DNA of 64,000 bases from Laetmonice hystrix (taxonomy: Eukaryota), in NCBI GenBank assembly GCA_965235115.1, contig OZ249436.1, forward strand, positions 30,258,001-30,322,000, given 5' to 3'. This document shows positions 1 to 64,000 of the stretch, piece after piece. How positions within the stretch are numbered: position 1 is the first letter of the stretch; the number at the start of each line of letters is the position of its first letter. Position numbers and translations under genes: made by a program. The notes under the pieces are model-generated. The model made no database searches. It had not been told where the DNA came from and worked only from the letters and a program-made list of their open reading frames with translations.

Positions 1-287
1 TGCTGAATCAGTATTTGTAACTAACCTATTCCCAACATATTGTCTTACCATGTTTGCATGTAAAAAAATACAGGTTTGCTGATAAAACTGTAACTATGAA
101 AGTATCAACTTTTTCTGCAATCATCTGTGAACTTCCTCTGAAAAAGAAAGGAGTGAATGTAAGACAGAAAGAAGGAAAGAATGATAAGGGTAGAGAAAGA
201 GAGATTTTGATTGATAGATTGATTGATTGAAAGATTAAGAGGTGTTTGTGTTTGTATGTGTGTGTAACAGTATCATCTGTCTCACAG

Positions 288-428
288 ACCGAACATGTCG
301 CGTTCGTAACGGCGAATGTGAACATTTCTGCATCCCCGAGTTGAACTTCAGAGGTCGCGAGGTGGGAGTCCAGGGATGTGCCTGCTTTGCCGGATATCAA
401 TTGTCTTTGGACACCCGATCATGTTATG
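288..428 (+). CDS. Internal exon of EGF-domain single-pass membrane protein; EGF-like domain (D)RTCRVRNGECEHFCIPELNFRGREVGVQGCACFAGYQLSLDTRSCY
   Basis: ctcacAG acceptor 286-287, GTgaga donor 429; 141 nt, phase 1-1; six-Cys EGF spacing. Confidence 0.9.
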
Positions 429-490
429 GTGAGAACTGCAGCGATTCTTGAAATGAATAACTGTTTTTTTTTACTCCTTTACTCCTTAAG

Positions 491-628
491 ACCGGTCGTG
501 CACAATAAGAAACGGGGATTGTGAGCACTGGTGTATCACAGGACCGAACAGCCGAAACGGAATCCCGGATATCCAGTGCGCCTGTTTCGGAGGCTATTAC
601 TTGTCTCCAGACGAGCGATCCTGTATCG
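491..628 (+). CDS. Internal exon, second EGF-like domain (D)RSCTIRNGDCEHWCITGPNSRNGIPDIQCACFGGYYLSPDERSCI
   Basis: Pyrimidine tract and taAG acceptor 489-490, GTgaga donor 629; 138 nt, phase 1-1; clearly paralogous to the preceding exon; 62-nt intron upstream; not in the ORF track. Confidence 0.9.
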
Positions 629-2316
629 GTGAGAAAGCCGTGTTCATAATGCATGTTAACAAACACGTAGCTTCTCTCTTTGTTTTTGTTTTTTTCTCTC
701 TCTTTTCTTGGTATGTATAATGTATGTCGGTGAGCACATGCATTTATACGTATTATGATACTACACAACCCACTGTATCCGTCCTAAGTGCATGTCTGCG
801 CATGCGTGTGCCCATTTCCGGTGATCACGTGATAGTGACCGCAGTGGACGGCTGTGACGTCACGACGGATCAGGTCACAAGGTCACAGGTCACACTTTAC
901 TTTCGCTGGAACACCCAAGGGATTGCTTCCGTGTGTCGCCCTGCTAAAAGTACCAGTCCTGTGTCAATAACTGTGCTCTTCAATCTCCCATTTACCCGTT
1001 GTTACTGTTCTGTTCAGCTTGATGTTGTGTTGGTTGGAAGTAATGCGTGGTAATTTCTTTCACTTAATTTTCGTCCTTCTTAGAAAAAAAACCTCAAAGT
1101 AAATCTGTTATTAGGCATCGAGTTGCTGCTGTCAGCCGGTTGGGTTTAGAACCTCTTTTAGCGACTGGCGACTTATAAAAGTAGTTACTGTCAAGTAGGC
1201 TGATCTAGTTATCTTGAAACGTGACCCATCATCGTAGAATAACGCCCTGCCTCTTTAGAAATTAAATACCCGTTGGTGTTAGATAGTATTACCAATAGTT
1301 TACTTACAATGATGTTTGAGGCAAGAGACGGATTTTGTGTCGAATCTAACCTCATGATCTGAATTCATAAAAAGGTTACTGGGATAGGTTTATGTAGGTC
1401 TATAACCGTGTAAAGTATTGAGGCCCACATGTCAATGTTGGTGCGAACAATCAGTTGTAATCCTTTGTGTTTTTGTGAGCTTACGATGTTTTGTTCTCTA
1501 TGGTTTTGCTTATACTTGCGCCATTATTGAATTATAACTGCTATTGACCAGCATTGTTCAGTGTCGTCAAGTATTGCTTGCGGAAGCACACTAGGCTAAG
1601 TCTCCAAAATCAATAGGCATAGCTTGAGTAGAAAAAGCCAATCTTTATGAGTATGAGCTCTGTAGGTCTACGCTTTCAGACGCCCATTACTTTCAAAACA
1701 ATGGTACTTGTATAGATGGAGTTTCCCCCTTATAGCTAGAAGGGGTTAAAATAAAAAAAAAGGAAGAAGTGCTCTGTAGGCCATTGCCATGCGGCTAACA
1801 GTGCTATCACTGTGTCACAACCCCGCTCAGTGTATGGGGGCTGCTCGGGTTAACAGCCTAGGTAAACCATGTGAAGAAAATAATGTGTACTACTAACTGT
1901 GAAAACAAAAACCAACATGCATGGTGACAGTATTGCATTGGTGGAGTTTGTAATCGCGAACTATCAATGTTTACAAAATGTTTGATTCCATAGAATGTGT
2001 TAATACGAGGGAGTATGTACACGAAATCACTGTTAACTTTGTACAGGTGGACTATATAAGACACAAGGCCAAATGTAGTATACATTTTTGTGTCCACTTA
2101 GTTTTTATTTTTATTTTTTTGTGTGTAAAAATTGTGTTGTGAATTGTAAAAACAATATGATACATTCTGAGCTCTTTTTTTCTTAAAAAGGTCTGTTTAA
2201 AAAAAAGACTGGATGGCCACAGCTATAGGCCTAGTGATGAAGCTGTAAATCTGATGAGATCTTCATTTTGAATTTTAAACATTTATTCCTTTGCCCTATC
2301 CCACCTCTCTAACTAG

Positions 2317-2454
2317 ACATCGACGAGTGCTACATCCACCGCGATCCGTTTGACGAGCCGTGTAAGGAGGAGGGAGCCTTGTGTATCAACACCCCGGGTA
2401 ACTTCACCTGTATACGACTGCAGGTCAGCGTACTCGAGGGAGAGGAGGAACAGG
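2317..2454 (+). CDS. Internal exon, calcium-binding EGF-like motif (D)IDECYIHRDPFDEPCKEEGALCINTPGNFTCIRLQVSVLEGEEEQ
   Basis: ctAG acceptor 2315-2316, GTAAGT donor 2455; 138 nt, phase 1-1; DIDEC and CxNTPGxFxC cbEGF consensus. Confidence 0.88.
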
Positions 2455-2703
2455 GTAAGTGTCACATGTTATAACCAACGCGGCCCTGAATGGAAATATT
2501 AAATGATGTCACATACGTAGGCCCATGGACGCTATTCTTGAAATACCCTTCATCAACTTTTCGCATTCGATCATGAACCGATCATGTAGACCAAAGTTTG
2601 CACAATATTGATAAGAACAATGAATCTCTTAAGAGTTGCACAAATATTTTATTGTGAGAACACGTTCGGATGCTCTTCAAAAGTGTTTCTTCTCTTTGTT
2701 TAG

Positions 2704-3134
2704 CGTTAGGACAGGTGGCACCTGGCCTTGCGGTGGCGTCGGACAAGGCAGGCGACGAAGATAACGTAGTGTCGTCTGTCTCCAACATCAAGCTGTCGAT
2801 GATTGCTATGGTTGTCTGGGTGATCATCGTCACCATCGCCCTCGTCGTCATCGGCGTCTTATCATTCCGCCGCTGGCGTCGGGACTACTTTTTAGACGGA
2901 CAAAGTAATTCCGAAGGCTCGCATTCTTCATCGGCTGATACGGATAGTGAACTTGGATCAAATCTGGGCACGGAAATGGGCATGGACGGCATAGCCGGCC
3001 TTTCTAACGGCGCATTTGAACACGATGATTTGCCGCATTCCGTCAGTGTACACGGAAGCAGTGCGCCAGCGGGCAGTGACTCCTCCGCAAACTCGGACGT
3101 GTTCACGCCAGATAGTGACGCGACGAGGTTGTGA
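2704..3134 (+). CDS. Terminal coding exon: juxtamembrane region, TM helix (MIAMVVWVIIVTIALVVIGVLSF), RRWRR stop-transfer, Ser/Asp-rich tail ending DATRL
   Basis: tttgtttAG acceptor 2702-2703 in phase 1 with the upstream exon; frame of ORF 2670..3134; TGA ends at 3134. Confidence 0.88.
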
Positions 3135-5412
3135 GTCTGTGATCGCATCTTTATCAACAAATTACACTCTCATTTTATTAACACGGAAACGTGCTCCTTT
3201 ACTTGCCTGCATCAATCATGAACTACACATGCACTAGGCCATGTTCCGTGCTTCTGTCCATGTTGACTCCCACCGGATCTAGGCCCTACGGCATTCTGTC
3301 GTGGCTGCTGTCGAACGGACATCTAGGACATGTCTCGGCGACAAAATACTAAACGCGATCTTCGTGGTGATTTACAAAACGGCACAATTACTAACTAAGC
3401 GGTATCAATAAGTGTGTAGACATGTAAAAGGCAGTGCAGTGAATGACGAAATCCGCCATGCCAGTGACGTCACAAGGACCCCCCCCCCCCCAACTGAGTG
3501 ACCATCTGAACTGCAAACAGACGAGTTACAGCGTCATCGGAAGTTCTTGCTTCGACGCCGCAGAGGCGGAGCACAGTGGTCGCCACACGATGTCGAAATC
3601 GGGGTACCTTATCATTTTGCACGGATTCACTCGACAAAGGATGCGGCAGAAGGCGGACGTATTTTTATATTTCGGTACACGGTAACCGCTAATGTGTAGG
3701 TAATTAACGTGCTTCGACAACAGCCTGATGGTCATTTTCACCTGTCGTCTGTCTTAGAATTGACGTCATAAATATAGGTTCATTCCTATATCGGGTCTTA
3801 GCACTGTCTGGCGTTTTCATACGACCGGTGCTTATACAGGAAGAGGTTGTGTTTGTTAGTTGCAAAACATATTCTCATTCCGAAAACGCTACAGCCAGTC
3901 CTTCAGGTCTCTGTGTTAAAGCTTCTATTTTCCCATTGTAATGTTAACGATGCAAGCCCTTCAGTGCTCTGATGCAAAACGAACCGGGTTTTTAAAAGTT
4001 GTCGACGATAACCAATTTTAGTGAAAACACAGGTTCACTTTCTTCTTTGTTAGCAGTATACAAAGGCCGTACGAGCATACCGCCTCGTTGTCAGAAGTGT
4101 TAGCTTCATGCGTATAATACACACTTCAGCAGGAATAAGTAAATTATGTACGGGAGGCGCTGGTGGTGTGGGATCCCACGCTATAATGCTCAAAAAAACA
4201 GCTTCCAGTAGCTATCCTGACATGCTAACCGTACACGTGCGTAACTCAGGACAAGAAGGCGATGCTTGGTCTTTTTCTTTTATTTTGGAGTTCGTAGAAA
4301 CAAGAACTTTTATGGTTAACAGAAATTAGTGTTAATATTAACTATAATATTTTATCATGTCTTTGTCTTTCAATACTATGCAGAAAACGAGAAAAAAAAC
4401 TATCGTTAACGTATGTCTTTCAAGGCTTTTCGTAAAGCCCTAGCCATTGTTAGTAGATTTCCTAGCAATATAAGGACGCAGAATGACGCACATGGCACAA
4501 AGGGTCGCAGACCTTCTTTGTGCGACACCGTTATAAAGCCAAATGGTAGGCATACCAACACCATTCATCAGACCAGTATTTTATCAAGTCGAGAGTGGCA
4601 GTACGAATGCCAACATTTTATTGCTGTTTTCATAAATATATGGGTCTATGACAAGAGACCCGAGGGAGTACAACCAAAGGTTGCCCTTACACAGTCCCGC
4701 GAGTGAGGAGGAGAATTTTTTTCTTTCTATTGGTCCAAAATGTATGTCATTTTGAATGTCCCAGTGTGTGTTGTGGTCAGGATACGAGCTCAAACATTTT
4801 CATGTACAGAATTTACCTTTTGAGGTTGTATGAATGTCTGCCTTTACACACTTTTATAAACAATACATGGGCAACTTTTAGGCGGGATTCTATTATGAGG
4901 AAGAATGATGTTTGGTTTTTGCTGTCCTCGTGCTGTACATGTTTCCAATACGTTTATTTATTATGTATCTAAAAAAGGAAGTGATGATACATAGGGCCTA
5001 CGATACATGTGAGCTGTCTCCTGAAGTATGAAAAAGTTGTTTAAATGATAAGGGCCTGTTCGGTCGAAGAAGTTGAATGGACTCGATGGACGGTCTATTG
5101 GCCGCCGTCGGTCGATTTTTATTCCCATTCCGGTTGTTAACGTTTTACATTACACAACTTTTTATCTACTCCTGACAGTAGAAAACATTCATTACAAAGT
5201 GGTGCATTGTAAAAAGATGCAAGTCTGCAGCCACCCTGTGCAACTTGAAACGTATATGTCCATGGTTATAGAGTGAGCGATCTTAGATACAGTCCACAGT
5301 GCCTTTTTTGAAGAGTACGAGGTCTCAGGGTGGCACTTCCGGTAGGAGAGCGTACCGGAACTCATCACGACCATCATGTTTTCCAACACAGCATTCTGCA
5401 TCATGTGACTGC

Positions 5413-5493
5413 TACATACCGTGACGTATACGTCACGTATACATACCGTGACGTATACGTCACGTATACATACCGTGACGTATACGTCACGTA
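5413..5493. repeat. Three tandem copies of a 27-bp unit containing an 18-bp perfect palindrome
   Basis: tacataccgtgacgtatacgtcacgta x3; core cgtgacgtatacgtcacg is self-complementary. Confidence 0.95.
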
Positions 5494-6335
5494 TCACGCC
5501 ACAGTGGATGTATCAATATTGAATCAGTGGGTATCACTTGTGGGCACCATCTTTTCAGTGTAGTAGTGGAGCGGGTTCTTTCGGTTGTATTTTCGTTCTC
5601 GGTCATCTTTTTTTCTTTTTAAATGATGATAAAATGATCTTCAGGTTTATCGCATCCAAAAAGAAAAAAAAAACATATGCCACTTTAAACATTCTTTTTC
5701 AGAGAAACTTAAATTATTGTTGTAAGAACACGTTCAAACAGTGTGTTGACAAGCTGACAAACATATAGGATATTACATTGACATAGACCTTTGTTATAAC
5801 TGATGTTAAAAGAAAGTAGGAATATTCTAGCGCTAACTACCGCTATTCGCAGTCTATTCTTTATATCTGCACTGTCCTGGAAAGGGGACACGGTACCAAT
5901 TTTATAGCATATTATGAAACTTACAGGCAACCCGTCTCGTTCCAGCTGGACATGCATATATTTGGTTTCAAAGTATTCCTCATAATCATGATTTATGTAA
6001 CATTGCTATTTGCTTGACGTGGGTGAAATTTGGGTTTCATACTCGACCAGACATCAGAAGGGCAAGGAACATATCATCTTTTAATGGACAAAAAAATAGT
6101 TATACAAAGATAACAAATTTGTACCCGCTACTGTTCCGCTCCAAATATGTGTTATTTCGGAGCAGACGCGACAACATACTTTCGGCAGTGTTCTGCAATT
6201 TAACCTTCCACTTTGGTACAAAGATATTTTGTACAATGATCCATGTATGTGTATTTTTGTAGGCTTTTATGTACATGTATTAGGTTTATACTAAGGACAA
6301 GAGCTGTGCCTGGTGGTATCCACGTAACTTTATAC

Positions 6336-6341
6336 AATAAA
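6336..6341 (+). terminator. Candidate polyadenylation signal of the EGF-TM gene (implies ~3.2 kb 3' UTR)
   Basis: AATAAA followed ~30 nt later by a GT/T-rich tract; no transcript evidence. Confidence 0.35.
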
Positions 6342-6843
6342 GGAGTCAGAGTTTTAAAAGGGATATGAATTCCTTTTGTGCGTGTGTGTTTTTCAAATAC
6401 CTGTGACTTATATGTTTCAAAAGAATGTTCAACTGAATAAGATTCCTAAATGTCTCACTTTAGGATGGCCCATTTATTAACATTTTTCCTCAGAAAAAGA
6501 GTGGATCCAAGGTCAGTGTGCTCTAGTTGTATGTTTCCGCCTTGAAGGATACCGATGTCTCCTGAAGGACCTAGTTGTATGGCCGTATTAAGTCATGGTT
6601 GCGAGCACAACCTGAATATTATACTTATATACACCTAAAATACGATCCTATATAATATATCAGCGATACCTATCCACCTACCTATGGTATACGATATACA
6701 TTTTACAAACACGCGCATATAGACCTGATTGCATGGAGATTAGTAAGAAGAGAATTCAGAGAGTATGAAATAATGTGCATTTAAATAATGTTGCCATGTG
6801 TTCAACTGAAAAATTATACCCCACCCCACCCCCAAATGTCCAG

Positions 6844-6959
6844 GGCCCATTTCTTAAAATCGTAAGATCTTGCTTAAGCATCAGCTTAACGCTTCTGATG
6901 GGCTGGTCTAAGCAGACCGTTAAGCTTAAACAATATCTTACGTTTTGACGAACTAGACT
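6844..6959. mobile_element. Degenerate palindromic MITE (PIF/Harbinger-like)
   Basis: Ends ggcccatttcttaaaatcgtaagat / atcttacgttttgacgaactagact are imperfect inverted repeats; CAG/CTG flanks. Confidence 0.55.
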
Positions 6960-9900
6960 CTGGTCAGTATTTCGCTGAGACCATTTCGTCAGTCAGGCGG
7001 AGTCAGGTGGCGAATGATCAGTTGTATTGCTAATCCACTCAAGTAAAGTGAGGTCCTTGACCAAACCGCCTACTGGACTCACCAATATTCTCTACAGAAC
7101 CTTGTAAAAAGTCTTTACGTCAAGTGTACGACTACATTATGTCGGATCACTGCAGGTGATCACGCGAACAAACATGCGTGGACATGGTATCTCCTTCGTT
7201 TTAAAAGATTAAACCAAGACAATGCCTCAAAAGACGGGATGTTGGCTGATTGGAATTGTGCCACGGACAGTTGGCTAGGAGCTACATTTACAGTCAGATT
7301 CTCTGAGGTACATCATGATATAGGCCTACAATAAAAGGTATGTGCAACTCTGTCTGGATGGGTGTTCACAGGCCTATAGATAGGAGATGAGCATGATAAT
7401 GAAAAATATTACATCATATTTACGGTTAATAAAAGAAATCATATCAGTAAGATATTTCCTTAGATCTTACCCATGAAAAAAGGCATGCATATATCAGAAA
7501 GGCACAAATACAGACACAAATACAGACACATACATACATAGTATTACTACATTTGACCTGAATATGACAGTAAGCATCAAGGCAGAGCTAGAACTGGTGC
7601 ACAAACCATGCGATACGTTAAGCATTCATTGCTACCTCGAGAAGTTAGCATTCCAGCTTTCTTTGGGCGCATTCCATCGAGGCCAAAGGGTGATAGGGTG
7701 TTCGACGTACGACGAAGATTGCCTAATTAAAGAGTGTGACATGCAAGACTTCTGCGACCGTTGTCTTTGGCACTGCTTCAAAACAACTTCCCACTGAACG
7801 CGTTAAGCCAACCGGACTCGACTGCTTCGGGTTTTTTTACCCCCCGAAACACGTGAGTAAGAGATTATAAAGGATTGACGGGCAAACTGGCAATGTCTCT
7901 TCACGTTATGGCTCAATAACTTCTCTTCGCTACCAACGGACATCTTACCCCGATCTTAACGAGCGACAGTTTTTTATTTGAAGATTTTTTGTGTGTTGTT
8001 GTGAAAGCCATGCCAGGAAAAACCTTGGTACTGGTGACCGTGTTTAAATCCTGGCCGGAACATCATACTGTTGGTGCCAATTTTGCGCTCTTGCGGAATG
8101 TTAACGTCTTCGTATGCTTTGCCAGGAACAAGCCTCAATTTAATACAGGAAAGGCCTATACTGATCTGCCTGTCTGTCTTTGTGTTTTTCTTTCTTTCTG
8201 TCTTAAGCCAAACTTCGAAGATTATTGGTCAGACGGTTTTCGTTTTCGCTGGAGCGCGATGGTGAGGCGCCACCTAGCGACAATATCTTGAAGAAAGTTG
8301 CTGAGTTTCTCTTCACGACTGAAGTCAGATGACAAGGAAATTGTGGACTTCCTCTCTTCACGTGAATCTAAAGGAAGAACGGGACAAGGATAAATTAATG
8401 TCCTTAAATGGACAGCTGCAGAAGTCAGGGATTGTCTGATGCACAGCCCAGGTGAAATATGTCGACCCACCCACAGACCACCGTCCACCCCACCCACCCA
8501 CCCCGCCAAGGGGCGGACGATCCTCACCTTTGTGAAAGATCTGTTTCTCTGCTCCAGTACCTAGGATTTCCTGGTCTGTTAATCAGCCAGGCTCTGATAG
8601 ATATTCCCAGCTAGAAACATGGGGCAGGTAGGACAAGTACCGGGTACTGGTTTAAAACGGATAATGCGGGTCAGGATCTGACTCATATGTCAGATCATGT
8701 ATATGGGTTACCATGATATTTGGGGCTGACATAAGGTATGAAGTCGTAACCCTGATTAAGTTTTCAGAAACCATTGGAAAATTTTAATGAAATACCTGAA
8801 ATGATCTACTGACAGAACCGGCTAAAATTACTATGGTAATTCAGTCATTAAACCTACCGATGGCACTTGGATTGTCTATAATATTGTTGTTAGTTCTGGC
8901 CTTAGAAAGAGACTTCTAACATGTTCTAAAACAGGAGGCAGACAGACAAATATATATAGAGGAGTTGCTCGCGGTTTGCACTGTTTATTGTGTGAAGTCA
9001 AAATATCCAAATACAGAATTGCATTTACCATCTCAGATCTCGATGGATAAGCCACCTTGGCTTTGGCTGCTCCGATGTTTGAACACGATAGTCTCTTGTT
9101 CAGCCAAAATAGAAGATTAGGTTTTTAGTGGCTAAGCCCGAGCTTTAGAAGGAGACAAAGGCTTTACCCCTCCATTTGACGCTTTATTTGGGGTATTACC
9201 TTTGTAACCCTATTCCATTTTGTTTTTTTGGTACATTATTGACATGAGCCCCTTATACCCCTGGGATCTTTATCCACAAATGTAAACCAAATCCTTTTAC
9301 CGCCCCACAAAGTCAGTCCACGTAATCCCTGACTGCACGTCCATTGCCTCCACCGCCTCCGTTAGTCGTGTTGTCTCGCTGCTGACAAACAGCTGGTCGT
9401 GACAGCCGGTGTCCCACTATAGTCTACCCTCAGACCAGTGAACCGTCACCTCCCACCATCTCCCATCCACGATGTGTCAACCCTAAGCGTTCCCTCAAGG
9501 TCTCATGCCGACAGCGTGTGTTTTGTAAACCTCCCACTGCAAGCTGAGGTGCTCTCCGTCACGACACCCCAGGGGCCTGGGATTCCGTTTCGATGTCTTC
9601 GTTTTGACGCCTACAGTCTTTTTGAAGAATAGGGCTGACATCCCTCGTGTGTGTCGCTTCTTCCGAATACCAGACGTGTTTTACGGTTATTCAGACTTTT
9701 AATCAGCACCCATATATGAATAATGACTCACATGGGTAGGCCAAGTCGTGCGTTGTGGGGAGGGGGGGGGGGGGGGTAGGGGTTGAACCCTGCTTTGGGC
9801 ATCAAATGGCATCAATTGTTTCTCTTTTCTACGTAACTGACCCAAACCCCGCGGTCACCCGCGACCCGCTCGCCTGCGTGGAAAAGTGACGAGATAGATG

Positions 9901-10854
9901 TTGGAGCCATTCTCCATGATGGTTCAGAGACTGAAATTGGCGAGGGGCTCAACTCAACTTTATAATAAAACCAATTTCTACGAACAATCTTTAGAGTGAG
10001 AAAATGTGTTCTTTAGTATTGGACATAGTCCTCCTTTAAATCTGAAGTTCCTCAGAAAGTTATCTTTTACCCTCAGCAACTTTTAAACGATGAGTGAAAG
10101 TATGGAACCATGAAGTTACAACTGGCCGTCCCGTTATAGTGTTCGGACCGGACGCTATCTGCGAGGTGAGGCTCGTAGGGGATTCCTGTATATCTGACTT
10201 TAGTGGGGTATGAAATGTGATCCCGTAGGATATTTGTGCTAAAATTGATTTGTTTCTTTATCGGATGATTTGGGGTCATATTATCGGAAAATGATGGAGT
10301 TCAAATTTTCTTACCCCGACCCCCTTTTTAGGGGCCCACTCCGTCTCCCCCCGACTGACTCTGTCCCTATCTTCGCTATAATAGGCGGATCCAGGTGGCA
10401 CGGGGAGGACGTGCCCCCCCCTTTAGGTTCCCAAATTATACTCTTTTTTAAATAATGTCATATTAACATCACTGGTGCATATCTTAGGACATCATGAGTT
10501 GACATGATGAAGCAAATATAGTTACTCTCATGACACAGAAGTCATGAATTGTTTTCCTGTGCTACCCCCCCCCCCCCCTTTAGTGAATTCCTGGATTCCC
10601 CAGTGATTATGAACCTAATGTCACGATCTTAGGTCTTTGGATCATGCGGAGTCCATTTTATGACACTTTCAAATCAACCGGAAGTGATTATCACCGACTT
10701 CCGGTTACAATGGACGTCGAAGTCACAGTCATCATGGTATCGACAATCCTAGTCATATCGCGCCTCTTTATATGGAGTTTCAGGCATGGGAAGACGATTG
10801 GTGCTGTCCTTTTTTGCGATCAGACTGTCCTGTCATGATATTAGGGCACTTTAA

Positions 10855-11397
10855 AGGGACATGCTATGAAACACGTTTTTGAGGATTTCCGGCAATTATC
10901 CAACATGACCGTGTACTAGGGATCCAAGTAAATAATCCTACCACAGCATTTTGTCCTCGGACGTGTTTTCGCTGCGTATGCAGCACAAGTAGGTTCTATA
11001 CGACCAAACCTATAGATTTCTCCCAATAGCACATCTCCCGCCATTATTTGGCGGACAACCCCCCCCCCCCCCCCATCAACCCGTGTAATTGCATACTGTG
11101 TCACATCCTGTGTGTGCACTCTCTGCATGTGCATGTGCTCAGGTGCTTTGCTTAGTTGTAAACAATAATTCAGCAGTGGCACTCGATCGCCCGGCATCAG
11201 AATGCCACCCAAAAAATATTTTACGAAATCGGCAGAGAAGCAGGCAAGGGAGCGTAATAAACTTCGATTTCTCACGTAAAATGAAACTGATAAGTCTGTC
11301 TTTGTTTACTAAGCAATTTTAATGAAGGATCTCTTTATGAAAACAGCAAAAGTTCTATGAAATACCGATTTTTAACGTTTCCTCATAATATGCCCCT
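10855..11397. mobile_element. Non-autonomous DNA transposon with TTAA target duplication (Kolobok-like)
   Basis: TTAA-agggacatgctatga ... tcataatatgcccct-TTAA; AG...CT termini. Confidence 0.7.
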
Positions 11398-11822
11398 TTA
11401 AGAGAGTGGATCCGAATGGATCCACACAGTCCCAGACTTGGGGGGGGGGGGAGACACAACAGCCCACGACTCTGGGAAAGGAAATTTACCAGGCAATTTG
11501 TTGAGGCCCTTCTGGCACTCCGAAAAAAAGATCACCCGTGAAACCATTCAGGTGGACCATTTAAACCTTCATAGTTCACCAATAAGCCCCAGAAACCTCT
11601 CAAGGGGGGACAGCAATTCGGCCCTGAGCTCCCCAGTTTCACACAGCCTAGGAACTTCACTTCGGCCTTTTGGGGGTTTCTCAAACAACTCTCCGCCTTC
11701 TACGTAACTACTCTACACACTACACGTGGGACTAGAAATGACAGAAATTCCAGAATACGCTCTCATTACTTGAGATTTCTTTATATACAAACAATCATAC
11801 AGATTAGGTCTTAAAAGCAGAT

Positions 11823-13416
11823 TAGGAAAATGACTAGAGCGCCATAGACTCGCTTCAGACCATGTGACAACCCCCGTTTTCATAGTGATGACGTCATGCG
11901 TTCCCGTAATGGCGCATTCGTTTTGCTTCCGGTGACACCCCAATATCGGAATGATAGAGGCGCGGTTTCGGCAGTGTGTCAACGAGTTATATCGCTTTTG
12001 TTGCGCTATAGTTATACCACTTCGGTAGCACTACAATATCGCTTGCCATCACACTTGTTGGTGTGTCAACGGTTTCAACACCAACAATATAGATTCTAGT
12101 CATTTTCCTGCTGATACACCGAAATTATCCCGCTATAAGGTGTTGCGCTATGAACATATAGCGGCATCAGACCACCTCAGGAGCAGGAATTTCTTATTAC
12201 GCTATGGTTGCGCTTTCGTTTCATATCGGGCGTGATACACCAAACATTTGATAACGCAATAACTTTTTGTATCGCCTTGAGAGCGCTATAAAATACCGTT
12301 GACACACCAACAAGTGTGATGGCAAGCGATATTGTAGTGCTAGCGAAGCGGTATAAACCACAGCGCAACAAAAGCGATATAACTCTCGAACCCGTTGACA
12401 CTGCCAATTATCGAAACCGCGCCCCTATCATTCCAATATTGGTGTGTCACCTATCGAAAGTTATATCGCTTTTGTTGCGCTATAGTTTATACTACTTCGG
12501 TAGCACCACAATATCGCCTGCCATCACACTTGTTGTGTCAACGTATTTTGTCTCATTATTAGACATCACTTTGAAGGCGTAATTTTCTCATATCTTGTTC
12601 GTGCGGAATAAAGTGTGTAGAGCACTACTGTTGCGTTGGCAATGTCCCTGGGCCCATGACCACTATTTTGTTTGGCATTATGTTGGAGGACGGGTTGTAA
12701 CATTTTTATGAGCTAGAACATCTCCGCCAGATGCTGGGAAATAGCGTTTTTGGCCTTCCAATTTAAAAAGTTTTCCCTGCGGGAGCCTCCCAGACCTCCC
12801 TCCCCCGTGCCTGAACGGGTCGCTGCACTCTCAGCCCCCCCCCCCCCCCCACTTCTTCAGAGCTTTCGACGCCCATGAGTAAAAGAAGTGTGCACTTCCT
12901 CGACCTAACGATATTTGAAGGACATGGATTCTTATACCGTTGACACACCAACAAGTGTGATGGCAAGTGATATTGTAGTGCTACCGAAGCGGTGTAAACG
13001 ATAGCGCAACAAAAGCGATATAACTCTCGATCCCGTTGACACACTGCCAATTATATCGAAACCGCGCCGCTATCATTCCGATATTGGTGTGTCACCAGTA
13101 GCAAAACGAATGCGCCATTACGAGGGATATTATGGGAACGCATAACGTCATCACTATCGAAAGGGGGGTTGTCACGTGGTCTGAAGCGAGTCTATGGCGC
13201 TCTAGTCATTTTCCTGTTGATACACCGAAACTATTCCGCTATAAGGTGTTGCGCTATGAACATATAGCGGCATCAGACCACCTCAGGAGCAGGAATTTCT
13301 TATTGCGCTATCATTGCGCTATCGTTCCATATCGGGGGTGACACACCAACATTTTATAACGCAATAACTTTTTAGATCGGCTTGAGAGCGCTACAAAATC
13401 TCATTGTGTCAACGGT
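11823..13416. mobile_element. Cluster of one full (12936-13416) and several partial copies of a ~480-bp MITE with TIR ACCGTTGACACA
   Basis: accgttgacaca at 12936 and tgtgtcaacggt at 13405-13416; homologous pieces at ~11823-12073 (-), ~12094-12290 (+), ~12294-12450 (+), ~12455-12543 (-). Confidence 0.8.
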
Positions 13417-13724
13417 CTCCAACAAACGGATCCTACAAATGTATACACTACTCAAAACAGGTTAGGGATATAGCTTCCAATTAGAATTGTGATTGAAATA
13501 TAGAAATGAAAATACTTTTCATAAATTGTGAACAAAAGTATGGATATGTTAAGTAAAAGAAATCTAAGTAATCTTGCCAAAGAACTGTATTGCAACGATA
13601 CAAGAACAAACAATGCACCCCCCCCCTCCACACACACCCACACCCCCACCCACAAACACTAATGTCTCAATATGTTGTCATGTGACCATGAGGGTCAACT
13701 ACAGCTTGACACCGACGTCTCCTG

Positions 13725-13890
13725 GCCCCAGTTTCAAGAAAGTGGTTAAGTTAACTAAGTTGGTTAAGATTAATCTTAACCAGAAGTTAACCAATCAGGA
13801 AACAGAGATCTAACCAATTTTGGTGAAAGTCAGGGTTAACCACGATTTTAACCAACTTAGTTAACTTAACCACTTTCTTGAAACCGGGGC
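13725..13890. mobile_element. Palindromic MITE with CTG target duplication (PIF/Harbinger-like)
   Basis: ~43-bp TIR gccccagtttcaagaaagtggttaagttaactaagttggttaa, one mismatch; CTG on both sides. Confidence 0.85.
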
Positions 13891-15426
13891 CTGGTGTCTT
13901 TGTTGGAGTCCGCTTATGACACTCGGTGAAACACCAAGTTTATTGGCGACATCAGTCTGCTTCCGGTTTGCAACATTGCAATGGTTAGATAACGTTCTTC
14001 ATCTGTGAGGTGTTTACGTTACGCCATAATGTCATAATTACTGTGAATTGGTGACATGTTCTAAGTTTTAGTGCAGTCCCCTTTGTCCAGGCACAGCCTA
14101 TTGCGCAACCAATACCAGGTCAATGGATCAGGTCGGGGGATCGGAAAATTTGAACCCCATAATTTTCCGATAATTTTAACCCATATCCACCCGATAAAGC
14201 AAAAAAAAAATCAAAAGAAAAAACCTACGGGAGCTATTTGCATACTTCATACCTCCCTATCTAATGCACGCAGTAGTTTCGGTATGGTCGTATTTACAAG
14301 CTTCACCTCGCATGCAGATGTAGCGCTCGGTCCGAAAGATAAAGGACGGCCAGTTGTAACTCCATTTTTCTATACTTTCACTGATCATTCAAACTGGAAT
14401 TTTAACATGGTGTTGCTGAGAATAAAAGGTATTGACTTCATCTGGAGCGTTACTGGAAATTTACCAGAAAATATTTGTATTTTCAAGGGTGTAATCTTAA
14501 AATTAATATTTATCTTACGTCATCCTGCATGACCAAATAACCCCTCTAGCTATAGTTCATGAATTTAAAGCCAAAAGTTACATTAATCATCAATAATAGA
14601 CATATGAGCCCTCTAATTTTGTTAAGGCTTGTATTGTGTTGCTTGGACCATTATAGGCACACGAGAGCCAATAAATTCAAGTCGTAGCAGATACATTTAT
14701 AGATGATTGTGTAGGTAGTGACCTCCGTTTTAGAAGGGCTGTGACGTGCGCCCTTTGATTTCTTTCAGTCGTGACAAACCTATTGGTCTGCACATGAAGG
14801 TCATGATATTACGTGGACCTTTTGGCTATCATTCCTGCAGCTACGTAGTTAGAAACCGCAAGATAGCTGCGGCACACGAATCAAACTTTTATATTCGCAT
14901 GACTCGAAATACAGAAATTATGACACGCGACTATCCACGCTTTCTGTGACGATTCCATGCACTGCATGACATACCACAAACAGGGGAGGGTGATTTAAGG
15001 CATGCAGACACTCAGAATAAGGAAGTGCGCAGATATTAATCACACCTTATGAGAATACTTGCAGGGGTTCGACTGAGAGGGGGTACGGATATAGAGGGTG
15101 TATTCCCCTCTAATATACACAGGTGTCCAGGATTTTCAGCGGGGGAAGGGGGTCTCAGGAAATTTGTAAAAATTAGAAGCTCCGGGACGCGATTTTCCGC
15201 CATTTAGGGGCCATATTAGGGCATTATATTTTGTGGATTCATCGCTCAACGGGTTCGAAACGGCGCGTATGATTTGCACTTAATCGTTCGACGTTTTCCG
15301 TTAACTCCATAAGGTGTAAAAAATTCTATGCTCTGGGGGAGCAGGGGGATCTCCCCCTCTGGACACGGGCCGGATAACATGATTTACGCATCATCAGGAT
15401 AGAGGGGATGGTTTTGATCCATACTG

Positions 15427-15589
15427 GGATCTGTCTTACACTAAGGTCTGGTTAGTAACGATATTGGTAAATTTTACTAACCGTGAATGGTAGGCCTCTG
15501 GTTAATGGAATCGTTATTAACCAGATACTCTATTCTTATTGAAGTTAACGATATCATTAATAATCCGCCCTTAGTATAAGACAGGCCCC
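15427..15589. mobile_element. Palindromic MITE with CTG flanks (PIF/Harbinger-like)
   Basis: ctgtcttacactaagg ... ccttagtataagacag inverted ends; CTG both sides. Confidence 0.65.
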
Positions 15590-17746
15590 CTGATAGACTC
15601 TAACTGTGGGGTACACCCGAACATACAGACGGCCTATTATACCATCCTGCCTTCAGATGATCGCCAGAAGTATAGGTAAGATGACACACAATATTGTTAT
15701 TTGTCTTTTAACATTCATGAAAAAATGTCAAATGATTTACATTGTAATAATCATGATAATTAAAAAGCCAGGAAATCCAGGCTTCTGGGTACCCATGCAC
15801 ACACGTCAAAGTCACCACATCACGTGCAAAAATAGGTACATCTTTACTACGCTTTCTTAAGGACATATGCGTGAATGTCATCGGGCAGATATTTTAAGTG
15901 TTTTGGCATTGTATACTGATACTCGCCAAGATGAAAGACTAAAAGAAAGATCAATTGCACAGAGATATAAAGGAGAATCCAGCTGTAATTCAATATTGTG
16001 CCAAATATATTTACATTATCAACATGTGCCAAATTCACACTATAAACATTTTATGAGGAGATCTTAAAGCTCAGTCGGCCGTATCTTCACAATATAATTA
16101 TAATGTCGAACGACACGTAGTATAAACTGCGTAGTATGAATATCCACGTGATTGTTAAAAAACAATTCATTAATCATTTCGTAAATTACTTAAACTTCTT
16201 TGACACATAATGGCCTATAGAAATTTAAACTAACAGAACCCACTAATCTAATAGATCTCCCACCAATACGTCAAAACCAGGCCCGCCAGTAATTAAAGTA
16301 AGTGGCAAGGTCCTGTTAAATCGTTTACATTGCTTTTGACGGACCCATTATTACTATGGTACTCTTTTGGCGGAATGCAAGAACATTTTGTGAAGTTTAT
16401 CCCAAGAATGACGTAACTTACGATCTAGCCTAGATTTAAGGTTGGGTACTGTTGGTAGTCATGTTTTACTGAATTAAATTGTGCTGGGCCAGCGAAATCA
16501 GGACCACTCTCCAAAACAGAGACAAGGTTAGAAAAATCTGAATTTTTGGCAACTGGAAATAGGCGTAACTCAACGGATTGGATTAATCTCGAGACTAAAT
16601 TTTCAATCGCCCGAATCAGAGACCACACCACACATCCGGCAGATTGCCGTTAAATGTCAGTAGAATTTCCACACTTTTACGATCCGAGTTTATTTCCCGA
16701 AAACAAAGTAAACCGGAAATGGCTCGATCGTTCCGATTGTTTCAGTTCATGCAATAGGAGCGAAAATAAAATATTATAGCACTGGGGTCGAGCAACAGGT
16801 ACTGTGCATTTTTTTTGGGGGGGGGGGGGGCATAGTATCATAATATACTAATAGTAAAGAGGAGCTTCCAAAAAGTGGCTCTCCTTCTGAAACTCTCCTG
16901 GGTGTCGGATTGGTAGTTTCATTTATGTGGATACCGATAATTATTTAAACATTATACACATCTCGGCTTAGTTTTATGTATCTAATATTTCCCGGGATTT
17001 ACCCTTTAAGGGGAACCTACCATGCCTGGTGTCCGACAGATTTAAAACTTTAGATTTATGTTTTAAAAGAAAGAGGTCAAGGCTCATGTTTCGAGATAAG
17101 AAACAGCGGATCTTTGAATGGCCAGACGGATGTGGCAGGTTAGTTTTTTGCTTTTCTTGTAAACACGACGAACCTGTCATACGTCTCTTCATCTTTCCAT
17201 GTTTGTGCCGTGGTCAGATTATTGCACCTAGAGATTTATGTGCTGCACGGGCTCGTATTTACTTGTCTGGTATTTAGTTCATCTAGACAAATACAGTTAT
17301 AATAGGAAAGAAAGAACTGTCGAGCGTGGGACGGCCACACAAAACTAACCAACTAGTAACCAACAATCTGGTATAGGCCTATCTAATTCTAAAGGCAGGA
17401 ATTCGTGAGACAGGAGGGATTTTGTCTGAGCCCTATCGGGTATAAATCTTCTAGGCTTAGCAGTGGCGGAACTACACTCTCATTATACAAGGCAGTGCTG
17501 TACCTAGCGAGGGGGGGGGGCGGTTGCCCCCAGTAATCAATGATGAAAGCCTAGGTCTGCCCTCAGCCCCAGAAATTTGATATTGCTCAGACGAGAGGGT
17601 GCATGTGGGGATATCCACTTAACAAAACCGCCCCGTCCCGTGGCACCGCGGATAGAATATAGCTAAAAGTTAATAAACGCTTCTTGTTAAATCTTGTTTA
17701 CTGTTTGACTCAAATTAGAAATAATTCAAGCGAGTAACGAGACTCG

Positions 17747-17862
17747 ACTCTTTCACCGCGGGAAAGTATGGAACTCGATGCCTGGCGCATGAATACGGCA
17801 CGCCACATTCGATATCGTGCCGTATTTATGCGCCAGGCATATTTTCCCGCAGTGAAGGACTC
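17747..17862. repeat. ~115-bp imperfect hairpin (MITE remnant)
   Basis: ttcaccgcgggaaa...atgcctggcgcatgaatacggcacg / cgtgccgtatttatgcgccaggcat...tttcccgcagtgaa. Confidence 0.7.
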
Positions 17863-18074
17863 TCATCCCGTTACGTCACCTCACGCGGCACCTCACCGGG
17901 CACGTCACACGGCACCGCACCCGGCACGTCACATGACACCTCACGCGGCACCTCACCAGACAATTTACAAAATGTAATATTACATTTTGCGTTAGGCCTA
18001 CATTATAGCCGCAAAATGTAATATCGACGCAAAATGTAATATCATTTTGAACGATGACCTTTAAATGAAAGGGG

Positions 18075-19540
18075 TGTGACTTGAGTGATGTCGGGGAGTG
18101 ATGTGAGCAATGTTGTGGGGGAGTGGGAGATAGAGTGATGTGGGGAGTGATGTGGGGGATGTGGGGGAGTGACGTAAGTGATGTGGCGAGTGAGTGATGT
18201 GGGGAGTGAGTGATGTGGGGAGTGACGTGAGTGATGTGGCGAGTGAGTGATGTGGGGAGTGAGTGATGTGGCGAGTGAGTGATGTGGGGAGTGAGTGATG
18301 TGGGGGAGTGACGTGAGTGATGTGGCGAGTGAGTGATGTGGGGAGTGAGTGATGTGGGGGAGTGACGTGAGTGATGTGGGGAGTGAGTGAGTGATGTGGG
18401 GGAGTGACGTGAGTGATGTGGGGAGTGAGTGAGTGATGTGGGGGAGTGACGTGAGTGATGTGGGGAGTGAGTGAGTGATGTGGGGGAGTGACGTGAGTGA
18501 TGTGGGGAGTGAGTGAGTGATGTGGGGGAGTGACGTGAGTGATGTGGGGAGTGAGTGATGTGGGGGAGTGACGTGAGTGATGTGGGGAGTGAGTGATGTG
18601 GGGAGTGAGTGATGTGGGGGAGTGACGTGAGTGATGTGGGGAGTGAGTGAGTGATGTGGGGGAGTGACGTGAGTGATGTGGGGAGTGACGTGAGTGATGT
18701 GGGGAGTGACGTGAGTGATGTGGGGAGTGAGTGAGTGATGTGGGGGAGTGACGTGAGTGATGTGGGGAGTGAGTGAGTGATGTGGGGGAGTGACGTGAGT
18801 GATGTGGGGAGTGAGTGATGTGGGGGAGTGACGTGAGTGATGTGGGGAGTGAGTGATGTGGGGAGTGAGTGATGTGGGGGAGTGACGTGAGTGATGTGGG
18901 GAGTGAGTGAGTGATGTGGGGGAGTGACGTGAGTGATGTGGGGAGTGATGTGGGGAGTGACGTGAGTGATGTGGGGAGTGAGTGAGTGATGTGGGGGAGT
19001 GACGTGAGTGATGTGGGGAGTGAGTGATGTGGGGGAGTGACGTGAGTGATGTGGCGGGTGAGTGATGTGGGGAGTGAAGTAGGCGATGTGGGGAGTGAGT
19101 GATGTGGGGGAGTGACGTGAGTGATGTGGGGAGTGACGTGAGTGATGTGGGAGTGACGTGGGTGATGTGGGGAGTGAGTGATGTGGGGAGTGACGTGAGT
19201 GATGTGGGGAGTGACGTTAGTGATGTGGGGAGTGAGTGATGTGGGGAGTGACGTTAGTGATGTGGGGAGTGAGTGATGTGGGGAGTGACGTTAGTGATGT
19301 GGGGAGTGAGTGATGTGGGGGAGTGACGTGAGTGATGTGGGGAGTGAGTGAGTGATGTGGGGAGTGAGTGATGTGGGGGAGTGATGTGAGTGATGTGGGG
19401 AGTGACGTGAGTGATGTAGGGAGTGAGTGAGTGATGTGGGGAGTGAGTGATGTGGGGGAGTGATGTGAGTGATGTGGGGAGTGACGTGAGTGATGTGGGG
19501 GAGTGATGTGGGGGAGTGATGTGAGTGATGTGGGGGCGTG
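18075..19540 (+). repeat. G/T-rich compound minisatellite built from gagtgatgtgggg / gagtgacgt / gagt units
   Basis: ~1.45 kb of short reiterated units, very C-poor on the + strand. Confidence 0.97.
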
Positions 19541-20596
19541 ATTTTAAAAATTTCTATTTGAAATAACGGAATGACGTGGCTGACCTCGATTTCATTGATA
19601 TCACATTTTGTACGCATATTACATATTGCGGCTTTATAGTGTAATTTTGCGTCAATATTACATTTTGCGGTCCCACACCACCTAAGCATTTTTTTCTTTC
19701 CTTTCCAGACTGGTCACCACAGAAATCATGTTGTCATTTTGGTGCAGCAAAGTCACACCGCCGTAAAAAGAGACAAAGAAAATTATTTGTAAATGATAAC
19801 CGTAATTACAACTTTAGCAAAAAGAAAATGGGAATAAAAAAAATATTTTTAAAAAAATAAGAAAAAGAAAATGCAATAAAAAAAGAGATAGACACACAGT
19901 CAGTCAGTGCTAGTTGAGGGCTGACTTTAATTGCCTGGACACCCTGTAGGCCCGCACGCTACCGAAAGCCTAAGCAGTTGCGATGGGCCTTTATTTTTAT
20001 TTCGCTCAATTCGTCAAACCTGTTGTGTTGCAAGTTACCACGGAGTGAGTGAGGAGGTGACAGCGTGGACTGAGCATTGTTCAGAGAAAGCCAGAGGGCC
20101 CCCGTACGGACAGACGTCGTCCTCTTGTAGTACAGCGCCATCTGGTAGGTATCCCCTGAAACTATGCCTTCGAATACTGCCCACTAGCGGCTACCCTTGG
20201 AATTAAATCCCTTCCCTTCGATTCTCATAGGTTTGATAGGATGTCCAGTGGCGTACCCGGGGGAGGGGGGGGGGTGTGCTTGGGGTGCTTAAGCACCCCC
20301 CTCAATTTGCCCAATTTATTTGCACTTGTTGCCCCAACCCCCTCCCAATTTGCAGCGCCTACGATGTTGGTTATTTCCAGCAACCCCCTGGGTCCAGTTT
20401 CTGGGTAGGCCTAGATCTACGCCACTGTTCAAGAGTGTGTGCCAACTTGACATTTTTCCTATGAATGTCATTGCTACCTTCTACAGTATGCACAAATATG
20501 CTTGTACTGGCCAGGGAATGATTTAAAACGTTAAATACATCTGTTTTGCATAATATTAGGTCATTATTGCAATGTTTGTATGCATATCTGGTATTG

Positions 20597-22206
20597 TTAT
20601 TATCCCATCCCCCTACACTACAGGGGGATGGGATCTTGAAATTGTATGGTCTTTGCGTTGTAGTAGTAGTAAACAGTACGTCTATCTCAGTGAGTTTTCA
20701 AGATACCTCAACCAAACTTGGTAGGCATCTTGACTATGACGAAGTCTGGTCAGACAATGAGTCATGACGTCACGTGACGTAACGTCATGACGTCAAATTT
20801 TTGGGACATTGGGGGCCATTTTTAAAGTTTGTATTGGGAATTTACAATATCTATCAAGGCAAGGTGACTGGGCAAGGGTCTTGCCAAAGACTGACCCTTC
20901 GTTTGACCTTTGACCTTTGACCTTATGGAGAACTGGGTCCTAGGTCGTAAATCGGTTAAATCCCTACTTCTTCTTCATTTTTTGATAAAACTTGACAATA
21001 TTTGGCGGAAGGACTCTCTGACAAGAGCTTTTCAATAATCATCCAAGGATAAGCGATTTGACCTATTTTCGCGGAGTTACGTGACATTGAAATTTTTAAC
21101 AGTGCCCTGTTTAGGTATCAATGGCTATAACTCGAAGATGCTTCTGTTAAAGGGCCATGTCTATTATTGTACACAAATAGGAAGTGATATGATCTTTCGT
21201 TTGGCACCATTATTTCTAAGGATTTGACCTATTTTCGCTGAACCACTTGACCTGCAAGTTTCAAAGTTAGGTCATTTGGAAGATTCCTGGCTTGAACTCT
21301 TGAAAGATTTGAGACAGAGCCATAATTGTTCATGAATACACACCTTGACCATGACAAAGACAGGTCATACAGTCTGTCATGACGTCACGTCATGACGTCA
21401 TAACGTCAAACGTGATTTGTACATTGAGGCCATTTTTTAAGCTCATATTGAGAATTTCTAAAACCCATCATGGTGCTATAATCAGGCATGGGTCATGCTT
21501 AAAATTGAACCTTCATTTGACCTTAGACCTTTGGGAGAACTGGGCCTCACCTTACAAATTGGTTAAATCGCTTCTTCTTCTTCTTCTTCTTCTTCTTCTT
21601 CTTCTTCTTCTTCTTCTTCTTCTTCATCCATAGAATCATCCAGGGATAAGCGATTTGAACTATATTCGCTGAATCACGTGACCTTGAAGTTTTTAAACAG
21701 TGGTCAGTTTAGCTATCTATGGCTACAACTTCTAAACAGTGCCAGATAGGGCCATAGTTACTATTGAAGACGAATAGGAAGTCCTATATGCTCTTTCATT
21801 TGGCACCATTATTTATCAGGTCACGTGACCTGTGACGTCATAACGATGTCAACCATACTTTCTCAGGGATATAACTTGTAAATGGTTGAAGTTAGAGCCA
21901 TAGTTATACTATTAAACACTAATAGGAAGTCATATATATGCTCTTTCATTTGGCACCATTATTTTTCAGGTCATGTGACCTATGACGTCATAACGATGCC
22001 ATCCATATTTTCTCAGGGATATAACTTGTAATTGGTTGAAGTTCGAGCCATGATTACTATTAGACACTAATAGGTAGTTACATGTGCTCTTTCATTTGTC
22101 ATAATGACATAATGTGCATCTTCTAAGGCTTATAAGTCGTCATGGGTGCATGATAGCACCATTGTTATCGCTTCTCTGAATGTGGTATCACCACAACGTA
22201 TCTAGT
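20597..22206 (+). mobile_element. Non-autonomous Helitron/Helentron-like element with internal tandem duplications and (CTT)18
   Basis: 5' 13-bp perfect stem atcccatccccct/agggggatgggat (20602-20634); 3' hairpin tgtggt-atc-accaca then CTAGT (22202-22206); ~620-bp and ~150-bp internal repeats; no TSD seen. Confidence 0.6.
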
Positions 22207-23549
22207 GTTTCTTGTTCCCATGCCTTTATTGTCCAGGAGGCAGGCCATACGTTTCGTCTATCATTTACTCCCATCTAATCTGTGTCCCCTACAGACCATC
22301 TGTAAGCGTCCGACAGTGTTGTCATGTAGTCCCAATGGCTGTTTGTCGTAAAAGTTGAATTAACAATGGCAAATGACGTTGTACGCCTTTCCTATATCTG
22401 AAAGTCTGAAAGTTGCTCGAATCAGAAACGTTTCCTAATAATCCCAGAGAGTCAGCGAAGTCTCGTCCGCGTAGTACAAGATCTAAGAGCGCGCCCAAGT
22501 GCGGGCTTCCTAATGCCAAGAAACTACGTTCCGCGGAACGGGAGAACTCCACATCTGCTCGTATCCCAAGCCAAACCACATACAACCCAACTGTAAGGTT
22601 GCGCGTCTATATATATATCTCTGGTAGTTTTCGGGGGATTTTCTGTGCACGTGACTAAACCTGCACTTCCTGAACCTATGGATCGTTTGCGCTGGTAAGG
22701 TGGATGAGTTATTGCTTTGCTGCTGTACCTGTTGAACCTAAACCTGCTGTCGGTGTGGATACGCTAACATAGAAAATTGTCTGATTAGCTGAATCTGATG
22801 TCTAAAACCGTATTCGTGAATATTTACTAGTAGTGTGCTCCAACACACCAGAATTCCTTGTGACCAAACCCGCAGAGACGCTGTAAGTATCTGAAGAAAT
22901 CAATAAACATGTAAGAGAAGTACGTATGGCGTTTGTCCTTTTTGTGTGTATGATTTTCAAAGTGTCCACTTCCTGTCGGCTAATCTCATCAGGCAGCGCC
23001 CTAGTGTCTGAAGCCAAGCTGTCGATTGGGCGGGATCGGGGAACGCGGTAAGTGTTAGGAATGATCTGCATAACATGTTTAAAAAGGCGCAAAAAAGTAT
23101 TAATGAAATATAAAGGCTTCTGTTGGTTTTATTTAAAAATTAAACATTTACCGTAAGTTGTGCACATGTTAATCTAGTATACATACATCTATATGGCACA
23201 GACAAGAGTGTTAAAATAAAAAAATAAAATGTTGGATATGACCAGGTTAATAACGCCAATCAGTGATAGGATATACAGTGGTCCAAAACACATGATTTTT
23301 CCTCAGAAAGACAGCGTCGTGATGACCGGATCGGATCCGCCATGTGTTGGGGGCTGTCAGACCACATCGAAATTTTAAACTAAAGGAAACATAAGGCTTT
23401 CTTCAGCGGACTCCAGTGCAATAGTTTCCACCTATCTCAAAAGATGGCGCTGACAAAAATACAGCGCCATCTTTTGACATACATGGAAACTATTGCATGG
23501 GAGCCCGCATTCGGAAAACCTCGGCCCAACTTCCGGTCGCTTCGCTAGT

Positions 23550-24744
23550 GCCCGCTGAAGAAAGCCGGATGTGACATCATCAATGACGTCAGGTGAGATA
23601 CTACCTTTAAATTCAAGGTACGTTTTAATTAAAGCAAATCTCAGTCGACTGAAATAAGTTCAACTGGCTATATCTTAAAAGATATTGATCATTTTTCCAC
23701 GAAAACCAAATGTGATACCCATTGATACAAAAGGAAAAGATATGACCACAAAGTGTCGAGCAGGATTCAGTTTAAAAAATTGATTTTCAAAAATGACATG
23801 AATTTTCGACTTCTCAGTTCCTTTCGAGCACAAGGCCTTTCGTTCCACTGTTTCACGATAGGTGGCGCTGCATTTTGCCTGTAATGGGCCGCGAATCTTA
23901 CAACCCTTCCCAGAAACTGGAGGTGGCGCTGTATTCGCCTCAGCTGTCTGTGGTAGACCTATAATGGCTGCCAATGCTCACCTTACCGCGCCTCTGAATA
24001 CATGTATAAGAAACTATGATTTCCGTCTTCTTTTCCTTAAATTCAAGCTTGCCACTGCTGCACTTTTCTTCATTTTGGGTACATGAAATATAACAAACTA
24101 CATATTGAGACACAATAGAATAAAAGGAAATAATGGGTGAAATTCTAGGGTCATCTGTTACACATAGAGAGCTAAAATATCAAAACAAGTAGGAGATACG
24201 GCCGCAACAGTCCACCGACGGACTTACAAAATAACATTAAATTACAATATGTAACTTAAGTGTAACGATATGGCGTAGAGTCACTGTCCCGGCGAGTAAC
24301 CAGCTTTGGTGATAGTACATTTGGCAGAATTTAATTAACGACAGACGACGAAGGCTAATACAGCGCCACCTCCAGTTTCTGGGAGGGTGTGTAAGGTTCA
24401 CGGCCCATTATCGGCAAAATGCAGCGCCACCTATCGTGAAACAGTGGAACGAAAGGCCTTGTGCTCGAAAGGAGCTGAGAAGTCGAAAATTCAGGTCATT
24501 TTTGAAAATCAATTTTTTAAACTGAATCCTGCTCGACGCTTTGTGGTCATATCTTTTCCTTTGGTATCAATAGGTATCCCATTTGGTTTTCGGGGGAAAA
24601 TGATCAATATCTTTTAAGATATAGCCAGTTGAATTTATTTCAGTCGACTGAGATTTGCTTTAATTAAAACGTACCTTGAATTTAAAGGTAGTATCTCACC
24701 TGACGTCATTGATGATGTCACATATCCGGCTTTCTTCAGCGGGC
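23550..24744. repeat. Long inverted repeat: ~400-bp arms around a ~390-bp unique spacer
   Basis: 23550-~23950 is the reverse complement of ~24342-24744 with scattered mismatches; mirrored ORFs 23675..23974(-) and 24387..24617(+). Confidence 0.92.
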
Positions 24745-25022
24745 TCCAATGCATTAGTTTCCACCTTTTTCACAAGATGGCGCTGGATTTGTCATAGGTG
24801 AAGGGAAATCTCCCAGCCATTTCAAGTCATCTCAAAATTATAAGAGGTGGCACTTCCATCATTTCTCGGCAGATGGCTCTGCATGCAGCGTGTATTTCAG
24901 GGACTTGGGAAGATATCAAAGCGGCTTAGAATCAGAATCGCAGTGCGCATTGAAATTTTGACTGGCAGGGATGATATTTTGGCTGGCTCAGGTCAGCATG
25001 TAGGATCCGGAACATTTCCTTA

Positions 25023-25390
25023 GTGATTCAATCAATGATGACTGCGGCCACCGATACACAGATTCGATCTGCAACCTCACGTTGTAGTCTTGATACCTCA
25101 ATGTTTCACCGATTTCATCACCATCGCTTTTGGTATGATTAGGGTCTCAATTAACCTGGGGGAATTTGTTGAGTGACAGAATCATTAATCCTATACTCAA
25201 ACGACATCTAGTTAGTGGCCCAATCAATGATGACCGCGACCATCCTGACGTCCTTAAAAACTGGAGCATTTCCGAACCAATCTTTTGGTGATTCAATCAG
25301 TGACGACTACGTCATCGCTACACAGATTCGATCTGCAACCTCACGTTGTAGTCTTGATACATTGCGATATTTCACCGATTTCATCACCAC
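25023..25390 (+). repeat. ~100-bp direct repeat (two copies plus a partial third)
   Basis: gtgattcaatca...tacacagattcgatctgcaacctcacgttgtagtcttgatac...ttcaccgatttcatcacca at ~25023 and ~25288. Confidence 0.85.
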
Positions 25391-26219
25391 GACGCCCCCG
25401 TACACATTCGCTGGGGTTTCCGAGCTGGGTAAGGTTAAGGGGAGGCTTACTCGGGGTCAGCGTTTCTGCCCGTTTTTTTTTGGGGGGGGGGGGAATTGGG
25501 TTGATTTGGGAGGGCATTTGTTTCTTTGTGGGCCATGTTGTCTCCATCTAATAGGGCTAATCCGTATTCTATCAGAATCCTGAGTTTTAACGACTTATGT
25601 AATTCATTATTCAACGTCATAAGGGATCTACGGGGTTTATTTTTGTATAGAGTCCTCTTATAGGGAATCGACGGGTTACAATACAAATAAAATGTACAAT
25701 ACCCTCCTCCTCTCCGAGTTTTTACTTCATAAAGTTCCATCGTAATAACGGCGAAGTCGGGCCAGCAAGTGTCCCCTCAATAATCGACTGGTCGAATACG
25801 ACAAATAATATTGTTTAACGGCCGAGCTGGTCGGCTACCCTCGCTGTGTAGGAATATATCACACCCAATATATATGACAACCATCCGTTTCAAATCGGAG
25901 GGTGCGTGGCGGAATCCAGTTGAACTTTGTTTTATTGATGGCGACTACTATTTCGGCTTGCAGTAGGTGACACGTACTGTAAGACTATCTATTTGACATT
26001 GCAAGTGTTCGCACAAATATTTGAGAACGTGAAGGCAGTAAGAAAAGAAATTGCGGAAAATTAGCTACATTATATGCCGTTATTCTGCTTCAATGAATCA
26101 CTGACAATGCTTAAGTATTCTGACGTCGACCTTTTGAATGATTCAGGTTATAGTCTATATTTATGTATTAACTTTGCTCGATCTCTTTGGAGCCCAGGGC
26201 GTCTAGGTCTTCAACTGAA

Positions 26220-26452
26220 GGCAGCACGCAGGCAGGCAGATAGGCAGGCAAGCAAGCACCCAGGCAGGCAGGCAAATTTAAGCAGGAAGGCAGGTAGGCA
26301 GGCAAGCAAGCATGCAGGCAGGCAGGCAAGCAAGCAGGCAGCCAAGCAGGCAGGCAGCAAGCAGGCAGGCAGCAAGCATGCAGGTAAGCAGGCAGGCAGG
26401 CCAGCAGGCAGCCAGGCAGGCAAGCAAGCAGGCAGACAGGCAAGCAAGGCAA
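26220..26452 (+). repeat. Imperfect (GCAG/GCAA)n microsatellite
   Basis: Direct reading. Confidence 0.95.
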
Positions 26453-27699
26453 ACCATAAGGTACACAAGTAGATAGATCGAATTGCACGGAGATCCGAAG
26501 GTATCTTGGAAAGGCGGGGAGACAGGCGGCCACATAGGATCTGGTACTCGAGCAAAAGGGCAAGGACATGGCATTCCTATAATAGAAGAATTAAAACATG
26601 ACAATATCCAAGCTTGTTAATCCATTATTTTAATGCCTCAACAATGACAATTCCGTCATATTGAGAGCAGTCAGTTTTCATGGAGACTGCAGCAAGTAAT
26701 TGACAAACTCTGTCTCAATGAGGTGCAAGTAGATTCGAACCTCAGAGGTCGAGGATCGTCGGCAACATGGCCAGATACCTCGATCACTGGGCTACTACAT
26801 CCTAAAGTGGGGGATCCAGGATTTTGATAAAGGGGGGGCCCACCTAAAATTTCTTTTAGCCTCGCTACCCTCTTCATGATTTTATTGTAATCATGGCCAT
26901 TTTGGGCCCCTTTTGGTCTATTTCAATGCTGCATGGCCCAGAGTTATGTTGCTCCTGGATAACTGAGGAGGCCCTATTGGGCCCGATGTTACTATCACGT
27001 ACAATATTGGAGGCTTTTTTACAGAATTTTGTTGGAATACTGGTTTCAGGGTCCGAATAATGCATCTTCTTACAAAAAAGGGGAAAAGGAAAATTTAAGG
27101 GGGGGCGGGCCCCTTGGGCCCCCCTGGATCCCCCAGTGCCAAAGATCTGGCGTCTGAGGCAAAGCATGATCGCCCACCGGTGAGGCCTCTGAATGGTTCT
27201 TTGACCCAGGCGACCTCCTGTTGTGACCCTACAGTCCCGTACTTTGCCCGAGGGCTGAAAGAACACCGGAGAGTAGCCCTTGTCTGTTGCACAACAGCAC
27301 TGTGGCACACAGGACACTGTTATACAACACTTACAGACGTGACAGTCTACCTGACATTGGCGAAGGTTGTACATGGAGTGTAATGAATTAAGGGGATAAC
27401 TGCCAATGCTCATGATATACGATGTAGATTCAATCGGTCAAACATTGCACGCTCAAGCCTTGCAGTTGTCTGTACCTATATTATAAAATAAATCCTACCT
27501 CTATTTTCTCGGCCTTATCCAGGTCTTTGTCAATAGGAACTTGACCATGGTGCTGTGAAGTGTGTTTCTGTGTGTTGATATAGACACGTGTATCAGTGTG
27601 TCGACATGGACACCTGTATCAGTGTGTTGACATGCACAAATTTATCTATCTTTTTCTGTCTGCTGATCATTGTAGCCCGAACACGACTGTTTGACAAGA

Positions 27700-30470
27700 G
27701 CCATGCTATGCAGTGAAAACGTGAAATAGGCTCCTACTTTAATTTTAAGCTTCATTTATATTGGCGAAAAACACATGTGCATATATGCACATGAACAAAC
27801 CGAAATTCGCAAAATTTGCACGTCGCGGAAAATACGGTTGAAAAAAAAAACACACTAAGTGGTCTCCGGAAGTTCACGAAAAGTGTATTGGAACGTGTAC
27901 AACATATTGCAGTCTTATCATTAAATACCTGTATGTCTGGATAAATAGATATATCATTTCACGAATCACAGTCTAATAAATAATCAATAATATGATCAAG
28001 ATAATATACCAGAGAGAGAAGGGGTTCTTTACAGCTTGGAAAACTGAGGCATACAGATGTGAAAACGTAACAAAATTACGCTGTGGCCTAACGTGGTCAA
28101 AAAAGTGTGCGTCGCGAAGAATCACAGATATACTGGACATGTATAACATGTCGAATCCTATTCATAAATTACCTGTATGTATGGACAGAAACGTACATGA
28201 CAAATCGCAAATCAAGTCTTTGTTTAGAAATCCACAATGGTCAAGTGGACAAGCCAAGGCAGATTGTGAACATTCTGCCTGTTTCAAAACCACGGCAGTA
28301 TGTATTCTGGGGCATATGTGCATAAATAGTAATTCCACATCGACACAGACATTATATGTTTGGCAACATAATCACCATATACCTGCCCGTATATTTGGAC
28401 AGTGATACCTCCAAACAGGTGGTTATGAAAGCAGTAGGCTACACATTGCACATGGTTTACAATGTACATGTATATGCAAATAGTCTTCCTCTCTCATGAA
28501 TTATGACATAATAAATCACCCGCTTCACATGTTATTACTTAATAACCTGTGTGTATAGATAAAGAAGTATGGCATATCGCAGATCAGAGTAAAAACAATT
28601 CCATGATGACTCTTTATGGTAGCCGTACACAAATCAACATTAAGTTAGAGAGAATAACATGTACAGGACTAACGCTTCACACGTTATTATTTAATTACCT
28701 GTTTGTAGGGATAAAAATGTATGACAAATCACAGTAAACACGATTTATTGTAATAATACACAAATCAACGGTCATTTATAGAGTGAATAGTCTATAGTGC
28801 AGTTCACACCTCAAGAGTCTTTGAGAGAGAATACTTCCCCCGAGGCTGTAAAAGCTGATATACTCCAAATGTAAGACGTAACAAAGGCACTGAGTGGTCT
28901 TGAGAAGAAGTCCGCGAACCGGATGCAGAAAGGTTCATGTTTGTTGTAACATGTATAACATGTCATAATATTATCAATAAATTACCTGTATGTATGACAA
29001 AAAACGTAATAAATCAGTCCGTTTTCCAAGGAATCGATCTTGTAGTTTCGATAAGGCATATTTAATTGGTGAAGATGAAAGTATTCACGTTCATACATAG
29101 TATACTTCTTTTTCTCAAAACAATTACCTATAGGGAAGGTGGGGTAAAATGGCCTATGCGGGTCATATGGCCCACCCCATTATCTGAGCTGTTAGCTGCT
29201 GCCATCTAGCGTTGACTATATGTACTGTTAGTCTATGTGATGTACGTCTTGGAACAAGCCATGCAGACAACGTCAGTTCATCCAGTGGCCGACAGATGAT
29301 CGAAGTCAAAAAGTGACGTCTCTGACCTAAGATAGGCCTAAGTATGGCAGACTAGATGTCATCACTTATAATCAAGACAGCCTGGAGTGATTGTACCCAT
29401 TGATAAGTCAGTTAGTGAACTAATTATAGGATAAAAGAATCCAACTCTCTCATGCGTACCTCTTGTATGACATTGACAGAACATGTGAGTTGGCAGGTGG
29501 GGCAATATGAATTTTACCCCATAAAGGTGGGCCATTTTGTACAACCCATTGGACAAAATGGCCCACTTTGGCAAAATATTTCTTGGCAGATTTTCCTGGA
29601 AATGGCTTGTAGGATTCATGTTCACTTCATCTATGTTGCTGCTGATAAGGTCATGTTTCAATTGCATATAGTCAGCTCCTCTTCGTAGTGCATTAACTTA
29701 TGTAAAAATCACCCTGAAGCTTAAGGTGGCCATTTTACCCCACCTTCCCCCTATATGTATGTTTAAGATGACATAACAAATCGCAATCTAAGATAAAATT
29801 CCATATACATGTATTTGGAACTAGTAAACCATGTAAAGTGTTACAAAGAGACAAGACTTCTCACGCGAAAAGTCAAGAAAATTTAGTCAAGGCAAGGCAG
29901 ACGAAGCATGTTGTCTGTATCGAGACCATAGCAACGAACCTCATTCGATTTCGGTTAAATTCTTACATACACTTGTTTGATAATACATTGATAAATTGGC
30001 CATGATCCCTTCTGATATAAAAAGTAAATTTATATCAGAATATGTACAAGTTAAGGTACGAAATCTTCAGTAAGTTACCTGTACGGATGGATAAAACAGC
30101 ATGACATATCGTATATCAGTGTCTTGACGGCAAAAATAACATAGAAAATCTGACAAAACCACGTATTTGTTATATCAGGGAGATGTCGACAAAAAAAAGG
30201 CATCACGAAAAGGTTACCTTTATCCCTGTAAAACATGTCGCTTCGATTTACTAAATTACCTGTATATATGGAAAAGGGAATGCACCTCAGGGAAAACTAA
30301 GGGCGATACCGTACACTGTACACCTCACATTCTTATAAGTAAAATACCTGTACGGATAAAGCAGCACTATTTGTCATATCAAGAATGGGAAAAGTTGAGA
30401 AGAAATATCCGTCATTTTCTCAAAATATTACCTGTATGTAGGGTTAAGATGACATAACATATCGCATCAC
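27700..30470. repeat. Old degenerate tandem array with conserved core aattacctgtatgtatgga...atgacaaatcgca
   Basis: ~10 cores near 27925, 28165, 28541, 28692, 28977, 29121, 30071, 30252, 30341, 30426, with residual similarity between them. Confidence 0.7.
29133..29751. mobile_element. MITE with TA target duplication (Tc1/mariner/pogo-like), inserted in a core of the degenerate array
   Basis: TIR gggaaggtggggtaaaatggcc / ggccattttaccccaccttccc; TA on both sides. Confidence 0.8.
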
Positions 30471-33269
30471 TAACCCAGGAAAACATCACACAAAGTTCAG
30501 ATATCGGAGGTTTTAGGTACTGATGAAGTATGACAGCAAGGGCCAGAAAACACGTCACAAGTAGACGAGTGGGTGATCGGGAATTTGTTTATGATCGAGG
30601 ACCTGATCAGACTCATGAAGCGGTTAAAACAAAGACTGTATCACCCTAACTAGGACCACGTACGTGACGTACAAACGCCTTTCAACTGAGCAACCACACA
30701 CAGTATGTGTACCATGTCGGTGCACAGCTACTCGTTTTAATAGCAAAATAGGTTAAACTGTTCCACCATTTCAATGATAGTCTTTGCTATATTTTGATAT
30801 GGTGGCACCAGTATATCTGTGTATTTTGCTATAATCCCGGTAATTTTAATTACGGTATCCAGGAAATTTGGTTGTATAGATTTGATCAAGGTTAGAACAT
30901 GTGGTCCTTGGCCTTGTTTCCTTAACGTGAGATATACCTGGACGTCTCCAGGTTTATCTCCATCAGCTATAGTACACAAGAACTCCTCCTATACCTGTCG
31001 ATGATGGCACATACTGTGAAAGAGAACAAAAGTTTCTAAGTCGGACTTTTCACAGCTGACGATACAACACCTTTCTTACTGTTTCTCAACCTACACGTCT
31101 TTACCCAAGTTTAAAGTGTTTCCATTCTAAGTTATATCCTCACCACAGTAGGTTGGATGTAATTTGTATGCAAGTAGGCCTACACTAATACTTTAAATGC
31201 TTCTTAAAAAGTAGCACCGCAATACAGAATAGGAAACCAATTCATCAGGAGTAGATCAATTTTACGGTATGTCGAAAAACTGGAACTCACCAATCTAGTG
31301 TTCTGGTGCCGCCTCCCGTCGTCTTGGGTGCCTGGTTGATGGGAGCCTGCTAAATGCCACACGGCATATCATTTCACCATGCCACACGGCATATCAGTTC
31401 ATCAGGCTTATCAGTTCATCAGGCATTCTAACAGTTCATCAGGTACATCAATTTACCTGGGTAAATAGACTTTGGCCTGTAGCCGTGGCTCAAACAGGAA
31501 ACATACGTTTCACATCAATTCATAACACTTAACTCCATTACACGTAACTCCATTCCCATTAAAGGTACGTAATCCATGCAGGTAATGACAGCAATCTATC
31601 CACGAGATGTTAGCACGGCGCAGTGTCAGAATCAGCCATGGCTTCCAAGATGGCGGCTGTCTCAAGTGACGTTTTTGACTGACGGTCGAGGGTGGACCTG
31701 AGTAATAAAATTATGCGACATAATTAAACTAATGACAATAAGTAGAGTGGAAGCAGCCTAATAGAAATTCATCCAACCTTGATTTGATTCTTACAAGTGG
31801 GGGATTTTACAACGTTGATAATCGCAATAGCCTCGAACACAGATGGTTTGGATGCAGAGAGGGAGGGAGGGGAGGGAGGGAGGGACAGAGATATAGAGAC
31901 TGAAGCAGGGAGAGACAGATGAGTATCAAGGAAAGGGGGGTGGCAAGGGAGAAACTGCCCCCCCCCCCCGGGATTTCCATCTTAAAAAGTACTATTCGGC
32001 CTGGATCCCCAACATTGACCCTTGAATTGACACCTGATACTTGCACAAGAGGCACTGCCCCCTGCGTATTTCGGCCAAACTGCACCCTTTAACAGACACA
32101 CACGAAATTCGTGCAGCGCTATAGAGGTTCTACATTTTACCGGCAGATTTTTTCCGTGCTAAATGCGGAAACAAGCGCCGCTTGACCTTCATTCGAAATT
32201 GACACCAAAGCAAAGGAATCACGGCTTCACAAGAGCCCACTTGACCCGTGTCGTCATCCCAAGAAGAAGAAAAAGTACAATTAGTCCCCGGGGAGAAGGA
32301 GGTCCTACAGGTCTTCAGGCCTGCAGATTCTATTTTTGGGTAAAAAAATTATCATTTTTATCCACACCCATATTCGATGTCCCCCCCCCCCCCCCAGCTC
32401 AAAAGATGGTATTCCTACTTCAGTTCCAGTGCCTATGACCTAAGAGTAACTAGCTCATAATTACCGTGTTGTGCTAATCTGCGCTTCGTCATCATGTCGA
32501 CATTTAGGAAAGTTCTTTCTGCATGCCCTGTGTGCCAACGTTGGTTTAGAATTTGTTTTGGTCAAACTTCCATCCAATGCCCGCATGGTCGTCTCGCCGG
32601 TCAGATCCTCCAAATGTCGTACTGAATAGATTTGTTTGGCAGGCGAGATCCCAAGAACCAATCGGATGTAAGCAAGAACGCGCGCAAGATCTATTTTTGG
32701 TCGATCATATCATTCTGACGTCACGTTAAAGGACGCCGCGTTCCGATGCTTTTCGTCTGAGTGTCAACATTTCATGACACACGCGTGGGCCTCATCGACC
32801 ACTTTGACACAGGGGGGGGGGGGGTGTTCACGTTCGCAGCGCCCTCTATACGACCAAACATATTGCGAGACGCGTGAATGGCCAATTTTATTTATGTGAA
32901 ACGTGAACGTCCTCTATTGTTTCACGTAATGCGTGACAGGCTCATTTGGCATGAAGCGTGATCCTTCAAAATAATCTGATGTGACTCGTCACCAACTATC
33001 TTATAAGCGATTTTAGCATTGCGAGTGCGCATGGTTTGTTTGGTAGCCGTGCGAGTCACGGTTCGTTGGATACTCAGGGGTAGCTGCCAGAGCACGTGGC
33101 TTGTTTGGTAGCCAAAACACACCGCCCATCCCATAATGCACCGTGCGGTTGCAATGCTAAAATCGGGGTTTCTAATGGGAAACTTTGATAAGCTGTTTAT
33201 CATTCATCAGTCAGCTAGGTGGCTCTGTCGAGTCGACCACAGAACCACCTAGCGAGGGAGCCGGGGACT

Positions 33270-33443
33270 CAGTATGTCGTAATTACGACAAAGCTATGTC
33301 GTAATTACGACATACATGTATGTAGCTTTGCCGTTATTATGACTTAGTATGTTGTTATTACGACATAGCTATGACGTTATTACGACTTATTATGTCGTTA
33401 TTACGACATAGCCATTTCGTCAGTATGATTTAGTATGTCGTTA
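33270..33443. repeat. Tandem ~21-22 bp palindromic unit (tatgtcgtaattacgacata), ~8 copies
   Basis: Direct reading; abuts the 52-bp satellite. Confidence 0.85.
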
Positions 33444-33880
33444 TTTGCTCCAGTCTGAGGCCAGTCAATACCTGTAGAGAACCCTCACTGTAGTGTTTGC
33501 TCGAGTATAAGGCCGGTCAATAGGCCTACATGTAGGGAGCACTCACTGTAGTGTTTGCTCCAGTCTGAGGACTATCAATACATGTAGAGAGCCCTCACGG
33601 TAGTGTTTGCTCGAGTATAATTAAGGCCAGTCAATATATGTAGAGAGCCCTCACTGTAGTGTTTGCTCCAACCCAAGGGTATTCAATACATGCAGGGACC
33701 CCCCATGGTATTGTTTGCTCGAGTGTAAGGCCAGTCACTACATGTAGGGAACCCTCACTGTAGTACACATGTATGTGCTTGCGTATAAGGCCGGACAGTA
33801 CATGTTGGGAGCCCTCACTGTAGTGTTTGCTCGAGTATAAGGCCAGTTAGTCCATGTGGGCAGTCTGAGGCCAGTCAATG
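33443..33880 (-). repeat. 52-bp satellite, ~8 copies, reverse orientation relative to 53084-54955
   Basis: ccctcactgtagtgtttgctcgagtataaggccagtcaatacatgtag is the reverse complement of the 53-55 kb unit. Confidence 0.93.
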
Positions 33881-36800
33881 AAATGGGTCTATCTGTTTCC
33901 CCTAAACAGACGTTAAGGCGTACGACCATTCCATTTGCCATTGTTAATTAAACCTTTACGGCAAATTGCCATTGGGACTGCTTGACAACGTGGTCGGACG
34001 TTTACAGACGGTGTATAGGGGAAACAGATTAGACTCTAGATGGGAGTAAATGATCGCCCAAACGTAGGCCTATCGCCTGCCTCCTGGACAGTAGATCTCT
34101 AAAGCCATGGAAACATGAAATGATGTGACATAAATAAATAAATATGGCGTATGTGTACAGAAATAGCAGGTTTTATACCAACATCTCCACCTTTCTGTCT
34201 GCTTTGAGAAGCCGAGAGTGTCTGCCAACTTGACATTTTTCCTATGAATGTCATTGTTACCTTCTTCAGTGTGCACAATTATGCTTGTAGGCTACTGGCC
34301 AGGAAATGATTTAAAATGCTAAATACATCTGTTTTACATAATATTAGGTCATTATTCCTATGTTTGTATGCATATCTGGTATGGTAATTCGCTACTGGAA
34401 TTTTCGCATAGTAGGCCTATTCGTAAATATCGTAAATAAATATGGTGTATGTTTGCAGAAATATAGCTGGTGTTATACCAACATCTCCACCTTTCTGTCT
34501 GCTTTGAGAGACTGTCGGCTCCTTGCTAGGTATAGCAACGTAAACAGCCAACTCTGTTACCTCCTTTGGCAATAACAGGATGTCCTCCGCCTCGCGTATA
34601 TTTCCATGAGATGGTCCTGACAGGCCTGAAGGCGAACTACGCATGGGGAATTCTAAAAACTTCAAGTGAACTGGCAATCTGGCAAACATATCTCAAGATA
34701 TCAGATCACTATCTTATTCGCGATATGTTGGCCAACAACCAAATAGTCATAAGCGGTAGAAATATTTTTCACTACTTTCGGCAAATTATCATGTTTAGAT
34801 CGTAGGCCTACATTCCTTTTAAATAAAAGTATGCGACAAACAAAAATTTAAAAAGGGCATTTTCCTCGCATTGTGAACTCTCATGGCCATGATGCACTTT
34901 TTTTTAAAAAAGTTGTAAGATGTCTACAATAAAACAAAAAGAGAGGATACATAGACAGATCTAGTGTTAGCAGGCCTACAGGTCTATAGGGGCCTAGTAG
35001 GCCAAAGTTCTGCGGTCGAGTTACTGGTTGACTCATTGGGTGACGGCTGTAAATGGCACTATTCAACAAATGTGGCTTAAAAAATATATATAAAATAATA
35101 TATTTAAACCGTATAATCTTCAAATATATATTTCTCAAAGCTAAAAGTTTGATCATTCCCAATTTAGATTTTTTCCATGAGGGATAACTTTAGCTTGACT
35201 TGTGGCGCCACCTGCCGTTATACGGTCCACATTACGGCCTCATGCCTGTCGGTGGCTCAGTGTGACAGGATTTCTTCACAGACTATTTAAAAGAAAGAGA
35301 GAGAAAGAGAGAAAACCTGCCTGGGTACATACACAACTGTTCTTTATTTGTTCTCTACATGGGCTTATATAAAGCTGAGATCCATCAATGTTTTGCCATC
35401 CCCATCAGTAGGGATCTTTTATCGTACATCATTGGTGCAGAGACTTGCATGCGTAATAAGAAATTCCATCATTAGCGAGACATCCAGGACCTTTTCTGTG
35501 AACCATAGAACGTGTTACACGTTCATATATTTGTGAATATATAGCAAACGTTTACTAGAACAAGGATAAACAAGTATGCACGGCTTTGGAAAATTTGAGA
35601 TGTTGACCATAGTTGGGGAAGTACATTCTCGGTGAACATTGAAGCGTACACTTAGCCAGATTCAAATAGTTTGTGAGTTCGATTCACAGACTGTCACACG
35701 TGTAATGTGATATCTCCGAATGGAATCAGCCTTCTAATAGTTAGCAAAACTGTCCATAAGAAACAAAATGACACAGGATCATTACATACGACCCTCTCCC
35801 ACAAAAGAAAACTACATTCAGTGAGATTTGTTTTCAAACGACAGATTCCTATAGTGACATAAGCCAGTGGATGTGGGAGGCACGCAGATCTTTTTACTCT
35901 ATCATATGGACATTAAGTGTCATTTTCAAAAATAATCTGCATCAAGCTTTACATTTTGTGTAACTACCCCGACCACCTCCTTGGTCGTTTAAACTTAATG
36001 TGCGATTTGCTTGAAATATATATCTCGGACCAGGAGGCCTCCTGTGTATCACTGTGTATTCGTAAGTTACACAATGTACCTGTCTACAGTTCACATGACA
36101 GGCATAGTCTCTGGCAATAACCATTGAGATATTTCTTCTTCCATAATAATGTATGATATACTATTACAATGTTTCCTTACCACAACCCCTACCCGTACCC
36201 CTGATCATCGACTTACGTTAGATAATTTGTTCAAGATTTGATGCAGCATGATTCTGGGTTCCGTCCAATTTCACCATTGACATCGATTCAGAATCTTTGG
36301 CAAAAGCAATTACTTTAGATTACCGTATACACGGACATGAGGTGATATGTGACTTAACCTGAACCATTTAGGAACGTAATTTTCACATGCTATGCTCAAT
36401 GAAATGACACATTTGTCAATCGCATACATAGTTTGACATTTAAATATAACGGGGCTAACATAAATAATAATCTTTGTTGAGAGTATTTCCAAATATTTCT
36501 GGTCACCTGGCCCTTACCACGAGTTATCGGCGGTGACCTGTTCCATATATTCAGTCGCTTGTGGCCCTCAAGAATTGGTCGAGTTTTATATACCACAAGA
36601 ACACGTAAAGTGTCAGCTCTCTAAAAGACACCAACTTTATTACCTTGCTCGTAATATTCAGGGAACGCCCTATTCTATCTGCGCTGTCACTAAGTTGGTA
36701 TCATGAGAAAAACGCTTCTAAAGTTTATGATATAAATCTCAAAATCAACATTTCCAATCAAATTGGCAGTTATCTGCACATGACCCTGAGGAACAAGTGC

Positions 36801-36900
36801 CTGAAAAAGATAGATCAGATCACTTTTTACTGAGTGTGAAAACGTACTTCAACTCACACTTAAAATGACACCAACATGTTCTTCAAAACTTCAGCTAATG

Positions 36901-37203
36901 CAGGGTTCCCAGACAAATCTTTAAAGTACATGTCAGGACTTTTCCATGTCAAAATTAACATCTTCCATGACTATTTTCTACGAATATGGGGTCCAGCCAA
37001 GAGAAGTCAAAAGAACATTTTACTCACATCGGTGAAAAAAGAAGATATCTCGTGAACAAACTCATGGTTTGTGCAAAATTCCATGACTTTTCCCCTGAAA
37101 TTTCAGTTTTTCATGATTTCATGAAAAAAGACAAAAATCATGACTTCATGATTTCCCATGTGGGTTTCATATTCAAAAAGTTTCCACGATCGTGAGAACC
37201 CTG
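36901..37203. mobile_element. ~300-bp MITE with CAGGGTTC...GAACCCTG ends
   Basis: cagggttccca / tgagaaccctg; internal tccatgact repeats; no clear TSD. Confidence 0.6.
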
Positions 37204-38356
37204 AACCTAGAGACATAAAACCGGACATTGAGGTGTGAGGCTAGGAACCACTAGAGGTCACTCTGAGAGACACTAGAGGTCACTCGGTGCACTTTGGGGC
37301 CTGGATCCCAGTACAGGATCTCCCCAAAAACGTGCTGTCAGCAGATATTGTTCCGGTTGATTCCTGTATAGCAGGTAAAGATACGTTCCATACATTATTA
37401 ATCTGACCCCGGTCTATACACAACAATCTATTCACGTAGTTTGATTCCATTGAGTTTGATGAATCAAGGCATCCAACTGTGACACACTTAATGTGGACAA
37501 GGCACCTCGCGATCGAATAATTTATGAGGTATCCCTTGTGTCAGGACGGACTTGGCAAACTAGTCAGATCTCACTAAGATACAGTTTTCTAAAGGAGATA
37601 GCAACTAGTAAGTACACAGTCTAAAACCTAGCAAGTCCCTGGAAACTAATGCTTTATGTAATCAACCAAGGGTATGATACCCGGTACCACCTTCTAAAAG
37701 TTTCAAAACGCTTTCAGTCCAAAACGCTCAAAGGAATTACTTGTAACAGAAGCTAAAGAATTACAGACTAGGTTCACCATCGAAATGTTATATCTAGTGA
37801 CAAACGTCACTACCAAAAATAGAAGTAGAACCAGACTTTTTAGGCTGACTTGGGAAAAAAAGGCATTTCACTCACTACATGTACCGTGTAAAAGTGACAA
37901 ATATACAACAGCCTTGATATTAAAGGATAACAGGATACCCATTCTTATTAAAATTCTTGTGCAACATGTAAAGTTTGAAGTCACAAATGATATTTCTTTC
38001 AAAAGAAAGGAAATGCTGGGTAAATATTGACTGTTCTAATAGAATATGGCACAGATTTTCTGACTGAGCAGCAGACGTGTGGGGTGACTGAGATTATCTT
38101 GGTGCCTACTCTCCAGTTCCTAAACATCGCTCATAGATCTATCCAAACAACAAAATGTACAAACAATGTCCAACAACATTTAAACACACTTCAGGCATCT
38201 AAGCAACATACGATACTCCAAAATTCGACGGGAAATTTTACACCTGATTTTTCCCCAATATTATTGCCAAGCTACCGGGTATGCTATATTGTCTTTCAAC
38301 CGCCCCCCCCCCCCCCCCCCAAAAAAAAACCCTCTCGGATTAATTTATCTCCGATA

Positions 38357-38638
38357 TCACAGCATGACCCTTTCAGTATGGTTTACCTTCTCCTGACTAC
38401 CAGACTGGCTGGTGATCTCATTGTGAACCTTATCATCCCTGATCACATCCCGACTGTTGAGAGCGACCTGTTCCTCCTCAAAGGGTTGACCTTCCGGCCG
38501 GGTCCCACACCAACAGGTCGATGGCAGGGTGTCCGGGAGGGGCTTGTTGAGGGTTTCGGGTAACGCAAAGCTGAGAATACCACACGCAGTGGCTAAACAT
38601 CCAAACACAACGTAAGGCAACGGTTTGGAGTACTTGTC
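38357..38638 (-). CDS. SLC22-family organic cation transporter, coding exon 10 (DKYSKPLPYVVFG...LPETLNKPLPDT...ERVML stop)
   Basis: cttccAG acceptor; LPET motif after the last TM helix; 282 nt including TGA. Confidence 0.93.
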   Translation of the reverse strand, partial: DKYSKPLPYVVFGCLATACGILSFALPETLNKPLPDTLPSTCWCGTRPEGQPFEEEQVALNSRDVIRDDKVHNEITSQSGSQEKVNHTERVML

Positions 38639-38814
38639 CTGGAAGTATACACAAGTGTGACTCTGAGTGAATTGGTTTGTTTCTGGGCGAGAGGAAGAGG
38701 GAGTTATAATGCTAGAACTAGTGTGTCAACTCAAGTTAAGTGAACATGGAATTGTCATGGCATTGTCATGGAATTCTTGTCTATTACTGTCATTACCACA
38801 ATGTATAGACTCAC

Positions 38815-38887
38815 CAAGTACACAATCTGAGGGGCAAGAACTCCCCCAACACGGGCGGCCATCGAGCATGCTCCAACGCCAATATTC
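38815..38887 (-). CDS. SLC22 transporter coding exon 9 (RNIGVGACSMAARVGGVLAPQIVYL)
   Basis: ggcAG acceptor, GTGAGT donor; 73 nt; family TM11 motif. Confidence 0.93.
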
Positions 38888-39086
38888 CTGCCAATAATGT
38901 AATATTCAAATATAATAACAAATACAAAAATAATCACAGAGCTATAAATGGCAAGCAATTTAATAACACAGACCTACATCATCATCATATATCGTAAACA
39001 ATGATCAATCATCAAATATAAATGCTATGAACTAGAAGTTTCCTGGCTGTGAATATTTAAAAAGAAAAGCCCAGCTTCTCCTCTAC

Positions 39087-39207
39087 CTGACTACAGTTGG
39101 GAAAACCTCAGCAGAATAGACTTGAGCAGCCGCCCATCCCCCAGCTATGCCACACCGTCCCAGCAAGGCTAACGCAGTCGTCAGCTTTGGCATGGTTTTC
39201 AGTTTAC
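39087..39207 (-). CDS. SLC22 transporter coding exon 8 (GKLKTMPKLTTALALLGRCGIAGGWAAAQVYSAEVFPTVVR)
   Basis: ttcAG acceptor, GTagag donor; 121 nt; YSAEVFPTVVR matches the SLC22 ELFPT motif. Confidence 0.93.
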
Positions 39208-39514
39208 CTGAAGCATCAAAAGCATGGAACCTTCAAGTCATGAACGAGTAAGCACAACTGGCCACAAGTTACGACTTTCATAATTTATTTTACATTTCTT
39301 GACACAGGTCCCTACAGCATATCTCACTGAATATATATATATATGTTGCTAGATCATTGAAGCACTGTCTTTACATTGAAGTTCATCTATCATCATATAA
39401 TACATTTACTCACACCACATTTTTACTCAAGTTATTTTTCACTCAGTACTGTCTTAGGTAGGAAGTGCAAATTCCTTATCATTTGATTATTTTTTCTCAG
39501 ATTTCACCACATAC

Positions 39515-39597
39515 CTGTTAGATCTACAAAAAAGATGGCAAACATTGAGACACCTGCCATCAACATCAGAAAACATAAAGTTTTCCGCCGTCCAATC
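39515..39597 (-). CDS. SLC22 transporter coding exon 7 (RIGRRKTLCFLMLMAGVSMFAIFFVDLT)
   Basis: tacAG acceptor, GTATGT donor; 83 nt; second MFS GRR motif. Confidence 0.92.
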
Positions 39598-39906
39598 CTG
39601 TAAGGAGAAATTAGATCCGAGTAGATGACAACTTGGTATAATATCATTTGTACTTTACTCACCTGAATCATGTGACTAAGGTGCGGAAAGTTATCTCCTA
39701 AACTTTTATTTCAATCAAACATCTTTTCAATTTTTTGCCAACCACTGCTGATAATGTGATCAGGTGGCTAAAAAAATTATAGGAACCTTTTATCCTTCAT
39801 TAAAATTATAAGTTAATTCAATGTAATTCAACATTAGAACAAAGGTGAAAGCAATCAGAAAATATGTTTGAACCATTCAATAAAAATTCGCTTGCAGTAT
39901 ACACAC

Positions 39907-40041
39907 CTATTGTTAACAAGGACCACAAAGATAAGGGCCGGAATCTCGACGAGTCCTGAGAGAAAAACGTTGATGTATTTATTGCCAGTCAGGTTGCCAA
40001 TGTTAAGGGAGGTACCATAGTAAACAGCACTGCTAACAAAC
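39907..40041 (-). CDS. SLC22 transporter coding exon 6 (WFVSSAVYYGTSLNIGNLTGNKYINVFLSGLVEIPALIFVVLVNNR)
   Basis: tacAG acceptor, GTgtgt donor; 135 nt; YYG and LVEIP motifs. Confidence 0.93.
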
Positions 40042-40240
40042 CTGTATCAGAAAACAAAAAATTATGATACAAAAATAATTTACATGATTCAAAATATGAT
40101 TTCATAAAGAGTGCCCACTGTCCAAAGATCCCACCTATGTGCACTAGTTACCGGTAATTACATCGACAATACAAAATTAATGAAACTGTAGTTAAAAGGA
40201 GATGATGAGACGCTCGGAAGAAAAATCTTAACATAGTTAC

Positions 40241-40341
40241 CATGCATAGGTGAGAATGAATGTATTCTTGGTCATGTATATATTACGACACAGATCCCAA
40301 TAACTGTACTTCTCCTGCTGCCTCCGTCTCTCCATCTCTCG
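40241..40341 (-). CDS. SLC22 transporter coding exon 5 (REMERRRQQEKYSYWDLCRNIYMTKNTFILTYAW)
   Basis: tgtAG acceptor, GTaact donor; 101 nt keeps frame between exons 4 and 6. Confidence 0.88.
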
Positions 40342-40501
40342 CTACAACAACATCATCATTTAGTACAATATTACAGGGGAACTACACAAATTTCCTTTTC
40401 AAATTCCCTGTGTTTTCCTTGTGTTTTCCCTGTCCCACAATATATTTTATTATATTTAATTTGCAAATGAAGAAAACTTTTAATTATCTTGTTATACTCA
40501 C

Positions 40502-40634
40502 TGATGCATAGACTTGAAGCTTGTCAAAGTTTGGTATTTTTCTTTTGTTGAATCTTGCCATTTGTGAGAGAATATCTGTTGCCTCATCGATCCTGCCTTT
40601 CTGAACTAACCACCTGGGACTCTCCGGGATAAAC
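40502..40634 (-). CDS. SLC22 transporter coding exon 4 (WFIPESPRWLVQKGRIDEATDILSQMARFNKRKIPNFDKLQVYAS)
   Basis: ctgcAG acceptor, GTGAGT donor; 133 nt; PESPRWL signature. Confidence 0.95.
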
Positions 40635-40941
40635 CTGCAGAGATATGTGGGTACACATATTGCAATCATATTGCACAGAAAGGAGAAAGATCTCATGAAT
40701 TTTACATGTGGGTACATGGATAGAGAAGTTCCTCTGTATCTCAACGAAGCCATCTGTGGCAATACAAGGAGTTTTACACTCATTGAGCTGCACCATTGAG
40801 CTGAAGGTTGAATACACCCCTAAACTGTGTTAAAATTTATAGTAGAATCAAGGATGGTTACAAAATGGCCTTCATGATCACAATTATTCACAGGTGTGCA
40901 AATTATGCAAAATCTACTTAAATAATTGATCTATTCCTTAC

Positions 40942-41131
40942 CACCATGTAAACATCAGTAGGATTCCACCCACTGATGTGGTCAGTGATAATATTCTCCA
41001 GTCACGGATAAAGAAAGCCAGCAGTGCTAAAGTCATCACTCCGCATGCCCAGAATCCAATACACCCACAAAACGTCCGCCACTTGGGTCCAACAAACTCC
41101 AAGGGCAGAACAAAATTTATCAGCAATGTCC
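40942..41131 (-). CDS. SLC22 transporter coding exon 3 (GTLLINFVLPLEFVGPKWRTFCG...IRDWRILSL...FTW)
   Basis: tttttgcAG acceptor, GTAAGG donor; 190 nt; EFVGPxxR and RDWR motifs. Confidence 0.94.
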
Positions 41132-41370
41132 CTGCAAAAACAAAAGTAAAATGAAGCCTAAAAAATAAGTGTCAGAATTATATGTATAAAGTGTCCTGTT
41201 TTACAAAAATCTTTGCAGTAGGGCTTTTTCAAAATAGGAAAATGGATAGAAAAATACTTTAGTGTTATAGCTCAGACAATGCATATATTGCCACATATAT
41301 CATAGCAAATAAGTCCCTTAATCTTATCAAGTACAACAGATGATGCCTCTCACAACAATCGTATACACAC

Positions 41371-41602
41371 CCCCTACAAAGCCTCCAACAAAGAATCGAA
41401 ACACAGCATAGAGTTGCCATGAATTGGCAAATGATGCGATGAAGCCTGCGAGAAGAAGTAACATGTAGACAATGAAGAAGACACGGCGCCGACCAAAGGT
41501 GTCCGCCAGCTGCCCAGTGATGAGAGCTCCGATAAGAACCCCCATCATCTGGATGGTGGTGATGAGGTGACCGATGTAGTCCTGCCCACAGATCAGGTCC
41601 CA
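41371..41602 (-). CDS. SLC22 transporter coding exon 2 (WDLICGQDY...GQLADTFGRRR...FRFFVGGFVG)
   Basis: ctgcAG acceptor, GTgtgt donor; 232 nt; WDLxC and MFS motif A (GxxxDxFGRR). Confidence 0.94.
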
Positions 41603-41820
41603 CTGCAGACACAAACAAAATACATGTATACCTTGGTACTACTGGGTCACACACCTGGCATCAAAGTCGAAACATTCAATTCAGATCATGAGATGGTATT
41701 TTTTGTTGTTGATGGGGGGGGGGGTGGGGGTGGGGGTGGGGGGCAAGATGGAATGTATCATACTATCATACAGATTCAAGGAATTGTACAATAGGTTTGT
41801 CAGAAGCTGGAAGTAACCCG

Positions 41821-42168
41821 CAGTGGTGTCAACTTTTTTTCAGCAACTGGTAGCCCGGGACTAAGCATCAGGAACCTACTAGCCCGAACTTTCTGTCCAC
41901 TAGCCCGAATTCTATTTTTGGTCTTTATGTTTGTAAAATGCCGATATCAGAGAGACTTTACACTCAAAGGAGGTGAAACCCTGGCCAGGTGACTTTTCCC
42001 TGGCTAAAAATACATGACATCATGAATGATTATATATGATCAAACCGGGATTTCAAGTAGTCAAATGGACTATTAAGCTAGTAGCCCGAGGAAGCATGCC
42101 CTTGGTCTACTCTGGTAGCCCGATCTGAGAATTCAGTAGTCCCGGGCGTTAGAAAGTCATCACTACTG
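41821..42168. mobile_element. Intronic MITE with CAG...CTG ends and tagcccg subterminal repeats (hAT-like)
   Basis: cagtggtg / cactactg; flanks aacccg / aaccct. Confidence 0.65.
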
Positions 42169-42199
42169 AACCCTATCAATATTATAGTTCTACACTTAC

Positions 42200-42541
42200 C
42201 TCTGTGACTATAGACGTGAATGGTGCAGTATATTCATGCCCCTGACATGGTGAGTTGTCTGGTAGACACCTGTCTATATCTTCTGTACCATTGCCAAATA
42301 TGGCACTGGAGTTGCCAGGGCCCGAGACAAAATATGGTGAGCTACTTGGGAAAACCGTGCTGTTTGTGTCATTGTTTGAGCTGCTGAATGCACATGTCCA
42401 TGAAGATTTGCTCGATGCAAAGAGTGATATCAGCATGGCCCATGCTGCTGGAGTTTCAAATGCACTCACGAGGAGAAAAACACGCACTTGAAATGGACCA
42501 AAGCTACCGATCTCATCCAGCACTTCTTCAAATTCAGACAT
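42200..42541 (-). CDS. SLC22 transporter coding exon 1 (MSEFEEVLDEIGSFGPFQ...FTSIVTE)
   Basis: ATG at 42541; family N-terminus FxxxLxxIGxFGxFQ; Cys- and N-glycosylation-site-rich loop; SIVTE|W across GTAAGT donor; joined CDS 1692 nt. Confidence 0.94.
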
Positions 42542-43842
42542 CCTGCACTGATCAATTAATATCACAGTTGAAGCGGGTGTCACAGTCCCAGAGCTTTACA
42601 TGGGTTATGACCTCAACAATATAATCATTCTTGTATCTGTTGGCATGGCAACTGGGCATCATATCCCTGACTCAATGATGTATCCATTCCTGAAAGAAAA
42701 AGCTTTAAGGTAAACAACCATTTGTACATTATACGTCGATATAAAGAAAGCAATACAAGCTGGGTTTCCTGGAGGCCTGCTTTATGGGGAGATGCTGCCC
42801 AAAGAATTACTCCCCCCCCCCCCCCCAAAAAAAAGAGAAAATAGCATATACCCGATAGATCACTGCAGTTTTTTCACCTGGAGTCTCACCTCAAAGTTTG
42901 GGCTGTGGCCACTGGCCATCTATCCAGGCCCTGCCCCCCCCCCCCCCCCCCCGTCCCACAGAGCCAGACGACAGGATAGTTCCCCGAATCACAAACCAGT
43001 GGTCACTACACTCGCATTTGGACTGAGGACTTACAAATTTAATTATTAATTTTTAAATCTGGCTATATCATTATGGCCTGTCTATTACTTGGGAGGGAAG
43101 AGCTCAGCCATTCCAGTAACCTTTTTCCCTGACCATGAGATCCAAATCCTCCCTGCGGCTACCTTTTGGGTGTGGCGCTTTGTTACGTACATGTACATGT
43201 ATGTACCAGAGATGCCTGTCCTGGGTGCCACCAAAAGGTGGACCACCAAATCTCACCAAATGGAGCCCCTCCCCAATGTCCTGAGTGGAGTTGTGGCAGA
43301 GTCATCTCTGCTCTCTCTCCCCACCTGATGTAATGTGCGACTCATTATTGTCTGGGAACATCTAACATCGAGTAAACATTCCCATGTAACATCATACACC
43401 AATCCTAATCCTATTCAAGAGTGAATATTTCTCTCTACAATACCTAAAACACGACATGTGTGTGCCCAATGACATTACACTGCCAGGGGGAACCAACTGG
43501 GGGGAACACACACCTCCCATACTTCTAAGTTCTGGGCTTTCATAACGACATTTGCCCTAATCATAGGGGTCATCCATTTGTGTACGTAGGCCCCCCTCTC
43601 CCTATAGTTCAGCACATGCACCCCACATCTAGCACCTTAAATGTCAAATGTAATTTTGTCAGGGCAGTCTGTTTGTATCCATACTGGTTAAATGAATCAT
43701 CAGGGTTGTCACATTCTAGACAATGATGACTTGTGATGATCAATTCACTGGCCACAAAATCACAAATAGCAGCACAGTGAAGAACGGCCACAAGTTCCAG
43801 CAGTTGATTTGCATTCTGGAAAAAGGCTGAGGGGGCATTTAG

Positions 43843-44201
43843 CAGGCTTTTCTTTTTGAAAAATCCGGGGGAGCTATAAATCACTCTCGAAGCATTAGCA
43901 TCGGGAGCTTTTCACACCTGAAAATTTGCTCCCCAAGAAATGTCTTCGGAAGTGATTTAGTAGCCAAAGTGCGACTATTGACTGACACATAGTGAGGCAT
44001 TGACACTTTTGACAGTATCACTCATTAGATTTTGTACTGTCTAGCATGAATTAGTTTGCTCCCTAACTTTAACCTAAAGATACATTATATGTCATTTTTT
44101 TTTTATATTATAAATTCTATGGAGCACGATTAATCGCGCCCCTAGATCACATTTTACCAGCACGATGGAGCGCAAGCACGCCCGATTAAAAGGAAAGCCT
44201 G
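43843..44201. mobile_element. MITE with CAGGCTTT...AAAGCCTG ends (hAT-like)
   Basis: caggcttttctttt / aaaaggaaagcctg; flanks atttag / ttttag. Confidence 0.7.
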
Positions 44202-44282
44202 TTTTAGGCAGCTAGGCACTTTGATTTGATTTGATTATAGAATAGTAGATTCAGATAAAGACCTGTCGACCAGAGCCAAATG

Positions 44283-44689
44283 CAGGGGGGAAAATCAAAG
44301 GTTTTAGGAACTAGGGGCCGGTTTTACTAAAGGTCCTTATTTAAGGACGTCGCTAATTTAACATAGAAGTGAATGGTTGCTAGGTCGTTATTTTCCACCT
44401 AGCAACCCATTCACTTCTATGTTAAATTAGCGACGTCCTTAAATAAGAACCTTTAGTAAAACCGGCCCCAGATCTAGCCACCCGGGCTAGTAAAGTAAAA
44501 AATCAACTAGCCCAGATGAAAATTTACTAGCCCACATGATGAAAATGTCAGCCCCAGTCAGACCCGGTAAGTAGGCCTATCCCCAGAATATGTTACTCGC
44601 TAACCGGGCATGTTTTCTGTGAATGTCTAGTCGCCCGAGCTCTAATTCTGTCGCCTCAGTTGACCGGTCGACTCCAAATGCCACCCCTG
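44283..44689. mobile_element. MITE with CAGGGG...CCCCTG ends, interrupted by a palindromic MITE
   Basis: Exact 6-bp flanking duplication caaatg; actagccc repeats as in 41821-42168. Confidence 0.65.
44315..44468. mobile_element. Near-perfect palindromic MITE (PIF/Harbinger-like) nested in the 44283-44689 element
   Basis: ~70-bp arms gggccggttttactaaagg...tgctaggt / acctagca...cctttagtaaaaccggccc with ~2 differences. Confidence 0.88.
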
Positions 44690-45239
44690 CAAATGCCAGC
44701 TAAATAATACACTGCCAAATCTATATCACCAAGATTGCCAGAACTGTAAAAGATTCAAGATCAAGTGTAACAAATTAACACTGACACAGCCAACCTAGAC
44801 AGTATAGTAATAATCTAACTGAGATTAACGTACTCCCTATATTAATAAGCTTGCTAGGATAGAATTACCACCATAAACCACCCTATTTCATCATGTGATG
44901 ACAGATCTAATCTGTACTTGTGTGAGTCACTGAGAGTCCGACCACTCCCCACTCGCACTGCTGTCACTGTATCTCACCAATCTTTGTATGATATTAAATG
45001 TCTTGTCTAATGACTAATCATGTTTACAGCATTGGCATTGCAACTGAGTTACTGACAAGCCTTGACAACAAACATAGTCATACTCATATATGCCATCATT
45101 GTACTTTGTAGTCAGTCTCACACTCAGTCTGAGTGACAGCGACGGATGATGCCTTGTTTTGTCTACCAACTGCAATGTACTCACAAAAGCTAGTAGTAGC
45201 AGAAAGGCCATGCTAACTTAACTTAGTTATCAAGACTAC

Positions 45240-45376
45240 CTCTTTCAATCCCACATTATCTTGCAAGAATTACGATGCCTTTGCCTGCCTTTGGCCTGTC
45301 CGCAGCAGCCTACACACACCACCACACACTCACGTGGAGACAGTTTTCCGATCGACCACCAACAGTGACTTTTATA
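45240..45376 (-). promoter_or_regulatory. Candidate TATA box and non-coding first exon of the SLC22 gene
   Basis: TATAAAA on - strand at 45376-45370; possible donor gagGTagtc near 45239; a strong acceptor at 42690 upstream of the ATG implies an upstream exon. Confidence 0.35.
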
Positions 45377-47146
45377 ACCCTTACACAGGAGAGTTCTACA
45401 TCACGAGCGCCACCTGTTGAACAACGTTTCTGAAGGTGCTACCATCTGCTGGTGACGAAATGAAGGAGGATTTGGCTTGGGCAGATCAATTTCTGTTTTT
45501 TTTTCTTTCTGTCTTTTTTCACATTCTCTAACACGATTTTTTTTCGACGTAAGCCTATATTTTTGATATTATGATGTAATTTAAACTTATTTGAGATGTG
45601 TTCCAATCCAGTTATCTCTGGAAACCGAAACCAAAAGATCTCTGGACTGCCAGGGCCGGATCCAGCTAGCCTAGGCCATGATTCTTTTTTTTTTTTTTTT
45701 TTTGGGGGGGGGGGGGGGCACAGTGTGTATAGGTGGATGAATGGATCCATAAAGCTACCTGACATGGGCAAGGCCAAGGGTCACTCAGTAGGGCCTATAG
45801 GGGGAAAATTTCGGGGGGCTAGCTGTGCCCCCCCCCCCCTAAATCCGCCACTGACTGCAGCACATAAAACACAACGTTTTCTCGCCTGTTGGTCTAATAG
45901 GCCTATAGATTCTAGGCCCTAACAGATAAAGAATTATAACTATAAGTTTTAAAGCTCTCTTTTCCTTTGATCGCGGCATGCTCCGCCCTGAATTTGTGGG
46001 TCTGTTTTAGCCTAGGGCCCGTGACCATTTGTTTTGAGTCTGATAACCCGTAAGCCTCCTGAAGCCAGAAACTTTTTTTGATAGGCCTAGCCGGCAATCT
46101 TTTACCTGCTGGGATGGCGTTCCTCATCGTGTGATATGACGTAAAAAGGCTGGTTTAGACCATAGATCTATAGTCCGTCAGCTGACCTTCGGCCGATCAT
46201 CATCATCAGATATAAAAGTTTCTGGCTTCAGGAAGGGTGTCTTGTATAGGGAAGTTAGGTTTCACTTGGAACCAAAAGGTCCTGTACGGGGGAGAAGGGT
46301 TTCTTGTAGGAAAGTTAGGTTCCACGTGGAACCCAAGGGTTCTATAAGCCTAAAAGGGTTCCTATTATGAAGGTAAAGTTCCACATTGAACATAGATGTT
46401 CTTTAGGCCCTGATACTTTATTGAGTCAGACGAAGGTTGTTCGATCTCAAACTGCGCATGATCGCCCTAGGCGAGCATGCGCAGCAGGACTGCTCTCCAG
46501 TTTGGGAGGAACTAAAAACTGACGCACCTGTTGCCTTGATCGATTTGGAAGGCAGCGAATTACGTTAATTGACAGCTTTTTAAGCAAAATATGTTAGAAC
46601 ATAGACGCTATAGGAATTAAGCCTACCGATGTCAGGGGACATATCAGGGTGGATACGGATCTGGGCAGCCGTGGGTTTCGGCCGCCTGCATTCGTCCCAC
46701 TCGGATTCGTGTGATGTTGACGGAGGTCATGGCCCCTGAGGCCCGGCGCCACTCTGACTCCGACCGCGAGCAATGGCAGCTAAAATAGTGTCAGCATGGT
46801 CAGCACAGACCTGCTGCGTTTAGTTGTGACTGTGACTGTGGGACTGACCCCCGTCAATTTGCCACCCGCCTCGGCTGCCTTTAGCCTAGTATAGCCTAGC
46901 CCTGGCATGCAATAGATTAGCCCTGGAACGTCACTTCCGGCCAGCCCAATAGCAACAAATGGCTGCGCTGCTGAAGCGATTTTGACACGGTTGTCATGTT
47001 CAATATATATGACTTCTTGGAATAGGGGGACATTTATTTCCAACCACTACTCTGAAAGGTGAGTATATAGAGGCCTTGCAGCTGTCCAAATGTGATTTTT
47101 GACTGGACTTTAATTTAAGGATCTTGACACTTCTGACGACTGCAGA

Positions 47147-47617
47147 GGGGCTGTCCATAAATGACGTCATGCCTTTTTGGGCCATTTTTGACCCCCTCCC
47201 CCCTATGTCATGTGCCAGACCCCAGACCCCCTAAAAAAATTATGTCATGTGTCCAGTAACCCCCCCCCCCCCCCGAAGTACAGTCTACAGATACATAAAA
47301 TAGTTATTCAGAATAGTAAATATGTGTTTAACATCACATTAGGCACTCAGAATGCCACCTGTAGATTGCTTTATTTTTAATATCTATTTTAATACTATAG
47401 ATTTCCAAGAGAGGAGATTATTTTAATTATTTTTACTTTTAAAATAGAGACTTCAATACCAAGTGGCTTGAGAGCCACTAACCTAGAGTGGCTAAACTAA
47501 AAAATTAAGACATGACGTCATACATGATCTGACCCCCCCCCTCCCCCTTGTCATAGCTTGTCATAAAATCCCCCCCCCCCTCCCCCCTTTGCCATGACGT
47601 CATTTATGGACGACCAC
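47147..47617. mobile_element. MITE with 3-bp target duplication (PIF/Harbinger-like)
   Basis: TIR ggggctgtccataaatgacgtcatg / catgacgtcatttatggacgaccac; AGA on both sides. Confidence 0.8.
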
Positions 47618-47660
47618 AGAGAAACTGCTTAGGCCTAGTCTGATAAGCATTAGGGCCTAT

Positions 47661-47745
47661 TTAACCCTTTCACTGCGCATAGATCTACCCCGCAGTGCGG
47701 TGTAGACGTCTTAAAACGCGTATACACCGCACTGCGGTGTCCTGC
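47661..47745 (+). mobile_element. Orphan piggyBac-like terminus
   Basis: TTAA-ccctttcactgcg followed by internal hairpin ccgcagtgcggtgta / tacaccgcactgcgg; no partner end seen. Confidence 0.45.
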
Positions 47746-47849
47746 CACTCTAAATAACAACGTGTCGAATTAACGCGTGAAAGTGTTACTTTTGTAAAAG
47801 TAGGTGCCTCGTCTCAAGCTCACGGTTCTCACATCCCCAGATGATGCCC

Positions 47850-50800
47850 CAGGGTGTGACTAAATACCGGAATCCCCCGGAATCCCTTGGAATTTACCGG
47901 AATCCCCCGGAATCTACAGGAATCCCCCGGAATCTACCGGAATCCCCCGGAATCTACCGGAATCTACCGGAATCCCCCCGGCTTTGGGCTCGGAAGGCCC
48001 CAGAGTGTCCCTGGAGCACATTGGAATCCGCCGGACTTTGCCGGATTTGACACAATTCGAGAAAAGGGCAAGTGACTAAATACCGGAATCCCCCTGTATC
48101 TCTCTAATTTACCCCAAAATGTACCGGAATCTCCCCGGCTTTGGGCTCGGAAGGCCCCAGAGTGTCACTGGAGCACATTGGAATCCGCCGGACTTTGCCG
48201 GATTTGACACAATTCGAGAAAAGGGCAATTGACTAAATACCGGAATCCCCCTGTATCTCTCTAATTTACCCCAAAATGTACCGGAATCCCCCCGGCTTTG
48301 GGCTCGGAAGGCCCCAGAGTGTCCCTGGAGCACATTGGAATCCGCCGGACTTTGCCGGATTTGACACAATTCGAGAAAAGGGCAAGTGACTAAATACCGG
48401 AATCCCCCTGTATCTCTCTAATTTACCCCAAAATGTACCGGAATCTCCCCGGCTTTGGGCTCGGAAGGCCCCAGATTCTCACTGGAGCACATTGGAATCC
48501 GCCGGACTTTGCCGGATTTGACACAATTCGAGAAAAGGCAAAATGACTAAATACCGGAATCCCCCTGTATCTCTCTAATTTACCCCAAAATGTACCGGAA
48601 TCTCCCCGGCTTTGGGCTCGGAAGGCCCCAGAGTGTCCCTGGAGCACATTGGAATCCGCCGGACTTTGCCGGATTTGACACAATTCGAGAAAAGGGCAAG
48701 TGCCTAAATACCGGAATCCCCCTGTATCTCTCTAATTTACCCCAAAATGTACCGGAATCCCCCCGGCTTTGGGCTCGGAAGGCCCCAGAATGTCCCTGGA
48801 GCACATTGGAATCCGCCGGACTTTGCCGGATTTGACACAATTCGAGAAAAGGGCAAGTGACTAAATACCGGAATCCCCCTGTATCTCTCTAATTTACCCC
48901 AAAATGTACCGGAATCCCCCCGGCTTTGGGCTCGGAAGGCCCCAGAGTGTCCCTGGAGCACATTGGAATCCGCCGGACTTTGCCGGATTTGACACAATTC
49001 GAGAAAAGGGCAAGTGACTAAATACCGGAATCCCCCTGTATCTCTCTAATTTACCCCAAAATGTACCGGAATCCCCCCGGCTTTGGGCTCGGAAGGCCCC
49101 AGAGTGTCCCTGGAGCACATTGGAATCCGCCGGACTTTGCCGGATTTGACACAATTCGAGAAAAGGGCAAGTGACTAAATACCGGAATCCCCCTGTATCT
49201 CTCTAATTTACCCCAAAATGTACCGGAATCCCCCCGGCTTTGGGCTCGGAAGGCCCCAGAGTGTCCCTGGAGCACATTGGAATCCGCCGGACTTTGCCGG
49301 ATTTGACACAATTCGAGAAAAGGGCAAGTGACTAAATACCGGAATCCCCCTGTATCTCTCTAATTTACCCCAAAATGTACCGGAATCTCCCCGGCTTTGG
49401 GCTCGGAAGGCCCCAGATTCTCACTGGAGCACATTGGAATCCGCCGGACTTTGCCGGATTTGACACAATTCGAGAAAAGGCAAAATGACTAAATACCGGA
49501 ATCCCCCTGTATCTCTCTAATTTACCCCAAAATGTACCGGAATCTCCCCGGCTTTGGGCTCGGAAGGCCCCAGAGTGTCCCTGGAGCACATTGGAATCCG
49601 CCGGACTTTGCCGGATTTGACACAATTCGAGAAAAGGGCAAGTGCCTAAATACCGGAATCCCCCTGTATCTCTCTAATTTACCCCAAAATGTACCGGAAT
49701 CCCCCCGGCTTTGGGCTCGGAAGGCCCCAGAATGTCCCTGGAGCACATTGGAATCCGCCGGACTTTGCCGGATTTGACACAATTCGAGAAAAGGGCAAGT
49801 GACTAAATACCGGAATCCCCCTGTATCTCTCTAATTTACCCCAAAATGTACCGGAATCCCCCCGGCTTTGGGCTCGGAAGGCCCCAGAGTGTCCCTGGAG
49901 CACATTGGAATCCGCCGGACTTTGCCGGATTTGACACAATTCGAGAAAAGGGCAAGTGACTAAATACCGGAATCCCCCTGTATCTCTCTAATTTACCCCA
50001 AAATGTACCGGAATCCCCCCGGCTTTGGGCTCGGAAGGCCCCAGAGTGTCCCTGGAGCACATTGGAATCCGCCGGACTTTGCCGGATTTGACACAATTCG
50101 AGAAAAGGGCAAGTGACTAAATACCGGAATCCCCCTGTATCTCTCTAATTTACCCCAAAATGTACCGGAATCCCCCCGGCTTTGGGCTCGGAAGGCCCCA
50201 GAGTGTCCCTGGAGCACATTGGAATCCGCCGGACTTTGCCGGATTTGACACAATTCGAGAAAAGGGCAAGTGACTAAATACCGGAATCACTCTGGGGCCT
50301 TCCGAGCCCAAAGCCGGGGAGATTCCGGTACATTTTGGGGTAAATTAGAGAGATACAGGGGGATTCCGGTATTTAGTCACTTGCCCTTTTCTCGAATTGT
50401 GTCAAATCCGGCAAAGTCCGGCGGATTCCAATGTGCTCCAGGGACACTCTGGGGCCTTCCGAGCCCAAAGCCGGGGGGATTCCGGTACATTTTGGGGTAA
50501 GTTAGAGAGATACAGGGGGATTCCGGTATTTAGTCACTTGCCCTTTTCTCGAATTGTGTCAAATCCGGCAAAGTCCGGCGGATTCCAATGTGCTCCAGGG
50601 ACAGTCTGGGGCCTTCCGAGCCCAAAGCCGGGGGGATTCCGGTACATTTTGGGGTAAATTAGAGAGATACAGGGGGATTCCGGTATTTAGTCAATTGCCC
50701 TTTTCTCGAATTGTGTCAAATCCGGCAAAGTCCGGCGGATTCCAATGTGCTCCAGTGACACTCTGGGGCCTTCCGAGCCCAAAGCCGGGGAGATTCCGGT

Positions 50801-53083
50801 ACATTTTGGGGTAAATTAGAGAGATACAGGGGGATTCCGGTATTTAGTCACTTGCCCTTTTCTCGAATTGTGTCAAATCCGGCAAAGTCCGGCGGATTCC
50901 AATGTGCTCCAGGGACACTCTGGGGCCTTCCGAGCCCAAAGCCGGGGAGATTCCGGTACATTTTGGGGTAAATTAGAGAGATACAGGGGGATTCCGGTAT
51001 TTAGTCACTTGCCCTTTTCTCGAATTGTGTCAAATCCGGCAAAGTCCGGCGGATTCCAATGTGCTCCAGTGAGAATCTGGGGCCTTCCGAGCCCAAAGCC
51101 GGGGAGATTCCGGTACATTTTGGGGTAAATTAGAGAGATACAGGGGGATTCCGGTATTTAGTCACTTGCCCTTTTCTCGAATTGTGTCAAATCCGGCAAA
51201 GTCCGGCGGATTCCAATGTGCTCCAGGGACACTCTGGGGCCTTCCGAGCCCAAAGCCGGGGAGATTCCGGTACATTTTGGGGTAAATTAGAGAGATACAG
51301 GGGGATTCCGGTATTTAGTCACTTGCCCTTTTCTCGAATTGTGTCAAATCCGGCAAAGTCCGGCGGATTCCAATGTGCTCCAGGGACACTCTGGGGCCTT
51401 CCGAGCCCAAAGCCGGGGGGATTCCGGTACATTTTGGGGTAAATTAGAGAGATACAGGGGGATTCCGGTATTTAGTCACTTGCCCTTTTCTCGAATTGTG
51501 TCAAATCCGGCAAAGTCCGGCGGATTCCAATGTGCTCCAGGGACACTCTGGGGCCTTCCGAGCCCAAAGCCGGGGGGATTCCGGTACATTTTGGGGTAAA
51601 TTAGAGAGATACAGGGGGATTCCGGTATTTAGTCACTTGCCCTTTTCTCGAATTGTGTCAAATCCGGCAAAGTCCGGCGGATTCCAATGTGCTCCAGCGA
51701 CACTCTGGGGCCTTCCGAGCCCAAAGCCGGGGGGATTCCGGTACATTTTGGGGTAAGTTAGAGAGATACAGGGGGATTCCGGTATTTAGTCACTTGCCCT
51801 TTTTTCGAATTGTGTCAAATCTGGCAAAGTCCGGCGGATTCCAATGTGCTCCAGGGACACTCTGGGGCCTTCCGAGCCCAAAGCCGGGGGGATTCCGGTA
51901 CATTTTGGGGTAAATTAGAGAGATACAGGGGGATTCCGGTATTTAGTCACTTGCCCTTTTCTCGAATTGTGTCAAATCCGGCAAAGTCCGGCGGAATCTA
52001 ATGTGCTCCAGGGACATTCTGGGGCCTTCCGAGCCCAAAGCCGGGGGGATTCCGGTACATTTTGGGGTAAATTAGAGAGATACAGGGGGATTCCGGTATT
52101 TAGTCATTTTGCCTTTTCTCGAATTGTGTCAAATCCGGCAAAGTCCGGCGGATTCCAATGTGCTCCAGGGATACTCTGGGCCCTTCCGAGCCCAAAGCCG
52201 GGGGGATTCCGGTACATTTTGGGGTAAATTAGAGAGATACAGGGGATTCCGGTATTTAGTCATTTTGCCTTTTCTCGAATTGTGTCAAATCCGGCAAAGT
52301 CCGGCGGATTCCAATGTGCTCCAGGGATACTCTGGGCCCTTCCGAGCCCAAAGCCGGGGGGATTCCGGTACATTTTGGGGTAAATTAGAGAGATACAGGG
52401 GGATTCCGGTATTTAGTCATTTTGCCTTTTCTCGAATTGTGTCAAATCCGGCAAAGTCCGGCGGATTCCAATGTGCTCCAGCGATACTCTGGGCCCTTCC
52501 GAGCCCAAAGCCGGGGGGATTCTGGTACATTTTGGGGTAAATTAGAGAGATACAGGGGGATTCCGGTATTTAGTCATTTTGCCTTTTCTCGAATTGTGTC
52601 AAATCCGGCAAAGTCCGGCGGATTCCAATGTGCCCCAGGGACACTCTGGGGCCTTCCGAGCCCAAAGCCGGGGGGATTCCGGTACATTTTGGGGTAAATT
52701 AGAGAGATACAGGGGGATTCCGGTATTTAGTCATTTGCCCTTTTCTCGAATTGTGTCAAATCCGGCAAAGTCCGGCGGATTCCAATGTGCTCCAGGGATA
52801 CTTTGGGCCCTTCCGAGCCCAAAGCCGGGGGGATTCCGGTACATTTTGGGGTAAATTAGAGAGATACAGGGGGATTCCGGTATTTAGTCATTTGCCCTTT
52901 TCTCGAATTGTGTCAAATCCGGCAAAGTCCGGCGGATTCCAATGTGCTCCAGGGATACTTTGGGCCCTTCTGAGCCCATATTCGAGGGGATTCCGGTAGA
53001 TTCCGGGGGATTCCGGTAGATTCCGGGGGATTCCGGGGGATTCCGGGGGATTCCGGGGGATTCCGGTATTTAGTCACACCCCT
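47850..53083. mobile_element. ~5.2 kb foldback-type element: opposed tandem arrays of a 157-bp unit with matching termini
   Basis: Left gggtgtgactaaataccggaatccccc + 10-bp ccggaatc(cc/ta) repeats, ~15 units on +; orientation switch at ~50288; ~17 units on -; 10-bp repeats and gggggattccggtatttagtcacaccc at right. Confidence 0.85.
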
Positions 53084-55170
53084 TATACTCGAGCAAATAC
53101 TACAGCGAGGACTCACCACATGTACTGACTACAGTGAGGGCTCTCTACATGTATTGGCTGGCCTTAGACTGGAGCAAACACTACAGTGAAGGCCCCCCAC
53201 ATGTATTGACTGCCCTTGGGCTGGAACAAACACTTCAGTGAGGGCTCCCTACATGTATTGACTGCCTTTCGGCTGGAGCAAACACTAGGGCCTACAGTGA
53301 GGGCTGCCAACATGGACTGACTGGCCTTATACTCGAGCAAACACTACAGTGAGGGCTCCCTACATGTATTGACTGGCCTTATTGTCGAGTAAACACTACA
53401 GTACGTGAGGGCTCTCTCCATGTAATGACTGATCTTGGACTGGAGCAAACACTAGAGTGAGGGCTGCCCACATGTATTGAGTGGCGTTATACTCGAACAA
53501 ACACTACAGTGAGGACTCCAACATGTACTGTCTGGCCTTATACTCGAGCAAACACTCCAGGGAGGGCTCCCCACATGTACTGACTGGTCTTATACTCGAG
53601 CAAACGCTACAGTGAGGGCTCTCTACATGTATTGGCTGGCTTGAGACTGAAGCAAACACTACAGTGACGGCCCCCCACATGTATTGACTGGCCTTATACT
53701 GTAGCAAACACTACAGTGAGGGCACTCCACATGTATTGACTGGCCTTATTGTCGAGCAAACACTACAGTGAGGGCTCCCTACATGTATTGACTGGCCTTA
53801 TACTCGAGCAAACACTACAGTGGGGGCATTCTACATGTATTGACCGGCCTTATTGTCGAGGAAACACAACAGTGAAGGCTCTCTAAATGTATTGAGTGGC
53901 GTCAGACTGGAACAAACACTACAGTGAGGGTTGCCCACATGGACTTAATGGTAAGCGAGCAAACACTACAGTGAGGGCTCCCCACATGGACTGTCTGGTC
54001 TTATACTTGAGTAAACACTACAGGGAGGGCTTCCCACATGTACTGACTGGTCTTATACTCGAGCAAACGCTACGGTGAGGGCTCTCTACATGTATTGGCT
54101 GGCCTTAGACTAGAGCAAACACTACAGTGAGGGCCCCCACATGTATTGACTGGCCTTATACTGGTGCAAACACTACAGTGAGGGCACTCCACATGTATTG
54201 ACTAGCCTTACTGTCGAGCAAACACTACAGTAAGGGCTCCCTACATGTATTGACTGGCCTTATACGCTAGCATACACTACAGTGTGGGCTCTCTACATGT
54301 ATTGGCTGGCCTTAGACCGGAGCAAACACTACAGTGAAGGCCCCCTACATGCATTGACTGCCCTTGGGCTGGAGCAAACACTACAGTGAGGGTTCCCTAC
54401 ATGTATTGACTGCCCTTCGGCTGGAGCAAACACCACAGTGAGGGCTGCCCACATGGACTGACTGGCCTTATACTCGAGCAAACACTACAGTGAGGGCTCC
54501 CAACATGTACTGTCTGGCCTTATACTCGAGCAAACACTACAGGGAGGGCTCCCCACATGTACTGACTGGCCTTAGACTGGAGCAAACACTACAGTGAGGG
54601 CCCCCGACATGTATTGACTGGCCTTATACTGGAGCAAACGCTACAATGAGGACACTCTACATGTATTGACTGGCCTCATTGTCGAGCAAACACTACAGTG
54701 AGGGCTCCCTCCATGTAATGACTGGCCTTGGGCTGGAGCAAACAGTACAGTAAGGGCTCCCTACATGTACTGAGTGGCGTCATACTCGAGCAAACACTAC
54801 AGTGAATGCTCTTTGGATGTATTGGCTGACCTTAGACTGGAGCAAACACTGCAGTGAAGGCTTCCTACATGAATTGCCTGCCCTTGGGCTGGAGCAAGCA
54901 CTACAGTGAGGGCTCCCTACATGTATTGACTGCCCTTCGGCTGGGGTAAACACCTTATGCTATGCGAATGGGTGCAGTAATCTTGGGTCCGGGGTTCGAT
55001 TCCTGTAGAGGACTATACAACTTTTCTCTTTAGGGACATTGTCAAAGTAATTGGGTTACCCCTGATGCCCGTGCATTTCAAAAGAAAAATACAGCGAGGG
55101 CTCCCTCCATGTAATGACTGGCCTTGGGCTGGAGCAAAGAGTACAGTGAGGGCTCCCTACATGTATTAAT
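53084..55170 (+). repeat. 52-bp satellite, ~36 diverged copies (interrupted ~54955-55090)
   Basis: Consensus tatactcgagcaaacactacagtgagggctccctacatgtattgactggcct. Confidence 0.96.
54958..55060 (+). mobile_element. Possible tRNA-derived SINE fragment within the 52-bp satellite
   Basis: Pol III B-box GGTTCGATTCC at ~54993-55003; A-box weak, no cloverleaf. Confidence 0.35.
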
Positions 55171-55854
55171 ATCAAACATTATGAAGGAATCACAATTTGT
55201 TTTCGCTTCAGTATATTATAGACCTACATTGTATTGCAGTGTATTGCCAGCTGAATCACGTATGCCATCAGATTTAATAGAGGCCTGTGTTATTGTGTAG
55301 GCCTACTATATAAACTGTATAATCTGTCATCGTAAAGTTTCTCTTTGTTATTGCGAAAGTATTGCCAGAATGTGTACATTCTTTATCGTTGTCATAGGCC
55401 GTATTCTTCAATCGTCGTGTTATGTTCTCCCCTCCCGGTCTTCGTTATCTTCACCCCTTCCTTGCCATTAGCTTTGGGGTTCTCCCACTTGGTTGAGTCT
55501 TTCTAATTGTTTTAGTTATAGGCCTACTTTTGTCATTTTCAGATATGGGCCTCTTTTTCCCACATAAACTGTCCAGGATTAATTTGGCTTCAAATGACAC
55601 TTCAGATTCTTTCCTTTAGTCGATGGAGTTCAAATATTTGTTTCAATTGCCTCGACTTCTTTGTTATGCAGAGAGCTCGTTATAACTGCAGCATGACCGA
55701 TCTTTCTTTGGTCACTGCTTTGGGTTGAGACATTGAAAATTTAATCAGATCGACTGATAGGCACGGCGTAAGGACTTATCAGGGAAAAAATCCACGATTT
55801 TAATTCTAAAGAATCTGTGATGGGAAAGGGCCTCTAGCCAAAATAATAATTTGT

Positions 55855-56110
55855 TCTACGGACAAATCTGAATATATGCGGACATTATCTAGCCGAATTC
55901 TGCGGACAAATCTGAATTTGCGGACATATCTAGCCGAATTCTTCGAACAAATATGAATTTCCGGACAAATCTACTCGTGTTTATGCGGACATATCTCAAC
56001 TTCTTGACATAACCCGCTGATTTAGATGGACACAACTACATCCGCAGACATAGGGCCTATATCTAGCCGTGACTTTTTCACTGGACAAAATTAATCTAGC
56101 CGCTTAGCCA
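55855..56110 (+). repeat. Short degenerate tandem repeats (gcggacaaatctgaatt / gcggacatatctagccg)
   Basis: Direct reading; probably subterminal repeats of a MITE. Confidence 0.7.
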
Positions 56111-57132
56111 TAACTAGCCGGAACAGGCCTAACGTTACAATTAAACCTATAGGTCTAGATGATTTAAAAAATCACTCGGAATTTCTGGATATTTTCTAAA
56201 TTTAACAACTTTTATTTTCCTGGCGGGTAAAAAAGATTAGTTTCCCTATTATTCGCCAGATGGCATGTATCTCACACAAATCACACAAAGTTTAATAGTT
56301 TCACGCCAGGGGGCGGGACTGGGTTGTATATTGGCACAAGTCGGTGTCTTTTTTGAGTGAGAGAGGGAGATGAAATAAATGGCGTTGGTTTCAGCTAGTT
56401 GTCATCTTCTTTTAACATGCCAGATCACAAATAAATCTATGCTTTCCAAGAATAAACCTTACCGGGGTACATTAAAATACGCCTCACAAAATTGAATCAT
56501 AAGGACACAATTCACATCGATAACATGTCCTTGTAAAAGGCTTAGGCCTATATATTTAATTTCTTTAGTGTTGAAGTTTAATTTTCCTTCTTTCGTTTTT
56601 ATTATTTTTCTTATGCCTAATAGATTTCAATGCTCAAACTGATATGCACTTGCCGAGGTACCCCCTCTCCTCCTAGAAAAAATAGGTCATAATTGGCTTT
56701 GAAGGGCAATAGTTAGACAAGTTATCCTAATCCGTTATGCACTTCGCTCCCTATAGTAGCGAAGCGGAGAACTGACTGGGGTGACTTGTCTAACTAGGCA
56801 AATTCTGGATCCACCCTGGGAGAGGGGGGGGGGGGTCCTTGGCTATGAATTGCACTTGAATGACATCCTCTGTAGGCCACCATCAATACCCCAAACAGCG
56901 AATATGGAGCGAGCACTGCCCTGACAGAAGCTAAGCCCAATGGTGTCAGTTTCTGGTGTGACACAACCTTTCAAAGTCGGGTCCGTTACTCCGTGCGTGG
57001 GCGGAATCAATATCTCAATATCTGTAGTAGGGAGTCAGCTCGGCAGAATGCGTGCCCAAATCAACGAGCTGCATGCCTGTAGTAGGCCTACTTCAACACA
57101 TATTAAAGTGCACTGTACATTATAATGGAGGG

Positions 57133-57310
57133 CAGCGGTGGGTCCAGTGGGGGAAGAGCGCTTTTGGGGCTTTAGCTGACTTGTAAAAATAGAAGTTTCT
57201 AAATTCTAAAGGAAAGATTTCCGCCTCCTATATATTGTGCAATGTATACTGTGGCACAACCTTCCCCGCTCCCCTCCCCTCCCCGGTGAGAAATCCTGGA
57301 TCGGCCCCTG
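57133..57310. mobile_element. MITE of the CAGTGGCGGATCCAG family
   Basis: cagcggtgggtccag / ctggatcggcccctg; flanks gaggg / gagag. Confidence 0.6.
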
Positions 57311-58709
57311 GAGAGCCCCCGTGTTTAGCACTAGCCCCTAGCCAATTAAGTGTTGGGCTAATTAAGGCAATTAAGCCTCAACCGATAGTACTGTATTTTC
57401 CTGGTATAGGCTTTTATTGATTATGGAGTTCATGTTCTCAGAATTCATTGGCTAAATTTTAATTACTGCCCTTTCCCGTACTTCCTTTACTGTACTTTAA
57501 AACGTTCATAGGCAACGCTGTGTCGTCTTTTGGACTTTCTGTTGTTAATGTAATTTCCATGTGGAATGGTCGTGGGAGAGCGATTAGGTGTGTTATACAT
57601 AGGGCTATAGCGTGATGAGAAGTGGGGAAATATGGTTTGATTTTCTTGCCCCATTGTTTACAATTAAATGAAGGTAACAATTCCGAAAAAAATCATAAAT
57701 TATTAATTGTACACTTTCAAAAAATACAATAAAAATATATTTTTTAAATTCGACTGAAATATTTCCTGAACCACCGTCAGATCCGCCATTTGACATACTT
57801 TTATTACCCACATTGTAGATATGGCGACATACTTCAGTTATTCCTATTCACATCATTGTGAGTGCTTTTTTGGTTCAATTAGTATATCATTTCCGAGATT
57901 CTACGTCAGGGTAGATCTAATCTATACTCTTATCTCATATAACTCATTTTGCTACGCGCTAGAAATGCTAGGGAAAAAGAATGCTTCATTTTTATTTGAA
58001 TACAATTGAACGTCCTATCTATAATAATATATGAATACAATGGATCCATGCAGAATCAGATTATCTGTTCGTATGGTCTGAGAGCGAAACTGAGAAGGTA
58101 TTGAAAATGGGACGGTGGGTGGGTCTGTCAATCGAATGGTGGGGTGGGCGGGTCTGAATTTCATTGGCTGCCCAAGTCAATGCCAGGTCAACAACCAGCC
58201 ATGAGACGTTCGCTTCATGGCGACAACAGGCAACTGGAATTGTTGAATTTCATTAGATTTCTCCATTTTTGTGGGTAAACATTTATTGATTTATGTAGTC
58301 TAATGCCTTATCTTACCTAACAGCCGATGTCTGCATTTTGAAGTCATTGAAATGAAAGATGCTGGGTGATTGCTTTAATCAATTCACAGGTTCGTATTCA
58401 AACTAAGCCGTTAGAGTTCCACACAGCCTCGTCACCCTGCAGGTGAGGTGACATTTGGAAAATTTCATATCTCCTATAGCGACATTGACTTAAAACTCGG
58501 AATCAGTACCTGAGGTCTACGGCGTGAGGCAGATGTAAGAAATGTCACGTTTGGCCCTATAAATGTTAGTGGGGGGGGGGGGGGGTTCGGCCGGGGGAGG
58601 GGTTCCTCCATGTTACCATGCCACCCGTTCAGCTCCACTCCGTAATAAACAATGAGCGCGTTGTTCTCAAGACGTCTGTGCCATGGGGTATACATACCGG
58701 TATATAGCT

Positions 58710-58967
58710 ACCCCACCCCCACCCCCACCCCCACCCCCACCCCCACCCCCACTCCATCCAACTCCACCCCATCCAAACCCGACTCCATCTAGCCCCCGCC
58801 GCCCCCACACCACTAGCCCCCCCCCCCGCCTCCCCACCCCCACACCACTACCCCCCCCCCCCGCCTCCCCCTACCCCCCCCCCCCGCCTCCCCCACACCA
58901 CTAGCCCCCCCCCCCGCCTCCCCCACCCCCACACTACTACCCCCCCCCCGCCTCCCCCACACCACTA
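58710..58967 (+). repeat. C-rich simple/minisatellite repeat
   Basis: (ccccca)n followed by cccccacaccactagccccc...gcct units. Confidence 0.9.
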
Positions 58968-59673
58968 GGCACGAAGACAATCAGCCCATGCCAGCTCGCA
59001 TTGCAGGCCTGTCATTTTAGAAAGACCAACATGAATGGTCGGCTCTTGCGACCCCCCCCCCCCCTTTCCTCCGCCCCAAAAAAATCTGACGAGAAAACCT
59101 TCCCTGGAAGGACCCGTTCATAGTACCGCCATTCGTGCAGGTTTCTGGGTCGCTACCCCTCAACTATGTCTCCCTCTACATGCACGCTGGTCTGCACTGA
59201 TGGCTAGACCGGCTGAGGATGCGTGAGAGTGGGTTCCTATATAATACCGGCCCAAGGTACAAAAGCCTAGTCTATACAACCCCTCTGTGTGGCCCGAATC
59301 TATGTCAATCAGTTGGGGCACGACATTCCCACCTCGCTATTTGAACATCAATTCACTGCGGTCGTGTGAAGGCGACTTTGTTGGAAGAAGTGCAGGGCCC
59401 CAGATGTAGATAAATCACGTGGACCGTAGTCGGTTCTGACCCAGTTGTTCACTGATTGAGTCTGGTTGAGACCGACCGGGGCTCAGCATGTAGGCCTCCA
59501 CTATATCCTTGAGATTACGGCATGCAGAACGACGTCTATAGAACAGCGCTCGGTTTAATATAGTGTAATTCTATATAACAAAATAATAAAGCCATTGGAA
59601 GTTTGGAGAAGGATTATGGAACCCTGTATCTACGTTTATCACACGGAGTACCTTAGATCCGAATCAAATACGC

Positions 59674-59948
59674 CAGGGCCGGGTCCGGGGGGGAGGGTTG
59701 TGGGGGTTGCAACCCCCCTTAGAACCCCCCCCCCAAAAAAAAAGAAAAAAGAAAAGAAAAGGAAACAAAGGTGTCAAATGTTCGTCCTCTAGCCCAGAAA
59801 CCACGCGTGTACAGTGTAAATCTAGAATCTAAAGCGATAAGTAACCTAACGTTATATTTCATAAAATAGGCCTAAGAATAATTTCGGACTTGACGACTGC
59901 AACTCCCCCCCCCCCCCCCTTAAAAAAAAAATCCTGGAGCCGGCCCTG
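59674..59948. mobile_element. MITE of the CAGTGGCGGATCCAG family
   Basis: cagggccgggtcc / ggagccggccctg; flanks tacgc / tacgt. Confidence 0.7.
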
Positions 59949-61502
59949 TACGTGTACATAGACAAGGCTTGGATGGTTTTTATTGTAGGCCTACCACATA
60001 ATTTACGTCCTCAGGCGGGATCATTTTACAAATATTGAAAGTATCATATCGGTCTCACTTGTTTTAAAATAAAGTCTGATCTGAACAAATTCCAACATGA
60101 CAACGGACAGGGGGAAAAATTGTGGCAAGCTCACTGAAACAATATACTGAAAGTTCTTGAGTTATCCTGAAGTATTTCCACAATCACATAGGCCTATTTT
60201 TGATCTACACACCGAAATCGGAAACTACAGCCGTGAATATAATGAAAGGGCTGCTACAGTTTACGATCTTAGGATGGAACTATACCTCAGGTGTTATAAT
60301 ATAACTGCTACCGCATCCGTTTTCCTCAACTTAGTTTTTACATAGGCCTACATTGGAATGTCTCAGAAATGTCGCAATGAACAAATCCATGACTGATAAA
60401 TTCTTAAATAAATATAGCATCGAGAATATATTTGTAGATACAATTGATATAGACAGTGATTTAAAGACAAACCAGGTGTGCCGGTAAACTTTTATAGATA
60501 ACAAATCGTGTCCTAACCTCTTGCTCCGCATCTCCGGCCTCGACATGGCGAGCGGTGTCACCATTTGGCGTTTAGAGATCCATCATAGAAACAAGAAACC
60601 GTCTTCCCGAGTGGCGTCAGTGGTGTGCCTCATTGTTGGTTACCCACCCCTAGGCGTTCCCTTTCATTTAATTTCTATACGAGCGTTACTGTCCCATGAA
60701 AGATTTATTATTTTCGAAATATGTGTCACTGGCACGAAATCCAAGACCGATGCATCAATCCACTATATTCGCTTCACCGCTGACCCAGAAGTTGTGCCCG
60801 CTGCACCGGCCTGCCGCTTTGTGCGCACCTCTGTGATCGGTGTCCAAACTCCCATTGATTGCATAACGTTATTAAAGACGTAGGGCCGACGTCGGCACGT
60901 GAAATTGATTATCTCTGTGATCAACAACCAGTTGGCAACATACAGGCGGCGCGTTGCCCTTCGGTAATCTCGCTTTCTCTCTCTGTCTCTGTCTCTCTAC
61001 CTGTTTATGTCTGTCTGTCTATAGCTGTCGGTCTGTCTGTCTGCTGTCTGTCCGTCTCTCTGTTCCATCTCCCTATCGCTCTCGTGGAGAAAAGAAACTT
61101 CTACATTATAGGCCTACCTTTTAGTTTCATCAGAACAATAACTTTTTCGCTCTTTCTTCTAAATCTATATTTGCGAAGTCGATGCGATTTGGTCATCACC
61201 ATTTTATTTTCCTGTGACTTTGAGATTAAAGGATGGAACCCATTTCCAGAAACAGGGAAGGCCATGCAGAGTGAAATTAAATCAAAAACCGTATGGCCAT
61301 CGCAAGGACAACCGCCTAAGTAGTGCATAAACCTGCATGGCCTGTATGGCGCCAAATATCCCATCTGGATGAAAATTGCCCAGAAGTTGTGAAACGTTTT
61401 ATCTTCAACCCCATGATATAGGCCTACACGGTATACGACAAATCGTCGGGTTAAAAACTGTCGTGATCGTCGTAAGTCGTAAATTGTGCCTTTCATACCT
61501 TA

Positions 61503-61699
61503 AGCCGCTTTCACATGCACACGGTTTGCGGTGTGCGGCATGCGGCGTGCGTTTTTGCAAAAATGGAACAACTGAAAATAGATATAACCGTTCACATGTC
61601 TCCGGTTTGCGGCGTGCGGCGATTTACATTGGCTACATTATTAACAAAAACGCACGCCGCATGCCGCACGCCGCACATCGTATGCATGTGAAAGCGGCT
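61503..61699. mobile_element. Palindromic MITE with TTA target duplication (PIF/Harbinger-like)
   Basis: TIR agccgctttcacatgca / tgcatgtgaaagcggct; TTA both sides. Confidence 0.88.
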
Positions 61700-62127
61700 T
61701 TACCCCAGTCCCAGTAGGAGATACAACTTACAACATGACACGACCAGGCTGCGACTGTAAATCGCAGGCAATCTCAGAAAAGTCCTGCCACAAGTCCTGG
61801 GTGGTCGTGGTTAGTCTTGAATATTCGCACAACCAAAATCAGTCGCAGAGAGGTTGTGGATCATGTGCAACAACCTGGCTGCGACTGGCGACTGAAGAAG
61901 TCGCAGCCTAGTCGTCACTTGTGCGACGGTCGTGCGATGGTCTTGGGACAAGACTGTGGTGGTTGCACATTGTTATGACTGATCGTAGGATTATCCTGTC
62001 GTACAACAATTACACGACTTTCCCCGACCAGTCTCAGGACTTGTTTTGCGACTAGAGCTGATAGCACGACCAGTCGCATCGTCATGCGAGACAAGTCGTG
62101 CGACGGGCCCTTACCACTCGCACGTAA

Positions 62128-62752
62128 AGCCTAGGTCCCACTAGGACCTGCGATTCCCTGCGATTAGTTCAGTCGTGCGACTAGGGCTAGTCGTGGGTAG
62201 TCGTCCATATTTCTTGCGATTTGAATGTACCGGTCACATTGTAAGACCAGTCAGGAGACCTAGAAGACCTTACCCCGCTGATTAGTCTTGACCAGTGGCA
62301 GAAACAACGCAGGACAACTCACAGGTAGTCATACGAGTTGTCCTCCAGTTGCACGACTTGTCTTCCTTCTTCCCCCGCCTGGTCGTCCACCCAGGTCTGG
62401 TCGCACGACAGGTCGTGCCAGTGGTCGGAGACAGTTGTGCGATTGTCCTGCGACAAAAGTTTCCTACGTACATGTCACCCATGACAATGAACCAGAGATT
62501 TGTGCCCAAACCATCGCACGACCATCGCAGGGCAACTGATGACTAGGTTGCGACAGGATGCGACAGGATGCGACAGGATGCGACTACTTCAGTCGCAGGC
62601 AGGTTGTTGCACATGATCAACAACCTCCCTGCGATGGATTTTGGTCGTGCGACTATGGAGGACTACCCACGACCACCCAGGCCTTGTGGCAGAACCTTGT
62701 CGTACAAAAGGACTGGTCGCGGGTAATCGCAGGTTCTAGTGGGACTGGGGAT
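62128..62752. mobile_element. MITE with ~40-bp imperfect TIRs and TAA/TTA flanks (PIF/Harbinger-like)
   Basis: gtcccactaggacctgcgatt / aatcgcaggttctagtgggac; a related partial copy starts at ~61703. Confidence 0.7.
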
Positions 62753-63627
62753 TTACGACAGTTATCTGCGACGAATCGTTGGGTCGGAAGAAATCTAGCA
62801 GCGCTAGATTTGTCACGATAAATTGTGACAGACAAATCGTCTCAGACAAATTGTCGTAACGTGTGTCACCGCCCCCCCCCCCCTCCCACATGCAGTCGTT
62901 ATTCGTATGTTCCTCGTCCAATCAGACCGGTCTGTTTGGATCATGTGACTGGTCGGTATAATCGTCGTAACGTCTATCACCCCCTTCCCCGTCGTCGTAG
63001 CCGACAAATAATATTATTGTCGGCGACAAAAAAATCGTAACGTGTAGGCCTATCATGTGCTTCATTGTATGATGTGGTATATCTCTGCAATGAAGGTAGT
63101 CACGGCATGACGGCCGCCGGTCGGGACGTGTGCCCGCCTTCCCGTCATGAGTCAGTGACTGCAAAATGTATAAATAATATTGGCAGCGACCGGTTCAGGG
63201 CTCCACTTAAGATTTTTCCCCCTCACTAATGAAGAGACTCTGAGACAAACTATATGTATCTTCGTGTCTACTGTTATAACCTTAGGCATCAAGTTAGACG
63301 TTTTTTATTGGTTTTCGTACAGGCTTCTATGGATATATCTTAGTTATACATTTTAATGTATCATATATTGTCTGAAATTCTTTCAGAATAGAACACATTG
63401 GATAAGGAGACATAGGCCTACGTACATTTATAAACTGTAAAAGATCAAGCCCATGAAGACACCTGACTCCCCCTCTTTTAAACTCTCTTTTTCTCATTTA
63501 TGTGGCCTTTTAAGTAGGGCAACCCTCAATTGTAATACCTCAAATGCAATGGTCCAATAATCCTGCAAAGTCTCCATTCTGCTATCGTTATTATGTCAAG
63601 GGGTTTAATCCAATGAGGTCCACATGC

Positions 63628-63778
63628 CAGTGACGGATCCAGGGGGTTGGGGGTTATACCTCCCTGGCAACCATGCATTTTTTTCTTTAGAATTTTCTGA
63701 ATTGACCATGCTGAGCCCCCCCCCTAGAATATTCTTCACCTAACCCCCTCCCTTACCAAAATCCTGGATCCGCCCCTA
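63628..63778. mobile_element. MITE of the CAGTGGCGGATCCAG family with 5-bp target duplication catgc
   Basis: cagtgacggatccagg / cctggatccgccccta; catgc both sides; empty paralogous site at ~63982. Confidence 0.85.
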
Positions 63779-64000
63779 CATGCGACTGTGGACATGTAGT
63801 AAAGACAGAACGCGAGTTGTTCAAGATTTGTACCATTTCTCTCTAATTTGTGTGGCCTTTGGGGCAGTAACACACAAAATGCAATGGTCTCTGTCGCTGA
63901 GTCCTATAATTCTGCAAATTCTTCATTCTGCCATCGTTCTATATTATATAAGTGTGAAGGATTTTAATCCAATGAGGCAGACATGCGACTATGGACGGGA

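Follow-up and report, generated by a model that had tools for sequence, protein, structure and literature searches.

Short TA-bounded insertions in a Laetmonice hystrix contig: probable excision scars of a TA-targeting transposon

One palindromic word bounded by TA, TAGGCCTA, recurs throughout a stretch of Laetmonice hystrix DNA, which raises the question of how the same short sequence came to lie in unrelated flanks. The window analyzed here is the whole stretch of 64,000 nt, positions 30,258,001-30,322,000 on the forward strand of contig OZ249436.1 (assembly GCA_965235115.1); its features are collected in Table 1. A sequence-only reading had counted about 27 exact copies where about one was expected, and had proposed either footprints of a TA-targeting transposon or a hairpin-opening repair pathway. 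We consider it probable that the words are Tc1-type excision scars, consisting of two end bases per side of an inverted-repeat transposon with GGC(C) ends, end-joined in DNA-transmitting cells.

Table 1. Features of the window, numbered from its first nucleotide.
Feature	Positions	Strand	Remarks
Exact TAGGCCTA	2226..63420	.	starts 2226, 7321, 17374, 17993, 20406, 29333, 31175, 33521, 34065, 34412, 34803, 44572, 45898, 46082, 47630, 55298, 55519, 56543, 57083, 59867, 59986, 60189, 60343, 61109, 61419, 63045, 63413
7-bp-insert class TAGGGCCTA/TAGGCCCTA	3280, 4992, 45789, 45913, 47651, 53286, 56051	.	range 3280..56059
8-bp class TAGGGGCCTA	34987	.	
GA...TC class TAGATCTA	20412, 38134, 39519, 46163, 47680, 57912	.	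class range 12090..59831
GA...TC class TAGACTCTA	15594, 34030	.	
GA...TC class TAGATTCTA/TAGAATCTA	12090, 45906, 59823	.	
GA...TC class TAGATCTCTA	34092	.	
Nested scars	20406..20419	.	TAGGCCTA then TAGATCTA, one common TA
Three abutting scars	45898..45921	.	45898, 45906, 45913
TAGGCCTA at TA in 52-bp satellite unit	33521..33528	.	1 of 41 aligned units; 32 empty matches
TAGGGCCTA at TA in 52-bp satellite unit	53286..53294	.	1 of 41 units; 34 empty matches, one of them mismatch-free
Three scars within 72 bp	34030..34101	.	TAGACTCTA 34030, TAGGCCTA 34065, TAGATCTCTA 34092
Inverted paralogue of 33915-34120	22208..22389	-	all three sites empty
TAGGCTA, 5-bp insertion at TA	34288..34294	.	empty TA at 20505
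Paralogue of 34215-34389	20432..20601	+	about 90% identity; empty TA at 20505
TAGGCCTA	34412..34419	.	empty multi-copy counterpart only in read contigs
TAGGGCCTA plus one extra TA (9 bp)	56051..56061	.	degenerate copy of short local repeat
Weak candidate element	46404..47659	.	TA-flanked, GGCC ends, 11/14 terminal bases inverted, two nested insertions
Inverted-repeat element, ~620 bp, G-run ends	29129..29755	.	TATA on both sides
MFS transporter coding exons (context)	38360..42595	-	exon translations

Enrichment and distribution of the words

The whole window contains 27 exact copies of TAGGCCTA, with starts spanning 2226-63413. Tandem arrays were masked before the enrichment statistics, and in the remaining 54,456 bp 26 copies were found where Markov backgrounds of order 2/3 predict 0.64-0.67 (P about 5e-32), an over-representation of about fortyfold. 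The earlier count was reproduced, and the excess persisted under background correction and array masking. Among the 256 TA-NNNN-TA words, and likewise among the 256 palindromic 8-mers, TAGGCCTA ranked first. One-mismatch decay products were above chance as well (25 vs 15-16 expected). The excess of the GGCC series amounts to about 0.57 scars per kb, or about 0.35% of the non-tandem window sequence.

Related words fared differently. With arrays excluded, TAGGGCCTA/TAGGCCCTA (6 vs 0.26 expected), TAGATCTA (6 vs 0.82) and TACATGTA (10 vs 2.3) were enriched, whereas TAGGCTA/TAGCCTA showed no significant enrichment in the window (8 vs 4.6, P=0.10), although the copy at 34288 is a real insertion. 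The cag/ctg 5-bp class occurred 4 times against 8.1 expected. Enrichment was a property of mirror-symmetric cores, namely GG-CC (26 vs 0.67), GA-TC and CA-TG (counts as for TAGATCTA and TACATGTA); the mixed cores GG-TG (1 vs 2.1) and GA-TG (1 vs 2.2) were not enriched in the window. GG-TC, with 5 vs 1.3, was similar to another one-transition neighbor (4 vs 0.95) and far under the ~23 that, by our own arithmetic, independent choice of the two ends predicts. Among the 5-bp inserts listed, GGC/GCC was most frequent and GGG/CCC least (8 vs 0 in the window, 123 vs 11 in the metagenome loci described below), a pattern that points to GGC ends.

The sites were clustered overall (spacing P=0.001 for 33 family sites and 0.01 for 26 exact copies), with a dense group at 45.6-47.7 kb, upstream of a transporter gene. 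Frame 41330-41638 of this gene matched MFS_1 (E=3e-11) and Sugar_tr (E=4e-10), and from its motifs we take the transporter to be SLC22-like. An absence of exact TAGGCCTA from about 34.9 to 44.5 kb, across the gene body, had been remarked on earlier. The gap is real (34811-44571), but avoidance of the gene body by scars was rejected: the stretch without a copy at 7329-17373 is longer, and random placement yields a gap of such length with P=0.13. Related words occur inside the gap over the gene (TAGATCTA at 38134 and 39519; TACATGTA at 37876, 41621, 43188 and 43194).

Empty counterparts, target sites and metagenome loci

The six paralogue comparisons on which the sequence-only reading had relied (53286, 33521, 34288 and three inserts in 33915-34120) all hold, and two more were added, at 34412 from read contigs and at 56051. 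A systematic collapse-and-search of 63 family sites returned a true empty paralogue for six and a second filled copy for none; four further hits were self-overlaps and were dropped. Of the control TA-NNNN-TA words, 4/315 matched, every one at the 5-mismatch limit.

Because their multi-copy relatives carry a plain TA, the long forms at 33521, 53286 and 34412 are insertions. In the three read runs, 37, 42 and 69 contigs have loose ends that read the empty form of 33521, and 27 contigs of run X1 depart from the window after 34413, where their next letters begin like the post-scar sequence. The sites at 34030, 34065 and 34092 correspond to empty TAs at 22276, 22248 and 22227, respectively, in the inverted paralogue. 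The insert at 56051 is absent from three other repeat copies, one of which has a single extra T. For four two-copy pairs the direction is not fixed by copy majority. TA alone is duplicated at 33521, 34288, 34065, 34030, 34092 and 34412, while at 53286 the duplication could also be longer, and 56051 carries an additional TA. Only 3 of the 27 exact TAGGCCTA have an empty counterpart, and a common origin of the remainder is an assumption. Cross-locus BLAST added thin support, with TA duplication at 5 of the 59 indels sized 3-10 bp, two of which belong to the GGCC series.

The inserts were constant while the flanks varied. Purine-TA...TA-pyrimidine was found at 45/54 flanks, whereas the background fraction is 0.53 (P=4e-6); T preceding TA was rare (5/54), and C before the left TA or G after the right TA occurred at 4/54.

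The series also recurs in animal-type metagenome loci, which were selected for clusters of TAGGCCTA and counted outside the query clusters. The counts cover 60 of the first 80 loci (267,511 bp), after removal of those that were <1 kb, >50% GC or telomere-like and of ten tandem or long loci (L001, L002, L011, L017, L020, L035, L062, L066, L075 and L080); L081-L120 do not enter them. There TAGGCCTA occurred 153 times vs 4.1 expected, or 0.57 per kb, a density biased upward because the loci were chosen for clusters of this word. The longer cores GG-GCC (17 vs 1.4) and GG-GGCC (6 vs 0.37) and the 5-bp GGC/GCC form (123 vs 30.5) were present as well, and the purine flank was found at 232/306. GG-TC in the loci (23 vs 6.3) is compatible with decay or with independent ends. 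Viral contigs with paired words served as negative control only; over their 1.09 Mb, 17 more words were counted (0.02 per kb). Telomere-like hexamer arrays containing scar words were seen in L049, L064, L092, L097 and L101.

Proposed origin and rival explanations

The probable course of events is the following. An element with ends starting GGC(C) would insert at purine-TA-pyrimidine with duplication of the TA, and excision by its transposase would leave about two end bases on each flank in a Tc1-like manner, so that the core bases would derive from the element ends. Fill-in and blunt ligation would then mainly give TA-GG-CC-TA and, less often, GG+GCC, GG+GGCC and the 5-bp GGC form. TAGATCTA and TACATGTA may arise by the same route from families with GA and CA ends. 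Scarring would take place in germ-line or stem cells; the small scars would become more frequent by drift as the elements leave for other sites, and a scarred TA could be struck again to give nested scars. The footprint branch of the sequence-only reading gains support, while the element itself was not found.

Tc1 excision leaves non-complementary two-nucleotide 3' overhangs (PMC4490562), its typical somatic footprint is the +4 scar (78%) and somatic empty sites are made by NHEJ (PMC13148408). The Sleeping Beauty footprint is cag or ctg (PMC5224488). The scars of C. elegans germ cells comprise 26 distinct products among 103 (PMC4490562), and because of this heterogeneity uniform inherited scars would need soma-type repair. 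The difference from the C. elegans germ-line pattern turns the proposal into a testable claim on germ-line repair in this animal.

If the proposal is correct, each scar represents a past insertion plus excision event, so that transposon activity, target choice and germ-line repair would be readable even where few or no copies of the element are left. An over-represented palindrome that motif finders might take for a regulatory site would be explained as well. The excision chemistry is already known. We put forward only tentatively the broader idea that an uncatalogued, widespread group of TA-targeting GGC(C)-ended transposons, or less likely host cut-and-fill, writes one 6-bp insertion into many animal genomes via germ-line soma-type end-joining. 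If real, such a group would account for a major unrecognized small-insertion signature and leave a base-resolution record of transposon traffic after element loss.

The scars are numerous and the element is unseen, which would also suit a mechanism that needs no transposon, in which a host nuclease would cut at TA and both ends would receive G-rich bases from a template-independent polymerase or telomerase, to be rejoined afterwards. GG and GGG after TA would presumably fit telomere-repeat extension, and some metagenome loci hold telomere-like hexamer arrays with the same words. We nevertheless rate this origin as unlikely. Within the window the ends are paired, not independent, and T before TA is rare; longer telomere-type additions number 0 in the window and 1 across the 267 kb of loci, 5-bp inserts of GGG/CCC are either lacking or the least frequent, and telomerase leaves the GA-TC and CA-TG classes unexplained. 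Local templating by polymerase theta or slippage, with a neighboring GGCC copied into the TA, seems improbable to us: GGCC does lie within ~10 bp of 33521 and 34065, but within 25 bp it shows no real excess (6/27 sites vs 15.5% of all TA sites), the insert is identical in unrelated flanks, and 34030, 34092 and 34412 are without evident template.

Selection might instead maintain the word as a protein-binding site, or the long form could be ancestral and lost by deletion between two TAs. We attach a small probability to this pair of ideas, to which the clustering, the dense group upstream of the transporter gene and the four two-copy pairs of unfixed direction would be congenial. Single units of a 41-unit satellite carry the word, however, and the contig majorities are empty; an ancestral state would require prior existence and clean deletion of three different family words in 72 bp, and selection could shape retention of the word without explaining its origin. 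In the flank-hairpin footprints of hAT and RAG, the insert repeats the flank in inverted orientation. Palindromic words, as here, would agree with this, and so would the partial flank palindrome at 34030, but the required complementary base occurs at only 4/54 flanks. Because the inserts are independent of the flanks, we exclude P-nucleotide-type hairpin repair as very improbable, and the hairpin-opening branch of the sequence-only reading is refuted for flank hairpins. The chance of an assembly or library artifact appears negligible. The three read runs come from one sample, from which the assembly itself may have been made. The stretches 34765-36239 and 45861-46239, however, are spanned at single-copy depth by read contigs that show no difference, decay products exceed chance, and the series recurs in separate public contigs.

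Candidate elements and comparison with known systems

Ungapped and gapped searches for TA-bounded inverted repeats, run on the window and on 120 metagenome loci, gave no element with convincing TA-GGC ends. The loci yielded TA-CA-ended elements and repeat arrays and no credible TA-GG family, and the window, among the matches listed, two weak resident candidates only. For that at 46404-47659, read contigs join 46446 to 47116; its right end may be merely a scar, because 3/495 start/scar-end pairings reach its score, which therefore lies within chance. Of that at 29129-29755, positions 29130-29751 are skipped by contigs of two of the three runs. This element would predict GGG/CCC 5-bp scars, a class that is absent, and is therefore probably not the main source; a 25-base pattern for its end had 0 matches in the metagenome scan. 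Pfam scans covering 30 of 175 window frames and 108 of 121 locus frames found no transposase domain, but the sequence covered is far too short for one to be excluded.

The likeness to the Tc1 somatic footprint lies in a TA duplicated around a 4-bp core, which would fit two bases per end, and in one dominant product (PMC13148408, PMC4490562), and the TACATGTA class of the window has the same shape as the Tc1 +4 footprint. Unlike in Tc1, the core is GG-CC or GA-TC and no transposase was identified in the frames scanned; moreover, the window scars stand in an assembled genome at ~0.6 per kb, whereas in C. elegans germ cells excision sites are mended by homologous or theta-mediated repair, with mixed scars as the outcome (PMC13148408, PMC4490562). 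Canonical Tc1/Sleeping Beauty ends, CA(G), were rejected as the source, since the GG-CC core dominates and only the minor TACATGTA class fits. TAGGCTA/TAGCCTA, an insertion at 34288 and fourfold enriched in the metagenome loci, has the Sleeping Beauty form with GGC replacing CAG (PMC5224488), but in the window this 5-bp form is minor and the 6-bp form dominant.

In the PHIS superfamily (PIF/Harbinger, ISL2EU, Pangu, NuwaI, NuwaII and Spy) purine-starting ends are usual, as proposed here, with A or G in PIF/Harbinger and AG or GG in Pangu (PMC4482050, PMC4122938). Its duplications are TWA, AT, ANT, CWG, TNA or none (PMC4482050, PMC4122938), whereas here TA is duplicated. PIF/Harbinger, Pangu, NuwaI and NuwaII, with 3-bp duplications (TWA, ANT, CWG, TNA; PMC4482050), were rejected against the 2 bp at 33521, 34288 and 34412, and ISL2EU, with an AT duplication in an A-AT-T target, against the TA found here. 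Sailor/DD82E, of the ITm group, shares non-canonical ends and a TA-containing target (PMC8533490), and the element at 29129-29755 is flanked by TATA. This group was rejected too, as it duplicates TATA and its ends usually start with GT or CC (PMC8533490), whereas the scars duplicate TA and start with GG or GA. A TA duplication combined with GG ends occurs in none of the compared groups (PHIS superfamily, Sailor/DD82E). Excision signatures in rice likewise present excision as a force generating genetic diversity (PMC4423477). The rice excisions were heterogeneous, with 8/94 perfect and most showing deletions or filler (PMC4423477), whereas here one stereotyped word prevails.

Enrichment and distribution of the word

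The word TAGGCCTA, a GGCC core bounded by two TA dinucleotides, occurs 27 times in the window, as the sequence-only reading had estimated. The claimed excess persisted after tandem-array masking and background correction, with 26 copies in 54,456 bp versus 0.67 expected, and in the masked sequence the word ranked first among the 256 TA-NNNN-TA words and among the 256 palindromic 8-mers. The over-representation of TAGGCCTA is real. Related words were also raised, namely TAGGGCCTA/TAGGCCCTA (6 vs. 0.26 expected), TAGATCTA (6 vs. 0.82), TACATGTA (10 vs. 2.3), TAGAATCTA/TAGATTCTA (3 vs. 0.39) and TAGACTCTA (2 vs. 0.21). The excess likewise claimed for TAGGCTA was not significant in the window (TAGGCTA/TAGCCTA, 8 vs. 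4.6, P = 0.10), and TAGCTA showed none (8 vs. 9). One-mismatch neighbours of TAGGCCTA numbered 25 against 15–16 expected, which implies little decay in most words; this excess suggests a divergence of ca. 4% by our own estimate, which has a wide error.

The window DNA is animal-type (ca. 44% GC, many repeats). It contains a transporter gene, presumably of the SLC22 type judging by its motifs, and the last exons of an EGF-like gene, in an intron of which the word at 2226 falls. Sites were clustered; their spacing gave P = 0.001 with 33 family sites and P = 0.01 with the 26 exact words. Dense groups lie at 33.5–35.0, 44.6–47.7 and 55.3–63.4 kb, and scars are nested at both 20406 and 45898. The gap in exact words noticed over the transporter is real (9,769 bp) but not special (P = 0.13), since the gap at 7.3–17.4 kb is longer (10,053 bp) and other scar classes lie inside the former.

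Features of the window
Feature	Position	Strand	Description
Last exons of EGF-like gene	285–3134	plus	Cysteine-rich EGF-like exons, hydrophobic membrane segment (by eye)
MFS transporter	~38.4–42.6 kb	minus	Pfam MFS_1, E = 3e-11
Candidate element	46404–47659		GGCC at both ends inside TAs; 11/14 bases match
Inverted-repeat element	47145–47612		AGA on either side; nested within candidate 46404–47659
Clear inverted-repeat element, ~620 bp	29129–29755		TATA flanks, G-run ends
Palindromic elements	44314–44469; 13721–13894		Short; GGGCC/GCCCC-type ends, apparent 3-bp CWG-like duplications
Nested palindromic elements	61500–62760 (61502–61700; 62123–62757)		TTA/TAA flanks
Inverted-repeat element	17968–19680		Encloses G-rich, strand-skewed 1.4-kb minisatellite; TAGGCCTA at 17993 in left arm
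Repeat	20726–22101		150-bp internal units
Inverted arms	23550–24744		407 bp, 94% identity, short core between
52-bp satellite, two arrays	33444–33890; 53081–54955		Opposite orientation
Foldback-like element, 5.2 kb	47852–53081		Two inverted arrays of 157-bp unit that adjoin near 50290, ~15 copies in one and ~17 in the other, with 98% similarity; perfect 35-bp inverted ends

Insertion at TA

All six paralogue comparisons put forward by the sequence-only reading stand. Among 41 aligned units of the 52-bp satellite, one carries a 6-bp insert (33521), one a 7-bp insert (53286) and 39 neither; about six further indels of at least 3 bp occur in these units, one including TACACATGTA. A systematic paralogue search of the window found a true empty copy, with a plain TA, for 6 of the 63 family sites and a second filled copy for none, and only 4 of 315 control words were matched, every one at the mismatch limit. 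The empty form at 33521 was present in 37, 42 and 69 contigs of three sequencing runs, which come from one sample, perhaps that of the assembly itself, and are therefore not independent. At 34412 it was newly seen in 27 contigs of one run (X1). An eighth case, at 56051, came from a local-repeat comparison and has one extra TA. Copy majority sets the direction as insertion at 33521, 53286 and 34412; this direction is likely at 56051, and we infer it for four two-copy pairs. Contigs without differences cover 34765–36239 and 45861–46239, so the words within these stretches are present in the reads.

Origin of the insert

The insert is independent of its flank, as the proposed flank-hairpin origin calls for a preceding C or a following G, found at only 4 of 54 positions. 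Purine-TA...TA-pyrimidine flanks occurred at 45 of 54 (background 0.53, P = 4e-6). Copying from a nearby GGCC template would also supply the core, but such a GGCC lies near 6 of 27 sites, compared with 15.5% of all TAs, which is no real excess. The enriched cores are mirror images (GG·CC, GA·TC and CA·TG, halves separated by a dot), and the mixed cores GG·TG and GA·TG were not enriched. GG·TC (5 vs. 1.3 expected) resembles another one-transition neighbour (4 vs. 0.95); ca. 23 would be expected were each end to pick GG or GA independently. Mirrored halves are what the two inverted ends of a single element would leave, and we consider TAGGCCTA and its relatives to be probable excision scars. In longer variants one half is still two bases long (GG·GCC, GG·GGCC, GA·ATC, GA·GATC); these forms could also arise by slippage within a G run. 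Direct religation of a self-complementary four-base GGCC overhang is not separable from retention of two bases from each end. GGG·CCC and GGC·GCC were absent from the window, where expected counts are near zero. Since GGC/GCC is the commonest 5-bp insert and GGG/CCC is absent from the window and lowest among the classes listed in the metagenome loci, the element ends more likely begin with GGC(C) than with GGG.

The chief weakness of the excision-scar reading is the missing element and transposase. TA-bounded inverted-repeat searches of the window gave two candidates, at 46404 and 29129. Read contigs link 46446 to 47116 over a nested insertion in the former. The right end of this candidate might be no more than a scar: when starts that are not scars were paired with scar ends, 3 of 495 combinations equalled its score. 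The latter was skipped by contigs of two of the three runs. No transposase domain was found in the 30 of 175 window frames or the 108 of 121 metagenome-locus frames scanned.

According to PMC4490562, the two-nucleotide 3′ overhangs produced when Tc1 excises are non-complementary; error-prone repair in the C. elegans germ line is theta-mediated and gives diverse outcomes, 26 products among 103. PMC13148408 gives a +4 scar as typical for Tc1 in the soma (78%), with >99.9% of somatic empty sites made by NHEJ. Excerpts give the footprint as cag or ctg for Sleeping Beauty (PMC5224488) and 0–4 bp for Passer (PMC9976928); that of PMC4455052 gives no end sequences. The scars thus look like the somatic Tc1 product, and probably work like a Tc1-type excision footprint, although their end bases differ and they sit in an assembled genome whereas the Tc1 product is somatic. 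PHIS groups share purine-start ends but have other target duplications (PMC4482050, PMC4122938), and Sailor, unlike the present case, duplicates TATA (PMC8533490). The putative source element does not fit the termini or target duplications that define the groups compared; terminus tables in the supplements could name a TA/GG family. Among the literature matches listed, from a collection with few subscription papers or Repbase entries, none describes TAGGCCTA as a genomic scar; 283 papers contain the string, and the 40 of them listed, judged by title and opening of the abstract, deal with other topics. The palindromic elements at 44314 and 13721 have ends and apparent duplications of the kind described for NuwaI-type PHIS elements.

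Metagenome loci and other repeats

A metagenome scan for three words, each within 30 bp of another, gave at least 120 stretches; ca. 4,200 are estimated for the whole collection from 2 of its 64 parts. Domains that include 7tm_1, SRCR, SOCS box and matrixin identify several loci as animal-type. When the query clusters are set aside, 166 words remain in the 364,268 bp of all 120 loci (0.46 per kb), and 60 filtered loci have 153 versus 4.1 expected (0.57 per kb). These densities are biased upward since the loci were chosen for the word; viral loci used for comparison held 17 in 1.09 Mb. The filtered loci share the length series and purine flank bias of the window. Some matches are tandem or telomere-like arrays. 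In L049, L064, L092, L097 and L101 telomere-like hexamer arrays grade between TAACCC, TAGCCC, TAGGCC and TAGGGC, and such arrays are a second route to TAGGCCTA in some DNA. By eye, the window repeat starting at 20726 has a short conserved stretch in common with repeats in L006, L015 and L044. The 52-bp satellite family is very abundant, as read depth in its first bin exceeded 500,000 versus ca. 30 for single-copy DNA.

Follow-up and report, generated by a model that had tools for sequence, protein, structure and literature searches.

The window, by which we mean the whole 64,000-nucleotide stretch of Laetmonice hystrix DNA that was analysed (contig OZ249436.1, positions 30,258,001 to 30,322,000), contains an SLC22-type transporter gene and a repetitive element of 5,230 nt (47852-53081), the span being set by the extent of a terminus shared by its two ends; the slightly wider bounds of 47850 and 53083 given by an earlier, sequence-only reading were corrected accordingly. 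The minus-strand ATG of the SLC22-like gene is at 42541, a distance of 5,311 nt from 47852, in keeping with the distance of about 5 kb noted before, and another exon of the same gene matches Pfam Sugar_tr (one of four exon translations matched). The element has no coding capacity, its longest stop-free frame being a repeat-derived one of 154 codons, and no Rfam family was matched in 46000-56000. Its two flanks are mutually unrelated repeats; the small repeat on the left, with TTAA and then CCC, presumably resembles piggyBac. A larger composite ending at 55064, for which an 11-mer would be split into a 5-nt end and a 6-nt duplication, was rejected, as only the 5 terminal bases match and the 52-bp repeat runs on beyond; an inversion between the 52-bp array at 33444-33870 and that at 53082 was also considered, but visual inspection revealed no corresponding break.

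Table 1. Features of the element and its surroundings (window coordinates)
Feature	Coordinates	Strand	Basis
First coding exon of SLC22-type organic cation transporter gene; context, outside the element	42200..42541	-	45% identity to Lamellibrachia satsuma organic cation transporter
Left flank: a single end of a different small repeat (TTAA followed by CCC), other end absent from window	47661..47849	+	sequence; multi-copy pieces at depth 240-380 in contigs
Left terminal inverted repeat, 35 nt, identical to right end, GGG start	47852..47886	+	end alignment; other copies diverge into unlike flanks before 47852/47853
Left outer module, 214 nt: intact tip, 10-bp block (47867-47978), about 100 nt common to the monomer	47852..48065	+	TRF, alignment
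Left arm: 14 inner modules of 157 nt and a 25-nt part of a 15th; in each, GGGT of the tip changed to GGGCAA and the 10-bp block degenerate	48066..50288	+	alignment
Six-unit (942-nt) duplication in left arm, recent: 48230-49345 identical to 49172-50287	48230..50287	+	unit distances
Change of orientation where two truncated monomers meet; a single base assignable to either arm; foreign spacer absent	50288..50289	.	TRF, unit alignment, hairpin register
Right arm: 98 nt and 16 inner modules; inner 11 units of left-arm (A) type	50289..52897	-	unit alignment
Outer six right-arm units, B type (unit positions 13, 22, 83/84, 87); variants common genome-wide	52037..52977	-	unit alignment, contig variants
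Right outer module, 184 nt: shorter 10-bp block (52986-53066), own variants; terminal 35 nt at 53047-53081	52898..53081	-	TRF, alignment
Right flank: unrelated 52-bp tandem repeat, about 35 copies, 80% matches, directly abutting right terminus	53082..54950	+	TRF, sequence

The terminal inverted repeats are identical over 35 nt and begin with GGG (47852 and 53081). Matching ends had been proposed before, and the shared inverted terminus stands; its extent is 35 rather than 27 nt, and CAGGG is found only on the left, the right end reading AGGGG, since the bases just outside the shared terminus differ (CA on the left, AG on the right, read inward). Within both ends lie the 10-bp blocks already seen in the sequence-only reading, with 11.2 copies at 47867-47978 and 8.1 copies at 52986-53066 according to TRF; such blocks are a Mutator/MULE (Rehavkus) trait that the element shares. 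The left-type and right-type outer modules are distinct and both face inward, as in a complete element. The CCGGAATC motif occurs 79 times inside the element versus once in the remainder of the window, and the inner terminal 20-mer has 34 matches in the window (21 exact, 13 with one mismatch; 16 on the plus strand and 18 on the minus strand; 0 expected from 100 shuffles), all of them within the element, which confirms the claim that this sequence recurs in the 157-bp units.

Between the outer modules TRF delimits two opposed arrays of period 157, one of 14.8 copies with 98% matches (47961-50288) and one of 17.3 copies with 97% matches (50288-53002), close to the roughly 15 and 17 units first counted. 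The element has the long, internally repetitive inverted arms of a foldback element, 2.4 and 2.8 kb in length and composed of 10-bp and 157-bp repeats; in the longest hairpin register, arms of 1,958 nt are 98% complementary with 82 nt between them. As judged from the alignment, each 157-bp unit reproduces the end module in full, with its tip altered and its 10-bp block degenerate, and the origin of the repeat is directly readable because the outer intact and inner altered modules align along their length. In the left arm the mean unit distance is 0.38 at a lag of six units versus 2.6-3.8 at other lags, and the exact 1,116-nt repeat found there extends up to the central junction. B-type variants account for 12-41% of monomer depth across sequencing runs versus 16-26% of the 31 full units here, so that the A/B mix at the locus agrees with the genome-wide mix; as they are present both in the monomer depth across runs and in the local units, we regard them as family variants and not errors.

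At 50288/50289 the orientation switches with no foreign DNA, just as the sequence-only reading had it, and the arms abut without the middle domain of foldback elements, at a junction that is out of register between the two. The DNA fold at the junction (-182.7 kcal/mol, z -27) merely restates the inverted repeat and is no evidence of extrusion in cells. None of the five joints listed in the contig sets of three runs is a strand-switch joint, whereas low-depth deletion joints (depth 14-64) did appear among those listed; this absence is weak counter-evidence, because rare forms tend to be lost from contigs. The junction is not a common form in the family, and the contigs do not confirm it. A loose end behind 48056, seen in contigs of two runs, may be the inner boundary in other copies.

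Contigs of four of the five runs listed were covered, and the wider distribution of the element was read from those of three runs of one sample (X1, X2 and X3), which may be the source of the assembly. In these contigs the copies are dispersed and have a sharp, conserved terminus, as foldback elements do: among the contigs listed, the terminus joins unlike flanks in at least 9, 12 and 4 contigs (X1, X2 and X3, respectively), the break falling before 47852 in at least 5, 6 and 4 and before 47853 in at least 4 and 6 (X1 and X2). The unlike flanks have a median of 130-255 letters and an agreement of about 0.5. Summed contig depth relative to unique flank was 150-2,400x for the head and 15,000-66,000x for the monomer, values which are not copy numbers; the ratio of monomer to head depth (27-59) is of the same order as the 15-17 units per end here. 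In an independent marine run (X5), too, the monomer occurs together with its head-to-tail joint, with one difference; a further X5 record (record 25, of depth 3 and with 4 differences over 34 letters) was disregarded because of its shortness. The terminus and a monomer motif had 0 matches in metagenome contigs, and the terminus had 0 matches in viral contigs. No RNA source was listed for the element, a result with no bearing on whether it is expressed.

One X3 contig (record 17; depth 14.8, with 9 other letters and 22 gap letters) tracks the left flank over 47610-47849, beyond which it continues with about 58 non-fitting letters; having single-copy depth and departing from the left flank just before the element, on a side inferred from the record coordinates, it is likely an empty allele. 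A presence/absence polymorphism of this kind would point to recent mobility. In the contig that connects the left flank with the terminus, 26 letters belong to the element, fewer than the 31 required for bridging. No target-site duplication of at least 5 nt, such as would surround a complete foldback copy, was found at this one locus in the 154 pairs of end positions tried, of which 11 gave duplications of 2-4 nt, mostly C runs eating into the terminus.

We consider it somewhat better than an even chance (roughly 0.55) that the element is one copy of a dispersed, non-autonomous foldback (long-TIR) DNA transposon whose arms are tandem arrays of its own end module. This reading is likely because the repeats are altered copies of the element's own end and because such ends are present at many genomic places. 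The original proposal of a non-autonomous transposon with an amplified subterminal module thus holds in part: the element is dispersed among unlike flanks, non-coding and of foldback anatomy, and what was amplified is the end module.

Tandem arrays in an inverted-repeat element are familiar from FB of D. melanogaster, which has 10-bp outer and longer inner repeats. Flies and beetles already provide published examples of foldback elements whose arms breed satellites, satellite arrays lying inside the inverted ends of Rehavkus of Tribolium and Tetris of Drosophila (PMC12581902, PMC4079207). The Rehavkus foldback transposons, with satellites TfSat15/23/25/06, have a central part, whereas here there is no middle and no duplication was found; a monomer that comprises the whole end module with its altered tip is not described for Rehavkus in the available portion of PMC12581902, and the two are set apart by description, not by sequence. 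Tetris of Drosophila virilis is likewise a non-coding foldback with tandem repeats of about 220 bp in both TIRs, and its repeat, which has 37 bp (about 80%) in common with the outer domain, is proposed to have originated there, the element being proposed as Mutator-like; it differs in its 8-10-bp duplications, its long unique flanking domain, its inner and middle domains and its few repeats per arm, whereas here the arms are nearly all repeat, and the match of the monomer to the outer module covers most of its length (PMC4079207, in the sections available). Muta1 of Aedes aegypti, a type-2 foldback MULE with many non-autonomous derivatives of variable repeat number, has a short terminal motif followed by about nine short subterminal repeats, comparable to the 10-bp block here, but has 145-bp TIRs, 8-9-bp duplications, a known transposase and, in the sections available, no second-level 157-bp array (PMC5225508). 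Galileo, of the P superfamily, shares long TIRs with internal tandem repeats of about 210 bp, variable in number and with secondary transposase-binding sites, and includes two-TIR copies without transposase and chimeric copies without matching duplications; it differs in its 7-bp duplications, in having at most three repeats per TIR and in repeats set in from the end (PMC3573991 and PMC3688188, as excerpted). In Xmix/Xstir of Xenopus, tandem arrays also ride in an inverted-repeat element, but the Xstir repeats derive from internal MITE sequence (PMC12628747 and PMC9659126, as excerpted). Our best guess at the superfamily is Mutator/Rehavkus-like; the target-site duplications of Mutator/MULE elements, 8-10 bp across the accounts in PMC5225508 and PMC4079207 and also a Rehavkus feature, are absent at this locus.

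The missing duplication and the unrelated flanks are also what would be seen if the locus were an in vivo hybrid of the same foldback family, with the left arm of one insertion and the right arm of another joined by ectopic recombination or deletion and the DNA between two nearby copies gone. The left small repeat and the right 52-bp array both look cut at the element ends, and there is a precedent in D. mojavensis, where 12 of 170 Galileo copies are reported as chimeric with non-matching flanks (PMC3573991, as excerpted). Nevertheless, the two outer modules, one of the left and one of the right type, are opposed in the manner of a complete element, the mixture of A and B units matches that of the genome at large, and the out-of-register junction is unlike a simple homologous crossover; we consider such a hybrid rather unlikely.

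An assembly misjoin or chimeric read, fusing at 50288 two arrays from different loci or haplotypes, would account for the lack of a strand-switch joint among those listed in the three contig sets, for the absent target duplication and for an exact 1,116-nt repeat reaching the junction. Self-foldback of a read is ruled out, because the arms are not mirror images (at most two identical unit pairs in any register). The unit variants are common to the genome-wide pool, and in other animals dyads in which truncated monomers meet without a spacer are genuine (TfSat01; PMC12581902, as excerpted), all of which makes a misjoin very unlikely.

Such dyads suggest a further explanation, to which we give equally little credence, namely a satellite with a fixed start module and no transposase, spread through circles or by rolling-circle copying. 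Pairs of opposed subarrays that meet at truncated monomers, without DNA in between, are the commonest array form of TfSat01 in Tribolium freemani (71.8% of arrays; PMC12581902); here, too, no duplication is found and monomers far outnumber ends. Against this, the arrays terminate on both sides at one and the same base of a tip that is identical over 35 nt and differs from the inner copies, and it is there that other copies pass into unlike flanks. TfSat01 is moreover a centromeric major satellite, for which transposon-like tips are not described in the available portion of PMC12581902, and its inversion points are of six conserved, high-copy types, whereas no such joint is among those listed here.

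YAGGG starts are common in hAT elements, which have short YA-starting TIRs at both ends and an 8-bp duplication. The hAT affinity hinted at in the sequence-only reading, with CAGGG ends and a decayed right end, agrees with the CAGGG of the left end and is most improbable given the AGGGG of the right end, the best-supported breaks (among those listed) before 47852/47853 and not 47850, and the absence of an 8-bp duplication at this locus.

If the element is a foldback transposon, its array would have been seeded by an old tandem duplication of the element end, with copy number then changed by unequal exchange and slippage, the six-unit duplication having remained exact. The repeated motif would serve as the binding site of a transposase provided in trans, with cleavage confined to the intact tips at the very ends. 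Deletion or template-switch repair likely removed the middle domain, which would leave two truncated monomers abutting, and the A and B unit types were likely mixed by exchange between arms. The missing target-site duplication is likely secondary, reflecting a deletion beside one end or an imprecise end.

A more far-reaching combination, distinctly unlikely as a whole, is that of a transposable satellite: most 157-bp repeats of this animal would ride in the arms of hundreds of foldback elements, the monomer would be a disarmed spare end (tip altered, binding motifs kept), movement would be as kilobase palindromes without a middle or a target-site duplication, and the copy at this locus would have inserted recently, be heterozygous and lie some 0.9 kb from the SLC22 promoter. 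If this is true, movement without target-site duplication would point to unusual cutting chemistry.

As the general idea has been published, the gain is incremental unless the family moves without duplications. The element is nevertheless a clean case in which the satellite monomer is visibly the transposon end; and should the likely empty allele be borne out, a near-palindrome of 5 kb segregates next to a transporter gene, where palindrome stability, silencing and effects on expression would be open to direct tests.

The element consists of two opposed 157-bp arrays with 10-bp repeat blocks, and the arms abut at 50288/50289 with no foreign DNA between them, so that the spacer-free flip described in the sequence-only reading is borne out. 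In the longest hairpin register, arms of 1,958 nt are 98% complementary and lie 82 nt apart; the DNA fold predicted for the junction was set aside as evidence for extrusion, as it simply restates the inverted repeat. The matching ends of that same reading are shared and face inwards, but their start proved to be GGG, at 47852 and 53081, with 35 nt identical and with CA preceding GGG at the left end only. No target-site duplication of 5 nt or more was present in the 154 end pairs tried at this locus; repeats of 2-4 nt occurred in 11 of the 154, mostly C runs within the terminus.

Features of the element and of other repeats in the window
Feature	Position	Composition or context	Source
Left 157-bp array	47961-50288	14.8 copies, 98% matches	Tandem Repeats Finder
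Right 157-bp array, opposed to the left	50288-53002	17.3 copies, 97% matches	Tandem Repeats Finder
10-bp repeat blocks	47867-47978; 52986-53066		Tandem Repeats Finder
Left arm		outer module of 214 nt; 14 × 157-nt inner modules; 25 nt	cuts at GGG
Right arm		outer module of 184 nt; 16 × 156-157-nt inner modules; 98 nt	cuts at GGG
Exact six-unit duplication, left arm	48230-49345 = 49172-50287		
Small repeat (cut end)	47661-47849	left flank of element; begins TTAA-CCC	
52-bp tandem repeat	53082-54950	~35 copies; directly adjoins right end of element	
52-bp tandem repeat, opposite orientation	33444-33870	7-8 copies	
Small palindromic or inverted-repeat, MITE-like elements	44314-44469; 12290-12549; 61502-61700; 33272-33315; 47147-47610	last one by eye	
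Minisatellite	18071-19535	21/42-bp, ~37 copies, strongly G-skewed	

Modules were delimited by cutting the arms at GGG, and the outer module aligns with the inner ones over its full length: the inner tip reads GGGCAA where the outer has GGGT, the 10-bp block is degenerate in the inner modules, and the last ~100 nt are the same. Because the alignment runs throughout, the monomer (the inner 157-bp module) is a copy of the element's entire end. The recurrence of the inner terminal sequence in the 157-bp units, noticed earlier, holds: its 20-mer has 34 matches in the window (21 exact, 13 with one mismatch), all within the element, and none in shuffled sequence, while the motif CCGGAATC has 79 copies in the element versus one in the rest of the window. 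The arrays have turned over recently; the left arm carries an exact six-unit duplication, the arms are not mirror images (at most two identical unit pairs in any register), and the outer six units of the right arm carry variant set B, as distinct from the left-arm type A. The element has no coding capacity: no frame stays open beyond 154 codons, the longest being repeat sequence, and no Rfam family matched in its region.

Contigs from four of five sequencing runs were aligned to 47610-48120; X1-X3 are one sample, possibly the source of the assembly, and X5 is an independent marine metagenome. The element's end is dispersed and sharp, since the terminus gives way to long unlike flanks before 47852 in at least 5, 6 and 4 contigs (X1, X2, X3) and before 47853 in at least 4 and 6 (X1, X2), among the loose ends listed (19 of 88). 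Summed depth relative to unique flank was 150-2,400 for the head, the intact outer end, and 15,000-66,000 for the monomer (ratio 27-59); these values are not copy numbers, but they point to ends in the hundreds, each with tens of monomers. B-type variants make up 12-41% of monomer depth, close to their share at the element's locus. In X5 the monomer is present with one difference, together with a head-to-tail joint (depth 4). One X1 contig (depth 24.5) runs from the left flank into the terminus, but the 26 letters it covers there fall below the 31-letter threshold for bridging; an X3 contig (depth 14.8; nine other letters, four indels) tracks 47610-47849 and then continues with ~58 non-fitting letters, and is likely an empty allele. 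This alternative allele has an 8-letter insertion at 47722 containing TA-GGCC. A loose end of 27-28 letters, the same in X2 and X3, follows the monomer at 48056; the 10-mer with which it opens does not occur in the window, and the loose end may mark the arm's inner boundary in copies retaining a middle domain.

None of the five joints listed in the contigs switches strand, and the 50288 junction is therefore neither confirmed nor a common form of the family. That the element arose in vivo as a hybrid of two insertions is unlikely, with a precedent in Galileo, where 12 of 170 copies are chimeric (PMC3573991); an assembly misjoin we consider improbable.

The element resembles the Rehavkus and Tetris foldbacks in how it works. 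Both inverted termini of the Tribolium Rehavkus elements carry subterminal repeats, numbering between a few and 50 or spanning >11 kb (PMC12581902). The TIRs of Tetris, from D. virilis, hold 220-bp repeats that have 37 bp in common with its outer domain, and Tetris makes 8-10-bp duplications (PMC4079207). Muta1 has nine 12-bp repeats plus a short terminal motif (PMC5225508); nothing decisive came from PMC6947457, PMC13553610, PMC12676858 or PMC2872659. Searches not aimed exactly at a monomer comprising the whole end with its tip, and with most subscription papers outside their scope, returned no description of one in the source text accessible; the Tribolium supplements (Figs S14, S16 of PMC12581902) may depict it. 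A dyad-forming satellite spread without transposase, as exemplified by TfSat01 (PMC12581902, in part), is likewise improbable here. The duplication test failed at the one locus testable and no transposase is known, so we assign the element to neither Mutator nor hAT; the earlier hint of hAT ends is not adopted, and a decayed hAT element is very hard to credit.

The 52-bp repeat (71-80% matches) is a second dispersed repeat family, as it occurs twice in the window, in opposite orientations. Its longer array is broken up by a short non-repeat segment (54955-55090) which may be a SINE fragment and contains a B-box-like motif. Pieces of the small repeat on the element's left are multi-copy in contigs, and its family continues differently past 47846; its TTAA-CCC start is piggyBac-like.

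The element lies 5,311 nt from the ATG of the minus-strand SLC22-like gene, in agreement with the ~5 kb first estimated. Two of 126 candidate proteins match the nearby exon, the named one, from the annelid Lamellibrachia satsuma, being an organic cation transporter (45% identity), and one of four exon translations matched Pfam Sugar_tr; the host is presumably marine annelid-like. An acceptor-like AG (42691-42690), a donor-like GT (46626) and a CpG-richer bin (46400-46799; observed/expected 0.94 vs 0.72 for the window) are faint signs of a non-coding first exon and of a promoter ~0.9 kb from the element's left end. The possible promoter region (46400-46960) contains an ETS-like motif at 46940.

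We favor, at a probability of about 0.55, a dispersed non-autonomous foldback with an end-seeded array and a lost middle, moved by a transposase from elsewhere. The array would have started when the end was duplicated in tandem long ago, and unequal exchange would have enlarged it; the foreign transposase would bind the repeated motif, by analogy with the Galileo TIR tandem repeats that bind transposase (PMC3688188), and would cut at the outermost tips alone, which are intact. Deletion or template-switch repair likely removed the middle, and A and B units likely mixed via exchange between arms. That the satellite moves as middle-less palindromes without duplications seems distinctly doubtful. 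The element itself is real, dispersed, non-coding and of foldback type, and its satellite is built from its own end.
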